Counted from the stretch's first letter, positions 1 to 64,000 are shown. The stretch: 64,000 bases of DNA from an uncultured delta proteobacterium (GCA_963745025.1 CAVUWD010000014.1:240339-304338); one strand, 5' to 3'. Program-made: numbers and translations. Notes: generated by a model not told the origin, from the letters alone.

Positions 1-557
1 AACGACACGGCATTCAAAGCGAATGCCGTGCCGATGCCGGCGGTCGCGATGAGGGCGCCGGCGAGCGCGGGCCCCACCGCCCGCGCGAGGTTGAATTCGA
101 TCCCGTTGAGCGCTGATCCTGCCGCGAGATCCTCTTTCTTCACCAGTTCGGGAAGAATCGCCCGCCAGGTGGGTGTTTCGAACGCGTCTCCGGCCGAGAG
201 CGCAAACGTCAGCGCGAGCAGCAGCCAGGGCGACATGAGGCGACCGATGGTCAGGACCGCGATCGCGGTCGCGACGACAACCATCCAGACTTCCGTGTAG
301 AGAATTAGTTTGCGGCGATCGACGATATCGCCGATCGAGCCAGCGGGCAGGGCGAGGACAAAGAATGGTAGCGTGGATGCGGTCTGCGTCAGCGCCACGT
401 AAAACGGGCCGGCGCCAAGCGAGAGCATCAACCAGGCTGCGCCGACGCTCTGCAAGAACGTCCCGATGTCCGAGACGATGTTGGCGATGAGCAGATTGCG
501 GAATGTGGGCGCCCGCAGCGGTCGCCACAGACTGCCCGAGGTGCGATCGAGGGCCAT
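1..557 (-). CDS. MFS transporter (MFS_3/DUF894-like), runs off the window edge
   Basis: Manual translation from ATG at 557: MALDRTSGSLWRPLRAPTFRNLLIANIVSDIGTFLQSVGAAWLM...PAGSIGDIVDRRKL...ALNGIEFNLARAVGPALAG. MFS motif A (GxxxDxxDRR) is present. Confidence 0.9.
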   Translation of the reverse strand, partial: MALDRTSGSLWRPLRAPTFRNLLIANIVSDIGTFLQSVGAAWLMLSLGAGPFYVALTQTASTLPFFVLALPAGSIGDIVDRRKLILYTEVWMVVVATAIAVLTIGRLMSPWLLLALTFALSAGDAFETPTWRAILPELVKKEDLAAGSALNGIEFNLARAVGPALAGALIATAGIGTAFALNAVS

Positions 558-920
558 GTGCGGAAATCTCACCCCGCTTGGGGGGACGTCAACTAACCCT
601 AATGAAAGTGAACCTCCTCATGGCGAAGAACGCGAAGAACACTTACGCGAAGTCTCGCCCGTCGACTGCGCCGTCGTTGCGATTGCGTGTATGAGGCGCC
701 GCAACCGCGAGCTGCGCGCAAAAAAAGACAAGGCGAGACGGCAGCAGCGCGGGCACGAAGGCCTCGGGCTGCTGCCGTCGAAAGGTGAGAAAGCGCGGAT
801 GGTGAAGCGGGGTTGATGAGGTGGAAAAAGAGGGCGGCGCGTTCAGACCGGCTGTTCAGACCGGCAGCGCGATCTCGCGGGATCGCTCGAGCCTCTTGAC
901 CGTGTTGCTTCGTGTTGGGT

Positions 921-1110
921 TTACCAGTAGCCGGCGTCAACGAAGCTGAAGTGGGTATCGGCACCGATGATCACGTGGTCCAAGACACGGATTCCCACCA
1001 ACTCGCCGACCTGCCGGAGCCTGCGAGTGATCTCGAGATCCTCTGAAGACGAACTCACGTCATTTGACGGGTGGTTGTGCATGAGCAGGAAGCACTCGGC
1101 ATTGCCGGCG
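921..1110 (-). pseudogene. radC: RadC/JAB-domain protein, C-terminal fragment
   Basis: HNHPSNDVSSSSEDLEITRRLRQVGELVGIRVLDHVII JAB motif; N-terminal part missing. Confidence 0.8.
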
Positions 1111-1244
1111 ACCGCGCACTTTTCTCCAGTGTCGGCGAGATGATCGGCCGCGCGGCTAAATCGACGCGCAAAAACTCGCAAGGAGCGCCTGTAACGCCGG
1201 GGCGGCGCAAATGATTGACCATCAGCCGGACAAGAGTGTCCCGC

Positions 1245-1754
1245 TTACTTTGCCGGCGGGGGAGGATTTTTCGCTTTCGCCGCACCGCGCTTGAGCAGAT
1301 CGAACAGATCGCTGTCGGTGGAGAGCACGAGCGTGGAGTCCTTCGCGAAGATCTTGCGGTAAGTTTCCATGCTTTTCATGAAGGCGTAGAACTCGGCGGC
1401 CTGCGGGCTTTGCGAGTAGGCGCGGGCGTAAATCTCGGTGGCCTTGGCGTCGGCCTCGCCGCGGATGGTCTGCACCTTGAGGTAGGCGCCGGACTGGATT
1501 TCGTTCATGTCGCGTTCTTTCTTGCCGGCGATCTTGGCCGCCTCGCCCTCGCCTTCCGAGCGGAACCGCTGGGCGATTTGCTGACGCTCGCTGATCATGC
1601 GCTGGTAGATGCGGTCGAGCACGTCGGGGTTGTAATCCACGCGCTTCAGGCGCAGGTCCAGCAGCTCGATGCCGAACTCGGCCAGCTTGCCGGCGGCGGC
1701 GGTCTTGATCTCGGTCTCGACCTTTTGCCGGCCCACGGTGATGGGCGGCAACAC
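1245..1754 (-). pseudogene. hflC: Protease modulator HflC, 5'-truncated
   Basis: IYQRMISERQQIAQRFRSEGEGEAAKI...EFYAFMKSMETY is the typical HflC C-half. No N-terminal TM or SPFH start, and no hflK. Confidence 0.85.
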
Positions 1755-1783
1755 GCCGATCGTGGGACATCCTCCACGGCGTC

Positions 1784-2773
1784 GTGGTCTTCCCGTTCGA
1801 GGAAGAGCCTACGGTGTTTGCGCTCGCCTACTCCTTCGCCGCTCAGGCCGCGGCGCAGTCCGTGATCGAGGATGTGCGGTGGGGCGCGGGGATCAACCAC
1901 GGTGCGATCGTCGACCGGCTACGGGAAGGAGGCTTCGAGAGAGCGACGATCGGGATCTGCGACAGCCTTCCTCACGATATGTGGCTCTACCTCCGTGAAG
2001 CGCTTCCCGAGGCGAAGCTCATCGAAGCACGGGATCTAATGTTCGAGGTGCGCCTTTGCCCGAGCGAAGAGGAGCTCGAGTGGTATCGGAAGGGGGCGAG
2101 GTTCTGCGACCTCGCGTTCGAGGCCGCCGTCGACGCGGCCCGCCCCGGGATGAAGGAGTACGAGCTCGTCGGGGTGATCCACGGCACCTACCTCCGCCTC
2201 GGAGGATCACTCTACGGAGCCGCGATCGGCGTGAGCCCCATGGACAACCCGTCGGTGCCTTACTCGTGGTGGATCGCTGGCGGCTCTACCCGCGAGCTCC
2301 AGAGAGGAGACCTGATCCTCACCGAGATCACGGGAACGTACTACGGCTACCCCGGCCAGCTCATCCGGCCGATCGCGCTTGGCGAGCCGCCAGCGGAGCT
2401 ACGAAAGATGGCCGACCTCGCCATCCAGCTCTACCTCGACGTGCAGAAGGTCGTGAAGGTCGGCAACACCCCGAGAGACGTTTATAGCTGCTCGCAGCGG
2501 ATTCTGGATGAGGGCTACACGATTCAATGCCCGGTGATCCATGGCTATTCGCAGGTCCTCCAGCCGCCCTTCGCGTCGGTTCCAAACGATCCCTGCTGGT
2601 CGGTGATGCTCGACGGGCGTTTCCGAGAGAACCAACTGATCGTGATCGAGCCGAACCCGGTGACACCCGACCTGCAGAGAGGTTTCTTCATCGGTGACAT
2701 GAACGTGGTGACAAAGGACGGTGCGGTGTCGCTCCACGACGTGCCGCTCGAGCTTGCTGTGAAGGACGTCTAG
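1784..2773 (+). CDS. M24 (aminopeptidase P/creatinase-like) protein, probably N-terminally truncated
   Basis: SEEELEWYRKGARFCD..ARPGMKEYEL..LQRGDLILTEI..YYGYPGQLIRPI..IVIEPN pita-bread fold; begins abruptly at the hflC junction. Confidence 0.8.
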   Translation: MVFPFEEEPTVFALAYSFAAQAAAQSVIEDVRWGAGINHGAIVDRLREGGFERATIGICDSLPHDMWLYLREALPEAKLIEARDLMFEVRLCPSEEELEWYRKGARFCDLAFEAAVDAARPGMKEYELVGVIHGTYLRLGGSLYGAAIGVSPMDNPSVPYSWWIAGGSTRELQRGDLILTEITGTYYGYPGQLIRPIALGEPPAELRKMADLAIQLYLDVQKVVKVGNTPRDVYSCSQRILDEGYTIQCPVIHGYSQVLQPPFASVPNDPCWSVMLDGRFRENQLIVIEPNPVTPDLQRGFFIGDMNVVTKDGAVSLHDVPLELAVKDV

Positions 2774-2774
2774 G

Positions 2775-3120
2775 GGCTGACGCTTTTTCTTTCCGTGCTC
2801 AGCGAGTCGCGTCACGGTCCGGGGTTTGTCTGATTCGACCAGTTCCTCGAATTTTCCCTTCGGCACGTTAGCGACATTGATCGCCTGTTCTCCTGGTCCT
2901 TCGATAGGCCTGCGTCGCGGGCCGCAGAGCGTTGCGTGGAAATAGGGTGGGCGCCCACCCCATTTGTTCCGGGCTTACCGACGCCCTTGTTGAAGCCCTT
3001 GAGGAGCTCGGCGCAGCGCCTGATCGCGCGCGCCTGGATGCGCACGGCCATCTTGAGCAGGGCTTCGTCCTGAGACTGGCGTGCGTAGCTCGCCAGGGCT
3101 GCAGTCTTGTCCGCCCTCCT
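2775..3120 (-). pseudogene. Phage-type hypothetical protein fragment, frameshifted
   Basis: ADKTAALASYARQSQDEALLKMAVRIQARAIRRCAELL..AARDAGLS continues in another frame as NVANVPKGKFEELVESDKPRTVTRLAE. Resembles a phage hypothetical family (from recall). Confidence 0.55.
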
Positions 3121-3422
3121 CGAGCCATCCAACTCTACGAATTCCGATCCGTCGGGCGTCTTTCCGAAGGCACGCCTCGATCCCCTCGGCTTCTTCATGG
3201 AATGCGCGCGACGCCATGGCGACATGACCTCCATGCGATTCGGCAGGCGCCAGGTTCCTCTCTGCCGCTCCCTTTGACGGGTGCCGGATCGGTGTTATCA
3301 GGACGCGAGTCACGGCCATTCTGCGGCCGCTTCTAGCCTGCCAACTAAATTGGCGACTTTCATCCACCCCAACCGCGCTAGACTCCGCAGTACTCATCTT
3401 AAACACCAGAAAGGACCACTCT

Positions 3423-3764
3423 ATGGGCAGCCTCGGCGATGTCGGCTCCACCAAGTTATTCGAGAACGACAAGGTCATCCTATGGGAATTCGTACTCGAA
3501 CCTGGCGAGAGAACCCCGCTCCACACCCATAAGCATGACTATGTGTGGTACGTGCTGGAAGGCACGACGCTCGAGGTCTTCGATAAGGACGACAAGTACC
3601 TCTATTCGTTCGAAGCGCCGGCGGGCGCGATATTCCCGCTGCGCCTGGAAGGCGACGAGCTCGTGACCACCGATGGTAAAGGGCTCCGCGCCCCGGCGAC
3701 CCACAGCGCCCGCAACCGCGGCCCCACGCGTTATCGCGAAATCCTCGTAGAGACCAAGAATTAA
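3423..3764 (+). CDS. Cupin domain protein
   Basis: LFENDKVILWEFVLEPGERTPLHTHKHDY..H..RN.G...YREILVETK; RBS AAAGGA upstream. Confidence 0.85.
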   Translation: MGSLGDVGSTKLFENDKVILWEFVLEPGERTPLHTHKHDYVWYVLEGTTLEVFDKDDKYLYSFEAPAGAIFPLRLEGDELVTTDGKGLRAPATHSARNRGPTRYREILVETKN

Positions 3765-3849
3765 GGAGGTCCTCGGCCATCGGCCCGAGATGCTCGAATA
3801 GCGCCCGAAGTTGATGAGGCGACCCGCGTTTCGCGCCGCCCTGTCCGCG

Positions 3850-4242
3850 CTATCCGGTCCAGTCCGCCAGTTGAAAATCCTCGGGTACCCGCATGAAGAG
3901 CAGCTTCGCGGGGCCCTCGAGCACGCGGGTCTGGTGGCCCCTGCCGCGCGGATCGTCGGCCATGAACATTCCACCCGCGCTCCAGCGCCGCTTCTCGCCG
4001 CTGGTGACCTCGACTTCGAGGACCCCGCTCAGCACGAAAACGATCTGCCGGTTGGGAACAACGTGCCAGTCCTGATCGAGACCGTGCGGCATCTCGGCGA
4101 TCACCACGCTCGGCGGGCTCAAGGGCTTCGTGAGACGGTAAGTGTTTCCAAACTCGTCCGTGTAAGGCTGCGGAAAGGGGATCTCGACTTCCTCGAAGCG
4201 AGAGCCGCCCTCGGGCGTGTTGAAGAAGCGAACGATCTTCAT
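3850..4242 (-). CDS. Cupin domain protein
   Basis: MKIVRFFNTPEGGSRFEEVEI..DWHVVPNRQIVFVLSGVLEVEVTSGEKRR..ADDPRGRGHQT; GGAGGAG RBS. Confidence 0.85.
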   Translation of the reverse strand: MKIVRFFNTPEGGSRFEEVEIPFPQPYTDEFGNTYRLTKPLSPPSVVIAEMPHGLDQDWHVVPNRQIVFVLSGVLEVEVTSGEKRRWSAGGMFMADDPRGRGHQTRVLEGPAKLLFMRVPEDFQLADWTG

Positions 4243-4526
4243 TGGGCACTCCTCCTGCTTCGCGTGATTCGGCAGCGGAGGATAGCCGCTTAGCCGCTTA
4301 GTGAAATGTGAATACCAACATGTTGTAAGTGGCAACGCCGTTCAATCTTCATGCGGCTAAGGCTAGCTAGCGAAGCGCGGCCTCAGACCAGGAAGCATGC
4401 GCCACGGCGCTCCTCGCGCATATGGCTATCGCATAACGGCACATACAGTCCGAACCATCAGCGATATGCCATAGGCCACGAGTGCGGCTGCAATGGCATC
4501 CGAGCTTCGTCCGTGACGCCTGCCCG

Positions 4527-5456
4527 TCAGCCCTCGCCCGGATCGCCCCGGCTGGCCGCGACACTGACACCGAGAGGGCCGCGGGGTACCTGGATCTCGA
4601 ACCGCCGGCCTTGGCGGAGGATCTCCATCCGCACGTTCTCCCCGGCGGTGCCGGCGCGGGTGGCGGTGACGAGCTCGCTGGGAGCGAAGATGCGGGTCTC
4701 GCCGTAGCTCAGAACCACATCCCCGGCCTGTAGGCCTTCCGCCGCCGCCGGTGATTCGAGCAGCACCTCGTTGATGGCGACGCGGTTCGGCTGGTCAAGG
4801 GCGGCGAGATAGCGGTCGTACCTCTGGTCCCCGATCTCGTCTCGGATCGACGTGCGTTGCCCCTCGATCTCCGCCATCTTCGCGGCGAAGCCGGGCGTGT
4901 CCAGCCATCCCTCCCGCTCTGCCTGATTGCGCAGGTAGATCTCGGACAGGCCGAGTCCGTCCTGCCGCCGCCTGATCTCGGTCGCGGTCGTCGTGTCGAT
5001 ACCGGCGGCGACCAGCGCGCGCTCCATTGCCGTGCTGGCATCGTAGACGGGCGCCGGGTCGGCTGCGCTGCCGGGTGCGGCCCGTGTCGCCGGCGCGGCC
5101 GCTACGGGCTCGGGCCTTGAGGGCACCGCGCGCGGAGTCTCGTGGCCGCTGCCGCGCAGCGCGGCAAGCTCGGTCGCGAGCACATCGATCCGTTCCTCGA
5201 GGCGGCGCCGCCCATCCGCTTCCGCTGCCAGGTTCGCCGCTAGCAGCTTGAGCCGCCGTTCCAGCCCGATGGCGTGCCGATCGCCTCCGCCCTCGGTCTC
5301 ACGGGCACCTGGGCTCTGCGCAGATGCGGACACCGAGCCTCCGAGGCGCCCCTCCGCGGGCTCGATTCGGCCTCCTTCACCCCGCCAACCGAGCCAGACA
5401 CCTGCCGCCAGGCCGAGAGCGACAAGCAGAGCACCGTACACAGCTGTCCTGTTCAT
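4527..5456 (-). CDS. Membrane-anchored coiled-coil PDZ-domain protein
   Basis: N-terminal TM segment; C-terminal VLLESPAAAEGLQAGDVVLSYG..VRMEILRQG PDZ motif. Confidence 0.75.
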   Translation of the reverse strand: MNRTAVYGALLVALGLAAGVWLGWRGEGGRIEPAEGRLGGSVSASAQSPGARETEGGGDRHAIGLERRLKLLAANLAAEADGRRRLEERIDVLATELAALRGSGHETPRAVPSRPEPVAAAPATRAAPGSAADPAPVYDASTAMERALVAAGIDTTTATEIRRRQDGLGLSEIYLRNQAEREGWLDTPGFAAKMAEIEGQRTSIRDEIGDQRYDRYLAALDQPNRVAINEVLLESPAAAEGLQAGDVVLSYGETRIFAPSELVTATRAGTAGENVRMEILRQGRRFEIQVPRGPLGVSVAASRGDPGEG

Positions 5457-5481
5457 TCACACGATCCTTCGAGCGCGCTGA

Positions 5482-5725
5482 TTGTGGCGGTGTCGTGCAG
5501 GCGACGCAACAGGCTGTCTCGTCCGCGCGACCTTCGACGGCGAGGTCTGCCATCTGATCGTCCATCCGAGCGGGCGCTACAACCGCCACCGGCCGTATCC
5601 GATTCCCAAGGGCCTCGTCGAGCCCGGCGAGCTGCCCGAGAAGGCGGCGCTGCGCGAGACCCGCGAGGAGGCGGGCCTCGACTGCCGGATCCTCGCGCCG
5701 CTCGGCGAGATCGACTACGTGAAGC
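5482..5725 (+). pseudogene. NUDIX hydrolase fragment
   Basis: Nudix box PKGLVEPGELPEKAALRETREEAG; similarity ends after EIDYVK. Confidence 0.75.
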
Positions 5726-5849
5726 ATCCGACATTCCGCGTTTCGTCGTCAAACACCCCGCTCACGACAGCCCGCTCAGGACCCATAGCACCGTATCGAG
5801 ACGCTCGGTTTCCAGACCCGGTTGAGGTAATATCCATACTTGAGATAAT

Positions 5850-6236
5850 GTGCATTTTGTGCGACTGCGTCCTCTCCCGCCGAACGCGACGCTGTCGCAG
5901 ATCGGCGCTCGCGTTCGCGAGATCGTTCGGCGAGCGGAGAGCCTCAGCCTCTATTCGGCACATGCATTACAAGCCATGCGGGACGATCACGTCAGCGTTC
6001 GGGATCTCGAGACGGTTCTCGGTGGTTGCGCGATCGTCGAGCGGGAGGAAGAGAGCAAGTTCAAGGCGCAAGGCAGGACGATCGACGGCGCGGTGGTCTT
6101 CGTGATCGTAAAGCTCGTCGAACTCGACACCGGCCTCTACGTCATCACCGTGTACCGAGCCGACAAGCGGCCGGAGGCAACCAAGGCTGCGACGGGCACC
6201 GTCGTCGTCATGAAAAAGAAGAGGAGAACTCCATGA
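5850..6236 (+). CDS. DUF4258-family putative toxin
   Basis: SAHALQAMRDDHVSVRDLETVL..GRTIDG..LYVITVY signature; ATGA overlap with the next gene. Confidence 0.75.
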   Translation: MHFVRLRPLPPNATLSQIGARVREIVRRAESLSLYSAHALQAMRDDHVSVRDLETVLGGCAIVEREEESKFKAQGRTIDGAVVFVIVKLVELDTGLYVITVYRADKRPEATKAATGTVVVMKKKRRTP

Positions 6237-6784
6237 CGAAGTGCCCCGAATGCGGGAAGAAGATCGAAAAGAGGACGATCCGCGAGTTTCGCGACGACGT
6301 ACTCCTCGGGCTGTCGGGCGTCGTTCTGGTGGACTCCGTGGTCCGCTATCGCTGCCCGGCCTGCGGGTTCGAGGCAACTTCGATCCCGCGCCAGGGCGAG
6401 CTCGGCACGGCGATGGCAGTCGCGCGCGTGAAACACCCGCAGAAGCTGGCGGGACGAGACGTCCGGTTCCTACGCAAGGAGATGGGCCTCACGGCCAAGG
6501 CACTCGCGGCGAAGATCGGCGTCCACGTGGAGACCGTCTCTCGCTGGGAGAATGATCGGGAACCGATCGGCCCGTCGAGTGAGAAGCTCTTGCGGCTCAT
6601 GGTTCTTATCGAACTCGGCGACAAAGCCCTCGGCGTCGACTACGACGAGCGGGCTGTCGCAGCGATGCGCGTCGAGGCGGTGCGCCGAGGCAGAGGCTTC
6701 GAGGCGCGCTTGCAGCTCGCGCCCATGCGCGTCGAACGCAAGCGGCAGCCGGTCTGGAGCGAACTTCTTCCGCAGGCGGCATGA
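6233..6784 (+). CDS. MqsA/YgiT-type antitoxin (Zn ribbon + XRE HTH)
   Basis: CPECG...CPACG zinc ribbon, then VRFLRKEMGLTAKALAAKIGVHVETVSRWEND HTH. Confidence 0.85.
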   Translation: MTKCPECGKKIEKRTIREFRDDVLLGLSGVVLVDSVVRYRCPACGFEATSIPRQGELGTAMAVARVKHPQKLAGRDVRFLRKEMGLTAKALAAKIGVHVETVSRWENDREPIGPSSEKLLRLMVLIELGDKALGVDYDERAVAAMRVEAVRRGRGFEARLQLAPMRVERKRQPVWSELLPQAA

Positions 6785-6868
6785 CCGTGGCGCCCCCTAG
6801 ACTTCAGATGCCCCTGAGCAAATCACCCACGGAATCAGCGCATCAACCGCGTCACCAAACGCTTGGCG

Positions 6869-6909
6869 CGAGATTGAACCACGTGGTTCAATCTCGGGCT
6901 CTATGTAGG
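6869..6909. repeat. Copy 1 of a 40-bp direct repeat, with a perfect 28-bp palindrome
   Basis: CGAGATTGAACCAC|GTGGTTCAATCTCG followed by GGCTCTATGTAGG; 6870-6909 is 37/40 identical to 19295-19334. Confidence 0.9.
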
Positions 6910-7144
6910 CCGATGTAGGACGCATATGCCACGCGGTACGAGCGCACGGCTCCGAATGTAACGGTGGCGGCCGTCACACGGGCAGGATCGGGCGTCCTCG
7001 TCGGATGTGGATACGTCCATCGGAGTCCTTGAATGTTCCCGACCCGATACCGGGACACCGAGCTTGTTCGATGAATCGCTTTGTGCTCAGGTGCCGCTGG
7101 ACGTCGACAGCGCGACCGACGCGATCACCGCAGGGGGAGTCAGT

Positions 7145-7996
7145 ATGACAACCGCGCTCATCACCGGATGCGCTTCGGGCTTCGGCGAGCGAGCTGCCCT
7201 GGCGCTGGCACGCAAGGGCCTGCGAGTCGCCGCAGGCGTTCGCGACTTTGGCCGCGCCCAGGGTCTGGTCGATGCCGCGGCCCGCGAGAAGCTGCCCGTG
7301 GAGTTGGTGAAGCTCGACGTGCGCAGCGACGAGTCGGTTGCGGCCGCCGTCGCCGACGTGCATGCGCGCATGGGCCAGATCGACATCGCGATCAACAATG
7401 CAGGGCTGCATCTGATCGCACCCGCGGAACTGTGCTCGATTCGCGATTGCCAGGCCATTCTGGATACCAACGTGCTGGGCGCACTGCGCGTCATGCAGGC
7501 TGTCCTTCCGGAGATGCGGCGGCGCCGCGCCGGGCGCATCGTCATCGTCACCTCCGCCGGGTCGTTCGTGGCCGTCCCGCACATGGCGATGTACACGGCG
7601 AGCAAGCACGCGCTCGACGCTCTCTCGGCTGCCATGGCCAACGAGGTGAAGCCGTTCGGCATCGTCATCACGACCGTCGCACCGGGAACGTTCCACACGG
7701 CCATGGCGCAGAAGGGCCTGCTGCCGCGCGAGACCTACGACTACAGCCCATATGCCGCCGCCCAGTGCCCCCAGCACATCAAGGACATCGAGGAGGGCCC
7801 AGACCCCGAGCCCGTAGCCAACGCCATCGTGCGTGCCGCGCTCGATCCCGATCCGCCCCTGCGCGTCCTGGTTGGCAACGGGTTGGACGCCTCGCTGGGT
7901 CCCGTGGTCGCCATGCACGACAGCTTCCAGTCGTGGTTCGCCCCACGCGAGGCGGGGGCGGCTCCTTCGTCCCCCTTGCTGAAGAGTGCGCCGTAG
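7145..7996 (+). CDS. Short-chain dehydrogenase/reductase (17beta-HSD-like)
   Basis: TGCASGFG, INNAG and YTASK motifs. Confidence 0.92.
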   Translation: MTTALITGCASGFGERAALALARKGLRVAAGVRDFGRAQGLVDAAAREKLPVELVKLDVRSDESVAAAVADVHARMGQIDIAINNAGLHLIAPAELCSIRDCQAILDTNVLGALRVMQAVLPEMRRRRAGRIVIVTSAGSFVAVPHMAMYTASKHALDALSAAMANEVKPFGIVITTVAPGTFHTAMAQKGLLPRETYDYSPYAAAQCPQHIKDIEEGPDPEPVANAIVRAALDPDPPLRVLVGNGLDASLGPVVAMHDSFQSWFAPREAGAAPSSPLLKSAP

Positions 7997-8039
7997 GCGG
8001 TCGCTCGCAACGTCGTGTAAGGTTCGCTTCCGCACCAAC

Positions 8040-8801
8040 ATGCTCCACACCTACGTACGTCATGCCAACGAGGGAGAGTTCCAACTCGCTACGCCAGGGA
8101 CCTTTGTTCGCGACCTCGGCGTCGGCGACATCACCGACGGTGAGCTCACCGCTCAGGTGGTGCGCATCGAGCCGGAAGGCGCGTACATCGAAGAGCTGCA
8201 CCGGCACGACGAAGGGTTCTCGCTGGCCTACGTACTCAAAGGCTGGCTTGACGTGGAATTCGAGGAGATCGGGGTGCAGCATCTCGGTCCGGGCACCGTC
8301 ATCCCCGCCTACAACGGACCCAGACACCACGAGCTCGCCTGCGGCGACGGATTCGAGCTCCTGCTTCTGGTGACGCGGAAGTCGATGAGCGGAGACGACC
8401 GGCAGCGGATCATCGTGCAACAGGAACGCGACGCGCCGTACAAAGCAGGGCTCAGGGACAACTTCCTGTGTCGCGACTTCGGACTCATGCCGTTGACCGG
8501 TGGACGCATGGTGGCGCACTCGATCAAGGCGCTGCCTGGTCAGGATCCACACCGGCGGTGGCACGCGGGCACCTCCGACTTCCGGTTTGTCTACGTGGCC
8601 AACGGCTGGGCGGAGTTCGAGTACGAGGACATCGGCGCCGTTCGGCTGGAGAAAGACTCGATGGTCTATCACCCGCCGATGATCCCTTACGTCGAGGTGG
8701 CGTGCAGCGACGACGTGGTGATCGTGGAAGTGGTCACACCCCCCGAATTCGAACCCGCGCCGGCGAGACTCCGGGCTCCGTCGGCGAGCCGAACCGGTTA
8801 G
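8040..8801 (+). CDS. Tandem cupin-domain protein
   Basis: Two repeats of RDLG/RDFG..T.G..H..YV..GW...EFE.IG. Confidence 0.8.
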   Translation: MLHTYVRHANEGEFQLATPGTFVRDLGVGDITDGELTAQVVRIEPEGAYIEELHRHDEGFSLAYVLKGWLDVEFEEIGVQHLGPGTVIPAYNGPRHHELACGDGFELLLLVTRKSMSGDDRQRIIVQQERDAPYKAGLRDNFLCRDFGLMPLTGGRMVAHSIKALPGQDPHRRWHAGTSDFRFVYVANGWAEFEYEDIGAVRLEKDSMVYHPPMIPYVEVACSDDVVIVEVVTPPEFEPAPARLRAPSASRTG

Positions 8802-8824
8802 CGCGGCACATTTCCTCCGGCAGG

Positions 8825-9006
8825 CCGCACGGCCGCGCGAGAATGGGGCAAGTACAAGATCAACGTCATCTGGGGTGACCCCGTCAAGGATGCTGGAGGG
8901 CTCGCCGTCTTTCTCGCGTCGAGCGATGCCGACGACTACTTGACGGGCATGACCTTTCAGCTCGACGGCGGCGGCAGATGCATGCATGCATGCATGCATG
9001 CATGAG
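8825..9006 (+). pseudogene. SDR C-terminal remnant with an internal deletion, ending in an (ATGC)n tract
   Basis: RTAAREWGKYKINVI / [34 protein letters not shown], then six ATGC units at ~8978-9001. Confidence 0.7.
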
Positions 9007-9055
9007 ATGCGTAGACGGACGACTCCTGTATATCTGGAGCTCCTAGGATAAGAAC

Positions 9056-9475
9056 ATGAAAAAGTCGGGCGCGAGCCAAGGCCAATCGGCATCGGAGCTC
9101 ATCTCGAAAAGAATCGCCGAACTCGGAGACTGGCGCGGGGAAACCCTCAGTAGAATGCGCAAACTCATCAAGGAAGCAGACCCGGACGCCGTCGAGGAGT
9201 GGAAGTGGATGGGCACTCCGATTTGGTCGCACGACGGCATCATCTGCACTGGCGAATCCTACAAGAATGTCGTGAAGCTTACCTTCGCCAAGGGCGCGTC
9301 TCTGAAGGATCCGGCCCGTCTCTTCAACTCGAGTCTCGACGGAAACGTACGCCGCGCGATCGACATCCACGAAGGAGAAGAAGTTGACGAGTCCGCCTTC
9401 AAGGCGCTCGTTCGCCAAGCGGTCGCCCTCAACAGTTCTGGCAAGTCCAAACCTTCGAAGAAGGCGAAGTCCTAA
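9056..9475 (+). CDS. DUF1801 (YdhG-like) protein
   Basis: [49 protein letters not shown]. Confidence 0.9.
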
Positions 9476-9648
9476 GGGATTCCACCCTTGTGTCGCTTCT
9501 CGACGCCGTCTCTCCCGAACCGGACGAGATTCGGCGAAGACTCGATACCTACTTCGGAGCCTCCCTTGGGTTGGACCTTCAGACGCTCGTCTGGAAGCTC
9601 GTGGACGCGATCAAGCGACTCCAAAGCCTGAAGAAGGAGCGCATCCCG

Positions 9649-10165
9649 ATGGATCTGAACCTCAAGGACAAGATCGCCGTCGTAACCGGGGCCAGCAAGG
9701 GCATTGGCTTGGCGGTCGTCAAAGCACTCGCCCGCGAGGGCGCCCGTGTTGTTGCCGGTAGCCGGACCACGTCAGCCAAACTCGCTGCCGTGCGCGATGC
9801 CCACGGGGTCACCGTCGTCGGCGTTGACTTAGGCACCGCCGACGGCCCGGTCTCGCTTGTCCGCGCCGCCGTAGACTGTCACGGCAAGATAGACGTGCTG
9901 GTCAATAATCTCGGGGCAACCAGTCCTCGGACCGGATTCTTGGAGGTCAATGACGGCGAGTGGCAGCGGGTCTTCGATCTCACCTTCTTCAGCGCGGTCC
10001 GCGCGAGCCGGACGGCGCTGCCGTACCTTCTCGCTGCCGGAGGCGGCGCGATCGTCAACATCAGCTCGATCAACGCTCGGCTGCCCTTCCCCATGGTGGT
10101 GGACTACTCCGCGGCCAAGGCTGCGCTGACCAACCTCACCAAAGCGCTATCGGAGGAATTTGCGG
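9649..10165 (+). pseudogene. SDR oxidoreductase, 3'-truncated
   Basis: MDLNLKDKIAVVTGASKGIG..YSAAKAALTNLTKALSEEFA, then unrelated sequence; the C-terminal third is missing. Confidence 0.8.
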
Positions 10166-10378
10166 TGCGAAAAGACGGGCGTTTCGTGAGCCCCTCCCGC
10201 CGCACTTTCACAAGACTCGTCATGCTTCAGGGGTACCACTACGATTGTTTGACGGCCCCTTCGAAGCGGCGAGTTCCCCCGCCGGCCCACCACGGGCGTC
10301 ATGCTACCCGTCGTTCGGGGTTAGATAGCTGAGGCGTCTTTCGTTGGCGCACACGCTTTCGGGTGTCATACTCGCCCT

Positions 10379-10591
10379 GTGGGCAATCAGGGATTCGCCG
10401 TAGAGCTGGAACGCGAAGAGGATGGTCGCTGGATCGCCGAGGTACCGAGCCTTCCTGGCGTGATGGTCTACGCCAAGACGCGGGACGAGGCGATGGCGAG
10501 GGTCGAAGCGCTAGCGCTGCGCGTGCTCGCCGATCGACTGGAGCACGGTGAGGCGGTTCCCGAGGTGACCCGTTTGTTCTTCGCCGCGTGA
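10379..10591 (+). CDS. hicB: HicB-family antitoxin (short)
   Basis: ELEREEDGRWIAEVPSLPGVMVYAKTRDEA. Confidence 0.88.
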   Translation: MGNQGFAVELEREEDGRWIAEVPSLPGVMVYAKTRDEAMARVEALALRVLADRLEHGEAVPEVTRLFFAA

Positions 10592-10812
10592 GCGCCTGGC
10601 CTGCGTCGAAGGCGAAGCGGGTTCTCGCGGCGCTACTCAAGATAGGCTGGGCGATCAAGCGCACCACAGGATCGCATCGGGTCCTGACACGTGCGGGCTG
10701 GCCCGACTATGTTTTCGCCTTCCACGACCAGGACGAGATCGGTCCGCGGATGCTCGCACGGATCGGCAGGGCGACGGGGCTCGCGCCGAGATCCTCGTCC
10801 GTGTCGACGTAG
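10588..10812 (+). CDS. hicA: HicA-family toxin
   Basis: LLKIGWAIKRTTGSHRVL..FAFHDQDEIGPRMLARI; GTGA overlap with hicB. Confidence 0.88.
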   Translation: MSAWPASKAKRVLAALLKIGWAIKRTTGSHRVLTRAGWPDYVFAFHDQDEIGPRMLARIGRATGLAPRSSSVST

Positions 10813-11044
10813 GCTGAGCACGCCTCGCTCGCCGGTGACGTCGTCAAGCCGGTGCTGCTGCCGCAGGCCTGATCGGGAACGAACGCGGAATGGTCTGCGC
10901 AACCACCCGGCTGTCGCGCGCCTAGCGTTTGCTCGACTTTTCTTTACTCGACGCAATGGGCCGGATCCTCACGCGGCGGCCGTACGCCAAGCGTCGAGGT
11001 CACGTACTCCATGGATCGACGAAGATCCCGTCATCCATGCCTGC

Positions 11045-11893
11045 TCAAGCGAGTCTTTCCGCAACCCCGCGGTCGAGCATTCCGTCGAGGATCGGCCAGT
11101 TCAACTGGGTAGCCGCGGCGTCGGCGACGATGACCGCGCCGTTGATCATGCGGGCCGCCGGCGAGCAGAGAAACAACACGATGGCCGCCATGTCCTCGGG
11201 ATCGGCGTAGCGCCAGCGGCTCGGCTGATCTCTCACTGCCTCGACCGTGGTCCCATAGTTCGCCATTGCCGCGGGGCTCAGCGTCAACCCCGGCGCGACG
11301 GCGTTGATCGTCACGTTCTTGGCCTCGAGGTAAGGGGCCAGGCTTCGCGTCAGGCTGACAACGCCTGCGCGCGCGGCGCCCGAATGTGCGAACATCGGCG
11401 CTCCTCGCTCGAACACGTAAATGTGCACGATGTTGACGATCGATCCACGGCCCCGCTCCATGAGGTGAGGCATGAAGCGGTTGCACATGTTCCAGGTGCC
11501 GTTGAGGTTGAGGTCGACGACCGCCCGCCAGCCGTTGTCGCTGATGGCGAACGGACTCGCCGTGAATTGGCCGCCCGCGTTGTTGATGACGAAGTCGACG
11601 GAGCCAAATCGGTCGAGCGTCGCGTCGCGCAGTCGCTCGACGGATGCCACGTCCCGGATGTTGACCTCCACGTGGAGGCAAGGGGCGCCGGTGGATTCGA
11701 CTTCGCGGGCGACCTCTGCCAGCTCGGCCGGCTCGTTGCTGGCGATGACAACGTTCGCCCCAAGGCGAGCGAAGCCGAGAGCGGTTGCCCTGCCGATGCC
11801 GCGGCCGCCGCCGGTGATGAGCCCGGTCGTTCCCGAGAAGAGCCCCGGGGCGAACACGAGAAGCGGATTGGGTCTCTGCGTTTCCATTGGCAT
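11045..11893 (-). CDS. SDR, 2,4-dienoyl-CoA/trans-2-enoyl-CoA reductase-like
   Basis: TGGGRGIG, INNAGGQF, HSGAARAGV. Confidence 0.88.
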   Translation of the reverse strand: MPMETQRPNPLLVFAPGLFSGTTGLITGGGRGIGRATALGFARLGANVVIASNEPAELAEVAREVESTGAPCLHVEVNIRDVASVERLRDATLDRFGSVDFVINNAGGQFTASPFAISDNGWRAVVDLNLNGTWNMCNRFMPHLMERGRGSIVNIVHIYVFERGAPMFAHSGAARAGVVSLTRSLAPYLEAKNVTINAVAPGLTLSPAAMANYGTTVEAVRDQPSRWRYADPEDMAAIVLFLCSPAARMINGAVIVADAAATQLNWPILDGMLDRGVAERLA

Positions 11894-12030
11894 GTCCCCC
11901 ATGAGAACGTGCGCCTCTAATATCGTGTCACTATGATTCGCTTGCCTTATGTGCCCCCGTTTCTCAGACCGGGGGTCGCTGACCTCGCCACGGCCGCGCT
12001 TCCTCGCGGATAGCCGGCGGATACCGGCGA

Positions 12031-13194
12031 TCACAGAAACGAGCCCGTGGCACTCAACCCGAGCTCGGGCCAAGCCCCCGTGGCGATCGATTCGAAGATA
12101 CCGAAGCCCTTGGCGTCGCCCTCGCGCACGCGCACGATCGAATCGCGCAGTTGATGGATGCGGCGAAGCGTTTGCGGCTCGGTCGTGTCGGGGATGCGCT
12201 CGCCGTCGACATGGCGCTCGCCGCGCCACATGCCGTGTTTCTTGCCGTCGAAGCCGAGATAGAGCGCCGTGCCGAGGTAGAAGCCCGAATCGCCGACTAC
12301 TTCGAGCTCGACATTGCGGGTCTCGCCGGAGAGCATGTCGAAGGAGATGGTTCCCTTCTGCGGGCGGCGCGTGCGATCGTCGTACTGGAGCTTGGGGCGC
12401 ACGCGGCCGACGCGCTCCTGGGTGCCGTCGGGGTGGTTCAGATAGCCGGAGAAGTAGAAGGGACGGCCGTCACGCATCTGCAGGTAGTAGTGGAACTCGT
12501 AGCGGGTGCCGTCCGGCCGCTCGAGCAGCAGCGGCGTCCACTGCAGAAGGACCGACGAGTCGGCCAAGGACCGATCTCCGAAGTCCCGCGCCGGGCGGAG
12601 GTCGGTCGGCGGAGCGCCAACGTCGAGGCGGACACCCCACGAGTGGTCACGAAAGGCGAACCAATCGTCGGGACGGACCTCTTCCTTGTTCCCCTCGACT
12701 CGCACCCAGCCGGACACGGTGCCGGCCTGATGGTAGCGGATGACGTCGGAGACCACGCGGAAGCCGCGCTCGTCGCGTTGCGCGTGGCGGTCCTCGAAGT
12801 AGGGAGGAAGCTTCTTCTCGAAGGTCACATCGAACGTCAGCGGCAGGACGTCGTTCTCGTCGAGCCGGATGCGGACCTTGTGGAGCGGCTCGACGACCTC
12901 GTAGCTGAGGGGACTGACCATGCTCGTGGTGGGATCGCCGGCGAGCTCGCGGCTGGCGCGGACCGTCCACTGCTCGTTGCCGCGCGAAATGCCGCCGAAG
13001 GCGTCCATGACGTTGCGGTTTTGGTAGCGGCCGAGGCCGAAGTCGATCTGCAGCGAGCCGTCCTTCTTCGGGATCGACAACCAGATCTTCTCGGTCCAGG
13101 AAAGATCGGACTCGGCGACGGTGGCGAAGGTATCGACGATTTGGTGGTTCAACCCTTCGTCGATGGACAGGAGCTTGCCGATGTTCGGGGTCAT
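12031..13194 (-). CDS. Hypothetical protein (AttH/tocopherol-cyclase-like beta fold)
   Basis: 387-aa ORF with YEVVEPL, RYHQAG and FRDHSWGVR motifs. Confidence 0.7.
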   Translation of the reverse strand: MTPNIGKLLSIDEGLNHQIVDTFATVAESDLSWTEKIWLSIPKKDGSLQIDFGLGRYQNRNVMDAFGGISRGNEQWTVRASRELAGDPTTSMVSPLSYEVVEPLHKVRIRLDENDVLPLTFDVTFEKKLPPYFEDRHAQRDERGFRVVSDVIRYHQAGTVSGWVRVEGNKEEVRPDDWFAFRDHSWGVRLDVGAPPTDLRPARDFGDRSLADSSVLLQWTPLLLERPDGTRYEFHYYLQMRDGRPFYFSGYLNHPDGTQERVGRVRPKLQYDDRTRRPQKGTISFDMLSGETRNVELEVVGDSGFYLGTALYLGFDGKKHGMWRGERHVDGERIPDTTEPQTLRRIHQLRDSIVRVREGDAKGFGIFESIATGAWPELGLSATGSFL

Positions 13195-13321
13195 GTTGGT
13201 GGTCCTCCGATGCCGCGCTCGTATCTCTGTTGGCAGACGGCAGGCAAGTGATCGAAGGGACGAAGAAAATGACCTGAGAGGGCGGTGGGACTCCTGCGAC
13301 GGAGATCTGATCCGGCGCTGG

Positions 13322-14299
13322 TCAACCGATGCGTCGCCGAATCAGCTCCACGTACTTCGGGACCACGGGGCCCCAGGCCGCGAAGCGCGGATCGGTGGCG
13401 CGGCCGGTTCGATGGAGATGGAAGCCGAGACCGATGATCGCGGCGATCTTGCACATGCCGAGTGCCTCGTACCGACGGATCTCACGAGCCGTGCGCCCGG
13501 TCCCTGCCTCCCAAGCCGCGATCATGCGGGTGCGGTCCCACCACCCCGGCAGATCGAGACCGGCGGTCGCGATTGCTCCCGCTCCCTGATCGTAAAACGA
13601 GGCGAGGTAACCGAGATCGGTGAGCGGCTCACCGACGTGCGCCATCTCCCAATCGAAGAGGCCGACGAGTCGGCCGTCCCTCTGCCAGAAGCAATTCCCG
13701 TGCTTCGGATCGCCGTGCACCGGCGTCGGCGCGCCGGAGCACGGCGGGGGGTTGATCGTCAGATCGTCCAGCAGCTCGAGAAGCGGCTGCGGAGCCTCGG
13801 CGCTTCGCGCCACGTCGCGCCAATGGGACGCCTCTTCGGCGGGCGTCTTTTGCGGCCCAGGCATCAATTCGACCGGCATGCGGTGGACGGCGACGACCGC
13901 GCCGATCCATTGCGACGACATGTACCCTCGTACGTCTTCGGACGCCGCCGCCAGCCAGGCGGGAACCTGGTATTCGAACGCCTCCCCGGAGAGCCGCTCC
14001 ATGATGAAGAAGGGAGCGCCGATGACGGACGGATCGGTGCAGAGCTCGAACACTCGGGGTACCGGCGGACCACCCGAAAACGTGCCGACGGCGGATAGCA
14101 CGCGGTGCTGGAAGGCCATGTCGTAAGGAGGCAGCAGGCCTTCTTCGGAGGGCTCCGTCCGCAGAATGCGGTCGAGCCCCTCGAGCAAATACGTCTCGTT
14201 CGAGTGACCGGTCGATAGCGGGACAACTCGTGTGATGGCCTCGCCGCCACTCAGGTACTGACGAAGCCCCCGCAGCAGCCGCTCGGGATCGCGCGCCAT
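13322..14299 (-). CDS. Phosphotransferase (APH/ACAD10-like)
   Basis: GHSNETY, VIGAPFFIMERL, VHGDPKHGN, LFDWEMAHVGEPLTDL. Confidence 0.9.
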   Translation of the reverse strand: MARDPERLLRGLRQYLSGGEAITRVVPLSTGHSNETYLLEGLDRILRTEPSEEGLLPPYDMAFQHRVLSAVGTFSGGPPVPRVFELCTDPSVIGAPFFIMERLSGEAFEYQVPAWLAAASEDVRGYMSSQWIGAVVAVHRMPVELMPGPQKTPAEEASHWRDVARSAEAPQPLLELLDDLTINPPPCSGAPTPVHGDPKHGNCFWQRDGRLVGLFDWEMAHVGEPLTDLGYLASFYDQGAGAIATAGLDLPGWWDRTRMIAAWEAGTGRTAREIRRYEALGMCKIAAIIGLGFHLHRTGRATDPRFAAWGPVVPKYVELIRRRIG

Positions 14300-14352
14300 A
14301 CGACCGCGGCCTTAACGCCCAGCCGGTCGCAGGTCAAGCGTTCGGCGACGTC

Positions 14353-14954
14353 GTGACGGACGGCGCATCGGAAGCACTCGTGCTCGCTGCCCTTTCGATA
14401 GTCGTGTTCTTCAGCTGGTTCGGCGGGGTAACGGGGTACCTGTCCGGCTGGGGCGCCTATTACTTCGGGATGAACATCCGCTCCGGTTCCTGGCCTCGGC
14501 GCTCGTCATGTGCGCCTTCGCGGTGCTCCACATGAAATCGGAGTCGGGTCCGCTAGGGCGGTATCGCGGACTCTCGAAGATTTGGCTCTCGGCGGGCGTC
14601 TTCTTCGGAGAGATGTCTCTCTGGATACTCTCCATCTTCGGGAACTTCGGCGACATGCACAACTACCGCTACCAGGCGGACGGATTCGAACTCCTCGTCT
14701 TCAACCTCCTCTGGGGCGGCACAAACGCGTTGCTCATCTGGTTCGGGGCCGAGCGCGCTGCGCGAATGCTCGTCGGCTATGGCGTCACCTTTCTCGTTAT
14801 CCAGGTCTACACGCTCTTCTTCGAGTACATCGCCGGGGCTCTCGGACCGGTCGTGACGATGTTTGTCGCCGGCGGAATCGCCCTCTGGCTCGCGTTCTAT
14901 CTGGAGGGGAAACGAAAGGCCTTCCTCGCCCGCCGCGCCTTCGCGCCGCCTTAG
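14353..14954 (+). pseudogene. Membrane protein C-terminal fragment (DUF2157-like), frameshifted
   Basis: WFGGVTGYLSGWGAYYFGMN / SLWILSIFGNFG..GYGVTFLVIQVYTLFFEY over two frames. Confidence 0.6.
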
Positions 14955-15113
14955 CGTAGTCACCCTGTCATTGGGGGGAGGCCGAAGGTCGACGAGGTCT
15001 CTCCAAGCCCGGCGTTGCCCAAAATCCGCACGGCAGCGACTCGATGCAGGCGATCCCGCCGAGCATTTGTGCCCCGACCGCCGCCGTCAGTCTGACTGCA
15101 CGGTCTTCGGGCA

Positions 15114-16139
15114 TCAGATATTCCAAAGTTCCGGGAACTCCCGCGCAAGCCATCGGGCGATCGCCGCATTGACCGACGCGGGCCGCTCCTGCGCCATCCA
15201 ATGGCCGGATCGAACGACGGCTTGCGACAATCTCTCGCAATCCTGACGCATCGGGTCCGCGAGCCGCGAGTCCACGGTTTCGCAGGTGTAATCGTAAGCC
15301 GCGTGCAAAAACAGGACGGGCATCGCGAGTTTGCCGCCGTTCACTGCCAGTTTACCAAATTCACCGTTGCGCTCGTGATTCATGTACCAGGAGTCCGGCC
15401 CGAAAAAGCCGTTGCGCTCCAGCGCAGCGGCGTACTTGTGGAAGTCCTCCTCGCTAATGACCGTGGTATCGATCGGCACGTCGGGAACCACGCCGCCGGG
15501 GAACCATCCACCCTGATTGCGCACGTGCGCGGTGACCGAAGGTTTGCCCCTCCCGTCTGGGCTTCCCGCCCTGAAGAGCAGCTTGACCACTTTCGCGGGT
15601 GCGGCGTCGAATCCGGAGCGTGCCTGCTCGAAGCTCTCTTCGTAAAACCGCATGTACTCCCACTGGCCGTATGGGTATTGCGCCTCTGGATAGACGGAGC
15701 GATCGACGAGCGACACGAAATTCTTGAGCGTAAAGCCCTTGGCGAAGTAGGGGACGCAGAGGTTCGCGACACCGGTACATCTGTCCGGATGATGGCTCGC
15801 GAGGCTCCATACGACCGGACTTCCCCAGTCGTGCCCGACCCAAATCGCCCTCTCGGCGCCAAGCTTGTCGAGCAGTTCGAGCATGTCTTTGACCGTTTGC
15901 TCGATCGCGTAATCTTCGTGGCGCGGATAGACGCTTGATCTGCCGTAGCCGCGCATGTCGGGAGCGATCGCGCGAAACCCAAGCGCCGCGAAGCATGGCA
16001 GTTGATGCCGCCAGCTAATCGAAAGCTCCGGCCATCCGTGCACGAAAATGATCAGCGGAGCGTCTTCGGCGCCGCAGGCTAGATAGAAGGTCGTGTGTCT
16101 TGGCGATCTTGCAATATGCTCGGTGACCGCGAACGTCAT
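15114..16139 (-). CDS. Alpha/beta hydrolase, soluble epoxide hydrolase-like
   Basis: HGWPEL, PDMRGYG, GHDWGS nucleophile motif, SGHW. Confidence 0.92.
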   Translation of the reverse strand: MTFAVTEHIARSPRHTTFYLACGAEDAPLIIFVHGWPELSISWRHQLPCFAALGFRAIAPDMRGYGRSSVYPRHEDYAIEQTVKDMLELLDKLGAERAIWVGHDWGSPVVWSLASHHPDRCTGVANLCVPYFAKGFTLKNFVSLVDRSVYPEAQYPYGQWEYMRFYEESFEQARSGFDAAPAKVVKLLFRAGSPDGRGKPSVTAHVRNQGGWFPGGVVPDVPIDTTVISEEDFHKYAAALERNGFFGPDSWYMNHERNGEFGKLAVNGGKLAMPVLFLHAAYDYTCETVDSRLADPMRQDCERLSQAVVRSGHWMAQERPASVNAAIARWLAREFPELWNI

Positions 16140-16599
16140 CGTTTTTCCTCCCACGCAATCGTTTCAGGCCTGGTTGTCTTCTGAAAAATTAGAACGTCGG
16201 CAGGTGCTCGATGTCCTTGAACTCGTGCGGATACGTATAGTTCGTATTCGCTGCCAATTTGACGCAACGCACTCTATCAGATGTTACCACCACTGCCCCA
16301 AGGCCACATCGATGCCGCGCCAGGACGTGGATACTCCTTGCCGCACGGGCTCGTCAAAGGGAAAAGGCCACTGTGCGTTCAGCGATGGCTGCAGCGGTTG
16401 TGCCTCGCCCAATATTCCATCGACCGCGCCGTGGTGCCAAAATGACAGCCCCCTAACGAACGACGCAAAACGCGAGAATCCTTCGGAGGCTCAAGACAGT
16501 GCTCGTCATGTCCCCAATCGCATGGTTCGTCTTCGTTGGGCTTGTTCTCGGCGCCTACGGAGTCGTGCTGCTCGGGCTGGGTCGCTGATCCCCCGCCGG

Positions 16600-17157
16600 T
16601 TAGTGACGATCAGGCGTCGCGGCCGCCGAGTCGGTTGGTAGTGGTTCCGGCGCGCCGATCTCGGCACAAGTAAAGGCCGTCTCCACAAGGTCGATTGGGA
16701 GAAACAGTGGCGTGAATGCGAGCGCAAAACCCGCAACAACAGGCGGCGTAACTGGGATCATCGAGCAAACAAGAACCGCTCGCAAAACTTTGCCGGGCAA
16801 GCCCTCGTCGGAATCCGAACGAAAGCAAGTGGACACTTGATTGTTCGTCGCGTCGCCGACGATATGCCAGAGCTTTTTGGTTGTGGGAATGCGACTCGCG
16901 CAAGGTGGGGGCTCAGGCTCCGCCGAGCGCATCGGTGGCGCTCCCCCGATACATCCACCGAGTCCTCCGATGAGCAGCACGAGGACTGCGGTTTGGAACG
17001 ACGTGCGTTGCCGTTGATGTTTCCGATTCGCCGATGGCTCGAGTCGAAGCGTCGAGTCTGACGGGGCGGTTTCGGTCACGCTGCGTTCCTCGGGGAAGCG
17101 GTTCGTACCTGACCTCCTGCGGTGTCTGCTGCGGCTGGAGACGGGCGTAAAGGGCAC
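16600..17157 (-). CDS. Hypothetical (lipo)protein; start uncertain
   Basis: Hydrophobic VLVLLIGGLGGC lipobox-like segment and a C-terminal hydrophobic stretch. Confidence 0.35.
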   Translation of the reverse strand: MPFTPVSSRSRHRRRSGTNRFPEERSVTETAPSDSTLRLEPSANRKHQRQRTSFQTAVLVLLIGGLGGCIGGAPPMRSAEPEPPPCASRIPTTKKLWHIVGDATNNQVSTCFRSDSDEGLPGKVLRAVLVCSMIPVTPPVVAGFALAFTPLFLPIDLVETAFTCAEIGAPEPLPTDSAAATPDRH

Positions 17158-17180
17158 GTCGGGGCGGGGGCTGCGATTCG

Positions 17181-18665
17181 TTACGACACCCGCTTCACGC
17201 CTGGCGGCTTCCAGGTGCCTTCACCCGCCGGCAGGATTGAGGGTGGTGTCTCCTTCGGCCAGTAGAGACGCATCACCAGATAGATCGGGCCGTTCGGTGC
17301 GGGGAGCCAATTGGATTTCTTTTCCGCGCCCGGCGAGTCTTTCTGAATGTAGAGCATCAACGAGCCGTCCGCATTCCTCTTCATGTTGCGCTGCATCGGC
17401 GAATTGATGAGGTAGCGATTGATCGGGTTCTCGATCAGGAACTGCGTCTTGCCGTCGTACATTGTGATCGACCAGAAGGCGTTCACCGGCGGCAATTGAC
17501 CGGCCGCGAAGGTGAGCGTATAGTTGTGCTTGCTGCCGTCGAGCGGCTCGCCATCTGCATCGCTCCGAGTCATGGGGTACATGGCTTCCACGGCATCGTT
17601 ACCGTATATGCCGGCTTGCGCGGCAGTGGCACGCAGCAGCCAGTTGCCATTGAAGAAAGCGCGGTCGCCAGTGATCGAGCCGACGCGCCATCCGTTGATG
17701 TTCTTGCCGAAATCGCTTACGGCCTTTGTCACCTTCTCCTCGCCATCTTTCATGCCCAGGCCCACTTCCGCTTTGTGCTCAAGCGAGAGGTCTTTGAAGT
17801 CGAACTGCTTGCCGGGCCCGATGCCGATGCTGGCAAGCTTGCTGCGGATTTCCTTCTCCTCCGGACCCGGAGGGGCGAACTGGAGCGAGAAGTCGAGGTA
17901 TTCGAAGAAGTTGGTCTTGGCGAGCTCCTTGTCGATCTTGGGGAAATTCACGGCGGGAGCCGCGGGCGGCGCGGGCTGCTTCAGGTAGGCCGAAAGTGCC
18001 TGCACTTGATAGCCGGCTTGGATCTTCTCGACGTTCTTCATGTCGTTCGGGTTGAAGAGCTGGGTGCGGTAGACGGCCAAGGAGAACTGCGTGCTAGACC
18101 GGAACATCTTCTTGATGCGCGGCGGGGTCTCGCCTTTCCAATCGGGTCCGACGACCATGTAGTCGCCCGCCCCACTGCCGGTGGCGCGGCTTCCGATGTA
18201 GCCGTAGTTGAAGGTATTGCCGTCGCAGAGCATCACCGAGTAGTAGCGGGCCTTTTCCACCGCTGGGACGGACAGGACGATGGGCTCTGCCCGCAGATCC
18301 ATCCACACCAAGGAATACGGCGTGTCGCTGTTGGGGGTGACGACGGCCGTGTCCTTGTATGTGAACACGCGGGGCTCATTGCGGATCTGATTGAAGGGCG
18401 CCTTGAACTGGCCCGAGGTGCGGTCAACGGCATACTCGTACATGACCGCGTAGTTCATCACGATCGGCAAGCCGTAGATGAACCCCTCCTCGGCGATCGT
18501 TTTGGTCTCAGCGATACCCGGCTGGGTCTTTTCCGACCGTTCCGCCAGCGAGATGGCATCTTTTCGAGTTGCACAGCCGATCAGTAGCGTGGTGCTAGTG
18601 ATGGCCGCCACGGCGACAAACATCCCGGCAGTGCATGCTCTAGCGAACACCCACAATCGAGTCAT
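17181..18665 (-). CDS. DUF1254/DUF1214 lipoprotein
   Basis: EEGFIYGLP, VVTPNSDTPYS, PPVNAFWSITMY, NWLPAPNGPIYLVMRLYWP. Confidence 0.93.
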   Translation of the reverse strand: MTRLWVFARACTAGMFVAVAAITSTTLLIGCATRKDAISLAERSEKTQPGIAETKTIAEEGFIYGLPIVMNYAVMYEYAVDRTSGQFKAPFNQIRNEPRVFTYKDTAVVTPNSDTPYSLVWMDLRAEPIVLSVPAVEKARYYSVMLCDGNTFNYGYIGSRATGSGAGDYMVVGPDWKGETPPRIKKMFRSSTQFSLAVYRTQLFNPNDMKNVEKIQAGYQVQALSAYLKQPAPPAAPAVNFPKIDKELAKTNFFEYLDFSLQFAPPGPEEKEIRSKLASIGIGPGKQFDFKDLSLEHKAEVGLGMKDGEEKVTKAVSDFGKNINGWRVGSITGDRAFFNGNWLLRATAAQAGIYGNDAVEAMYPMTRSDADGEPLDGSKHNYTLTFAAGQLPPVNAFWSITMYDGKTQFLIENPINRYLINSPMQRNMKRNADGSLMLYIQKDSPGAEKKSNWLPAPNGPIYLVMRLYWPKETPPSILPAGEGTWKPPGVKRVS

Positions 18666-18752
18666 CGACCGTCCTCCCGTTTTCGGTTTGCGCTTATCCT
18701 AGCCGTTTGGCCGACGAGAAGGCTGCTCCCCCGGCGGGTGCCAGCGTTCAAT

Positions 18753-19157
18753 CTAGCCCAACGCCCAGCCGAACTTGCTCTGCGGGGTGAGCTCGACGAT
18801 CACGGAATCCTCCGATCCGAGCGGCGCTGCGGATTCGTATTTCGGATACTGCTTGTAGAGCTTGCGGCGGATCTTCTTGAATTCCGCTTTGTCCACGATG
18901 CGTACCGTGCAAACCAGCATCAGCCCGCGGAGGTCCTTCCACGAGTCGCGATAGACGTCGAAAACGATCGTCGCCCGTGGATTCGCTCGGAGGTTCTTCA
19001 TCTTCCGCGCGTTCGTTTCCGAAGCGAAGTAGAGTTTTCCGCCGTCGACCAGCGGGCACACCGGAATGTTGTGCGGCGTACCGCCGCTGCTCACGGTGGC
19101 GAGGCGAGCGACACCCTGGGACTTGAGGAACGCCGTGTCGCTTCTCGAAAGCTTCAT
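18753..19157 (-). CDS. Pyridoxamine 5'-phosphate oxidase-like flavin/F420-binding protein
   Basis: VARLATVSSGGTPHNIPV..KMKNLRANPRAT. Confidence 0.85.
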   Translation of the reverse strand: MKLSRSDTAFLKSQGVARLATVSSGGTPHNIPVCPLVDGGKLYFASETNARKMKNLRANPRATIVFDVYRDSWKDLRGLMLVCTVRIVDKAEFKKIRRKLYKQYPKYESAAPLGSEDSVIVELTPQSKFGWALG

Positions 19158-19294
19158 GATCCTCCCTCTCCGCGCATCGGCGGCTGCAGTCCGGTGATGC
19201 TACGCTGCGCCGCCATGGGATCCATCGAGAGGACTTTACCCCTGCCGCGGCTCGTTCGCCACTCGATTTCGGCGACATCGCGAACATGTCTCAG

Positions 19295-19334
19295 GAGTTT
19301 GAACCACGTGGTTCAAACTCGGGCTCTACGTAGG
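19295..19334. repeat. Copy 2 of the 40-bp direct repeat, with a perfect 26-bp palindrome
   Basis: GAGTTTGAACCAC|GTGGTTCAAACTC followed by GGGCTCTACGTAGG. Confidence 0.9.
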
Positions 19335-19434
19335 ACTAAGTGGATGATAGAATGGAGAAAACGCTTGAAAATTGCGGCCGTCGCTAGCTCGGCATCCTCT
19401 GGCCAGAGCGTCCGCTTCGTAGGAACATGGCGGC

Positions 19435-20919
19435 GTGAGCACGCCAGCGCTTCGCTTCGACAACAGCTACTCCCGCCTGCCCGAGACCTTCTATAGCCGC
19501 GTCGAGCCGGTGCGGGTGCCGGAGCCGCGTCTCATCCGCGTGAACGAGGCGCTCGCAGAGCATCTCGGGATCGATCGTTCGTGGCTCCGATCCGACGCCG
19601 CCGTGCGGACGTTCGCGGGAAACGAGATCCCGGCGGGCGCCGAGCCGATCGCGACCGTCTACGCGGGGTACCAGTTCGGCACGTGGAACCCGCGCCTCGG
19701 CGACGGCCGAGCCATCCTGCTCGGAGAGCTGATCGGCCGGGACGGCATTCGCTACGATGTGCAGCTCAAGGGATCGGGCCGAACGCCCTATTCGCGCACC
19801 GGGGACGGCAAGGCCCCGCTCGGGCCGGTGCTGCGCGAGTACGTCGTCAGCGAATGGATGGCCGCGGTCGGGATCCCGACGAGCCGAAGCCTCGCGGCCG
19901 TGACCACCGGGGAGCAGGTCTTCCGCGAAACGGGGCCCGTGCCCGGCGCCGTGCTCACGCGCGTCGCTCAGAGCCACATCCGTGTCGGCACCGTCCAGTA
20001 CTTCGCGTCCCGCGGTGACGAGAACGCCGTCCGCATCCTTCTCGACCACGTCATCGAACGCCACTTCCCCGACGCGCGCCGTGCGGAGAATCCCTACCGC
20101 GCGATGCTCGACGGCGTGATCGCCCGCCAGGCCGAGCTCGTCGCGCGATGGCTCGCCGTCGGATTCATCCACGGCGTGATGAACACCGACAACATGCTGC
20201 TCTCGGGAGAGACGATCGACTACGGCCCCTGTGCCTTCCTCGACGAGTACGACCCGCAGAAGGTCTTGAGCTCGATCGATCACGGCGGGCGCTACGCCTA
20301 CGGGAACCAGCCGCCGATCGCACACTGGAATCTAGCGAGCCTCGCCGAGGCGATGTTCTTCCTGCTCGACGACGATCGCGAGCGGGCGATCGCCGCTGCG
20401 CAGTCGGCGCTCGACGAGTTCCCCGGGCGGCTCCTATCCGCCCGGCGGCGGACGATGCTCGAGAAGATCGGCCTCACGACCCACCGCGAGGGAGACGACC
20501 GGCTGATCGACGATCTCCTCTCGACGATGGCAGCGGCGCGCGCCGACTTCACGCTCACCTTCCGGCGTCTAGCGGAGCTCGCCGACTCCGAGCAGGCGGC
20601 CGAGATCGACTCGATCTACGAGCTCCCCGAGACACTCAGCCCCTGGCTCGCCCGCTGGCGCGAGCGCATCGCCCTCGAGAGCGCGGTCGCTCCGGCCGAG
20701 CGGCGGCGTCGCATGGCGGCGATGAACCCGCTCTTCCTCCCGCGGAACCACCTCGTCGAGGAGGTCATCGCCGCCGCCGTCGCCCGCGAAGACTTCCAGC
20801 CCTTCCACGACCTCGTCGACCTCCTCGCACGCCCAACCGAGTGGCGCCCGGAGAAGGCCCGCTACGCTCGACCGCCCCGCCCGGAGGAAGTCGTCCAGCG
20901 GACGTTCTGCGGCACCTGA
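19435..20919 (+). CDS. selO: Protein adenylyltransferase SelO/YdiU
   Basis: YAGYQFG..LGDGRA, QLKGSGRTPYSR.GDG, GFIHGVMNTDN, IDYGP, C-terminal TFCGT. Confidence 0.95.
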   Translation: MSTPALRFDNSYSRLPETFYSRVEPVRVPEPRLIRVNEALAEHLGIDRSWLRSDAAVRTFAGNEIPAGAEPIATVYAGYQFGTWNPRLGDGRAILLGELIGRDGIRYDVQLKGSGRTPYSRTGDGKAPLGPVLREYVVSEWMAAVGIPTSRSLAAVTTGEQVFRETGPVPGAVLTRVAQSHIRVGTVQYFASRGDENAVRILLDHVIERHFPDARRAENPYRAMLDGVIARQAELVARWLAVGFIHGVMNTDNMLLSGETIDYGPCAFLDEYDPQKVLSSIDHGGRYAYGNQPPIAHWNLASLAEAMFFLLDDDRERAIAAAQSALDEFPGRLLSARRRTMLEKIGLTTHREGDDRLIDDLLSTMAAARADFTLTFRRLAELADSEQAAEIDSIYELPETLSPWLARWRERIALESAVAPAERRRRMAAMNPLFLPRNHLVEEVIAAAVAREDFQPFHDLVDLLARPTEWRPEKARYARPPRPEEVVQRTFCGT

Positions 20920-20984
20920 ACTCGGACGATGCGTCGCGGTTTCGAGTAGCTCTTGGCCCCCAGCCGAAACTGAGGATGGGTGGC

Positions 20985-21105
20985 AAGGATCGAGCGCGGA
21001 CGGCTTCGCGAGGCCGAACGTGCCGGGCGCCTCCGCCATTCGATCGTCGAGCTCGCGCCGAGCTACGTTCACATGTACGTGAACCGCATGGTGCGCTCGG
21101 TGGCT
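20985..21105 (+). pseudogene. Lanthipeptide dehydratase C-terminal (thiopeptide-type) domain remnant
   Basis: LREAERAGRLRHSIVELAPSYVHMYVNRMVRS matches the SYxHMxxNR motif. Confidence 0.6.
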
Positions 21106-21426
21106 GACGTCCGAGTAACACCCGGAACGGCGTTCAAATGCTATGAGGAAAATGAAGGGAATCGAGGAGGGAGTTCACAGTGGGTAAACCGCGAAGTCGC
21201 ACGCGCAAACAGTTTCAGCCATATTCCAAAGCCGACCCGGTAGATGTCGCCATGAACCTCGACATAGATGTCCCCATCACGCCCGCCGATCTTGACGGGC
21301 TCTTAGACGAATTCCGGAGGCGTGCTCACCGGCACGATCGCGAATAGGGCGGACCCCTGCCAGGCAAAGATCGCCTGCGGCCCTGCGGCGAGCAAGATGG
21401 CCGCGAGAAGTCGACATACCTTCGCG

Positions 21427-22011
21427 CTACTGCCCAAGGAATCGCGCGTGGTACACGGCCCCTGCATCGGAACTTTGTATATCGCTCCTGACGGCACAGA
21501 CTCCCTGCACATTTTTCGCGGTCTCTATCGCGCGCAGATGAGCGGTGAGGCTATTTACGGTGCCGGCGAGCAATACCGTGCCCTTATCGACCGATTGCAC
21601 GGAGACATTGCTCCCGCTGAGAGGGCTATCCTTCTTCAGGCCCGCCGCAATCAGAGCGACCGCAACCTCACTCTGAAGCTCCGAGTCCGAGGGGGCGGTG
21701 GCGTGTTCCTCCGCAACGGGAGCGATCATAAGGAAGTTGCGAACCTCTCTCACGCCTTCCATGCTCCTCGCCAACTTCTCCACGTTCTCCTTATCCGCCG
21801 GGGAGGTAACCTTTCCGTACAGCGTCATCGTTGCGTTCATCGTGTCGACCTGAACCGTGCTTCCACGAGTTCCAATCGACGTAAAGATAGCGATCTTGGC
21901 CGTCGTGGTGAGCCAGGCGTCGGACGGTCCGTCGGCTGCCCTGCCACAGGGTGGCGTAGCTCCGACGACCGCGGCAAACAGACCTATGGCTATCATCCCG
22001 ACTCTCTGCAT
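21427..22011 (-). CDS. Periplasmic BON-domain (OsmY-like) protein, 2 BON domains
   Basis: Signal peptide; DAWLTTTAKIAI..VQVDT..TLYGKV..GVREVRNFL; paralog of 45896-46945. Confidence 0.88.
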   Translation of the reverse strand: MQRVGMIAIGLFAAVVGATPPCGRAADGPSDAWLTTTAKIAIFTSIGTRGSTVQVDTMNATMTLYGKVTSPADKENVEKLARSMEGVREVRNFLMIAPVAEEHATAPSDSELQSEVAVALIAAGLKKDSPLSGSNVSVQSVDKGTVLLAGTVNSLTAHLRAIETAKNVQGVCAVRSDIQSSDAGAVYHARFLGQ

Positions 22012-22266
22012 TCTCTTACTTCCCGTGTAGATCAAGCGTTCTTACCCTTCCCATCGAGCCAACCGACGGCCCGATCCGAACGGCAAGAGCGACCAGCAGC
22101 CAGCCGAACATACCGAGCAGAACAAAGACGATACCCATTCTAGTGTGGGCCCTCCTTCGTAGAGCCCGCCTACACCGTCTTCAGAGCTTAGACCTTACAA
22201 TCCTTTTCATATTGCCGAGAACGAAAGCGAACAACCGAATGATAGTGCGGCAGGGCCCGAAGGCTA

Positions 22267-22282
22267 TGAGGGAATTTCCCTA
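22267..22282. promoter_or_regulatory. 16-bp palindromic box (FixJ-like)
   Basis: TGAGGGAATTTCCCTA preceded by CTA; intergenic between the divergent BON and GlsB genes. Confidence 0.7.
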
Positions 22283-22526
22283 CTGCTTAAGAAAGGCAGC
22301 CCCTGCTTCTACTCTGGTGTACGGCTCTCGCAACTTGATCGGCGCGGCGTGAGGCTTCCGCGCTTTCAAGTTGAGGATTTCTACGAACACAGCGAACGAC
22401 ATCGCGAAATAGGGCATCTCCGATCAGCGATCCTGTATGCTCGCCACGGCTGCGTCCTCCGACGTCTCAGTAATGCTCGGAACGGCACAAGGATTCGACC
22501 GGAGGAAGTCCCCTATCTGGGCGAGC

Positions 22527-22571
22527 AAGGGGTTTTCCCTTACTTGCGCGGCGCTCGCCGAGGCGTAACGT
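22527..22571 (+). promoter_or_regulatory. Box plus putative -35/-10 promoter
   Basis: AAGGGGTTTTCCCTTA, then CTTGCGCGGCGC..GGCGTAACGT; similar to 54006-54045. Confidence 0.6.
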
Positions 22572-22630
22572 GGTTCTTGGCAGTGCAGAATTGACTGGCG
22601 GTCCGAACGAACAAGCCGTTGGAGGTTCAC

Positions 22631-22918
22631 ATGACGCTCACACATCTGCTCATTCTTCTTTTGGTAGGAGCCGTGGTCGGACTGATCGCGGAACGGCTCG
22701 TCAACCGAGCACTCCCCTACGGATGGATCGGCGCCATCGCGGCCGGCCTGCTAGGCGCGTGGCTGATGACGGACCAGCTCCATATCATCATCGCTCCCAA
22801 GGTGTCGGTAATCGGGATTCCGCTGATCTCGGCGATCCTCGGCGCAATGATCGTGGTCTTCCTGTTCAGCTTGATCACCGGTGCCGGCCGATTCGGCTAC
22901 CGGCGTGCCCGCTGGTGA
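22631..22918 (+). CDS. GlsB/YeaQ/YmgE stress-response membrane protein
   Basis: LLVGAVVGLIAERL..GWIGAIAAGLLGAWL..AILGAMIV; GGAGG RBS. Confidence 0.85.
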   Translation: MTLTHLLILLLVGAVVGLIAERLVNRALPYGWIGAIAAGLLGAWLMTDQLHIIIAPKVSVIGIPLISAILGAMIVVFLFSLITGAGRFGYRRARW

Positions 22919-23101
22919 TCACGGTTCGGGATTCGCAAGCGCGGTGCGCTACTGAAGATATCCGGATATGCGCTCGCCGTCATTCATGATGAAAATATGA
23001 ACGGTACGTTGGATATCGACTGGAGTGATGCCGATCGCAGGTTACGGCGTTTCAAACGATCCGCAGCCTTTGATCAGCGTGTCTCTATTCTCGGCGCCGT
23101 G

Positions 23102-23728
23102 ATGCTGCGCTCATCGACCGCATTGCTCGCGCTCACGGCTGCCATCGCTTCGTCGGCGATCTCGATGTCGGTGCGGCCGGCGATCGCCGCCGACTCGCCT
23201 CCCGAGGTGGTTCGCAAGCTCACCGACGCAGTGATCGCCGTGCTCGAGCAGAAGGATCTGCCTGCCGCCGCGAGGGTCACGAAGATCCGCGACGTCGTTT
23301 ACGACTACGCCGATTTCCCGACCATCTCGCGATTGGTGCTGGCCCGCAACTGGAGGGGACTCGACGAAACCCAGCAGGAGCACTTTGTCGAGGAATTCAA
23401 GAAATACCTCGCGAGCAGTTACGGGAAGAACGTCGACACCTACAACAACGAGAAGGTGGAGATCGTAGGCGACCGCGACGAGGGGCGCGGCGACTGGACC
23501 GTGCAAACGAAAAACCTGCGCCCACAGGGTGGAGGCGACGTCCTGGTCGAGTACCGCTTGCGGCAGAGGAACGGGGAATGGAAAATCATTGACGTGCTCA
23601 TCGAGCGTGTAAGCCTGGTCTCCAACTACCGCTCGCAGTTCCAGGCCCTCATGGCCAACGGAGGCATCGACCACCTGCTCGAGCTCCTGCGCGAGAAAAA
23701 CGCGTCCGGCGAGGGGTTGAAGTCGTAG
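23102..23728 (+). CDS. mlaC: MlaC/Ttg2D phospholipid-binding protein
   Basis: DFPTISRLVLARNWR..VEYRL..WKIIDVLIERVSLVSNYRSQF. Confidence 0.9.
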   Translation: MLRSSTALLALTAAIASSAISMSVRPAIAADSPPEVVRKLTDAVIAVLEQKDLPAAARVTKIRDVVYDYADFPTISRLVLARNWRGLDETQQEHFVEEFKKYLASSYGKNVDTYNNEKVEIVGDRDEGRGDWTVQTKNLRPQGGGDVLVEYRLRQRNGEWKIIDVLIERVSLVSNYRSQFQALMANGGIDHLLELLREKNASGEGLKS

Positions 23729-23756
23729 CGTGCCGTCTCGATGCGACCCCCTTCGA

Positions 23757-23772
23757 TAGGGGATTTTGCTTA
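23757..23772. promoter_or_regulatory. 16-bp box (degenerate)
   Basis: TAGGGGATTTTGCTTA followed by TAG. Confidence 0.5.
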
Positions 23773-23914
23773 TAGCACCGTTTCGACTGGAGAAGCATTG
23801 TTGCCTGTCCGTGCAACCCGACCGATCGCCTTCAACGCAGGGACCGGGCCACGAAGAATCGAGCCTGGTCCCTGCTTATCCAAATGAGGAGGCGCGAATG
23901 GATGCCTTCGTTCC

Positions 23915-24292
23915 ATGAAATCCCAGGAGCCAACCGGATCGCCGCTCAAACGACTTGTCCGACCTGAGATGGTCAAACAGGTCTTCGCCTCTTTCGTCGT
24001 CGCCCCGAACGGAGGGAATGCCATGAGAACCCAACCCGGAGGAATCGCCAAAGTGATTCGTATTCCGAACGCACAATCGGAGGCACCAGCTCCGCTACGT
24101 GCCGACGAACCCGCCGGTGTCGATGAATGGCTTTCCTCTCACCGCGAGGAGACCGTACGCCAGCTCGCGACATGGCAGGCCCCGGCCCTTCCGAACGAGG
24201 TCGTCGAAGCGCTGGCCACGATCTTCCTGATGCAGCCAGGACACAAGCTCATACCATTCTTTGTTTGGCTCGAGGATCGATTGAGGCGATAG
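23915..24292 (+). CDS. Hypothetical protein
   Basis: 125-aa ORF downstream of a box and a GAGGAGG RBS. Confidence 0.45.
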   Translation: MKSQEPTGSPLKRLVRPEMVKQVFASFVVAPNGGNAMRTQPGGIAKVIRIPNAQSEAPAPLRADEPAGVDEWLSSHREETVRQLATWQAPALPNEVVEALATIFLMQPGHKLIPFFVWLEDRLRR

Positions 24293-24344
24293 CTTTCTCC
24301 GCAAGCCGTTCTCGTCTACGACGGCCGAGTCGGATTCTTCAAGC

Positions 24345-24983
24345 TTACTCTGAGTCGACGCCGTCTGCCTGATTGGCTCTGCAAAGCAGGTCCAGGCGCA
24401 CCAGCTCTGCGACGGACTCCACCTGCATCTTCTCCATGACGCGCCCGCGATGAATCTCCACCGTCTTGGGGCTGATGCCGAGGTCCGCCGCGATGATCTT
24501 GTTCGGCTTCCCCTCGATGACGAGGTCCATCACCTCTCGCTCCCTCGGCGTGAGGTACGTGAGCAGGGCGGCAAACTTCGCAGCCTCCATTCGCACTTGC
24601 CGGGTCCGGCGATCGAGGTCGATCGCCTGGCGAATCCGCTCCAGCAATGACTGATCGCTGAACGGCTTTTGTATGAAGTCGATCGCTCCCCCTTTGAGGG
24701 CGCGGACGGCCATCGGCACCCTGGCGTGCCCCGTCATGATGATGATCGGCGGCGGCACCCCGCGCCGCCTGAGCTCTTCCTGCAGATCGAGGCCGGATAA
24801 GCCTGGCATCCGCACGTCGAGAAGCAGGCAGCCAGGCTCCTCAGGGTTGTAGTCGGTCAAGAATTCTTGTGCCGTCGAGTAGCTCTTGAAGCGAAGCCCG
24901 GCGGATTCGAAGAGCCAGCCCAGGGATTCCCTGAGGTCAGCATCGTCGTCTACGACGAAAACAGTCGACTCTGCTTCCTTCAT
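24345..24983 (-). CDS. FixJ-family response regulator (REC + LuxR HTH)
   Basis: VFVVDDD, LLLDVRMPGLSG, TPREREVMDLVIEGKPNKIIAADLGISPKTVEIHR. Confidence 0.93.
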   Translation of the reverse strand: MKEAESTVFVVDDDADLRESLGWLFESAGLRFKSYSTAQEFLTDYNPEEPGCLLLDVRMPGLSGLDLQEELRRRGVPPPIIIMTGHARVPMAVRALKGGAIDFIQKPFSDQSLLERIRQAIDLDRRTRQVRMEAAKFAALLTYLTPREREVMDLVIEGKPNKIIAADLGISPKTVEIHRGRVMEKMQVESVAELVRLDLLCRANQADGVDSE

Positions 24984-26764
24984 GATCCCGGCCTCCGGCT
25001 CTTCGCTGCGCCGGGCGGACGTCTTCCGGCAAGGTCAGCCACCGCCGACACCAGTGCGCGCTGGCCGACGGGCTTTGTCAGGTGCAAACGATATCCGGCG
25101 GCGAGAGCCAGCTGCCGATCCATGGCGCCGGCGTATGCCGTCACCGCGATGGCCGGCACGGTTGCGGCGTCGCTCGAGCTGTGCGCTCGTATCTCACGCA
25201 TGAGCGCGTAGCCGTCGAGCTCGGGCATGCTGATGTCGCTGACCAGAACATCTTGCTGCTTCCCTCCTCGTCGAAGGACTTCGAGAGCCTCGCGAGTCGA
25301 GCCCGCCGTCGTGACCGTCGCCCCACATACCGTCAGCAGGGTCGCCATGGCCTCCAGTGCGTCCTCATCGTCGTCGACCACCAGGACACGAACCCCCCTC
25401 AAGTCCTCCATCTCGACCGCGCGGTCTCGAGCGTCCTGGAATTCACGCGAAGCGGGATCAGTGCTCGAAGGCAGGAGGGGCAACGTGATCGCAAATGTCG
25501 AGCCGCGGCCCTCTCCGGCGCTCTCGGCGGTAACTTTGCCACCGTGGAGCTCGACGAGGTTGCGAACGATGGCGAGTCCGAGCCCGAGCCCGCCGTACTT
25601 CCTCGTCGAAGACTTGTCGACCTGCCGGAAGCGCTCGAAGACCTCGGGAAGCGCTTCTGCAGAGATCCCAATGCCCGTATCGCGAACGGTGATTCGTGCC
25701 TCGGCGCCCACCCGCTCGAGCACGACGTCGATCGAGCCTCCTCTCGGGGTGAATTTGATCGCGTTCGAGAGAAGGTTCTCCATCACTTGCTGTAGGCGAG
25801 CCTCGTCGCCGTTTACGGGCGCGTCGATCTCGTGGGACGTGAACCGCAGGCGAGTTCCCTGTGCCTCCGCGGCGGCGCGAGCACTCTCTACCGCAGCGCC
25901 GACGACCGTGGCGAGAGGCACCCTTTCCAATTCGAGGGAGACCTTCCCGGCGTTTATGCGCGCGATGTCGATGAGGTCGTCGACCAGGCGCACCTCCAGA
26001 GCGATCTTTCGCTCGATCGTCTCGAGGGCGCGAGCAGACTTTTCTCGATCGAGGATGCCCCGACGCAACATCTGAGCGCACAGCAAAGCGGAGCTGAGCG
26101 GCGAGCGCAGCTCATGAGACAAAGTAGCCAGGAACTCGTCCTTGATGCGGTTCGCCTCCTGCGAAGCTCGGTAGAGTCGCGCGTGATCGACCGCGAGCCC
26201 TGCCCGCCGTGCGAGCTCCTCGGCAAGCGCCAGATCCACCGAGCTATAACTGTGCCCCGGCTTCGAGCGAGCGATGCTGATCGTCCCGAGGATCTGCCCG
26301 TGGACCGGAAGCGGAACACAAATGAAGGAGCGGAACTTCAAGCTACGGATCACGTCGGGGTCTACGTCCTCCGGCAGAGCGAGACATATCTGATCGGTGA
26401 CCTCTGGCAGCCATGTCGATTCACCGGTGGAGAGCACCCTGGAGTGGCTGGGCGCAGAATGGACGCTCAGCGGATGCTGTCGCGCGATTCTCCACACGAG
26501 CTCTTCTCGCTTCGGGTCGATGTCTGCCACCGCGACGCGACGGATCCTCTTTCCTTCCTCGGCCAGATCGACCACGCAAAAGTCCCCAAGCTGCGGTACG
26601 ACCAAGCGCGCCAGATTTCCGAGTGTCGTTTCGTAGTCGAGCGAGCTGCCGAGAACCCGGCTCGCCTCGGAGAGAAATGCGAGCCGAGAGCTCGCCGCTG
26701 CTGCTTCGCTACGCGCCGCTTCTTCGCGCTTCAGCAGCTCGTCGCGTTCCGTTTTGGGAGGCAT
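24980..26764 (-). CDS. Hybrid sensor histidine kinase (GAF-HisKA-HATPase-REC)
   Basis: FLATLSHELRSPL, NLLSNAIKFT, DTGIGI, GGLGLGLAI, VLVVDDD..SDISMP; ATGA overlap with the regulator. Confidence 0.95.
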   Translation of the reverse strand: MPPKTERDELLKREEAARSEAAAASSRLAFLSEASRVLGSSLDYETTLGNLARLVVPQLGDFCVVDLAEEGKRIRRVAVADIDPKREELVWRIARQHPLSVHSAPSHSRVLSTGESTWLPEVTDQICLALPEDVDPDVIRSLKFRSFICVPLPVHGQILGTISIARSKPGHSYSSVDLALAEELARRAGLAVDHARLYRASQEANRIKDEFLATLSHELRSPLSSALLCAQMLRRGILDREKSARALETIERKIALEVRLVDDLIDIARINAGKVSLELERVPLATVVGAAVESARAAAEAQGTRLRFTSHEIDAPVNGDEARLQQVMENLLSNAIKFTPRGGSIDVVLERVGAEARITVRDTGIGISAEALPEVFERFRQVDKSSTRKYGGLGLGLAIVRNLVELHGGKVTAESAGEGRGSTFAITLPLLPSSTDPASREFQDARDRAVEMEDLRGVRVLVVDDDEDALEAMATLLTVCGATVTTAGSTREALEVLRRGGKQQDVLVSDISMPELDGYALMREIRAHSSSDAATVPAIAVTAYAGAMDRQLALAAGYRLHLTKPVGQRALVSAVADLAGRRPPGAAKSRRPGS

Positions 26765-26830
26765 ACGGTAAATGCGCCTTCTCTCCAGCCTCGGCGGAGA
26801 TGTATACCCCGAATCAAGTCGCGGTCGTTA

Positions 26831-26846
26831 TAAGGGTTTTCCCCGA
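26831..26846. promoter_or_regulatory. 16-bp box upstream of the HK-RR pair
   Basis: TAAGGGTTTTCCCCGA preceded by TTA; 67 bp from the ATG at 26764. Confidence 0.75.
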
Positions 26847-26928
26847 GCCGCTGCGCCGGCATGGGCAGTCTGAGCGACTGCACCTCTGAGGCGTTCGATC
26901 AGAGAAGAGAGAGCCCTCTATCGTGTTC

Positions 26929-28599
26929 TCACGGCCACGCGCGCGAGCTCTTCGAGAGCCTTCGCCCGGCGAGGTCTGCAACCACCGCGACGAGCGCTTC
27001 GGGATCGATCGGCTTTGCGAGGAGAGTCCGGAAGCCCGCCGCGACGGCCTGCTCGCGGTCCGCCTCCTTCGCGTACGAAGAGAGCGCGGCTGCGGGCGGC
27101 GCATCGCTGCCCTCGCGGGCAGCGATCTTGCGCATGAGGTCGTAGCCGCTTTCACCCGGCATGACGACGTCGCTGAGGAGCACGTCCGGCCTCGAGCGCT
27201 CGATCGCTGCGAGTGCGTCGGCAGCCGACGCCGCGGTCCTCACCTCGGCGCCGCAGCTCTCGAGGAGGTATCGCAGGGCGTCGCACATGTCCCGATCGTC
27301 GTCGACGATGAGAATACGAATCCCCGCGAGCGCGCCGGGTTCCGAGCGCTCGCCGGCCTCAGCCGCCTCCGGCCGCACGGCCGCCTCTTTGGTGAGCGGG
27401 AGCTCGACCGTAAAGGTCGTGCCCTCTTCTCCACCCGGGCTCTCCGCGCGGACGCGACCGCCGTGAAGCTCGACCAAATGCTTCACGATCGCCAGCCCGG
27501 TCCCCAAACCGCCGTAGCTACGGGTGCTCGAGCTCTCCGCCTGGCGAAAGGGCTCGAAGACGTGCGGCAGAAACTCGCGACTGATCCCCTTCCCGCTGTC
27601 GATCACCTGGATTCGGGCGTCTGCGCCTGCGCGCTCGAGATGAACCTCGATGTGGCCGCCGTTCGGCGTGAACTTGATCGCGTTGGCGAGGAGGGTAGCG
27701 ACCACCTGCTCGAGCCTGTCCGGATCGGCGGAGAGCAGCTTGACGGACCGATCGAAGGCGGCGTCGAGGCGGATCGACCTCCGCTCCGCCTGCGGCCGCA
27801 GTCCCTCGATCGCGGCCTTGATCAATCTCACCGGCTCGACGGCCCGTAGATCGAGGCGCAGCTCGGCGGTCGCGATGCACGAGAGGTCGAGCAAGTCGTC
27901 GATGAGCTTCGCCTGTGCGCGGACGTTGCGCTCGATCGCCTCGACTGCGCGGGCACGCTCGGCCTCGCCAGTGCCCTTCGAGCGCAGGACGTGAGCCCAG
28001 GTGAGCGTCGAGGAGAGCGGCGTTTTCAGCTCGTGCGACACCAGAGCGAGGAACTCGTCCTTCGCCCGGTTCGCCGTCTCGGCGGCACGCCTTGCCGACT
28101 CGAGCTGGCGGGTTCGCTCGGCCGCCTCGGCGCGAGCGAGCAGCATCGTCAAATAGGCGGCGAGCTTCGCCGCGACCAACGAGAGCGCACGGAGATGCCC
28201 CTCCCCGTACGCGCCTCTGGCGCGACGGACGAAGAAGACTCCGATCACCTCGTCGAGCCCGACGAGCGGAACGGCGAGGTGCGACCCCGACGGCCTCGTG
28301 GGGGCTTGCGGCGCGCGCGTGTGCTCCTCGACGAAGAGCCCGAAGAACCTCATGAGCGTCTCCGTGAGCTGCTCCCGCTCGTCCGGCGGCGCCGGCGGCG
28401 TCACGACGAGGCGCGGCTCGCGGCCGGGCTCGGCCTCGAGCAGTGCGCACTGGTCGTACGGCAGGAGCTGCCGGAGGAGCTCGAGGACGCGGAGCACGCG
28501 CTCCGCCGATCCCTCCGCGGATTCGAAGACCAGCGCGATGTCGTAGAGCGTCTGGCTGAAGCGCTCCCGCCTCCGAGGCTCGCGCCGTCGCGTCCTCAC
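26929..28599 (-). CDS. Hybrid histidine kinase/response regulator
   Basis: FLALVSHELKTPL, LLANAIKFT, DSGKGI, GGLGTGLAI, C-terminal REC; GTG start overlaps the kaiC-like stop. Confidence 0.92.
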   Translation of the reverse strand: MRTRRREPRRRERFSQTLYDIALVFESAEGSAERVLRVLELLRQLLPYDQCALLEAEPGREPRLVVTPPAPPDEREQLTETLMRFFGLFVEEHTRAPQAPTRPSGSHLAVPLVGLDEVIGVFFVRRARGAYGEGHLRALSLVAAKLAAYLTMLLARAEAAERTRQLESARRAAETANRAKDEFLALVSHELKTPLSSTLTWAHVLRSKGTGEAERARAVEAIERNVRAQAKLIDDLLDLSCIATAELRLDLRAVEPVRLIKAAIEGLRPQAERRSIRLDAAFDRSVKLLSADPDRLEQVVATLLANAIKFTPNGGHIEVHLERAGADARIQVIDSGKGISREFLPHVFEPFRQAESSSTRSYGGLGTGLAIVKHLVELHGGRVRAESPGGEEGTTFTVELPLTKEAAVRPEAAEAGERSEPGALAGIRILIVDDDRDMCDALRYLLESCGAEVRTAASAADALAAIERSRPDVLLSDVVMPGESGYDLMRKIAAREGSDAPPAAALSSYAKEADREQAVAAGFRTLLAKPIDPEALVAVVADLAGRRLSKSSRAWP

Positions 28600-30069
28600 G
28601 GCTGTTCCTCTTCGGACCCAGTGGGAAGCCCCGTCAGTACCCCGCGAATGCTGGGGAAGCGCGGTCCGACCGCGATCCCGTCCGCTTCGAGGGTCATCCT
28701 GCGCACGTCGGTCGCGTGCCGCACGCCGCGCGCCTTCAGCACCGAGATGCCGCGCTCGAGGCGCCCTTCCACCTCCACGTACTTGAGCTGGATCACGTTG
28801 TCGGCGGCGAACGAGATCCCGTGGCCGGAGAGCTGGGCAGAGCCCAGCAGCTCGGCGATCTCCATGTTCATCTGGAGCGTGACGCCCCGGGCGCGGAAGT
28901 GTTTGGTGATGGCGTAGACGAGCTCCTTGAAACGCCGCTCGGAGGGAACGCCGAGCGCCATGCTCGTCAGGCTGTCGAGCACGGCGCGTCGCGCCCCGAG
29001 CTGCTCCACTTGCTGCCGCGCCCGATCGAGGAAGGTGTCGGTCGAGAGCTCGACGGGCGAGACGTAGCTCAAGGTGAGGAGCCCGCGCTCTCGAGCGGCG
29101 AGGAGATCCCACCCGAAGCCCTGGGCGATCCCGCGAAGCTGGTCCGGCGTCTCCTCCAGCGTGAAGTGGATTCCCGCCTCGCCGCGCCGCGCTCCCTCGA
29201 GGAGGAACTGCAGGCCGAGCGAGGGTCTTGCCCGTCCCCGTCCCGCCCTGGACGACGGTCGCGCTGGCGCGCGGCAGCCCGCCGCCGAGCATCGTCGTCG
29301 AGCCCGCCGATCCCGGTCGCGACGCGCTCGGCGGTCGAGACCTCCTCGATGGCGACGGCATCCGGGCTGCGCACCCGCGGGAAGAACGCGAGCCCGTCGG
29401 AGCCGATCTCGAAGAAGTGGCGGCCGGTGACGTAGCCCGCGCCGCGCAGCTTCAGGACCTCGACCTCGCGGACCGCGGTCAGCTCGTGACGCCGATTGGT
29501 GAAGCCGGATGATGCCGTCGGCGATCGCGAACTCGGCGCTCGGTCGAGATCTCCTCCTCCGTGTACTCGCCGACGAGGAGGCTCGTCGCGCCCCAGCTCG
29601 CCATGTGGACGGCGAGATCGTAGACGAACGTCCGCATCGCCGGAGCGTCGCCGAGGATGTCCCGGAGCGCCTTGAAGCTGTCGATGACGACGATCGCCGG
29701 CTCCTCGCGCTCCACGCGGCTCGCGATCTCGCTGAGCGTCGCCTCCGCGCCCTTGCGCCCGGATCACCGAGCCGAGGTCGGCGAAGACGACCTCGCTTCA
29801 TCGATCAGGCGCTCGTCGAAGAAGGAGAACTGCTGCATGTAGTCTGATGAGCTTCAGCGACGGCTCGGAGAGCGTCGTGAAGTAGAGGCCCTTCTTGCCC
29901 TGCCGCGCCAGGTGGAAGAGCATCTGGAGCGCGAAGATGGTCTTGCCCGCGCCAGGCTCTCCGGCGATCACGTTGACGGAGCGGAGCGGGAGCCCGCCGC
30001 CGAGGATGCGATCGAAGGCGGCGCTCCCCGTCGAGAGGCGCTCCGAGGCGTGGACGGCTCGACGCTCAT
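28596..30069 (-). CDS. Two-domain KaiC-like (RAD55/KaiC) ATPase, several apparent frameshifts
   Basis: STGSAAFDRILGGG..GEPGAGKT; IVVIDSFK; VLKLRG; second Walker A QGGTGTGKT; VLDSLT; GISFAADNVI; VLKARG. Spread over at least 5 frame segments. Confidence 0.9.
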
Positions 30070-30473
30070 GGCTGTTCCTCCTGCGCGAGAGATGACTCCC
30101 CGCTCTCGAAGCTCGGGGATTTGCTCGAGACGGCGGACGACGACGGACCCGGTCAACTCCACGAGCAGCGGCCAGAGCTCGGCGACCAGCTCGCGCAGCG
30201 CGAGCGGCGTGCGCCCCGGCCCCGTCCGCCCACGCAGATGGGACCATGTAACGGTATTCGAGTTTCTCGCGCACGATGGCGAGCTGCAGCGAGCTCCGCG
30301 CAACGGGGCGCCGCACGCTGCGCCGCGCGACGCACGAGCGTAGCCGTGGCGGCGGTGCCGAGGACGTCGGCAAGCGCATCCCAGATGAGCGTGAAAAGGG
30401 CGGCCACAGACGGCTCGGCGCCGGCAGCGGCACTGGTCGCTCGTTCGCTCCCGAGAACGCGTCTAGAACTCAT
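30066..30473 (-). CDS. Small helical protein upstream of the KaiC-like ATPase (frameshifted)
   Basis: MSSRRVLG..LFTLIWDALADVLGTAATATLVRRAA / LAIVREKLEYRY / LRELVAELWPLLVELTGSVVVRRLEQIPEL. Confidence 0.75.
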
Positions 30474-30562
30474 GTTTGTGCCCGGCGATCCCCACACTCT
30501 ATATCTATCTATATCTATCCAGACCTCGGTTTCACTTCACCCGATGACGGCGCGAGGTTATA

Positions 30563-30578
30563 TAGGGAGTTTCCCTGA
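30563..30578. promoter_or_regulatory. 16-bp box upstream of the KaiC operon
   Basis: TAGGGAGTTTCCCTGA; a weaker copy, TACGGGACTGTCCTAA, at 30651-30666. Confidence 0.75.
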
Positions 30579-30732
30579 TGACCTCGCGCCTTTGTGCAGG
30601 AAGCTGCTGGCGAGCAGTTCCGACTGACGTTGGCGCCGATTTTTCCTCTATACGGGACTGTCCTAATAGCGCTCGCGCACCACCTCGGCATTGCTGCGAC
30701 ATTGCTGATGCTCATCAAGAAGGTCACTTCCG

Positions 30733-30978
30733 ATGCAAGCCCGATTTGATATCGCTACTGTCCTGTGTTTCACGGCCGCCCTCTTGGCCGAGTGTGCGTT
30801 GGGGCTCCCAAAACCGGAAGATGGAGCGCTGGATGACAGGGCCTCGGGCACAGGCGCGGGAGCGGCCGTCGGGCAGGAAACCGGCCGCAGGCAGGAGAAT
30901 ATGGAGGGGCAGCCCGATGAGGTCCACTGGCTCGGGAGAGCAGCAGAGTTTCATGACTACGGGCGCTACTACAAGTAG
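30733..30978 (+). CDS. Small exported hypothetical protein
   Basis: Signal-peptide-like N-terminus; divergent from the KaiC operon. Confidence 0.45.
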   Translation: MQARFDIATVLCFTAALLAECALGLPKPEDGALDDRASGTGAGAAVGQETGRRQENMEGQPDEVHWLGRAAEFHDYGRYYK

Positions 30979-31171
30979 GCTTGCAGCGGTTCCGCGTCAG
31001 CCCAACCCGGGCGGGACCCATTGAACGCCGGGCTCAGCAGCACCGTGATCGCCAGCGGTGATAACAATTTCCGCTTCGGCGCTTGCGCCCCGCTCTGGAG
31101 ATCCCGAGGACTCTTCCAGGACCGCCGACATGACGGAAGCGCAGCTTTTCACGCACGGACGGAGCTCTTGC

Positions 31172-31426
31172 CTATCTCCAAAACGGCCACCAGGAACGGC
31201 TGTAGCTCCGGTCGCGAGCCTCCTGCTCTCTGTCCAGGCTTCGCTGCTCTTCCCGTTGATGAGCGGCGAGCTCGCGCTGCTCGTCGCTATCCCGGTTCCC
31301 GTAATAATCAGACGAACCGGACCAGTTAGAATGGCGACGCGGCATGTCACAGCCAAGAAGCGGCGTAAGCAGCAACCCGGCGAGGGGCAAAACGGCGAGA
31401 AACACAGGGCGTCTTCGACGATTCAT
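31172..31426 (-). CDS. Small hypothetical lipoprotein
   Basis: MNRRRR..LLLTPLLGC lipobox; AAGGAG RBS; box at 31501. Confidence 0.6.
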   Translation of the reverse strand: MNRRRRPVFLAVLPLAGLLLTPLLGCDMPRRHSNWSGSSDYYGNRDSDEQRELAAHQREEQRSLDREQEARDRSYSRSWWPFWR

Positions 31427-31500
31427 CTCAGGTTATCTCCTTGAGCCATTGATGCAGTTTGGCCACCCCTCATTAGCGCCGGAACGGCACACTAATACTA

Positions 31501-31516
31501 TGAGGGAATCCCCTGA
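31501..31516. promoter_or_regulatory. 16-bp box
   Basis: TGAGGGAATCCCCTGA preceded by CTA. Confidence 0.7.
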
Positions 31517-31544
31517 CAGGTGACCGTCAGTCCATCCTCCGACC

Positions 31545-31780
31545 CGGGCCAGGACGAAGGTCACAGTGATCTTGTTGTCCTTGTTCTTCAGGGAGGCCAC
31601 GGCGAAGTCACGGGGCAGGCCCATGAAAGTGCCGAACGCGCCCTTCCCCTGAACGAGCTCGAGGCCCGAGATCGTGAGCTTCCCGGGGGCCTTCAGCGGC
31701 TCCTTGCTCACGTCCGACTGCAGATCGAGGTCGAGCGTGCCCTCTGAACACGCGTCTCGTGGGCCTTGATGAGGATAACC
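31545..31780 (-). pseudogene. DUF748-like protein fragment
   Basis: EGTLDLDLQSDVSKEPLKAPGKLTISGLEL..GTFMGLPRDFAVASLKNKDNKITVTFVL. Confidence 0.5.
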
Positions 31781-31978
31781 CTTGGTGTCTTACGAGCGGG
31801 AATTCCTTCCCGAATTCAGGAAGCTATCCAGTGCCCCGTCGAAGTGACTCCCGAGTTTCTTAGTGAAGAGCCGACGCCTTGACCCTGGCACGCAAGGTGT
31901 GCTTTGCGTTCGTAGAAGAGGATCGACGCGCATTGGGGGGCGCCAACTAATACCGGAAGCAGCTTCGCAGGAGGCCCT

Positions 31979-32125
31979 ATGTCAACTCTGCTATTGATTC
32001 TGATCTTGCTTTTGCTGTTCGGCGGTGGCGGCGGTTATTACGCCTATGGACCGCGTGGTGGAATCGGAATCGGCGGAATTGTCCTCATTATCCTGATCGT
32101 GCTGCTCCTCACAGGGCGTTTGTAG
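31979..32125 (+). CDS. DUF3309 small membrane protein (48 aa, not in the ORF track)
   Basis: MSTLLLILILLLLFGGGGGYYAYGPRGGIGIGGIVLIILIVLLLTGRL*; AGGAGG RBS. Confidence 0.85.
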   Translation: MSTLLLILILLLLFGGGGGYYAYGPRGGIGIGGIVLIILIVLLLTGRL

Positions 32126-32448
32126 ATACGGCGCTTCGGCCGCGGTCGAATCTGCGTGTGGAGCTTTCACCTCCGGCACCAAGGGACAGGGTTCAAACCG
32201 CGCTGAAGCGGTTCGGCGCCTTGGGGGGTGAAGCCGTTGTGGTCCTCCTCCAGCGTGCGAGGTGAGCAGGATGTTCAGCGATGTTTGATCGGCCGGCGCC
32301 AAAACATCTGGCGCGTCACCTTCCGCCACTTGGCGTCCTGGTTTCACCTTGCCGAATGACCGAGAGGTCGACGGCCTGAGCGAGATGGCTTTTCCCGGTG
32401 CCGGGTGGACCGAGGAAGAGAGCGTCTTATCGGGCGGAAGGAGACGAG

Positions 32449-32667
32449 ATGAACGCAGTCAAGATCGCGGCAATCGTGCTGATCGTGGCCGGCATCCTCG
32501 GGCTGGTGTATGGCAAGTTCAGCTACACCAAGGAGACCCACGAGGCCAAGCTGGGCCCGATCGAGCTCTCGGTGAAGGATAAGGAAACGGTCAACGTCCC
32601 GGTCTGGGCTGGCGTCGGGGCGATCCTTGTCGGCGGGCTGCTGCTTTTCGTGCCCAGCAAGAGCTAG
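32449..32667 (+). CDS. Small 2-TM membrane protein (DUF3185-like)
   Basis: MNAVKIAAIVLIVAGILGLVYGKFSYTKETHEAKLGPIELSVKDKETVNVPVWAG; paralog of 44173-44395. Confidence 0.85.
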   Translation: MNAVKIAAIVLIVAGILGLVYGKFSYTKETHEAKLGPIELSVKDKETVNVPVWAGVGAILVGGLLLFVPSKS

Positions 32668-32759
32668 CTGCTGCATCAGGGCGCCTGCCCCTCGTTGCGG
32701 CGGACTCGCTCCGATCACCGCTCAGCTCGAACGTTGGGCGCACTCCTCGTTTCCTGATC

Positions 32760-33233
32760 ATGCCGCAAACGCCGCACGTTCTCGGACAGACACGACTTGC
32801 CTTCGACCCGCCAGGCGCACAACCTAGGGAAGTGGCCCGCACGAAACAACTCGCTCCCCGTCGCACCAAGCAGGCCACGGAGCGCGCCTCGGTCGATGAG
32901 CCGCCGGTGGTCGCGCGACTCGTGGTCGAGATCCGCTCGGACGGCAGCCGCACGATCGCGCGCGGCGCACTCGAGGACGGGCAGCTCGGCGAGCGCACCT
33001 CGCTCAAGGTCGAGGGCGCGACGCCGTTTCAGCTCGCCCTCTCGCTGGTGAAAGCGCTCTTCCAAGCGCCGGCGTTCGCCCGCTCGGTGGCGCGGGCGCT
33101 GCTGGCCGAACGCACGAAGGACGCGACGAGCGATGATGAAGCGCAGGTGCATGCAGCGGCTCCGGGGCCCGGCGCAGCACGCCAGCGCGTCCCGAGATCA
33201 GGCCGACCCCCCACCTCCGGTACCACACCGTGA
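32760..33233 (+). CDS. Hypothetical protein
   Basis: EPPVVARLVVEIRSDGSRTIARGALED core with coding-like codon bias; start uncertain. Confidence 0.5.
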   Translation: MPQTPHVLGQTRLAFDPPGAQPREVARTKQLAPRRTKQATERASVDEPPVVARLVVEIRSDGSRTIARGALEDGQLGERTSLKVEGATPFQLALSLVKALFQAPAFARSVARALLAERTKDATSDDEAQVHAAAPGPGAARQRVPRSGRPPTSGTTP

Positions 33234-33499
33234 ACACCGCGCACGCCAGCTGCCAGGCGATCGGCAACCCATATTCATCGATGCGCTTGAAGTTTCCATC
33301 CCCTTTGATGCAATGGTGGATTCCGATGCCGCGTTCAGCGATCCGGTTAATCCGTCGCGCTGGAGGGGGAGACTGAGCGCCGACTCCCTCCATCGGTCCG
33401 ATGCTGGGGCGAAGGTTCTTGCCGATGCGATTGATCTCTCGCTGTTTCAGTCGGATGCAGCAGGTCCTCGACTTGGTCCACTGCCGCCCGGAGCGACCA

Positions 33500-33925
33500 A
33501 TGAGAAGAACACAGGGACCGTTCGCGCTTCTCATCATCGTTTCTCTGACCTCGCCTCTGCTCTCCTGCCGCAGCGCTCCACCGCCCGCGCCGCCGCCACC
33601 CCAGGTCGCCGTGCCCGAACCCAAGGGGCAGCTCTTCCACGCAACGGCGTATTCGATGGCAGGTAAGACCGCATCAGGCAGCCGTACGCGCCAGGGAATC
33701 GTCGCCGCCGACCCCGCCGTCTTGCCGCTCGGCACTCGCGTGCGCATAGAAGGCGCGGGTCAGTACGATGGAGAGTACGTCGTCACCGACACGGGTGGGA
33801 AGATCGACGGGCGCGAGATCGACATCTATGTCCCGAACGACGAGGAAGCGAAGCGCTTCGGCAACAAGACGGTACGTGTCGAGGTGCTGCAGAAGGGCGA
33901 CGGGCGGCGCTCGTCGGCCAATTGA
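33500..33925 (+). CDS. 3D-domain (MltA-like) lipoprotein
   Basis: ATAYS..GKTASG..GIVAADPAVLPLGTRV..VTDTGGKIDGREIDIY. Confidence 0.9.
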   Translation: MRRTQGPFALLIIVSLTSPLLSCRSAPPPAPPPPQVAVPEPKGQLFHATAYSMAGKTASGSRTRQGIVAADPAVLPLGTRVRIEGAGQYDGEYVVTDTGGKIDGREIDIYVPNDEEAKRFGNKTVRVEVLQKGDGRRSSAN

Positions 33926-34003
33926 GGTGAGGTCATGCGCTCTCTGAGCCCGCCAACCCTGGGTAATCGATTCGGCGGGGCGGCCCATGCCGCCGGTCCC
34001 GAT

Positions 34004-34882
34004 CTAAAGTGACTCCACCACCCCGAGCACGGCGGCGTCCGGCACGGCTGGCGTCTGGACTGCGGGAGTAGTCGGGTGCTGTACCTCGACGGTATAGAAG
34101 CGGATGAGTTCCGTGGTGACCTCGGGGCCGCCAAGGAAGGTCGGTCCCTCGTGCTTGAGCAGCCGGTAGGGCGGCATCGCCTGGAAATAGAGCGTGTTCT
34201 TGGGAACGACCGGCTGGATGATGTGCAGGAGGAAGTGCGGCCAGTTCGGCAGTATCGTCGCGACGTCGACCTGTGCGGTGACCTTGAGCGCGGAGAAATT
34301 GCCAGCCGATACGCGTATCCGCTCGGTGCCCTTGGCGCAGACGTCCTGGCCAACATAGCTGTACGGCGTAATCTGCTGATTCAGCGTGCCGCCGGCGCCT
34401 TCATGCGGCGCATCGAGAACGCGTAGAAACGCCACCCAGGGAACCGCATCAGGATACAGGTCAAGCGGCAGATTGCGCGCCCCGGCCAGCCGCGGCGATG
34501 CCGCATCGTTGCGCCAGAACCTGCTCTGCAGCGCGCGGCCGCCGTCGTACAGTGCCCATTGGAACATCGCGCACCCCGGTCGATGATTGGAAAATAGCCA
34601 GAAGGCGACTTCATACTGATGGCTGGGCAGGGTGGTCACCTCGATATGGATCGTGTCGTCACCGACCATTTCGTTCCACGACTTGATCTGCTTCAGTACC
34701 TGGCCAGTCTGGTTCTCCGTCTGCCGGGTTTCGTCTACCTCGACGCCGGACGGCGGAGTGATCATGTCACGGCTGGATTGCTCGCGGAACATCGCGCCGT
34801 CTAGGAGGCCGCGCGACACGAGCCACGCCTCGGTCGCGCCGGCCGTCGTGCTCGGCGCGGGCTCCGACTCCGGCAGACTCAC
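34004..34882 (-). CDS. Hypothetical protein (DUF3108-like motif), translationally coupled to the PPTase
   Basis: ERIRVSAGNFSALKV motif; GTGA overlap at 34879-34882. Confidence 0.6.
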   Translation of the reverse strand: MSLPESEPAPSTTAGATEAWLVSRGLLDGAMFREQSSRDMITPPSGVEVDETRQTENQTGQVLKQIKSWNEMVGDDTIHIEVTTLPSHQYEVAFWLFSNHRPGCAMFQWALYDGGRALQSRFWRNDAASPRLAGARNLPLDLYPDAVPWVAFLRVLDAPHEGAGGTLNQQITPYSYVGQDVCAKGTERIRVSAGNFSALKVTAQVDVATILPNWPHFLLHIIQPVVPKNTLYFQAMPPYRLLKHEGPTFLGGPEVTTELIRFYTVEVQHPTTPAVQTPAVPDAAVLGVVESL

Positions 34883-35640
34883 TCACTACTCCCGAGTGGT
34901 CCTGGCCATTGCCAACACGATAGAGACCAGCCGCGTCCCTCGACCGCAAGAGCGGCCGCGTAGCCGGAGGCAAGGCTCAGCTCCTTTAGAGACCAACGAA
35001 GGGCTTCGGCTGAATCTGGTTGGGTCCTCAGCAACGCTGCTGGTTCTCCGGGAATCAGCGAGACGTCGAACTGGTCCAAGGGCAATGATAGTCCTTGGCC
35101 TCTGGCCTTGATGTAGGCTTCTTTGCGAGTCCAACCGAGAAAGAAGGCGTATTTCTGAACGTTTGTTGGAAGCGCCCGGAGTGTTACGGTCTCCGAATGC
35201 GAGAAAAATCTCTCGGCGATCTGCTCTACTTCTAAATCGCAGCGGATGAGCTCAAGGTCGACGCCAACCTCGCGACCCCGAGTGATTGCATAGATAGACA
35301 CGCCGTTGGAGTGGGACATGTTGAAGCTGAGCGCATCTCCGGCATGTTCCCAGGCCAACGCGGGCTTTCCATGAGAGCCGTAGCGGAAGGCCAGGCATTC
35401 CGGTGCTCTGTTCAAGTAGAGGCCGAGGATGGCCCTGAGTACTCCGTGAGCCGTGATAAAGCGCTCGCGGTCTCTCCGAAAGTAGAACCGCTCGGCCCTC
35501 GCTCGCTCATCTGCCGCAAGGGTATGTAGAAAGCTATCCATCTGCCACGCGGGCTCGTCCAGAGAGGCTCGCCAGACATGTACTTCGTCACTACCTAATA
35601 CTATCGTCGCCGGTGGACAGCTCCACAGTGGACGAGTCAT
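34879..35640 (-). CDS. Sfp/HetI-type 4'-phosphopantetheinyl transferase
   Basis: FRYGSHGKP, FNMSHS, VGVDLE, WTRKEAYIKARGQGL. Confidence 0.95.
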   Translation of the reverse strand: MTRPLWSCPPATIVLGSDEVHVWRASLDEPAWQMDSFLHTLAADERARAERFYFRRDRERFITAHGVLRAILGLYLNRAPECLAFRYGSHGKPALAWEHAGDALSFNMSHSNGVSIYAITRGREVGVDLELIRCDLEVEQIAERFFSHSETVTLRALPTNVQKYAFFLGWTRKEAYIKARGQGLSLPLDQFDVSLIPGEPAALLRTQPDSAEALRWSLKELSLASGYAAALAVEGRGWSLSCWQWPGPLGSSE

Positions 35641-36389
35641 TGCAGTTCCTCTGAGAGTACCCGAAGGAGAAGCGGCTGGTTCAAGAAGAAATGGTCGCCG
35701 GGAAACATCTGCAGCGAGAAAGAACCATTCGTCTGAGTCCGCCAGGCGTCAAGCTCGCGATCGTTCACTCTGTGATCCTGCAAACCGCCAAACGCGGAGA
35801 TGGGGCAGTTCAGGGGCGGCTCGCTCGAGTACACGTAAGTTTCGTACACCGCAAAATCTGCCCGCAAGAGAGGAAGCATGATCTCCATCAATTCTTGGTG
35901 GTCCAGGAGCTCGCTGGGCGTGCCGTTCAGCCGGCGCAGCTCCGCCACAAATTCTTTTTCTGGCAGGGTATGGATCGGCGGACCTCGATGGGGGACCTGA
36001 GGCGCACGACCGGCAGATACAAATAGGTGAATAGGATGCACGCCATATTGTCTGCGGACCCGGCGGGCGAGCTCAAAGCTGACCAATGCTCCAAGGCTGT
36101 GGCCGAAAAAGGCAAAAGGCCTGTCCAGGAGTGGAACTAGGGCTTGGGCGAGGGCTTCGACGAGAGGCGAGAGTCGAGTGAAAGGACGCTCCATCAGCCG
36201 GGTTCCCCGTCCCGGGAGTTGAACCGGGCAGACCTCTACATCCGCTGGCAAGCCGTCCGACCAGGTGCGAAAAATCAAAGCGCCGGCCCCCGCGTACGGG
36301 AAACAAAACAGGCGAAGACGGGCCTCCGGGCCAGGCTTGCGGAATGAAATCCAGGAGTCGAATGCAGCGGCGGTTGCTGACCGATTCAT
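35637..36389 (-). CDS. Type II thioesterase
   Basis: LFCFPYAGAG, QLPGRG, FFGHSLGA, FPGDHFF. Confidence 0.95.
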   Translation of the reverse strand: MNRSATAAAFDSWISFRKPGPEARLRLFCFPYAGAGALIFRTWSDGLPADVEVCPVQLPGRGTRLMERPFTRLSPLVEALAQALVPLLDRPFAFFGHSLGALVSFELARRVRRQYGVHPIHLFVSAGRAPQVPHRGPPIHTLPEKEFVAELRRLNGTPSELLDHQELMEIMLPLLRADFAVYETYVYSSEPPLNCPISAFGGLQDHRVNDRELDAWRTQTNGSFSLQMFPGDHFFLNQPLLLRVLSEELQ

Positions 36390-36422
36390 TTGGATCTGCC
36401 GGCACGAGGTGGAGCATACAAG

Positions 36423-36662
36423 TCAGCTCTTTGATGAACGGTTTTGCTTTTCCAGCTGCTCCATTTTCCTTCTCAGGCTGAGTGGTCTCATGTCGGTCCA
36501 CGCTTCTTTAATGTACGCCAGGCATTCGGTCTTAGAACCGGTCTTGCCCGTATCCGTCCAACCAAGAGGGTTTTCCTTTTCGGCAGGCCAGAGGGAGTAC
36601 TGCTCTTCATGATTTACGACGACTTTGTAGGTCGTCGTATCTTCCTTGCCGTCCCAGTTCAT
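36423..36662 (-). CDS. mbtH: MbtH-like protein
   Basis: [35 protein letters not shown]. Confidence 0.96.
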
Positions 36663-36880
36663 TCAAGCGTCCTTCATCAACCCGGTCGACGGATTGACTC
36701 CATCGGCGAACCATTCTTCAGTCGCTCGCACCTGATCGAGGCAAGCCTGTAGCTTCTCAGCCAAGACTACGACGTGAGGCTTGTAAACCATCGTTGCGTG
36801 ATTACCCGGAACGACGTGGACGTCCGCTCCTCCAGCAGCCCACTCACTCCAGCCCAAGGTCGGGTCGGACGAGGTTCCCG
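36663..36880 (-). pseudogene. NRPS/PKS terminal thioesterase-domain remnant
   Basis: DPTLGWSEWAAGGADVHVVPGNHATMVYKPHVVVLAEKLQACL; the upstream megasynthase is absent. Confidence 0.8.
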
Positions 36881-36975
36881 CTTCGGGTCGCGCTCGCTCG
36901 GTCGCCGGCAGAGCGCGCCCAGCCGCAGCGGACTCTCCCGAGGCTTCGCACCATCGCAAACCACAGAAACTCCTA

Positions 36976-36991
36976 TAAGAGAAATCCCCTA
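36976..36991. promoter_or_regulatory. 16-bp box at the NRPS truncation point
   Basis: TAAGAGAAATCCCCTA preceded by CTA. Confidence 0.6.
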
Positions 36992-37201
36992 GGCGCCACA
37001 AGCGGCCGCGGAGCGAGTGCGCGAGACGTTGATCCTGAATGGGCGGGATGATCGTGCGTTCCGTTCTCCTGCGGACTCGAAGGGAGAATCCGCTGATGGA
37101 TGACGCCGAGCTCCAGCGTAGGGGAGACCGGAGACCTGCTGACGTGAAGCTGCGCGGAGAGCAACGAGCACAAGGCGGCGGCCGGTGGCGCTCCTCGAGC
37201 T

Positions 37202-38770
37202 CTATCGTTGGCGGGGCACGGCCGAGGAGGAGCCCATGGGAGAGCTGGCAGCAGGGCTCGACCCGGCGCTCTCCTCGCGCCGTCCCAGGAGGGGATTCTC
37301 CTGACAGGCGCCGTTCGTGGATGCATCGTGTACCGCGTCCTCGAAGTGTTGCGTGGCCCGCTCCAGGTCGCCGAGGGGTGCCTGCGAGTCCGCGTTTGCT
37401 GCGATGACCGTTTCCACTCGCTCCACGGCCTGCTCGACGTCTTCCGTCGCGCCCTCCAGCTTGCCGACGATTGCGGCCCGTTCCTTGGCGGCTAACGGCT
37501 CCGAAGTCTCCTCCGCGGCCGAGATGATCCTTTCGACCTGTACGCCCGCCATCTCGATTTGCTGATCCACCGCATCGGCCACATGGTCGGCCGTCGCGGG
37601 GTCGATGCCCATGCGACTCCCGCGCGCCCGCAGTCGCATCCGTCCTTGCTGCCGAAGAGCCCGGATCCGCGCGCGAAGACCCGCCCACGGATTCAGAGCC
37701 GCGTCCTCTGCCGCTGCGGGGTCTGTGTCGATCACCATGCTCTCGAGCAACACCTGGATGACGGCCGTCATCGGAATTGCGATGAAGACCCCGAGAAGGC
37801 CGTACAGGGTGCCGAAGGCCAGCACCGCGAAAATGCCGACGAGGGCGCTCACGCCAACCGCTCTATGCATGATCCGGGGGATGAGCACGTTGTTCTCCAT
37901 GACCTGGACGACCACTGAGAACCCGATCACCAGGAGTACGGTGCGCAAGCCGAGCGGGAGGGCGACGATGACAGCGGGCCCGGAAGCGAGGGTGGGTCCG
38001 ATCAACGGCACGGCCTCGAGCAGGCCCGCGAGGAATCCGAGGGCCAGGGCGTTTGGCAGGCCGATCAGCGTGTAGCCGATCGCCGAGGCCACGCCGATGG
38101 ACAACATCGCCAGCCCCTGAGCACGCAGATAGGCGCCCAGCTTGGACTCGATCTCGTGCCAGACATTGAGCACGTGGGCTCGCCGCCCGACCGGGAGGAG
38201 GGACAGTGTCAGTCGTTCGAAGCGCGGCACTTCCATCGTCCAGTAGAAGGCGACGGCGAGGACGGTCACGAAGTACGCGAAGAGGTGAACGACGCTCGTC
38301 GTGATTCCGACGACGCCACGGGACAACTCGGCTATGAGAGCGTCCGTCGAGCGTTCCAACGTGGGGAGCCGGTGCCCGATCAACTGGAACGGACCGGGCG
38401 CACTCGTCAGCAAGCGCAAGCGAAGGGTCGCATAGGTTTCAGGCAATGCGGCCGCGGTGGTGCGGATCTGCTCGATCAATGCCGGCCCGGCGAGGAGCGC
38501 GATCGAAACGAGCCCAATGGAGAACAAGAGGTAAATCAGCAGCACCGCGAGTCCCTTCGGGACGCCCCAGCGACAAAGCTTCACGTGCGAGGGCTGGAGC
38601 GCCGCGGCGACCGCCATGCCGATGAAGAGCAGGAGGAAGACGTCGATCAGCCGGTAGGCGAGAGCAGCCACTGCCACCGTGCCGATCACCACGGCCGTCG
38701 CGGCGGCAGTCTTTCGCAGGTCGATCGTCCGCGAACTGAATTCTCCCTCGATCTTGTTGGGGGTGCTCAC
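37202..38770 (-). CDS. AI-2E family transporter with a C-terminal helical extension
   Basis: LGAYLRAQG, LAGLLEAVPLIGP, QVMENNVLIPRIM..VGVS, GLLGVFIAIP. Confidence 0.92.
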   Translation of the reverse strand: MSTPNKIEGEFSSRTIDLRKTAAATAVVIGTVAVAALAYRLIDVFLLLFIGMAVAAALQPSHVKLCRWGVPKGLAVLLIYLLFSIGLVSIALLAGPALIEQIRTTAAALPETYATLRLRLLTSAPGPFQLIGHRLPTLERSTDALIAELSRGVVGITTSVVHLFAYFVTVLAVAFYWTMEVPRFERLTLSLLPVGRRAHVLNVWHEIESKLGAYLRAQGLAMLSIGVASAIGYTLIGLPNALALGFLAGLLEAVPLIGPTLASGPAVIVALPLGLRTVLLVIGFSVVVQVMENNVLIPRIMHRAVGVSALVGIFAVLAFGTLYGLLGVFIAIPMTAVIQVLLESMVIDTDPAAAEDAALNPWAGLRARIRALRQQGRMRLRARGSRMGIDPATADHVADAVDQQIEMAGVQVERIISAAEETSEPLAAKERAAIVGKLEGATEDVEQAVERVETVIAANADSQAPLGDLERATQHFEDAVHDASTNGACQENPLLGRREESAGSSPAASSPMGSSSAVPRQR

Positions 38771-39042
38771 GCGGGCTTGCTGGAATCGGCTGCGCCCTCT
38801 GGGGTCTTGGCGGTCTTGGCGATCTTGTCACGGAGATCGCCGACTCTTGCGCCAATCTCTTGGCGCAGCTCGGCGCCCGGCTTCGGCGCGAACAGGACCG
38901 CGAGCGCGGCGCCGGCGAGGATCCCGGCGGCGAAGATTCCAAACCCGGCTAGCAGGTGTCCCGGCGCATCGCTGCGGCCGGTCAGTTGTCGCAGCGCGTC
39001 CGCGATGTCGTCCTTGCTGGGAAGCAGGTCCAACGTGCTCAT
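38767..39042 (-). CDS. YtxH-domain protein
   Basis: GILAGAALAVLFAPKPGAELRQEI. Confidence 0.85.
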   Translation of the reverse strand: MSTLDLLPSKDDIADALRQLTGRSDAPGHLLAGFGIFAAGILAGAALAVLFAPKPGAELRQEIGARVGDLRDKIAKTAKTPEGAADSSKPA

Positions 39043-39278
39043 GATGTCTCCCTTTGTCGGGAATCAGCCGACCGATTCGTAGGCCGGAAGGCCGAAGCGC
39101 CTTTCGCCTGGCTCGAGATCAGCTCCTGAAGAACGGCGGTCATCGCCATTTGCCCGCTCGCCGCCAGGAGAAGGCGAACGAGGCGCCGAGGAGGAACGCC
39201 CCCTCCGAGGAGGTAGCCGGCGCCGGCAGCCGCCGCCAGCATCCAGTATGGGCTCCGTACGATGACTTCTCCGCTCAT
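39039..39278 (-). CDS. Small membrane-anchored hypothetical protein
   Basis: MSGEVIVRSPYWMLAAAAGAGYLLGGG; overlaps both neighbours by 4 nt. Confidence 0.65.
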   Translation of the reverse strand: MSGEVIVRSPYWMLAAAAGAGYLLGGGVPPRRLVRLLLAASGQMAMTAVLQELISSQAKGASAFRPTNRSADSRQRETS

Positions 39279-39478
39279 AGTCTCGACACCAGCCGGCCGA
39301 GCAAGAAGCCCGCAGCCGCGGCGACTCCCACCGCGACGAACGGATGTGCGTCGATGTAAGGGCGTACCCGGCGGTCGAACTCCTTGAGCGACGCTGCCGC
39401 GGAATCGACCCCCCGAGCGATCTCCTCCGTCGCCGTGCAGTCGCCGTTTTCGCCGCTCTCCTTGGCGTCCTGTTCCAT
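39275..39478 (-). CDS. DUF883/ElaB/YqjD-like protein
   Basis: YIDAHPFVAVGVAAAAGFLLGRL tail anchor. Confidence 0.8.
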   Translation of the reverse strand: MEQDAKESGENGDCTATEEIARGVDSAAASLKEFDRRVRPYIDAHPFVAVGVAAAAGFLLGRLVSRL

Positions 39479-39520
39479 CGTGTCCTCCTTCCATCTTCCT
39501 CGCTGTGTCGCGGGCTGCGC

Positions 39521-39721
39521 CTATCGTTTGGTGCCGAGCCACAGGCCCAGAACGAACCCGCCCAGCAACCATGGCAGAGGTCGCTCCGTGACCCACCTCG
39601 CCGGATCGACGCTGCGCCGGGCGATGCCCTCGAGATCGCCCAGTGCCTGACTGAGCTCCTGCTGACTATTCTCGACTTCGCGGATCGTCGCCGCGCGGGC
39701 TTCCGAATCGGGCTCGCTCAT
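39521..39721 (-). CDS. DUF3618/YqjK-like small protein
   Basis: IREVENSQQELSQALGDL..RPLPWLLGGFVLGLWLG. Confidence 0.65.
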   Translation of the reverse strand: MSEPDSEARAATIREVENSQQELSQALGDLEGIARRSVDPARWVTERPLPWLLGGFVLGLWLGTKR

Positions 39722-39737
39722 CTACGATTCCTTTCCG

Positions 39738-40115
39738 TCAAAGCGCCGAGCCGACGCGCTTGATCTGCGCAGCGTCGGGTTCGACCTTCAGGCGGCGAAG
39801 CTGTTGAATTCCCGCTAGCGCGAGCCCTGCTCCGATCAGCCCGGTGAAGCTTCCGACGATCGCCAGGCTGGCGAGCAGGGACATGTGCTCGTCTAGTCCG
39901 TGGAGGGTGAATGCCATCAGCGAGAGCCAGGCGCCGTTGATGAGAATCACGCCTCCGCCGATGAGAAGAAGGCTGCTCAGGGCGCGACCCAGGTCCTCCT
40001 TCACTTCGAGGCGGAGCGAGGAGATGTGCGCCAGCATCACGTTTTGACTGCTGTCGACGACTCGCTGCAACGCTCCCGAGAGAGAGAGGTCGTTGTTGAC
40101 GTCTTGGTTGGCCAT
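39738..40115 (-). CDS. Phage-holin-like (YqjE/holin-X) membrane protein
   Basis: LQRVVDSSQNVMLAHISSLRLEVKE plus two TM helices; first gene of the operon. Confidence 0.75.
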   Translation of the reverse strand: MANQDVNNDLSLSGALQRVVDSSQNVMLAHISSLRLEVKEDLGRALSSLLLIGGGVILINGAWLSLMAFTLHGLDEHMSLLASLAIVGSFTGLIGAGLALAGIQQLRRLKVEPDAAQIKRVGSAL

Positions 40116-40178
40116 GGTCGTTGACGCGTATCCGCCCAGTCTCTCCAGTAGTATCGCCCAAGACTGTACGAACGGCGA

Positions 40179-40194
40179 TCAGGGAAAGCCCTTA
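40179..40194. promoter_or_regulatory. 16-bp box upstream of the YqjE/ElaB/YtxH/AI-2E operon
   Basis: TCAGGGAAAGCCCTTA, 64 bp from the ATG. Confidence 0.75.
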
Positions 40195-40261
40195 TCATTG
40201 GTGATTGGCAAGAGACGCAAATTCCGCTCGATCAACCACCTGCTGCGCACGCCGGCGATCG

Positions 40262-41071
40262 CTACTTCTTAACGCGCTTGGGCTTCAGGTAGACGGCCGC
40301 GCCGCGCTCCAGCACGCGGAAGGCGAACGACTCGGTCAGATAGAGGTAGACTTTGTCTTGGTCGTGCCCCGCGTATCCGATGGACAGATCCTGTCCGACG
40401 CTGAGCTGATAGTCGCCGCCGCGATGTGACAGCAGCACTGCGCCGTCGACCTTTGGTGCCAACACCATCGGCCCGTCAAGGAAGTGTTCGACGCGCTCGC
40501 GGATCGGATAGCCGTCCTGCGCCGCCTGCGCCAAACCCGCGTAGCAGTTCGGTCCAAGCGCCAAGGCATAGGGACCATTGATACCCGCGCGCCGCAGCGT
40601 TTCGACGGCGTCCACCACGACGGACGGATAGTCTGCGTAATCGTCCGGGATGGTAAGTGCCGGGTGCGCAGCGGTGGCGATGATGCCCTCGATGCCTCCG
40701 GCCTTGAAACCGTTGAAGATGGCGTTGTCTTCGGCGTGCGCCGTCTTCTCCGCAGCACTGACCACTGCCGGAAGATCCAGCACGGCGCCGCGCGATGCGT
40801 TGTCGAGCTCCATGATTGGCAGCTCGAACGGCACCCGCACCTCGATCAATGGTGCGACCTCGCGCACGCCCCAGGGCACGCCGAGGCCGCCGTCGGTCCG
40901 CAGGGTCAGATGACCCGTGTTGATCGCGGCGTACTGCCACCCGTGCGGGCCGTCGAAGTCAACCAGCTTCCGTCCCGCCAGGTTGAGCTGCAGGACCCGC
41001 TTGGCTTCGTCGTCGATTTGCTTCCAGGCTTCGGGGGTAATCGGTGCGTGATTGCGCTTCAATAGATCCAT
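40262..41071 (-). CDS. Family 1 encapsulin shell protein (Linocin M18/HK97 fold)
   Basis: MDLLKRNHAPITPEAWKQIDDEAKRVL..AGRKLVDFDGPHGW..AEDNAIFNG..RGGDYQLSVGQDLSIGY..LYLTESFAF; 269 aa. Confidence 0.97.
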   Translation of the reverse strand: MDLLKRNHAPITPEAWKQIDDEAKRVLQLNLAGRKLVDFDGPHGWQYAAINTGHLTLRTDGGLGVPWGVREVAPLIEVRVPFELPIMELDNASRGAVLDLPAVVSAAEKTAHAEDNAIFNGFKAGGIEGIIATAAHPALTIPDDYADYPSVVVDAVETLRRAGINGPYALALGPNCYAGLAQAAQDGYPIRERVEHFLDGPMVLAPKVDGAVLLSHRGGDYQLSVGQDLSIGYAGHDQDKVYLYLTESFAFRVLERGAAVYLKPKRVKK

Positions 41072-41074
41072 GGC

Positions 41075-41437
41075 TCACTTCCCTTTCATGCTGCCAATGC
41101 CGAGCGTCGCGGCGGCCGCAGAAGTCGGGCCGTCCGTTTCAGCACCCTTCTCGATGCCGGTGATCGGTTGCTCGGTGAACAGGTACTTCCGCATCATCTC
41201 GTTGAAGTGGTCATTGTGACGGCGAATCCATTCCATGACCATCGTCGCGTGCTCGATCTCTTCGTTCTTGTTGTGTAGCAGCACGTCCTTCAACTGCGGA
41301 TCGGAACACGCGTCGGCGCGTTGCTGATACCAGTCGATTGCCTCGAGCTCCTCCATCAGGCTGACGATCGCACGGTGCATATTGACCGTGTCCGCCGTCA
41401 GGAGATCGAGCGATTCATGATAAGCGTCACTGGCCAT
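41075..41437 (-). CDS. Encapsulated ferritin-like protein (Flp/EncFtn) with a cargo-loading peptide
   Basis: HRAIVSLMEELEAIDWYQQRADA..HNKNEEIEHA ferroxidase motif; C-terminal LGIGSMK targeting peptide. Confidence 0.96.
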   Translation of the reverse strand: MASDAYHESLDLLTADTVNMHRAIVSLMEELEAIDWYQQRADACSDPQLKDVLLHNKNEEIEHATMVMEWIRRHNDHFNEMMRKYLFTEQPITGIEKGAETDGPTSAAAATLGIGSMKGK

Positions 41438-41524
41438 GTGGCTTTCCCTCTCTGTCCGTCTAGATGCTTGCCGAGGCACCGGGACCGGTGCATCGAAACT
41501 ATGAATCCGAACCGTTTAGACCGC

Positions 41525-42139
41525 CTACAGCGCGAGGTCCAGTGTGCGCACCTTCTGAAAGCGCTGCGCCACGTCCTCCCAATTGACCACCTTCCAGAAT
41601 GCTCCAACCCAGTCGCCCTTCACGTTTTGATACTGCAGGTAGTAGGCATGTTCCCACATGTCGAGAACCAGCAGCGGCACCGTGCCATTGCCGATGTTGC
41701 CTTGGTGGTCGTAGACCTGCTCCACGACCAAGCGCTGGCCGACGGGCTCCCACGCCATGGCCCCCCAGCCCGAGCCCTGCACGTTGAGCGCCGCTTCCGT
41801 CAGCTGACTCTTGAGGGCATCGAACGAGCCGAACGACTCTTGGATGGCCGTGGTCAGCTCACCCGCTGGTTGCCCGCCGCCGTGCGGGCTCATGTTGCGC
41901 CAGAAGAGTGAGTGCAGCACGTGGCCGGAAACATGAAAGGCGAGGTTCTTTTGCAGCTGGTTGATCGCCTCGAAGTTCCGTTGCTCGCGTGCCGCAGCGA
42001 GCTTCTCGAGGGTGGCGTTCGCGCCGGCGACGTACGCGGCGTGGTGTTTACCGTGATGCAGCTCGAGCAGCCGCGCGGAGTAGTGTGGCTCCAGCGCCGA
42101 GTAGTTGTATGGCAGTTCAGGCAGTTTATACGTCCTCAT
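41525..42139 (-). CDS. sod: Fe/Mn superoxide dismutase
   Basis: [42 protein letters not shown]. Confidence 0.97.
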
Positions 42140-42246
42140 GGTCTCTCTCCTTTGGACGAGTTGCTTCGATGAAATCCGCCTTGGCATTGGTGCCCGTTCA
42201 TCTCAGTCGATCCGCGTAGATGCTGGCGGTTGATGTACGTCGCGGG

Positions 42247-42389
42247 GAGCGTAGCCGTGACGGCGGTGCCGAGGACGTCGGCAAGCGCGTCTAGACCCCG
42301 TGTGTGCCCGGCGATTCCCACATTCCATCCAGACTAGGTTTCAACTACACCCGATGACGGTGGAATGATTATAAGGGGTTTCCCCGAGA
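42247..42389 (-). repeat. Degenerate copy of the KaiC-operon promoter and gene stub, including box TAAGGGGTTTCCCCGA (42372-42387)
   Basis: Aligns to 30336-30580 with an ~80-bp internal deletion; start ATG changed to ACG. Confidence 0.85.
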
Positions 42390-42490
42390 GGACTCGCACT
42401 TGCGGTGCTCGTCCAATAATCGGCGGTTTATGGCAACTCGGCCGCCGACCTGGCGCAGCTCTGCGAACGCTGGCTGCACCCCGACTGCGA

Positions 42491-42854
42491 TCAGTCGATC
42501 CGCGGTCCATGCCGGCGGTTGACATACGCCGCGATGACCGAGCCGACGACGATGGAGAGCACCGCGACCAGCAGGGCGTGAAGATAGGCGACGATGCCGA
42601 GGACAAACCCCTCGATGAGCCACGTGCCTGCGATGCTCACCCCGAGCAGCAATACCACGGTGGCGGCCCACGGCTGGCCGCGCCACACGCCGGCCGCGGC
42701 CGCGAGCGCGCACATCACTTGCAAGACGAAGCCTATCAGCAGCAACGGCACGGGCGGGCCGAACCAGCATCGCGGGCACGTAGCCCGCGATGTACACGCC
42801 GGATCCCGCCAGCGCGACGGCAATCAGGAGCAACGCAGTGGATCGATCATCCAT
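42491..42854 (-). CDS. 4-TM membrane protein (one apparent frameshift)
   Basis: MDDRSTALLLIAVALAG / PPVPLLLIGFVLQ..GVWRGQPWA..IEGFVLGIVAYL. Confidence 0.75.
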
Positions 42855-42887
42855 GGCGCCCTGCCTTTTCAGACATCCACCCCGCGT

Positions 42888-43292
42888 TTAGCAGCCGAAT
42901 GCGCTGCGGAAGCGCTTGACGGCTGCGGTGGCGGTCGCTCGGGCATCAACGAGGACGGAATCAACCGTGCGCTTGATGTCTGCCCACGAGCCGCCGGCGG
43001 CTGCGGACACGCGCTTGAGGGCACCTGCAGCCTCGCGCTGCTTCGACTTCAAGGCGCTCAAGTGAGTGCGCGCATCCTTGCGCAATTCGCGAATCCGCGC
43101 GCGCGCATCGGCCTCGAGCTTATGCTCCGCCTCGCGCAAGCCCCGCTGGACTTCACCGATCGATTTTTCCAGGTGCCTGACGCCCTGTCGAATCTCGGCG
43201 TACATGGCCCGCGCCTCGCGCGACATCGCCTTCTGCGCCCGCCGGGGCGCGCTCATCGTTTTGGAACGCTTCTTTGGTGCCTTGGGGGACAT
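42888..43292 (-). CDS. Basic coiled-coil hypothetical protein
   Basis: 134-aa amphipathic helical ORF with a GGAAGGAG RBS. Confidence 0.7.
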   Translation of the reverse strand: MSPKAPKKRSKTMSAPRRAQKAMSREARAMYAEIRQGVRHLEKSIGEVQRGLREAEHKLEADARARIRELRKDARTHLSALKSKQREAAGALKRVSAAAGGSWADIKRTVDSVLVDARATATAAVKRFRSAFGC

Positions 43293-43396
43293 GGTCTTCT
43301 CCTTCCCGCGCAGCTCGATCGCAGCACGCGCGTCGTTGCCCTGGTTTCTGTCAAGCCAGAATCCACCTCAAGTAATGATCTTCCGCCGCAATCGCC

Positions 43397-44089
43397 TCAT
43401 GAGATCGCTCTGGCGATCAAGAATGCCGCCGCGGCGGCTAATCCGCCAATCAGTACCGTTTGGAGAGAGCTGCGCACCGGTGCCGCACCGGTGAAGTGCC
43501 CCTTCACGTATCCAAAGATCGCCAGCGCAAGCAGTGTAATGCCGACCGAGGCAGGAAGCGCCATGGTCGCTTTCAGAGCGATGTAGGGACCCAGCGGGAT
43601 GAAGCCGCCGACGATGTACGCCAGCGCAATGGTCACCGCGCTGCCGAGCGCTCTGCCTGGATCGGGCTTCTCGAGTCCCAGCTCGAATCGCATCATGAAA
43701 TCAACCCAAGCCCCGGGGCGCTTGCGCAGCGCGTCGACCACCGGCTTCGACTCCGCCGACGTCAGACCATAGGCGCGAAAGACGTCCGCCACCTCCTCTG
43801 CCTCGACCCCGGCTCTCTCCCGCACTTCCGTTTCTTCGCGTACCCGCTCCGCGTCGTAGTGCTCGGCATCGCTCCGTGCGGCCAGATAGCCGCCCAATCC
43901 CATCGCGATGGATCCCGCGGCGATCTCCGCTAGCCCCGCCGTGACGATGATGCTCGTATTGTCGACGGCGCCGGACAGGCCGGCCGCGAGCGCAAACGGT
44001 ACAGTTAGCCCATCGGACATCCCAATCACGATGTCTCGCACCGTCGCCGAACCCGTGAAATGTCGTTCAACGTGCGGTGTTTGCGGCAT
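43397..44089 (-). CDS. VIT1/CCC1 iron/manganese transporter
   Basis: VRDIVIGMSDGLTVPFALAAGLSG..GLAEIAAGSIAMGLGGYLAA..WVDFMMRFELGL. Confidence 0.96.
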   Translation of the reverse strand: MPQTPHVERHFTGSATVRDIVIGMSDGLTVPFALAAGLSGAVDNTSIIVTAGLAEIAAGSIAMGLGGYLAARSDAEHYDAERVREETEVRERAGVEAEEVADVFRAYGLTSAESKPVVDALRKRPGAWVDFMMRFELGLEKPDPGRALGSAVTIALAYIVGGFIPLGPYIALKATMALPASVGITLLALAIFGYVKGHFTGAAPVRSSLQTVLIGGLAAAAAFLIARAIS

Positions 44090-44172
44090 GATGCCTTCCC
44101 GAGTTGGTGGGGACAGCGAACGATTCGAGCTCGGCGGTGAGCGAGACTGCCTCGGCAGCGCTGAGGCGGCAG

Positions 44173-44395
44173 CTAGCTCTTTTTGGGCACCAGCAACAGG
44201 ATCCCGCCAATCACTATCGCCCCGACGCTAGCCCAGACTGGGACGTTGACCGTCTCCTTGTCCTTCATCGACAGTTCGAGCGAGCCGATCTTGGCCTCGT
44301 GGGTCTCCTTGGTGTAGCTGAACATGCCGTACGCCAATCCCAGGATGCCGGCTACGATCAACACGATTACCGCAATCTTTCTTGATTGCGCTCAT
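44173..44395 (-). CDS. Small 2-TM membrane protein, paralog of 32449-32667 (frameshift near the start)
   Basis: LIVAGILGLAYGMFSYTKETHEAKIGSLELSMKDKETVNVPVW; shares the GGAGACGAGATG leader. Confidence 0.8.
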
Positions 44396-44441
44396 CTCGT
44401 CTCCTCCGCAGAGAAACCCGGTCGCGGGGCCAGAGTCTAGG

Positions 44442-44594
44442 TCACCCCAAGGGTGCTCGACCTTGAACGACACGAACCAGAATCACCACGACCGCGACGA
44501 CCAAGAGGAGGTGAATGAACCCGCCCATTGTGTAGGAGGAAACAAAACCAAGTAGCCACAGGATGATCAAGATGACCGCGATGGTTTCGAGCAT
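44442..44594 (-). CDS. lmo0937-family (DUF5670) small membrane protein (50 aa, not in the ORF track)
   Basis: MLETIAVILIILWLLGFVSSYTMGGFIHLLLVVAVVVILVRVVQGRAPLG*. Confidence 0.9.
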   Translation of the reverse strand: MLETIAVILIILWLLGFVSSYTMGGFIHLLLVVAVVVILVRVVQGRAPLG

Positions 44595-44701
44595 TTTTCT
44601 CCTCCTTCGCCCGTGAGGTGGCGCCGATCGGAATCATATCCCCAGCGACCCGCCGCCGCTGCCGTGGGTCGCTATCCCAGAGAATCAACTCAGGACGCGA
44701 C

Positions 44702-44869
44702 TCAGCTGATCGCATCTTTGACCTTGTCGATGACCTTCTCCACCTTCTGCTTTATCTTTCCGACAGCCTGGTCGGTTTTCCCCTCCCGCTTCAGCTTCTT
44801 GTCCCCGGTCAGAACGCCCGCAGCTTCCTTCACGCGTCCCTTCAGTTCATCAGACTTGCCGCTCGCCAT
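44702..44869 (-). CDS. csbD: CsbD family stress protein (55 aa, not in the ORF track)
   Basis: MASGKSDELKGRVKEAAGVLTGDKKLKREGKTDQAVGKIKQKVEKVIDKVKDAIS*. Confidence 0.93.
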   Translation of the reverse strand: MASGKSDELKGRVKEAAGVLTGDKKLKREGKTDQAVGKIKQKVEKVIDKVKDAIS

Positions 44870-44904
44870 GGTCGATCCTCCTTAACTTTCCTGTAGCCCT
44901 TGAG

Positions 44905-44920
44905 TGCAACGGTTGTGCCC
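44905..44920 (-). promoter_or_regulatory. Putative sigma-54 promoter of csbD
   Basis: GGGCACAACCGTTGCA = GG-N10-GC (-24/-12). Confidence 0.7.
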
Positions 44921-45193
44921 GGACCTGCGTTTCATCATGCGTAACAACATGTCTTCCGGATGTCGTTCGATGCGAATCTACTGTCGCGCAAAGTTTGCCC
45001 GGCCATCGAATCGGGCGAGGCCGGGCGGCACGCCCAGTCGCACAAGAAAAGTGGTTTCGGGGTTAGCATGGGTATGATCGGATCGATGAACCAGTTGACG
45101 GTCGGGCGCACCGCGAAGCGCACGACGTCGATTTTCCCGGCGACGGTTCGTTGAAGATTGCCGCCCTCACTTTGGCAGCAATGGATGGAGGCG

Positions 45194-45349
45194 TCAGAAG
45201 TTCAGCCGCCCAGTCAGAAGCAGGATGATAAGGATGATCAGGATGATGCCGCCGAGCCCGGACGGTGCATACCCATAGTTATGGTAACCCCAGTTGGGCA
45301 AGCCACCGAAGACGAGGAGCAACAGGACAATCAGAAGCAGCAGTGACAT
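45194..45349 (-). CDS. DUF3309 small membrane protein (51 aa)
   Basis: MSLLLLIVLLLLVFGGLPNWGYHNYGYAPSGLGGIILIILIILLLTGRLNF*. Confidence 0.9.
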   Translation of the reverse strand: MSLLLLIVLLLLVFGGLPNWGYHNYGYAPSGLGGIILIILIILLLTGRLNF

Positions 45350-45412
45350 GACGTTCTCCTTGTGCCCGAGGTACAGGCGTTGGGTGGGTTAGCTGGCGCG
45401 GCTGGCGTGGTG

Positions 45413-45524
45413 CCTTCGCGCGCCAGTTCATTGGACTTGCCGCTCGCCATGGTCGATCCTCTTTAACTCTCCTGCAGCCCTTGACTGCAACGGTTGTGCC
45501 CGGACCTGCGTTCGTCATGCGCAA
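45413..45524 (-). repeat. Duplicated csbD 5' stub with its sigma-54 promoter
   Basis: Near-identical to ~44826-44944; promoter copy at 45486-45501; stub reads MASGKSNELA. Confidence 0.85.
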
Positions 45525-45895
45525 TATGCCGCGATGTTCCTCAAGCCTCGAATTCTCATTGCCGGAAAATTGTTCTCTCTCCGATTCTCACTACTGGGAA
45601 TTATTCTCTCTCCGATGCGAGTGCAACCGAGCTGCCCCTCCGCTTAAAGGCAGTCGTCATCCGTGAGCGCACCTGCGGCCTCTTTTGATCCGCCCTTTGA
45701 TCTCTCTTGCCACCCATGGGCGTGCTCCCTTCCGCTTCCTGCTGCGACCGCCCGCGCCGCGGTCGCAGCAGTGTGGTTGTGCCACGTCGTGCGCAGCGTT
45801 GTTGATGAAGTAGCGTCGTTCCGTACCTGTCGGTCCACGATAGAGCCTGCCTGCACTGCCCGGCACATCCATACGAACGCGGTAAGCCAGTACGA

Positions 45896-46945
45896 TTAGT
45901 GTCCAGCTGCCTTCAAGCGCAGATCGTCCTCGACCGCGCGCACCCCCGGGACTGCACGCGCCGTCACCGCAGCCTCCAGGCGGCGCGCCTCGCTGGGGAC
46001 GGTCCCCGTCAGCCGCACGACCCCGTTCTTCACCTCTATGCCGATGTCCTTGAGGTCAGGAGTGTCAAAAACCTGCTTCACCGCGCGCTCCAACTCATCG
46101 TCACGCATCTTCCCCGCGGCCTGCTTGGCGCTCGCCACCACCTGCAGTTCGTTCTCCACACGCTTGACGCCGCTCACCTTCTGAGCATCGGCCTCAGCAG
46201 CTGCCTTCGCTTGCTGCGAGGGCACGATCCCGAAGAGCGTCACCACCCCCGCCCATGTGTCCACATTGATGTCGAGTGCCGGGGTCTGGCTGTCGGCAAG
46301 CAAGCGCATCTTGACGGCCGAGGTGATCCAGATGTCGCTGGCCGTATCCCACACGCCCTTCCCCTCACCGGGTGGTTGCGGCGTCGACTCACGCCAGATC
46401 TCTGCATCGGCCAGCGTGTCGGGGCTCTGCACCTCACTGGCGACCCGCCGCACGCCCGGCACTTCAGCCGCTACCTCGACAGCGCGCAGGTGCGCGCTCA
46501 AGGTCTTGGCCGTGCCACCCAGCAGCACCACGCCCTGGTTCACGGACTGCACGGTGATCTGGCTGCTCTTGAGGGAAGGATCAGCCTGTAACTCCTGCTC
46601 GATGCGCTGCTTGAGGGCGTCATCGGACACCTGCATCGCCTTCTCGTGCTGCGGGGCCACCACCTGGAGCAGATTGCGCACGCTCTTCACGCCGTCGATC
46701 TTCTGAGCGACGCTCTCGGCTTTGGTCTTCTCTTCCGCAGAGCCCACTTTGCCGTGCAAGGTGACCCGGCCGAGGACGGTATCCACCTTGATAGCCGTCC
46801 CGCTGACTCCCTCCGTTGTCAGGAGCGCGAGCTTGGTCTTGAGGGTGATCCAGGCGTCGGGCGTGGCCGCCCCGGCTGGGGTGGCCAGCGCAACGCCTAG
46901 GACCACCGCGAGTAGGCTGGACCGAATCCATGAGGTCCTCTGCAT
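45896..46945 (-). CDS. Multi-BON (4 domains) OsmY-like periplasmic protein
   Basis: Signal peptide; repeated DAWIT/DIWIT..VDT..GRVTL.G..GVK.V.N.L units. Confidence 0.93.
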   Translation of the reverse strand: MQRTSWIRSSLLAVVLGVALATPAGAATPDAWITLKTKLALLTTEGVSGTAIKVDTVLGRVTLHGKVGSAEEKTKAESVAQKIDGVKSVRNLLQVVAPQHEKAMQVSDDALKQRIEQELQADPSLKSSQITVQSVNQGVVLLGGTAKTLSAHLRAVEVAAEVPGVRRVASEVQSPDTLADAEIWRESTPQPPGEGKGVWDTASDIWITSAVKMRLLADSQTPALDINVDTWAGVVTLFGIVPSQQAKAAAEADAQKVSGVKRVENELQVVASAKQAAGKMRDDELERAVKQVFDTPDLKDIGIEVKNGVVRLTGTVPSEARRLEAAVTARAVPGVRAVEDDLRLKAAGH

Positions 46946-47121
46946 GAATCTTCTCCTTTGGGTTGTGTTGTGACGTGAAATGCGCGGACCGCCGTTCCAC
47001 GAATCAACATCGTGATGCCCGCGCTCGAAGGCCTACCTGCTTTGGCCCGGCCCCGACGCGCTCACGCGCGCCGGATCACCTTCAGCTTTTCTCGGCGCGG
47101 GGCAGCGCTGCTCCCGGCTCG

Positions 47122-48422
47122 TTACCGAAGGGACTCGAAGTTGAGGATTGACGACAGAATGTCGCCTAAGATGGAATAGTTTCCGTTAGAATAGCTGCCG
47201 TATTGATGGCGGCTGTCGTAGCCATCTTCATAGCCGCGACGGAAGCCCTCGCGGAAGTAGTAGTTGTAGTCGTCTCGGTCTACATAAAAGCCATTATAAC
47301 CGTAGTTAGCATCCCGATAGGCATAAGAGTCGCGGTAGCTGGAAGCCCAGCGATCCTCCCGGTCTGCCTGTCCAGCACGAAAACCCTCTTCGTAGCCGTA
47401 GTTCACGGCTCGCCGAAGCAACTCTGCGCCGTATTGATTCGTCTGGTAGTACCTACCGCTGCGCAAGTACCGATAGCTTGGGGGCGTGTAGAAGTACGGA
47501 TCACTACTGTAGTTGTAGTTACGTTCATTCTCGATACGTATTTGCTGCTGACGTAGGCGCTCTAAGTACTGTTGCTGAAAACGGTACTGCGCCATACGCT
47601 TCTCTTGCTGTAGCTGCGCCGACTGCTGTTGTAGCACGCGCTGCTGCTCCTCTAGATGTTGACGGTACTGCACGAGACTTTGTTGTTGCTGATTAATAAG
47701 CTGTTGCTGCTGCTGTTGTGACAGGCGTTGCTGCTGCAGGCGCTGTTGGTCCTGCTGCTGCGCCTTTTGCTGCTGTTCCTGTTGCTGGCGCTGCTGCTCT
47801 TGCTGCTGCTGCACCTTTTGCTGCTGTTGCTGTTGCTGCTGCTGCTCCTGCTGCTGCACCTTTTGCTGCTGTTGCTGTTGCTGCCTGCTGCTGCTGCTGC
47901 GCCTTTTGCTGCTGTTCCTGTTGCTGGCGCTGCTGCTCTTGCTGCTGCTGCGCCTTTTGCTGCTGTTCCTGTTGCTGGCGCTGCTGCTCTTGCTGCTGCT
48001 GCACCTTTTGCTGCTGTTGCTGTTGCTCCTGCTGCTGCTGCGCCTTTGCTGCTGTTCCTGTTGCTGGCGCTGCTGCTCCTGCTGCTGCTGCCCTTTTGCT
48101 GCTGTTGCTGCTGCTCCTGCTGCTGCTGCGCCTGCTGCTGTTCCTGTTGCTGGCGCTGCTGCTCCTGCTGCTGCTGCACCTTTTGCTGCTGCTGCTCCTG
48201 CTGTTGCTGCGCCTTTTGCTGCTGTTCCTGTTGCTGGCGCTGCTGCTCTTGCTGCTGCTGCACCTTTTTTTGCTGCTTTTCTTTTTCCTGCTGCTTTTGA
48301 TCTTCCTGCTGCTGTTGGTCTTGCTGCGGTTGTTGCTGCGCGTTGGTCGGTACACTTATTCCCACTAAAGACACCGCGGTGATTGCGACCACCGCCACTA
48401 CGTTCAACATGGCAATTTTCAT
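47122..48422 (-). CDS. Secreted glutamine-rich protein with a Tyr/Arg/Gly-rich C-terminal domain (frameshifts in the repeat)
   Basis: MKIAMLNVVAVVAITAVSLVGIS signal peptide; Q-rich tract; C-terminal YGAELLRRAVNYGYEEGFRAG..YFREGFRRGYEDGY. Confidence 0.85.
47700..48345 (-). repeat. CAG/CAA-rich tandem repeat (~51-bp unit, QQQQEQQRQQQEQQQK[A/V])
   Basis: Recurrent CAGCAGCAGCAAGAGCAGCAGCGCCAGCAACAGGAACAGCAGCAAAAGG[C/T]G. Confidence 0.95.
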
Positions 48423-48522
48423 TGTAAACCTCCTTGAAGCTAGGCGGCCTCACGCCGCAGAAGGTTCCTCCGCCCGTATCCCACCGTCACCGCGGGTTTC
48501 GGTATCGACGCCTCGCGGCTAG

Positions 48523-48538
48523 AGCAACAGGCACGCCA
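48523..48538 (-). promoter_or_regulatory. Putative sigma-54 promoter of the Q-rich gene
   Basis: TGGCGTGCCTGTTGCT = GG-N10-GC. Confidence 0.6.
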
Positions 48539-48615
48539 ATCAGGAAGTTGCACGAGCTGTTTCATGAACGGTGTTTTCTGAATGACAATCTAAGCGACGT
48601 CGGCGGCAGCTGAAA

Positions 48616-48825
48616 TCAGGGAATTCCCTTAGCCGCGGATCCTAGCGCAGACCGGAACGACGTTGTTGATGGTCGGGGGTTTCCCTACTTCGCCGACTCG
48701 ACAGCCGCAGACCAGGCGAGAGGAAGCTTTGAACGATAGCTGGAGCTGCGGCGCTGTGGGCCCGTCCGACATCCCGGTTACCACGTCGCGTACGAAACTT
48801 CTGCTCCCATAGGGGACTTCCCTCA
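48616..48825. promoter_or_regulatory. Three 16-bp boxes in a divergent intergenic region
   Basis: TCAGGGAATTCCCTTA (48616), TCGGGGGTTTCCCTAC (48673), TAGGGGACTTCCCTCA (48810). Confidence 0.75.
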
Positions 48826-48921
48826 TAGCGCTCTCGGCTATTTCGAGCGTTAGTGGCTGCTGAGGCGTATCTGCGCAATCGCAGCGCCCGAGAGAGACAA
48901 TCGGACACAGGTGACACTTCA

Positions 48922-49161
48922 ATGAAGACCACGACAATCGCCGGCATCCTTCTCATCCTGCTTGGGGCAGTCGCGCTCATGTACCAGGGAATCACCTACA
49001 CGAAGCGCGAGAAGCTACTGGACCTCGGCCCCATCCACGCAACGACGGAGACGCAAAAGACGATTCCGCTGCCGCCGGTGGTAGGTGGCTTGGCCCTCGT
49101 CGGGGGCATCGTTATCCTCGTGCTCGGCGCAAGGCGTCCCGAGGGGAAGGGAATACTATGA
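48922..49161 (+). CDS. DUF3185-like small membrane protein
   Basis: IAGILLILLGAVALMYQGITYTKREKLLDLGPIHAT..TIPLPPVVGGLALVGG. Confidence 0.85.
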   Translation: MKTTTIAGILLILLGAVALMYQGITYTKREKLLDLGPIHATTETQKTIPLPPVVGGLALVGGIVILVLGARRPEGKGIL

Positions 49162-49307
49162 GTCCTATTCTTTTCGTCCTGGCAATCCTGTTGGTCCTGG
49201 GAGGCCTGCCGAACTGGAAACTCCACTCGTACGGGTATGGCCCGTCGGGCGTTGGCGGTGTGGCCCTCATTATCCTGTGCATCGCGCTGCTGGCCGGTGC
49301 CTTGTGA
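49158..49307 (+). CDS. DUF3309 small membrane protein (49 aa)
   Basis: MSPILFVLAILLVLGGLPNWKLHSYGYGPSGVGGVALIILCIALLAGAL*; ATGA overlap. Confidence 0.85.
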   Translation: MSPILFVLAILLVLGGLPNWKLHSYGYGPSGVGGVALIILCIALLAGAL

Positions 49308-49334
49308 CGTAGACCCGGACAGCAGGACCGTCCG

Positions 49335-49650
49335 TGGCTAATTGCTTCGTCCGGGTGGCCGCGGAAGAACCCTGCCAAGTAGCAGCGGCTCGGCGGAACC
49401 GTGCCGAAGGGAGGGCTGTTGGTCGGTGCACCCGGAACGGAAAAGACCACTGCTCGCACGGGCGGTTGCCGGACAGGCGGGCGTCCCGTTCTTCAGCCTG
49501 AGCGCCTCGGAGTTCGTGGAGATGATCGTTGGCGTCGGCGCCTCCCGCGTCCGCGATCTGTTCCGGAGGCGCGCGAGGCTGCGCCGTCGATCATCTTCAT
49601 CGACGAGCTGGACGCCATCGGCCGCACTCGTGGCAGCGGCGCACAGCTCG
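49335..49650 (+). pseudogene. ftsH: FtsH AAA-domain remnant
   Basis: [12 protein letters not shown] / [37 protein letters not shown] / [15 protein letters not shown], with a stop and frameshifts. Confidence 0.88.
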
Positions 49651-49740
49651 GCGGCCGTTATTGGGACTCGAGCGTCCCCCTCGAACGATAGGTCCATATG
49701 GGAGAGGAGAGAGCTCGAACGTCATCGCCACCTCTGATTT

Positions 49741-50271
49741 TTAGCCACCGTACGCCGCTAGCTCGATGGGCTCTGTCTTTCGAAGGATTTCGCTGGCTTT
49801 GGAAGCTTCACCATTTGCACCGTGAACTACCAGGAGAAACTTGTTCGCCCTGAGTGCGCTTTCGTAGTTGATCACACTGCTCTTGGGGATGCCCATGATG
49901 TGAAGAGCCGATCCTAAAGCAGTTAGGCCATTGTGGACCGTCGCTCCCTCCAAGGCGCCCACGATGGACTCAACCAGCGGGCCGCCCACCAGGATCGGCC
50001 CTACCCCTGGCATCCAGAAGAAGGCCTCCGCTTTGAGGAGCCTCCAGATTCCGCCCCAGAAGGCTCCGAGCTTCCCCCAGTATTTCAAACGGTCGCCCGT
50101 CTTGTAATAGCCGACCACATGGTCTTCGGTACGGTAGTCTTTTCCAACGATGGAGAGCAGCTTCATGTCGATTCCAGCGGTCTGAAGCTCCTCGACGGCC
50201 GCTTCGGCATCGGTGTGCGTATTGTAGATGGCCACCGCTGAGTTTTGACTCTTATTCTTCTCGTTCAACAT
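49741..50271 (-). CDS. General stress protein (17M/YflT/DUF1269-like)
   Basis: VAIYNTHTDAEAAVEELQTAGIDMKLLSIVGKDY..GIPKSSVINYESALRANKFLLVVHG. Confidence 0.85.
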   Translation of the reverse strand: MLNEKNKSQNSAVAIYNTHTDAEAAVEELQTAGIDMKLLSIVGKDYRTEDHVVGYYKTGDRLKYWGKLGAFWGGIWRLLKAEAFFWMPGVGPILVGGPLVESIVGALEGATVHNGLTALGSALHIMGIPKSSVINYESALRANKFLLVVHGANGEASKASEILRKTEPIELAAYGG

Positions 50272-50300
50272 CGGTCTCCTTTTTGGCGTCGCTTTGTACT

Positions 50301-50364
50301 GTAAGATTTTCCCTCATGGAGCACACTCGGGGATAACCCCTATTCTGGTCCGGGTTTCTCCTTA
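50301..50364. promoter_or_regulatory. Three tandem 16-bp boxes
   Basis: GTAAGATTTTCCCTCA (50301), TCGGGGATAACCCCTA (50327), TCCGGGTTTCTCCTTA (50349). Confidence 0.75.
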
Positions 50365-50432
50365 TAGCGTCCGCGTACCCCTCCGTGCGTTACTCACGTG
50401 TTGGTGACGCTCGGCTTCACGGAGGTGACCGA

Positions 50433-50813
50433 ATGTTCAGAGACCAAAGGCGACGAGCAGACCCCGATCAGGCCACGAGGGATTACTCTACGATCGCCGA
50501 TGACGGCATCGTTTTTGCCGCGAACCTCCCGGCCCACGGGACACGCGCGTGCCTCCCGGAGATATCTCTCGTCGCGGCAATATTCGAGGACGCTGTCCGA
50601 TGCCTTCAGCGAGTTAGCCGCGGCGTGACGTACCGCCAGTCCTCGGAGGCTTTCGAATGGATCGCATCCGAGCGGCGCGACTGGCCGTTTGCTTTCGTCA
50701 ATATCTGCGATTTGCTCGGAATTGATGCGAAGGCGGTGCGGAAGCAACTTCGAATTAGCGACGAAGGTAGCGGTAATGGTCTCAAGCGCTCGAGTGGTAC
50801 ATCACCGACGTGA
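50433..50813 (+). CDS. Conserved hypothetical protein
   Basis: PEISLVAAIFEDAVRCL..EAFEWIASERRDWPFAFVNICDLLGID; GGAGG RBS. Confidence 0.7.
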   Translation: MFRDQRRRADPDQATRDYSTIADDGIVFAANLPAHGTRACLPEISLVAAIFEDAVRCLQRVSRGVTYRQSSEAFEWIASERRDWPFAFVNICDLLGIDAKAVRKQLRISDEGSGNGLKRSSGTSPT

Positions 50814-50967
50814 TCCTGCGCGCTGTCAGCGGCATCGAGTTTGTTCGCGAGCTGGCGGAACTCGGCCTCCTTTCTTGGAGGCGTCATCGCCGTCGAGAGA
50901 CATACAATTGACGAGAAGGCGTCGAAGAAATCAGCGCGCCTCGCAGTCCTCTGGAGCGCACTGAAGC

Positions 50968-53517
50968 TCAAAGCAGCGCGTGCCGGCGATAGAACCAGGA
51001 CTTAACGGCCTGCACCAGCAGGAGGTAGGTCACGGCGAGAAACGCGATCGCACCCAACAGCGACACCGGCAGCGGGATAAACCCCAGCAGGCTCCCGAGC
51101 GGCGTGTACGGCAGCACAGCGGCGATCGCCACGACGGCTAACACGCCTGATCAGCAACGGCCGGCTGGGACGGCTCTTGAGCGGGTTGCCTGCCGTCCGG
51201 ATCACAAACACCACCAGCGTCTGTGTCGCCAGGGATTCCACGAACCATCCGGTGTGGAATAGCGGCGCGTTCGTGGAAGCGTGGAACACCCAGAGCAGTA
51301 CCCCGAAAGTGAGGAAATCGTAGATCGAGCTGATGGGACCGATGATCATCATGAACTGGCGAATGAACGCGATCTGCCATCGCTTGGGCCGGTGCAGCAG
51401 GGCGGGATCGACATTGTCGCTGGGGATGCTGATCTGCGAGATGTCATACAGAAAGTTGTTCAGCAGGATCTGCGTCGGCAGCATAGGCAGGAATGGCAGG
51501 AAGAGCGACGCCGCGGCCATGCTGAACATATTGCCGAAGTTCGAGCTCGTGCCCATGATGATGTACTTCATGATGTTGGCGAAGCAGCGCCGCCCCTCGA
51601 TGACCCCGTCGTTCAAGACCGCCAGGTCCTTCTCCAGCAGGATGATCTTCGCCGCGTCCTTCGCCACCTCCACGCCGTTCACGACCGAAATGCCGACATC
51701 CGCGGTGTGCAGCGACGGAGCATCGTTGATGCCGTCACCCATGTACCCGACGACGTGCCCACGCGCCTTCAGAGCGAGGATGACCCGGTTCTTCTGTTCA
51801 GGAGACACGCGGGCGAAGATGGCGCCATTCTCCGCCTGGTAGGCCAGAGCGGCATCGTCCATCGTGTCGACCTGGTTCCCGGTGACAATGCGGTCTGCCG
51901 CCAGCCCGACGTCGCGCGCGATCTTCTGTGTCACGTACTGGTTGTCGCCGGTCATGATGACCACGGAGACGCCATTCTGTTTCAGCGCCTCGAGAACGGA
52001 AGGAATCCCTTCCTTGGGCGGGTCGAGGAAGGCCGCGAACCCGACCAGCGTCATATCCCGCTCGGCCGCCGGCGTGTAGACATCCTGCTTGTCCACCTTC
52101 AGCACCGCGACCCCAAGCGTGCGGTAACCGTCGGCGCTCAGCTTCTTGAAGGTCTCCTCCGCCTGCGCGCGCCGGCTTTCGTCGAACGGCTGGGGCGACC
52201 CATCGATGCTCACGGTCTGGCAGATGGCCAAAATACGCTCTCTGCCTCGCCCTTGGTGATGAGGAGGTGCTCGTCACCATGCCGCACCACCACCGAAAGG
52301 CGCTTGCGGTTGAAGTCGAAGGGGATCTCGTCCACCTTCGCGTACTCCGCGATCGTAGGGTGCTCGTGCTTCAGGATCGGCATCGTCCAGCGGGCTCTTG
52401 ATGCCCGCTTCAAAGTAGCTGTTCAGGTAGATGAGCCGCAGAACGTTCTCATCGTCCTTCCCCTGGACATCCACGTGCCGGTCAAGCACGATCTCCCCTT
52501 CGGTCAGTGTGCCCGTCTTGTCGCTGCAGAGGATCGTCACGCTGCCGAAATCCTCGATGGCCGCAAGTTGCTTGACGAGAACCTTCTTCCTGGTCATCCG
52601 CCTCGCGCCCTGGGCCAGGGTGACGGTGATGATCATCGGCATCATCTCCGGCGTCATCCCGACCGCCAGCGCGACGGAGAAGAGGAACGACTCCAGCAGC
52701 GGGCGGTGGAAGTACGATGTTGACCAGCAGAACGAAAAGCACGAGCAGCATGATCACCCGCGTGATCATCAGCCCGAAGTGGCGTATGCCACGGCCGAAC
52801 TCGGTCTCCGGCGGCCGCGCAGCCAGGCGCTGGGCGATCTCGCCGAAGGCGGTGTCTCTGCCTGTGCGGACGATGACCGCGGTGCCAATCCCTGTCTGAA
52901 CCGCAGTGCCCAGGAAGACGCTGTTGCTCGCGTCGGCAATGCCGTGCTTCCCCTCCGGAAGATCATGCGCTGCCTTCTCGACGGGCAGAGACTCCCCGGT
53001 GAGCGCCGACTCGCGCACGTGCAGGTCCTTTACCTCCAGCAGACGGGCGTCCGCCGGCACGAGGTCTCCGGCATTGAGCCGGACGATGTCCCCCGGGACC
53101 AGTTCTGCTATCGGCAGTTCCTGTTCTCGCCCGTCACGCATAACGGCGGCCGTTGTGGCGACCTGCTTCCGAATCTCCTCCACCGCATGTCGAGCCTGGA
53201 ACTCCATGAAGAAGTTCAGCAGCACGCTGAGCAGGACGATCGCGATGATGATCAGTCCGCCGACCGGGTCACCCAGCGCGAGGGATATGGCGCTGGCCAC
53301 GAGAAGGATGATGACGAGGGGATTGGCAAAGAAGCGGAGGAAGGCGAGCAAGCCCTGCGAAGCGCGACTCCCGCACCAGGCTGTTCGGGCCATAGAGACG
53401 CAAGCGCCGTTTCGCCTCATCGGAGGTCAGCCCGGCCGGCGTTGCCTGCAGCAGTTCGAGCAGGTCCTGCAGCGGCCTGTCCCAAAACCCGTGTAGAGAA
53501 GTGTCCGGTTCTGTCAC
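50968..53517 (-). CDS. mgtA: Mg2+-translocating P-type ATPase (multiple apparent frameshifts)
   Basis: ESALTGES, PEMMP, CSDKTGTLT, FDFNRKR, MTGDN, GDGINDAP, SSNFGNMFS, FHTGWFVES over about 6 frame segments. Confidence 0.9.
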
Positions 53518-53699
53518 GGCGTCTCGGCCTCCCCTGTCGGCCAGCGCTCGCCGTCCCGCACGCACCGTCTCAGTACTGGCCTGCAGCCCCTGACACCAGA
53601 TCGCAGGCAACGTCGGTGCTAGCCCTCCGGTAGATACCGGCATGTTACCACAACCACCGTCGACTATGCTCAAACGAGGCTGGCTCCGTCGGCCGCAGT

Positions 53700-53907
53700 C
53701 GGTGTGTGGCGCGGCCGGCCGTGGGCCGCCGGCGCGGTGGTGCTGCTGGCGGTGAGCATCGCAGCCACGGCGCTCATCGAGGGGTTCGCCCTCGGCATCG
53801 TCGCCTATCTGCGCGCCCTGCTGGTCGCGGTGCTCTCCATCGTCGTCGGCTTGGTCGTCGCGGCGTATGTCAACCAGCAGCGCGGACCGGTGTCGCGGAT
53901 CGACTGA
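53700..53907 (+). pseudogene. 3' half duplicate of the membrane protein gene at 42491-42854 (inverted)
   Basis: GVWRGRPWAAGAVVLLAVSIAATALIEGFALGIVAYLRALLVAVLSIVVG..RID*; shares the GCGGATCGACTGATCGC end. Confidence 0.8.
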
Positions 53908-54005
53908 TCGCGGTTCCAGCAGTCCCGGCTCCAGCCCAGCTGCGTGGATATTCACACGGCTCAACGGCCTGCCAGCTCACCCCCTTGGCGGCCGAATCCC
54001 GCAAC

Positions 54006-54045
54006 TAGGGGCTTGTCCGTACTTGCGCGGCGCAAGGCGTAGCGT
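54006..54045 (+). promoter_or_regulatory. Degenerate box plus a promoter resembling 22527-22571
   Basis: TAGGGGCTTGTCCGTA CTTGCGCGGCGC AAGGCGTAGCGT. Confidence 0.55.
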
Positions 54046-54085
54046 CACTTTGAGCTGATTGACAACTCGAGAGCGAGGTGAAGAC

Positions 54086-54319
54086 ATGTCTGCCGACGGC
54101 TACACTTACCGCACACACCTGACGCCGAGAGGTTGGGAAAGGGGCTCTCGCCCGAGCGATGCCCTGGAAACCTGGGAAGTCAAAGTTGAGCAGCGCCAGG
54201 CCCCTGAGCCTGTGCGGTCACACCCTAGGCGCGTGCGGACGAACCCGCAAACTTCACCGCAGAATCCAAACGATCTAGAGCGAGCGCGCAAAGATCACGG
54301 CGAGCGCCCGCGCATTTGA
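54086..54319 (+). CDS. Hypothetical protein
   Basis: MSADGYTYRTHLTPRGWERG..; GAGGTG RBS. Confidence 0.5.
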   Translation: MSADGYTYRTHLTPRGWERGSRPSDALETWEVKVEQRQAPEPVRSHPRRVRTNPQTSPQNPNDLERARKDHGERPRI

Positions 54320-54534
54320 GATTGGGACTCACGGAGATTCGGTCAACCGACGTGTCGGGCCACCACCGGGCGGGCGATCTGTGCGGCCCGCAGCTTATTC
54401 GGGCCCCGGGCCCTGTCGGGAGCCCGGGGCCAGGCGCTCTGCGGCTGCGTAGGCGCAGTGGCGTGGGCTTCGCAGCCGGTAGCGAGCGAGGTCGCATCCC
54501 GCATGGCGAGCTCCGATTCGCCCTGGTCGTACCG

Positions 54535-56280
54535 TTACCTTCGCGGCACGTTGTCGTAGTACGGGATCACGATCGTCTCCGGATCGTCGGTGTAGCCGAC
54601 CATGGAGGGGGTGATGGGATGCACCACCTCGCCGGACACCGAGAGGTTGATGCAGGTCGGCTTTCCGGAGGCGAGCGCGCGCCGGATCGCGGGACCTACG
54701 TCCTCCAGCCTCGACACCCGCTCGCCTGCAGCCCCTAGGCCGCGCGCGACCTGCTCGTAGTCCGAATCGGCGAGCCTGCTGATGATCCCGGCATCGTCGC
54801 CGTAGACTACCTGCTGGCCGTGGATCGACATGCCCCAGCAGACATTGTTCACGACGACCGTGATGATCGGCAGATTGTGGCGGGCCATGGTGTCGAGCTC
54901 TTGCAGATGGAGGCCGAAGGCGCCGTCGCCCATCAGAGCCACGACGCGGTCACGAGGCGAGGCCACCTGCGCGCCGATCGCGAGACCGGGCCCGATGCCG
55001 AGGAAGCCGAGATAGCCGCCGAAGCCGATGATCGTCTTCGGCCGGGCCTCGTGCGCCGATTCGTCGACCCAGGAACCCATCTCACCGCCGTCGACGATGA
55101 GCGTCGCTCCCGGATCGAGCGCGCGAAGAACCTCGCGGATCGCGTGATAGGGATGGAGTCGTCCCCCGACCTCGAGCGGGTCGCTCGCATAGGGCCGCTC
55201 CCTTCGGTGAACGAGCACCGCCTTCTCCGCCCACCCCCGCCAGTCGGGCCACTTGCCTCCGTCGGCGGCGAGCAGCGTGCGAAGCGCCTCGCCCGAATCG
55301 GCGGTGATTCCCACCGCGAACGGGCGGAAGCGACCGATCTCCGACGCGTCCACGTCGACCTGTATGACCTTGGCGTCGAGCGGGATCACGGTCCCGCTCC
55401 GGCCACCGAGGAACAGCCCCGGCCGCGCGCCGAGGAGAAGGACCACGTCGGGACCCTTTCCCGTCATCGCCTGGAGGACGGCGAGGTTTCCCGCCGCGAA
55501 CCCGTTGAGCGGGTGATCCGCCGGCATCGCGCCGAAACTCGTGATCTGGTTGAAGACGGGGATCCCAGTCCGCTCCGCGAACGCGACGAGACGCTCGCGG
55601 GAGACGGGGCTACGCACTCCTCCGCCCGCGATGATGACGGGGCGCTCGGCTTTGCGGAGGATGGCGATCGCCTCGCTGATGGCGTCGGGCGAAGGGGCCG
55701 GCGGGGCGGCGACCTTCGAGCCGCCGCCGCGGTCGATGCGAGACTCCTCCGCGGGACGGAAGAGCACGTCGATCGGCAGGTCGAGGACGACGGGTCCCGG
55801 GGGCCCGGCGAGCGCCTTCCGGATCGCGAGGGAGACTAGGCTCGGGATCTCCTCGACGACCGTCACCCGGTGCGCCCACTTCGACACGGGAGCCGCCATC
55901 GCGATCTGGTCCACGGAGCCCTGGAGGGCATTCGTCTCGGCGTCGCGGAGCGGCGGCGAGCTCGTGAGGAGCAGCAGAGGGCTCCGGTCTGCGTATGCAG
56001 TGGCGAGGCCGGCGATCGCATTCGAGTAGCCGGACGCCGCGGTCGCGAAGGCGACGCCGAGGCGGCCCGTGACCCGCGAATATCCGTCGGCGGCGTTGAC
56101 CGCGACCGCCTCATGCCGCGTGTCGACGAGACGGATGTCGTTTCGGCGAAAGCCTACGAGCAGCGAGTCCAGATGCCCGCCGTGCAGCCCGAAGGCGACC
56201 TCGACGCCGAATTCCTTGAGGGTGCGGGCGACGAGCTCGCCGCCGTCGACGCCCCTGAGCCGTGGTGCTTGCGTCGTCAT
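54535..56280 (-). CDS. ThDP-dependent enzyme, benzaldehyde lyase-like
   Basis: GGELVARTL..FGLHGGHLD..DTRHEA..LRDAETNALQ..DQIAMAAP.SKWAHRV; ThDP motif GDGAFG..VVNN. Confidence 0.92.
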   Translation of the reverse strand: MTTQAPRLRGVDGGELVARTLKEFGVEVAFGLHGGHLDSLLVGFRRNDIRLVDTRHEAVAVNAADGYSRVTGRLGVAFATAASGYSNAIAGLATAYADRSPLLLLTSSPPLRDAETNALQGSVDQIAMAAPVSKWAHRVTVVEEIPSLVSLAIRKALAGPPGPVVLDLPIDVLFRPAEESRIDRGGGSKVAAPPAPSPDAISEAIAILRKAERPVIIAGGGVRSPVSRERLVAFAERTGIPVFNQITSFGAMPADHPLNGFAAGNLAVLQAMTGKGPDVVLLLGARPGLFLGGRSGTVIPLDAKVIQVDVDASEIGRFRPFAVGITADSGEALRTLLAADGGKWPDWRGWAEKAVLVHRRERPYASDPLEVGGRLHPYHAIREVLRALDPGATLIVDGGEMGSWVDESAHEARPKTIIGFGGYLGFLGIGPGLAIGAQVASPRDRVVALMGDGAFGLHLQELDTMARHNLPIITVVVNNVCWGMSIHGQQVVYGDDAGIISRLADSDYEQVARGLGAAGERVSRLEDVGPAIRRALASGKPTCINLSVSGEVVHPITPSMVGYTDDPETIVIPYYDNVPRR

Positions 56281-56399
56281 GACTCCCTCCTCGTTAGGGG
56301 ACGCTCCTGACCTTGATAACCTTCGACCTGAGAGCCCGATGCCCGATGAAAGTTGCGCATGTTAAGAACGTCCCCAATCAACGTTCACATCTCCAATCA

Positions 56400-56792
56400 A
56401 CGTTCAAGCGCGACCGCTCTGGACGCGAATCCGAAGCGGGAAGGTGGGAACACCCCACTCCCGGAGGGCACGTCGATGATCGTCCCGGATCTGACGAACG
56501 GCGGAAGCTCGACTTCGACCGTCTCCTCCCCCGCGAGAAAACCCCACTGGCCGAGGATAAATTCTTTGTCCGTAGATTTCAGATCTGCGTTGTCGGGGAG
56601 AACGCAGAGGTCCTCGAGGAACGGAGGATCCAAACAGATCGAGAGCGATTTGCGGCGGTGCTGGGAAAGCGGCCGAAGGCGCGAGTGCTGATCGAGGCGT
56701 CGACGGAGAGCGAGTGGGTTGCGAGGTGGCTGGAGGAACTCGGCCATGAGGTGATCGTGGCCGACACCACCGCGCGATGGGAAGGGCCGTGA
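56400..56792 (+). mobile_element. IS110-family remnant (putative left end plus a transposase N-terminal DEDD fragment)
   Basis: QICVVGENAEVLEERRIQTDRERFAAVLG..VLIEASTESEWVARWLEELGHEVIVAD (56580-56765). Confidence 0.75.
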
Positions 56793-56853
56793 GGTACCGC
56801 TCGGTTCAGGCGAACAGGGCCCGCGCGACGACGAGCAATCGCTATCCTCCCGT

Positions 56854-57621
56854 TTAAGTTCGCTTGCGTCCAATCGCGAAAATCGAGCCACCGAATGGCA
56901 GGCTCACGCCACTGGCGATCAATCGATTCTCCACCGACAGGACGGATCGGAGGGCACCGTTAATCCGCTTGCCCGGCGGGCGCTGGAGATCGGAGCGGAC
57001 TGGGGCATCGCGCTTCACTTTCGATTTGCGAGCAATGCGCGAGAGTGCCATCGCGGGAAACAGGAAGCAAAGGCGATACGTCATGATCTCGGGTTCGAGT
57101 CCGAGTGTCCCGAATACGCGGCGTATCTCGCTCACGGTAAAGCGTTGTGTCGTGTGCACCGCCGCGTCGTGTTCGCTGTACATCCAGTTGTAGGACGGCA
57201 CGTGGATGACGAACAGACCCTCGGGTCGCAACGCGCCAACCAGCTTCTGCAAGCCGGGCAGCGCGCGCGCCGTACCCGGGATCTCCAAAACGTCGAACGT
57301 CGTGACGAGATCCAGCTGGTCCACGTGGATCTCTGGATCGCAGAGGTCGCTTTGATACAGCTCGTCCGCTTCGGCCTTCGTGCGCGTAAAGGCAAGCGCC
57401 TCTTCGGACAAGTCGAAGCCGCCCAAGTAGGACGGCGAACAGAGCTTGCGAAGCAGGCGCAGATTTTCTCCGGTGCCGCACCCAGCATCCAGAACCTTTG
57501 GGTGTTCAGGCAGCCTCAAGCGTTTGCTCGTGAGAGTGCGCGTTACGACGTCCCTGAGGCCCTGGTACCACCAGTGACGCTCTTCGACACCGGACATTAC
57601 TTCATATTCGCCGGGGTTCAT
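56854..57621 (-). CDS. Class I SAM-dependent methyltransferase (glycan-cluster type)
   Basis: EERHWWY, VLDAGCGTG, SEHDAAVHTTQRF, SLPFGGSI. Confidence 0.9.
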   Translation of the reverse strand: MNPGEYEVMSGVEERHWWYQGLRDVVTRTLTSKRLRLPEHPKVLDAGCGTGENLRLLRKLCSPSYLGGFDLSEEALAFTRTKAEADELYQSDLCDPEIHVDQLDLVTTFDVLEIPGTARALPGLQKLVGALRPEGLFVIHVPSYNWMYSEHDAAVHTTQRFTVSEIRRVFGTLGLEPEIMTYRLCFLFPAMALSRIARKSKVKRDAPVRSDLQRPPGKRINGALRSVLSVENRLIASGVSLPFGGSIFAIGRKRT

Positions 57622-57923
57622 GCGTCGCTCGCTGGCGCTGAGTCGTTGACCGCGAAGAGCCCTCGCTCGTTCGGAGCGGTGCCGGGCCGCAAGACGTACC
57701 TGACGACGAACTGAGGTGTTTGTGAATGATCCAAGAACAGCCTTCCGAGGATCACTTCCAATTCCAACTTGTCGTACTTGGCGTGAACGCGGCGCACCAC
57801 CTCCGCGATGGTACGCGCACCATTGTAAACGGGAATCACCAACGATAGTCTGATGGGTCTCGAATGAACCGAGCCCTCCGTACGTTCGCCGGCACTTTCA
57901 GGGGTCGTTGGCTCGCTCCGCAC
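57618..57923 (-). pseudogene. GT2 (ArnC/GtrB-like) glycosyltransferase with a large in-frame internal deletion
   Basis: N-terminal LSLVIPVYNGARTI..LEVIL fused directly to C-terminal GRLFLDHSQTPQFVVR. Confidence 0.75.
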
Positions 57924-58065
57924 GAAGTGCGGTTACAACAGCGGGGCCTGCCTACCACGGGGGGCGTCGGATGGGAAGAAGTTGCACGCCCTCATTAAGA
58001 CGTCTCAGCCCGACCACGCGGACCCCTTATACTGCGGCCCGACGGAACTCGTGATGGCAAGTAGG

Positions 58066-58472
58066 ATGAACGAGGTGAGGTGGCTCGAGCTACCCTCGGT
58101 GAGGGACGAGCGGGGAGTGCTCACCGCCATCGAGGCGGGGCGAGATGTCCCATTTCCAATCTTTACGCGTGTTCCTCGTGCACCACACGACAACCGATCG
58201 GGGCGGACACGCGCACAAGGACACCGACCAAGTCGTGACCGCGGCTGCTCGGTGAGCTGACGCTCGAAGTTACGGACGGCCATAGTTCACAAAGCTTCAA
58301 GCTGGACGATCCCACCCGGGGCGTGTACGTGCCTCGGATGCTCTTCGTCCGGCCTCCAGAGTTTCTCTGCGGATGCAGTTTGCCTCGTGTTCGCAAGCAC
58401 TCACTACAACACGAAGCAGTCGTACCGCAGCTGGGAAGCCTATCTGGAAGCGATTGCGGGAGGCTCGTATGA
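58066..58472 (+). CDS. FdtA/QdtA (WxcM-like) sugar 3,4-ketoisomerase, frameshifted
   Basis: LPSVRDERGVLTAIEAGRDVPFPI; RGGHAH in a shifted frame; LDDPTRGVYVPRM. Confidence 0.8.
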
Positions 58473-59921
58473 CGGAGCGTGAGCAGATGACTCCCGGAAT
58501 GAGCCTGCTTCACTCTGCGCTCGCGCCGGAGCGGGACACGGGACCGGCCCTCGAATGGTTGAGCGAGCGCGAGCGGGCTTCGCACTTTCGCGTGCGGCGT
58601 ATACCTTTCGGCTCCTTCGACCAGTGGAGTTTCTTGACCCGAACACAGACCACCTCGTGCATCGTTCGGGCAAGTTCTTTCGCGTCATGGGGCTTCGAGT
58701 GCGAACCAACTTTGGTCCGGTAGCCGAGTGGGACCAGCCGATCATCAGTCAACCTGAAATCGGCATTCTCGGCATCCTGACGCAAGTGGTGGACGGAGTA
58801 CGCCGCTTCTTGATGCAGGCCAAGCCGGAGCCGGGCAACGTGAACGGCATTCAACTCTCCCCAACGGTGCAAGCGACCCGCAGCAACTACTCGCAGGTGC
58901 ACCAAGGAAAGCGCCCCAACTACGTCGAGTACTTCGCCGATCGCGCGCGAGGAACCGTCCTCGTGGGGACCAACTTCAGACCGAGCAGGGGTCACATCGC
59001 TTCTTGCGCAAGCAGAACCGAAACATGGTGGTCGAAGCGACCGGGCACGTCCCGGTGCTGGACGACTTCCGCTGGCTTACGCTCGCCGAGATCAAAGCGC
59101 TTCTGGCGATGGATGACCTCGTCAACATGGACGCCAGAACCGTGCTCTCGTGTCTTTCCTATGCCGACCACGGGTTGGACGGCTACTACGCGGACCGTTC
59201 CCTCGAGGCAGAAGACGACGTCGAGTTCTTGGGTCGACGGCTCGAAGGTTTCCAAAAGGATCTGCTGGTTTCGCTGTTGCGCCGCAAGCGGGCCTGCCAC
59301 ACGTTGGATGAGCTCCTGAGCTGGTACGCCGAGATGACGGTGCAGCTACGATCTGGTGACCGAGGTGCTGCCCCTCTCGAGCACGCGCGGTTGGCTGCGC
59401 ACGGAAGACGAGATTCGTCATGAGTCGGCAAGTATTTCTCGGTGATCGCGGTGGAAGTTCAGGCCGGTGCGCGGGAAGTGACCGCTTGGACTCAACCCTT
59501 GCTCAAGCATGACGGAGTGGGACTCGCAGGTTTCCTGGTGCAGAAGATCGACGGAGTCTTGCACTTTCTGGTGCGCGCCTGCGTCGAGCCGGGCAGCTTC
59601 GACGTCGTGGATCTCGGACCCACCACGGTCGCTTCCTCCGCCGGCACGGCGAAGGACATCGCTCCACTACCCCCGTTCTACGAACGCTTGGCGCACGCGC
59701 AGCCGTCAGAAGTGCGGTACTCCGCGATCCAGTCCGAGGAGGGCGGGCGTTTCTATCACTGGCGCAACCGATACGTCGTCGTCGAGGTGCCCCCAACCGA
59801 AACGCTGACCTTTCCGCAGAACTACGCCTGGATGACCTTCGGACAGATCCTCGAATTTACGCGTTTCGGTTTCTTCAATATCGAGGCCCGCAATCTCATC
59901 GCTTGCCTGGGGCCGGCGTGA
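58469..59921 (+). CDS. NDP-hexose 2,3-dehydratase, frameshifted
   Basis: LVHRSGKFF, WDQPIISQPEIGILG, LMQAKPEPGN..QLSPTVQATRSNY, VNMDARTVLSC, QSEEGGRFYH, NIEARNL. Confidence 0.92.
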
Positions 59922-60862
59922 GGGTTCTCGTTCTCGGCTGTTCTCGTATCGCCCAGCGCCGTGTCATTCCTGCGCTCGCGGGACTTGCCAACGTGGAACT
60001 CATCGACGTGGCGACCCGGCGCGCGAATGCAGTGCCAGCAGGTGTGATTTCGGGTCAAACGTTCGACGACTACGGAGCGGCGCTCCAGAAGAGTAGCGCG
60101 GAGCTGGTCTACGTTTTCGACCGTCAACGCCGATCATTTCGCTTGGACCCAAGCGGCCCTCGACTCGGGGCGCCACGTGATCGTGGATAAACCATCATGC
60201 CTCGAGTACCGCGAGGCAGAGCAGTTGTGCGAGCTCGCGGAGCGTCGAAACCTTGCGCTGGCCGAGGCGACCGTGTATCTGAGCCACCCGCAGTTCGCGC
60301 TCTTGAGAGCAGCGTTTGGGTGACGCTTCTCCGAACTATCTCGTATCGGTGTTCGTGTTTCCTTCGCTCGACCCCGGGGACTTTCGCTATCGCGGTGCTT
60401 CGGGCGGGGGGCAGTCTACGACCTGGGGCCTTACGCAGTATCCGCCGGGCGCTTCCTCTTCGGAAGCACACCGAAACCGTTGCATGTCAGGTCACTTCGC
60501 ACCAAGCCGATGTGGATACGGCGTTCAGCGTACTCATGACGTATCCCGGTGGGCGCTCCTGCGTCGGGACCTTCGCGTTCGGTGGGGCATACACCAATCG
60601 ACTTGTCGCACTCTCGCCGTCGGCCACCGTCACGCTCGAACGCGCCTTCACGTCGGTGCCTGCCGAAGGTTGTCGAGTACGCGTTCAGACCGAGGCGCGC
60701 GACGAAACCGTCGTATCGGACAAGGCAGATGCCTTTTCAGGGTTTCTCGGAAGCGTGCTTCAGGCAATTCAGGCCAAGGAAATCAGGAAATTTCGCCAAG
60801 ACTTACTGCATGATGCGCACGCCATCTCCCAACTGCGTCAAGCTGCAGGGTTGATTCAATGA
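59918..60862 (+). CDS. Gfo/Idh/MocA oxidoreductase (NDP-hexose 3-ketoreductase-like), frameshifted
   Basis: VLGCSRIAQRRVIPAL, HVIVDKP, GGGAVYDLGPY (shifted frame), TLERAFTS. Confidence 0.8.
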
Positions 60863-61959
60863 CCATCAAAGTCTGGGACTATCTGTTGGAATTCGAGCAC
60901 GAAGAGTCGGGGTCTAATCTTGCCCTCGCCAAGGTGTTTGGGTCTGGCCGCCTGATCCTTGGCGAGAGTGTGAAAACTTTCGAGGAGCGCTTCGCTGCCT
61001 ACTGTGGGGTCCAACACGGTGTCGGAGTGAACAGCGGCACTGACGCGCTTTTCTTGGGGCTCAAGGCGCTCGGTGTACAAGCGGGAGACGAAGTCATCAC
61101 CGTACCCAACACGGCGGTACCAACGGTTTCCGCCATCGTTTCGGCCGGCGGGACCCCACGCTTCGTCGACGTGCATCCCGATACACTGTTGATGGACGTG
61201 AGCGCGGTCGGAGCCGCGCTCACGCCTCGCGTCAAGTGCGTATTGCCCGTTCATCTCTACGGGCAGTGCGTCGACATGACTGCGCTCACGCGGGTGACTC
61301 GAGAGCGTGGAATCCCGTACTGGAAGACTGCGCTCAAAGCCACGGCGCCCTCCACCATGGACGCATCGCTGGATCGCTCGGCAACGCCGCAGCGTTCTCG
61401 TTCTATCCCACGAAGATACTGGGCGGATACGGCGATGGCGGTATGGTCGTCACCAATGACGGGTCGCTGCGGGACAAGCTGCGACGTCTACGTTTCTACG
61501 GGATGGAAAAGACGTACTACGCCATCGAGCACGGCTACAACTCACGCTTGGATGAGCTTCATGCGGAGATCTTGCTGCGCAAGCTCGACCACCTACCGAC
61601 CTACGTCGAGCGTCGACGCGAGCTAGCACGACGTTACGATGAGGCCTTGCGCCATATGGACCTCGGGCTACCGGTGCAAGCGGACGGCAACGTGCTACTA
61701 TCTATACGTATGCCGGCACCCCAAACGCGATGCGATCATCGAAGCCCTCAAACAGCGCGATATTCTCGTGAATATCAGTTATCCGTGGCCCATCCACACC
61801 ATGACCGGCTACGCGCATCTTGGATACCGGGAGAATCGGTTCCCGCACGCAGAAGCGGCTTGCCGTGAAGTGTTCTCGCTGCCGCTGTATCCGACCTTAT
61901 CTAACGCCGAACAGGATCGAGTTATAGAGGTATTGCACGAGATCCTGAAGTTGCTCTGA
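60859..61959 (+). CDS. DegT/DnrJ/EryC1/StrS aminotransferase (EvaB/DnmJ-like), frameshifted
   Basis: [64 protein letters not shown]. Confidence 0.92.
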
Positions 61960-62189
61960 CGGGTCGAAAGCTCGTCAGCTGGACTCCTTCGCCCAAGCTT
62001 TTGCGAGTTTCTTGACGTCGACCAGAAAGTACTCCTCGTGCTCGAATACGATCGCTTCGGAGGGGACGCGATGACCGGGCGGGCAGCGGCCGCGACGTGG
62101 CGCGCTGCTGATTTCGAGATGCGAACGGGCTGGTCCGACCGCATTGCCTGCGCCATCCTCTGCTGCCACCAGATCCCGGAGCGTCCTTG

Positions 62190-64000
62190 ATCGCCACGGC
62201 AGTTCAGCGTCCCCAGTCTCGACCGGCTGTTCCGCCTCGTCCCGGCCGTCGACTCGCTGCGTCGATATGGCCTCGCCCGACGCGCGCGCTGACGCGCTCG
62301 CCGGGCTCACGGTCGCCGCGGTCGCGGTGCCGCAGGCGATGGCGTACGCGCTGATCGCCGGGCTGCCCGCGGAGTACGGCCTCTACACCGCGATCGTGAT
62401 GACCGCGGTCGGGGCGCTGCTTCGACTCGTCGCGGCAGCTCATCAACGGCCCGACGAACGCGATCTCGATCGCTGCTCCTGAGCGCGATCGGCAGCATGG
62501 CCGACCGCAGGATGCGGAGTGCAGGCGGCGGTGCTGTGTCGCCTGCTGGTCGGCGCGATCCAGCTCGGCATCACCCTGCTCCGGCTCGGCGACCTGACGC
62601 GCTACATCTCGCACTCGGTCATCGTCGGCTTCACCGGCCGGCGCGAGCCTGCTGCTCGTGCTCGACCAGATGAAGAACCTGCTCGGGCCTGCGGGCGGTC
62701 GGCACGGCGCACGACCACTTCCTGGTGCGCTTCTGGCTCACGATGACGGAGGGCGGGTCGGCTGCACGGACCGACGCTCGCGGTCGGGCTCGGCGCGATC
62801 GCGCTCGTGCTCCTCCTGCGCGTGATCAAGCGGCGGCTCGGCTGGGCGCTCCTGCCGGAGTTCCTGATCGCGGTCTTCGTCGCGGCGACGGCGACGGCGT
62901 GGCTCGGGCTCGACGAGCAGGGCGTCACGGTCGTCGGCGAGATCCCCGCGTCGCTGCCCGCGTTCGCAGCTGCCCGTCATCGACGCGGTGCAGGTCCGCA
63001 TGTTCTCGACGAGCGCGCTCGCGATCGCGCTTCTGGGGCTGCTCGAAGCGATCTCGATGGCGAAGGCGATCGCGGCCGTCACGCGGCAGAAGCTCGATCT
63101 GAACCAGCAGTGCCTCAGCGAGGGCGTCGCGAACCTGCCGGGCAGCTTCTTCCAGTGCATGCCCGGCTCGGGCTCGCTCACGCGCTCCGCGATCAACCAG
63201 CAGGCGGGCGCGCAGACGCAGTGGTCGGGCGTCGTGTCGGCCGTCGCCGTCGCGCTCATCGATGCTCGTGTTCGCGCCATACGCGCGGTTCATCCCGCGC
63301 TCCGCGCTCGCGGGCCTGCTCATGCTGACGGCGGCGCGGATGGTGAGCTTCCACGACCTCCGCTACCACGTGCGGCACGTCGCGCTTCGACGCCGCCATC
63401 GTCGCCGTGACGGCGATCGCCGCATTCGCCATCTCGATCGAGTTCTGCGTCCTGATCGGCGTGTTCATGTCGTTCATGCTCGCCGTGCCGCGGACGGGGC
63501 AGATGCATCTGACCCAGTTCGTGGTGACGGGCGAGGGCGTCGTCCACGAGCGGCTGCAGGACGATCCGGTGTGCGGGTGCCTGCTGATCTTCGGGCTCGA
63601 GGGTGAGATGTACTTCGGCTCGGGGGTCAGCCTCGAATCGCGGCTCGAGGCGATCGACGCGAAGATCGAGCCGTGGACGAAGGCAGTCGTCATGCGCATG
63701 AAGCGCGCACGCAGTCCCGACGCCGTCGGCCTCTCGCTCTTCGAGCACTTCGTCGACCGCGTGCTCGAGCGCGGCGTGCGGGTCATCGTGTGCGGCGTCC
63801 GCGACGGGATGTTCGCCGCGATGGAGCATTGCGGGCTCGCCGAGAAGATCGGCGCGGAGAACGTCTTCCGCGAGGAGCCCGTGCGGCAGACGAGCACGCT
63901 GCTCGCGATCCGTCACGCCTACGAGCTGATCCCGGATCGCTGCCCCACCTGCCCGCGTCGCAACGTGACGGTGAACGAGAAGGACCTCTACTACAGCATC
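62190..64000 (+). CDS. SulP anion transporter with a STAS domain, frameshifted; reaches the window end
   Basis: DALAGLTVAAVAVPQAMAYALIAGLPAEYGLY, GSGSLTRSAINQQAGA, LEGEMYFGS, STAS DAVGL. Confidence 0.9.

Follow-up and report, generated by a model that had tools for sequence, protein, structure and literature searches.

The window analyzed here, the whole 64-kb stretch of DNA, comes from a soil bacterium of the uncultured phylum Binatota. Near its center, genes for a response regulator (hereafter 24345) and a hybrid histidine kinase stand among small membrane protein genes, kaiC, a sod-encFtn-encapsulin operon, and BON and YflT-family genes, and copies of a palindromic box with the consensus TAT-N-R-GGG-N4-CCC-Y-N-ATA (a dyad of 16 to 20 bp) precede many of them (Table 1). 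The genes behind the window boxes are mostly of a stress or dormancy type. Downstream of the holin-X/YqjE-like gene, the minus strand continues with ORF 39039-39596 (without a match in a Pfam scan), a YtxH gene, and an AI-2E transporter gene, while the three boxes at 50301 to 50364 stand between a divergent YflT-family gene (49741-50271) and ORF 50385-50813. Some boxes belong to longer cassettes: that of the 23757 box recurs on contig C1, 5′ of a gene for a di-iron monooxygenase, and that of the 30563 box is also present in the sod promoter.

Table 1. Boxes and associated genes in the window. Scores are from the other-family matrix unless stated otherwise.
Feature	Position	Strand	Context or proposed target	Score
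Box, GGG-N5-CCC variant, FixJ-type	22267-22282		5′ of small + strand ORFs 22349/22619	15.4
Weak auxiliary box	22500-22515		27 bp from 22527 box	<12
Box	22527-22542		~84 bp 5′ of ORF 22619-22918; orthologue in related genome G183 likewise boxed	17.7
Box	23757-23772		In 72-bp promoter cassette	18.8
Response regulator, receiver + GerE/LuxR HTH, FixJ-type recognition helix; proposed binder	24345-24983	-		
Hybrid histidine kinase, GAF-HisKA-HATPase-REC	24980-26764	-	Overlaps regulator gene by 4 bp, one operon	
Promoter-proximal box	26831-26846		Center 74 bp 5′ of kinase start	24.9
kaiC (two ORFs) + second GAF hybrid kinase	26929-30433	-	Proposed target operon of box 30563	
Box holding GGAGTTTCCC	30563-30578		137 bp 5′ of kaiC N-terminal ORF	20.1
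Extra weak box, absent from earlier list	30651-30666			14.2 (window-trained matrix)
Box	31501-31516		Small ORFs on both strands nearby, target uncertain	16.4
Box	36976-36991		Target uncertain; ORF 36423-36662 (-) 321 bp off	21.7
Box	40179-40194		71 bp 5′ of holin-X/YqjE-like gene	22.0
Box	42372-42387		192 bp 5′ of sod-encFtn-encapsulin	23.1
Top-scoring box	48616-48631		170 bp 5′ of poly-Q gene, then BON gene	27.0
Weak box	48673-48688			13.9 (window-trained matrix)
Box	48810-48825		5′ of small DUF202-like membrane protein gene 48853-49161	18.3
Three boxes: 50327 strong, flanked by weak 50301 and 50349	50301-50364			25.5 (50327)
Degenerate box	54006-54021		In 42-bp duplicate of 22527 cassette	

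A preliminary description of this DNA had listed 17 boxes, and a box is present at every one of those positions, 12 of them strong and 5 weak or degenerate. This division follows a 24-bp matrix built solely on sites of other Binatia families, which is partly dependent in that those sites were first located by a pattern or matrix from this window: 12 of the 17 score at least 15.4 and five score below 12 (22500, 48673, 50301, 50349, and 54006). The low-scoring sites are weak partial copies beside strong ones, except for 54006, where the 22527 cassette is duplicated in degenerate form. The strict pattern T.[AG]GGG....CCC[CT].A occurs 19 times in the 5.65-Mb genome, 7 of them inside the window, and exact TNRGGGNWWNCCCYNA occurs 11 times genome-wide (10 are intergenic when genes are called with our own crude method, and 6 are in the window). 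The comparison with shuffled sequence that the preliminary description had proposed bore out the enrichment. With up to one mismatch, TNRGGGNWWNCCCYNA is found 12 times in the window, always at a previously listed coordinate, against 0.76 ± 0.87 expected from 100 dinucleotide shuffles, none of which reached 12 copies.

Genome-wide, the other-family matrix returned 20 matches scoring at least 16, of which 18 were intergenic (as defined by a gene caller of our own based on codon usage, by which 84.5% of the genome is coding) and 11 lay in the window (binomial P = 4e-13 and 6e-17, respectively); a reversed-matrix control over the whole genome returned none at that score. Nearly all the boxes lie outside genes, as originally described, and they are likewise missing from 1 to 21 kb and 55 to 64 kb, where this matrix has no match of at least 16 and a window-trained matrix at a threshold of 13 finds only 10387 and 18800, both within coding regions. 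The description of an island-wide regulon needs amending: the boxes are enriched in the window, but nine more matches of at least 16 (seven intergenic) lie outside it, on contigs C15, C16, C5, C11, C7, and C8, and some island genes at 32 to 36 kb have no box.

Pfam searches of 24345 returned a receiver domain (Response_reg, 1.4e-28) followed by a GerE domain (6.8e-21), the NarL/FixJ (LuxR-type) layout. The best solved match of its C-terminal 80 residues is Sinorhizobium meliloti FixJ (1x3u, E = 5e-15), and its recognition helix, SPKTVEIHRGRVM, is near-identical to SPRTVEVHRANVM of that protein. At full length, the best solved match is StyR (1yio, E = 9e-52), and the NCBIfam FixJ equivalog NF006900, the best family match, falls short at 235 bits against a cut-off of 255. 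The adjoining kinase has a GAF domain and no PAS domain and is thus not of FixL type, and no CRP-family, single-receiver, or NifA-type gene was found among the scanned box-adjacent genes of the window and contigs C1, C5, C15, and C16. In an 88-row tree from a quick IQ-TREE search, 24345 and four family relatives (100 SH-aLRT) fall outside a 41-row alphaproteobacterial half, a split with an unstarred SH-aLRT value of 94 in a quick search rooted at the midpoint only. Judged from its sequence, 24345 is a FixJ paralogue and not FixJ itself; the earlier assignment to the FixJ family stands in this sense, its DNA-binding domain being nearest to that of S. meliloti FixJ.

We asked how closely the boxes resemble published FixJ sites. 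The experimentally defined S. meliloti site at fixK is given as TAAGTAATTTCCCTTA and a FixJ SELEX class as GTAGTTTCCC, fixK promoters are described with 18-bp imperfect palindromes, and S. meliloti FixJ footprints are quoted at -69 to -44 and -57 to -31 (PMC4999443). Of the 17 listed boxes, 13 are identical to TAAGTAATTTCCCTTA at 10 to 12 of 16 positions and four at 8 to 9. Conversely, TAAGTAATTTCCCTTA scores 15.9 and 18.4 on core matrices derived from these boxes, values reached by only 16 to 18 of 5.6 million genome positions. The same palindrome is present in canonical loci of the form fixL(PAS)-fixJ-box-fixT(REC)-fixK(CRP) or ccoNO, as examined in Parvibaculum, Rhodobiaceae, Dongiaceae, and one Binatia MAG; three of these loci (L049, L055, and L060) have PAS-PAS kinases. 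In Nitrobacteraceae and Xanthobacteraceae loci, TTAGGGG-N4-CCCTTAA lies ~500 to 600 bp past fixJ. The resemblance to the fixK site and the occurrence before fixT and fixK support the original description of the box as FixJ-type.

The boxes are also kept at orthologous promoters, and they precede orthologous genes in relatives despite a different gene order, the comparison that had been suggested at the outset. In G201, the sod-encFtn-enc operon is preceded by one box and the BON gene by two; in G165 and G183, boxes occur in the YflT/orf50385 intergenic region and 5′ of the kinase; and the G183 orthologue of orf100 on contig C16 is boxed. The proximal box of the kinase-regulator promoter is in register in four of five related genomes and degenerate in the fifth, G201, so that the autoregulation proposed for 24345 appears plausible. 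In family f5, all five loci carry a box between the regulator stop codon and a downstream sigma-70-family gene, whereas none of the three sigma-70-family homologues of the present genome has a box nearby. Among 80 homologue loci, a box scoring at least 14.5 was found within 2.6 kb in 10, and all 10 homologues have a T-[VI]-E-[IV]-H-R helix; as read, no homologue with a K-type or EVYR helix among the 80 has a box. Other observations count against a regulon of 24345: many homologues sharing the recognition helix have no adjacent box, and among eight loci with homologues of 55 to 62% identity, two (G213 and G221) lack a box in 12 kb. In G154, the genes behind the boxes look like housekeeping genes (gltX, an SDR gene, and a TetR gene) rather than stress genes.

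Altogether, the regulon is real, with 24345 as the candidate binder. We infer that 24345 binds the boxes and acts as an activator there, and that stress is the physiological theme of the regulated genes. It is probable that the boxes are FixJ-type operators bound by a phosphorylated 24345 dimer, which would activate ~20 promoters, including that of its own operon. A signal sensed by the GAF domain of the kinase at 24980-26764 would lead to phosphorylation of the regulator, probably by direct phosphotransfer, since the genome yielded no Hpt domain. The phosphorylated dimer would then bind boxes centered ~43 to 45 bp 5′ of the transcription start and activate its own operon and the other promoters, with 12 strong boxes within the window. 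Its targets would include sod-encFtn-encapsulin, poly-Q/BON, YflT, the holin-X/YtxH/AI-2E row, kaiC with the second kinase, and small membrane proteins.

Promoter geometry bears on whether binding activates. In the kinase promoter, the box is followed by a -10-like hexamer at class-II distance, a Shine-Dalgarno sequence, and ATG, and a TAT(A/G)C-type hexamer lies 33 nt from the box center in four of five aligned kinase promoters. The quoted S. meliloti footprints agree with a box center near -44 here. Alternatively, 24345 may act mainly as a repressor or a dual regulator, with the unphosphorylated protein occluding promoters and stress releasing them. The genome-wide -10 spacing signal is indeed weak: nAnnnT lies 32 nt from the center in 6 of 31 oriented sites, and 7 of 31 have it at an unrelated offset. 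Box arms hold TATAAT-like hexamers (e.g., CCCTTATAAT in the sod promoter), and boxes at 54977 on C15 and at several places in G154 lie only 42 to 49 bp before predicted start codons, a spacing that would require leaderless transcripts or else fits repression. Unphosphorylated Rhodopseudomonas palustris FixJ has, moreover, been reported as a repressor of nifHDK (PMC13327599). Against this stand the conserved hexamer 3′ of the box in the kinase promoter and boxes with no visible -35 element upstream. FixJ at fixK and the related StyR and TodT are activators, which also counts against repression, and we regard it as unlikely.

It is slightly less likely again that another factor, one of the other GerE-type proteins or a member of an unrelated family, binds the boxes, with the kinase-regulator operon as just one of the operons under its control. 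That the gene for 24345 adjoins boxes and has one in its promoter is no proof that 24345 is the binder; the genome encodes five GerE-type proteins, four besides 24345, and across the Binatia class box counts track homologue presence imperfectly (G175 has seven pattern matches and no homologue at E ≤ 1e-40). However, the box resembles the published FixJ site and accompanies homologues of 24345 across families and phyla. Among the GerE-type proteins, only 24345 adjoins boxes, and it is the sole carrier of a FixJ-type recognition helix in the genome; the other FixJ-like GerE protein, on contig C19, has the helix TIKRHR and no box near it. A Pfam scan of 40 window ORFs found no other DNA-binding domain. 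That the boxes instead spread by duplication, as parts of promoter cassettes or of small mobile repeats, in a rearranging island without a common regulator is very improbable and largely refuted: three site pairs share long flanks (sod/kaiC, 23757/C1:846-916, and 22527/54006) and some G183 matches are copies of repeated elements with identical flanks on several contigs, but most sites have only a 20- to 24-bp core in common, orthologous promoters keep their boxes though gene order differs, and the core agrees with a protein-binding site established by experiment.

The genome thus has ~20 FixJ-type boxes before stress-protection genes, most of them close to a FixJ-like regulator with an unusual sensor. 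In the reading that we prefer, regulation by phosphorylated 24345, a switch known from the classic response to oxygen seems to have been redeployed as a stress switch. We tentatively propose, with rather less confidence than in the operator assignment itself, that in one Binatota family a FixJ paralogue and a GAF hybrid kinase form the master switch of a general stress/dormancy response, acting directly at ~20 FixJ-box promoters (encapsulated ferritin, SOD, BON, YflT, and kaiC, joined in relatives by a copy of groESL), while in the sister family regulators of this clade would act on essentially a single gene, that of a dedicated sigma-70-family factor. If true, these two families would show how a stress regulon was rewired between direct control by a two-component system and a cascade from such a system to a sigma factor.

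Among known systems, FixL/FixJ of S. meliloti and other Alphaproteobacteria shares with 24345 a receiver and a LuxR-type HTH, and its S. meliloti footprints overlap the -35 region, as do the boxes here. In contrast, FixL is a haem-PAS kinase rather than a GAF hybrid kinase, its pathway targets fixK and nifA whereas here ~20 promoters of stress-type genes would be direct targets with no CRP-family target seen, and the S. meliloti site is less symmetric than these boxes. In StyS/StyR and TodS/TodT, two-component systems of aromatic catabolism, both the sensor and the regulon differ from those described here. The operators there, ATAAAC-N4-GTTTAT, are 6-N4-6 dyads (PMC5874301), a layout matched here, although the half-site is AAAC there and RGGG here. 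Membership of 24345 in the StyR/TodT subfamily was rejected: the StyR recognition residues K175, V176, and H179 (PMC5874301) align with E, I, and G in 24345.

DosS/DosT-DosR of Mycobacterium combines GAF kinases, a LuxR-type regulator, a GGG...CCC palindrome, autoregulation, and a stress/dormancy regulon, but the DosR box has a wider spacing and the DosS/DosT kinases use a different type of phospho-acceptor domain. Neither DosR nor DevR is among the 44 solved sequences matching 24345 at E ≤ 1e-10, and the likeness is one of analogy, the relationship being distant. The SigB, RpoS, and EcfG systems have a similar gene content (YflT, YtxH, BON/OsmY-like, SOD, and ferritin-like proteins). The comparable role claimed for 24345 in the preliminary description would be one of analogy only: a sigma factor acts in those systems, whereas here a two-component activator is proposed to act directly at each promoter, and in the sister family f5 the regulator's box precedes a sigma-70-family gene.

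The palindromic box that the preliminary description had placed at 17 positions between 22267 and 54021 was present at all 17. The window forms the final 64 kb of contig C14 in a genome of 5.65 Mb (66% G+C, 20 contigs), whose sequence matches the strict pattern T.[AG]GGG....CCC[CT].A at 19 places, 7 of them inside the window, and TNRGGGNWWNCCCYNA at 11 (10 intergenic, 6 inside the window). Allowing up to one mismatch, TNRGGGNWWNCCCYNA matched the window 12 times, compared to 0.76 ± 0.87 times in 100 dinucleotide shuffles of it, none of which reached 12; the enrichment over shuffled sequence that the preliminary description proposed to look for is thus real. A symmetrised 24-bp matrix trained on those 17 sites (the window-trained matrix) gave 23 genome matches at a score of at least 17, with 21 intergenic and 12 in the window. 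Since that matrix is circular for testing the sites it was built from, we constructed a second (the other-family matrix) solely from sites outside the window's family: 5 from the gap between a regulator homologue and the next gene in a sister family, f5, and 9 from genome G154. At a score of at least 16 it returned 20 genome matches, of which 18 were intergenic and 11 fell in the window, which makes up 1.1% of the genome, while the same matrix reversed returned no genome match at that score. Binomial probabilities were 6e-17 for the window share and 4e-13 for the intergenic share, the latter resting on our own crude gene calls, under which 84.5% of the genome is coding. The box is therefore not as frequent in coding or non-island DNA as in the intergenic DNA of the island, the box-bearing part of the window.

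Scored on the other-family matrix, 12 of the 17 sites reached at least 15.4, and the remaining 5 proved weak or degenerate (see table). The reported absence of full copies at 1-21 kb and 55-64 kb also stood, as no match of at least 16 was found there. Confinement of the box to the island did not, since 9 further matches of at least 16, 7 of them intergenic, lie elsewhere in the genome. The extended consensus reads c-TAT-N-R-GGG-(A/G)WW(T/C)-CCC-Y-N-ATA-g.

Boxes and associated features (positions are in the window unless a contig, C, is named)
Feature	Position	Strand	Basis or remark
Weak or degenerate boxes flanking strong ones	22500, 48673, 50301, 50349		below 12 on other-family matrix
Weak or degenerate box in duplicated cassette	54006		below 12 on other-family matrix
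Weak box additional to the 17	30651
Intergenic boxes outside window	C15 22673, 23278, 54977; C16 35767, 777355; C5 235981; C11 66065		other-family matrix, at least 16
Coding-region matches outside window	one on C7, one on C8		other-family matrix, at least 16
Regulator (REC+GerE)	24345-24983	-	Pfam; 4-bp overlap with kinase gene
Kinase (GAF-HisKA-HATPase-REC)	24980-26764	-	Pfam
kaiC, upstream ORF	29798-30433	-	Pfam; holds P-loop start of first KaiC domain
kaiC, downstream ORF	28596-29801	-	Pfam; 4-bp overlap with upstream ORF
Second GAF hybrid kinase, after kaiC			Pfam
sod-encFtn-encapsulin	42187 down to 40262	-	Pfam
Holin-X/YqjE-like gene, family-less ORF, YtxH gene, AI-2E transporter gene	40115 down to 37202	-	Pfam
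VIT1; YflT-family protein; small DUF202-like membrane proteins			Pfam
Poly-Q protein gene	47637-48344		no Pfam family
BON-domain protein gene, behind poly-Q gene			Pfam
P-type cation ATPase, E1-E2/N-terminal part	52482-53420	-
P-type cation ATPase, HAD and C-terminal part	51002-52231	-
Shared-flank pair, sod and kaiC promoters	42247-42328 and 30336-30502
Shared-flank pair	23743-23815 and C1:846-916
Shared-flank pair	22528-22569 and 54007-54048
Paralogous small-gene pairs	32461-32682 and 44158-44379; 42503-42702 and 53690-53889; 44843-44931 and 45424-45512		DNA 83-93% identical, some inverted

The passages of Tsoy et al. (2016; PMC4999443) on which we draw give two SELEX classes of FixJ sites, GTAGTTTCCC and GTAMGTAG, the Sinorhizobium meliloti FixJ site at fixK, TAAGTAATTTCCCTTA, and 18-bp imperfect palindromes recognized in fixK promoters by phylogenetic footprinting. 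The element GTAGTTTCCC, quoted in the preliminary description, is thus in print, and GGAGTTTCCC, which had been compared to it, is indeed found at 30566. On two core matrices TAAGTAATTTCCCTTA scored 15.9 and 18.4, values reached by 18 and 16, respectively, of 5.6 million genome positions, and 13 of the 17 boxes are identical to it at 10 to 12 of 16 positions (the other 4 at 8 to 9). Among 80 homologue loci (L001 to L080), the ones whose regulator gene is immediately followed by a box proved to be canonical fix loci, in which a PAS-PAS-HisKA kinase, the regulator, the box, and a single-domain receiver (FixT-like) are followed by a CRP-family (FixK-like) gene or ccoN/ccoO. They belong to Parvibaculum, Rhodobiaceae, Dongiaceae, and one Binatia MAG, and fixJ loci of Nitrobacteraceae and Xanthobacteraceae carry TTAGGGG-N4-CCCTTAA ~500 to 600 bp downstream. 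Given the match to the published site and the presence of the box in canonical fix loci, we identify it, at the level of sequence, as a more symmetric version of the FixJ box. In the Candidatus Binatia MAG (L055), which holds a fixL-fixJ-fixT-fixK locus, FixJ groups with Dongiaceae (Alphaproteobacteria) in a quick tree, suggesting horizontal transfer or a binning error.

The proposed binder of the box is the response regulator encoded at 24345, whose closest public relatives (82 to 95% identity) come from soil MAGs labeled "uncultured delta proteobacterium" or "Candidatus Binatota bacterium," which places its host among the uncultured Binatota/Binatia. Among solved structures the full-length protein is closest to StyR (1yio, 9e-52) and Bradyrhizobium japonicum FixJ (5xso, 3e-48), and the nearest match of its C-terminal 80 residues is the DNA-binding domain of S. 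meliloti FixJ (1x3u, 5e-15), with a recognition helix of SPKTVEIHRGRVM compared to SPRTVEVHRANVM. The genome encodes five GerE-type proteins. Its only other FixJ-like regulator, on C19, shares 46% identity, has the helix TIKRHR, and has no box nearby, and among 40 window ORFs scanned against Pfam no DNA-binding domain other than that of the regulator was found. Across L001 to L080, a box scoring at least 14.5 lay within 2.6 kb of the regulator gene in 10 loci, and the recognition helix of every one of these 10 homologues is T-[VI]-E-[IV]-H-R; such a box was absent wherever we read the helix as TVK-type or EVYR-type, and many homologues with the T-[VI]-E-[IV]-H-R helix also lack an adjacent one.

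The association extends to the regulator's own promoter and to other families. When kinase-regulator promoters from five genomes were aligned, the proximal box kept its register relative to TTGATTcGGGGTAT(A/G)C, a conserved block downstream of it, to the Shine-Dalgarno sequence, and to the ATG; in G201 the box is degenerate, and three relatives have a second, distal box. In f5, where regulator homologues are 59 to 63% identical, a box lies between the regulator stop codon and the next gene in all five loci; that gene encodes a sigma-70-family protein of 416 to 511 residues, with regions 2, 3, and 4 in all five and region 1.2 in four. The order in these loci (L081 to L085, from G164, G143, G241, G225, and G233) is non-hybrid kinase, regulator homologue, box, sigma-70-family gene. 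Since each of these genomes has only one to three exact pattern matches, the arrangement suggests a two-component-to-sigma cascade. We rejected a corresponding sigma-factor link in the window's genome, where three homologues of the f5 sigma protein are at most 37% identical to it and have no nearby box. Among eight other-family loci fetched, those of G213 and G221 have no box, and in G154 the boxes are 1.1 to 1.5 kb away. Homologue presence and box count did not correlate cleanly across 101 genomes of the class (including the unpublished G232, on which we base no claim), a comparison that we set aside because the exact 16-mer is insensitive and control counts were too close. G175 (family f85) has seven exact pattern matches, of the GGGAATACCC/GGGTATTCCC kind, and no regulator homologue at E ≤ 1e-40; these may reflect a different factor or a repeat.

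Judging by family names, the genes next to the boxes would share a stress theme. Outside the window, boxes on C15, C16, and C5 precede genes for a DUF6799 protein, a linalool-dehydratase-like protein, and several small family-less proteins, and the window-trained matrix adds boxes before an ORF without a family (C15 16974), a YpfJ-type zinc peptidase gene (C15 17819), and a di-iron monooxygenase subunit gene (C1 859). The last of these boxes, in the stretch C1:859-2472, belongs to a cassette 81% identical to window positions 23743 to 23815 and sits 94 bp before the gene for a methane/phenol/alkene hydroxylase alpha subunit; it would tie a hydrocarbon-oxidation gene to the same candidate regulon. 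The split of kaiC reflects either a frameshift in a pseudogene or an error in the assembly, and the P-type ATPase at 51002-53420 is likewise either a broken gene or a sequencing frameshift. Inside the poly-Q gene is a long array of repeats with periods of 9 and 15 nt, in 22 overlapping copies. A search of sequencing runs matched 20, each with less than a third of sampled words and 6 of them RNA libraries; RNA contigs from four runs over 39600 to 42500 covered only parts of coding regions, at 88 to 99% likeness, with no readable transcript start or end.

Gene order differs strongly among relatives, and only orf22619, the kinase, the regulator, YflT, and orf50385 are kept near the regulator in both G165 and G183. 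Even so, boxes upstream of orthologues, which the preliminary description proposed to look for, were recovered for YflT and the kinase in both genomes; in G183 they also occur between the divergent YflT and orf50385 genes, before the orf22619 orthologue, and at the C16 orf100 orthologue. Seven boxes (those of locus L002 included) lie on a single 19.8-kb contig of G201, one of them 150 bp upstream of sod-encFtn-encapsulin and two upstream of a BON gene. A groES-groEL-like pair (101 and 539 to 559 residues) with a promoter box directly follows the regulator on G165:C1 and G183:C7; the two groES-groEL pairs of the window's genome are located elsewhere and have no box. Other results speak against this reading, among them the G175 matches above and the recurring G183 contexts below. 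At the encapsulin loci of G165 and G156, no box of at least 13.5 turned up within 12 to 14 kb, and the G154 boxes precede gltX and genes for a HAMP kinase, an SDR, a TetR protein, and a TPR protein, which are not stress genes.

A pure repeat origin of the boxes was rejected, as most sites have only the core in common. Three site pairs share longer flanks, so part of the candidate regulon grew by copying of box-plus-promoter modules, and the paralogous small-gene pairs show recent duplication within the island. In G183, boxes with an identical 24-bp context (L106, L108, and L109; L103 and L105) recur on several contigs beside an ORF of 79 residues, with one lying at the end of a contig; a repeated or mobile element possibly carries them.

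How the boxes would act is less clear-cut. In the kinase promoter of four of five genomes, a hexamer of the TAT(A/G)C type begins 33 nt from the box center, which would place the center near -44, a class-II-like position; the part of PMC4999443 that describes footprints puts those of S. meliloti FixJ at -69 to -44 and -57 to -31. The YflT and kinase promoters would have leaders of ~20 to 30 nt with GGAG-type ribosome sites. Among 31 oriented boxes, nAnnnT occurs at offset 32 on the gene side in 6 and TAnnnT in 3, and since this peak is weak and an unrelated -10-like peak at offset 20 is as high, we dropped -10 spacing as proof of activation. Given this weak signal and the fact that some boxes lie only 42 to 49 bp from predicted starts, we lean with moderate confidence toward activation and retain repression or dual control as the rival, for which there is precedent in the report, in the portion of PMC13327599 that concerns it, that unphosphorylated FixJ represses in Rhodopseudomonas palustris. 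The hybrid kinase would probably pass phosphate directly to the regulator, since the genome (92.65% complete) yielded no Hpt domain.

To our knowledge, no member of Binatota has been cultured and none of the phylum's regulatory networks has been described. Among the papers listed in our searches, we found none on stress regulation in Binatota, none linking FixJ to encapsulins, and no description of FixJ with a GAF-kinase stress regulon. The box and the regulator family are already known; the novelty lies in the sensor, the extent and gene content of the direct candidate regulon, the phylum, and the contrast with the sigma-gene box of the sister family. For Binatota this yields a testable candidate regulon with a box equal to a biochemically defined one, a candidate regulator and sensor, and ~20 putative target promoters, and the box can help annotate function-unknown stress genes of these soil bacteria, such as those for the poly-Q protein, small DUF202-like proteins, and DUF6799. 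Comparison with the sister family, whose regulator points at a gene for a sigma factor, provides a natural example of regulon rewiring. The regulator itself is best classed, from its predicted protein, as a NarL/FixJ-type regulator with FixJ-type DNA specificity rather than FixJ proper: it scores 235 bits on the NCBIfam FixJ model against a cutoff of 255, appears in a quick tree to lie beyond the half that holds alphaproteobacterial FixJ (split 94 SH-aLRT), differs from FixJ in that its partner kinase is not FixL, and no fixK/fixT/nifA-type targets were seen. In the sections of PMC5874301 relevant here, StyR recognizes DNA through K175, V176, and H179, and the StyR/TodT consensus is ATAAAC-N4-GTTTAT. 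Those residues correspond to E, I, and G in the regulator, which fits a different half-site within the 6-N4-6 layout that the StyR/TodT operator and the present box have in common. FixJ-box specificity appears to be in use beyond the control of oxygen response and nitrogen fixation and beyond Proteobacteria.
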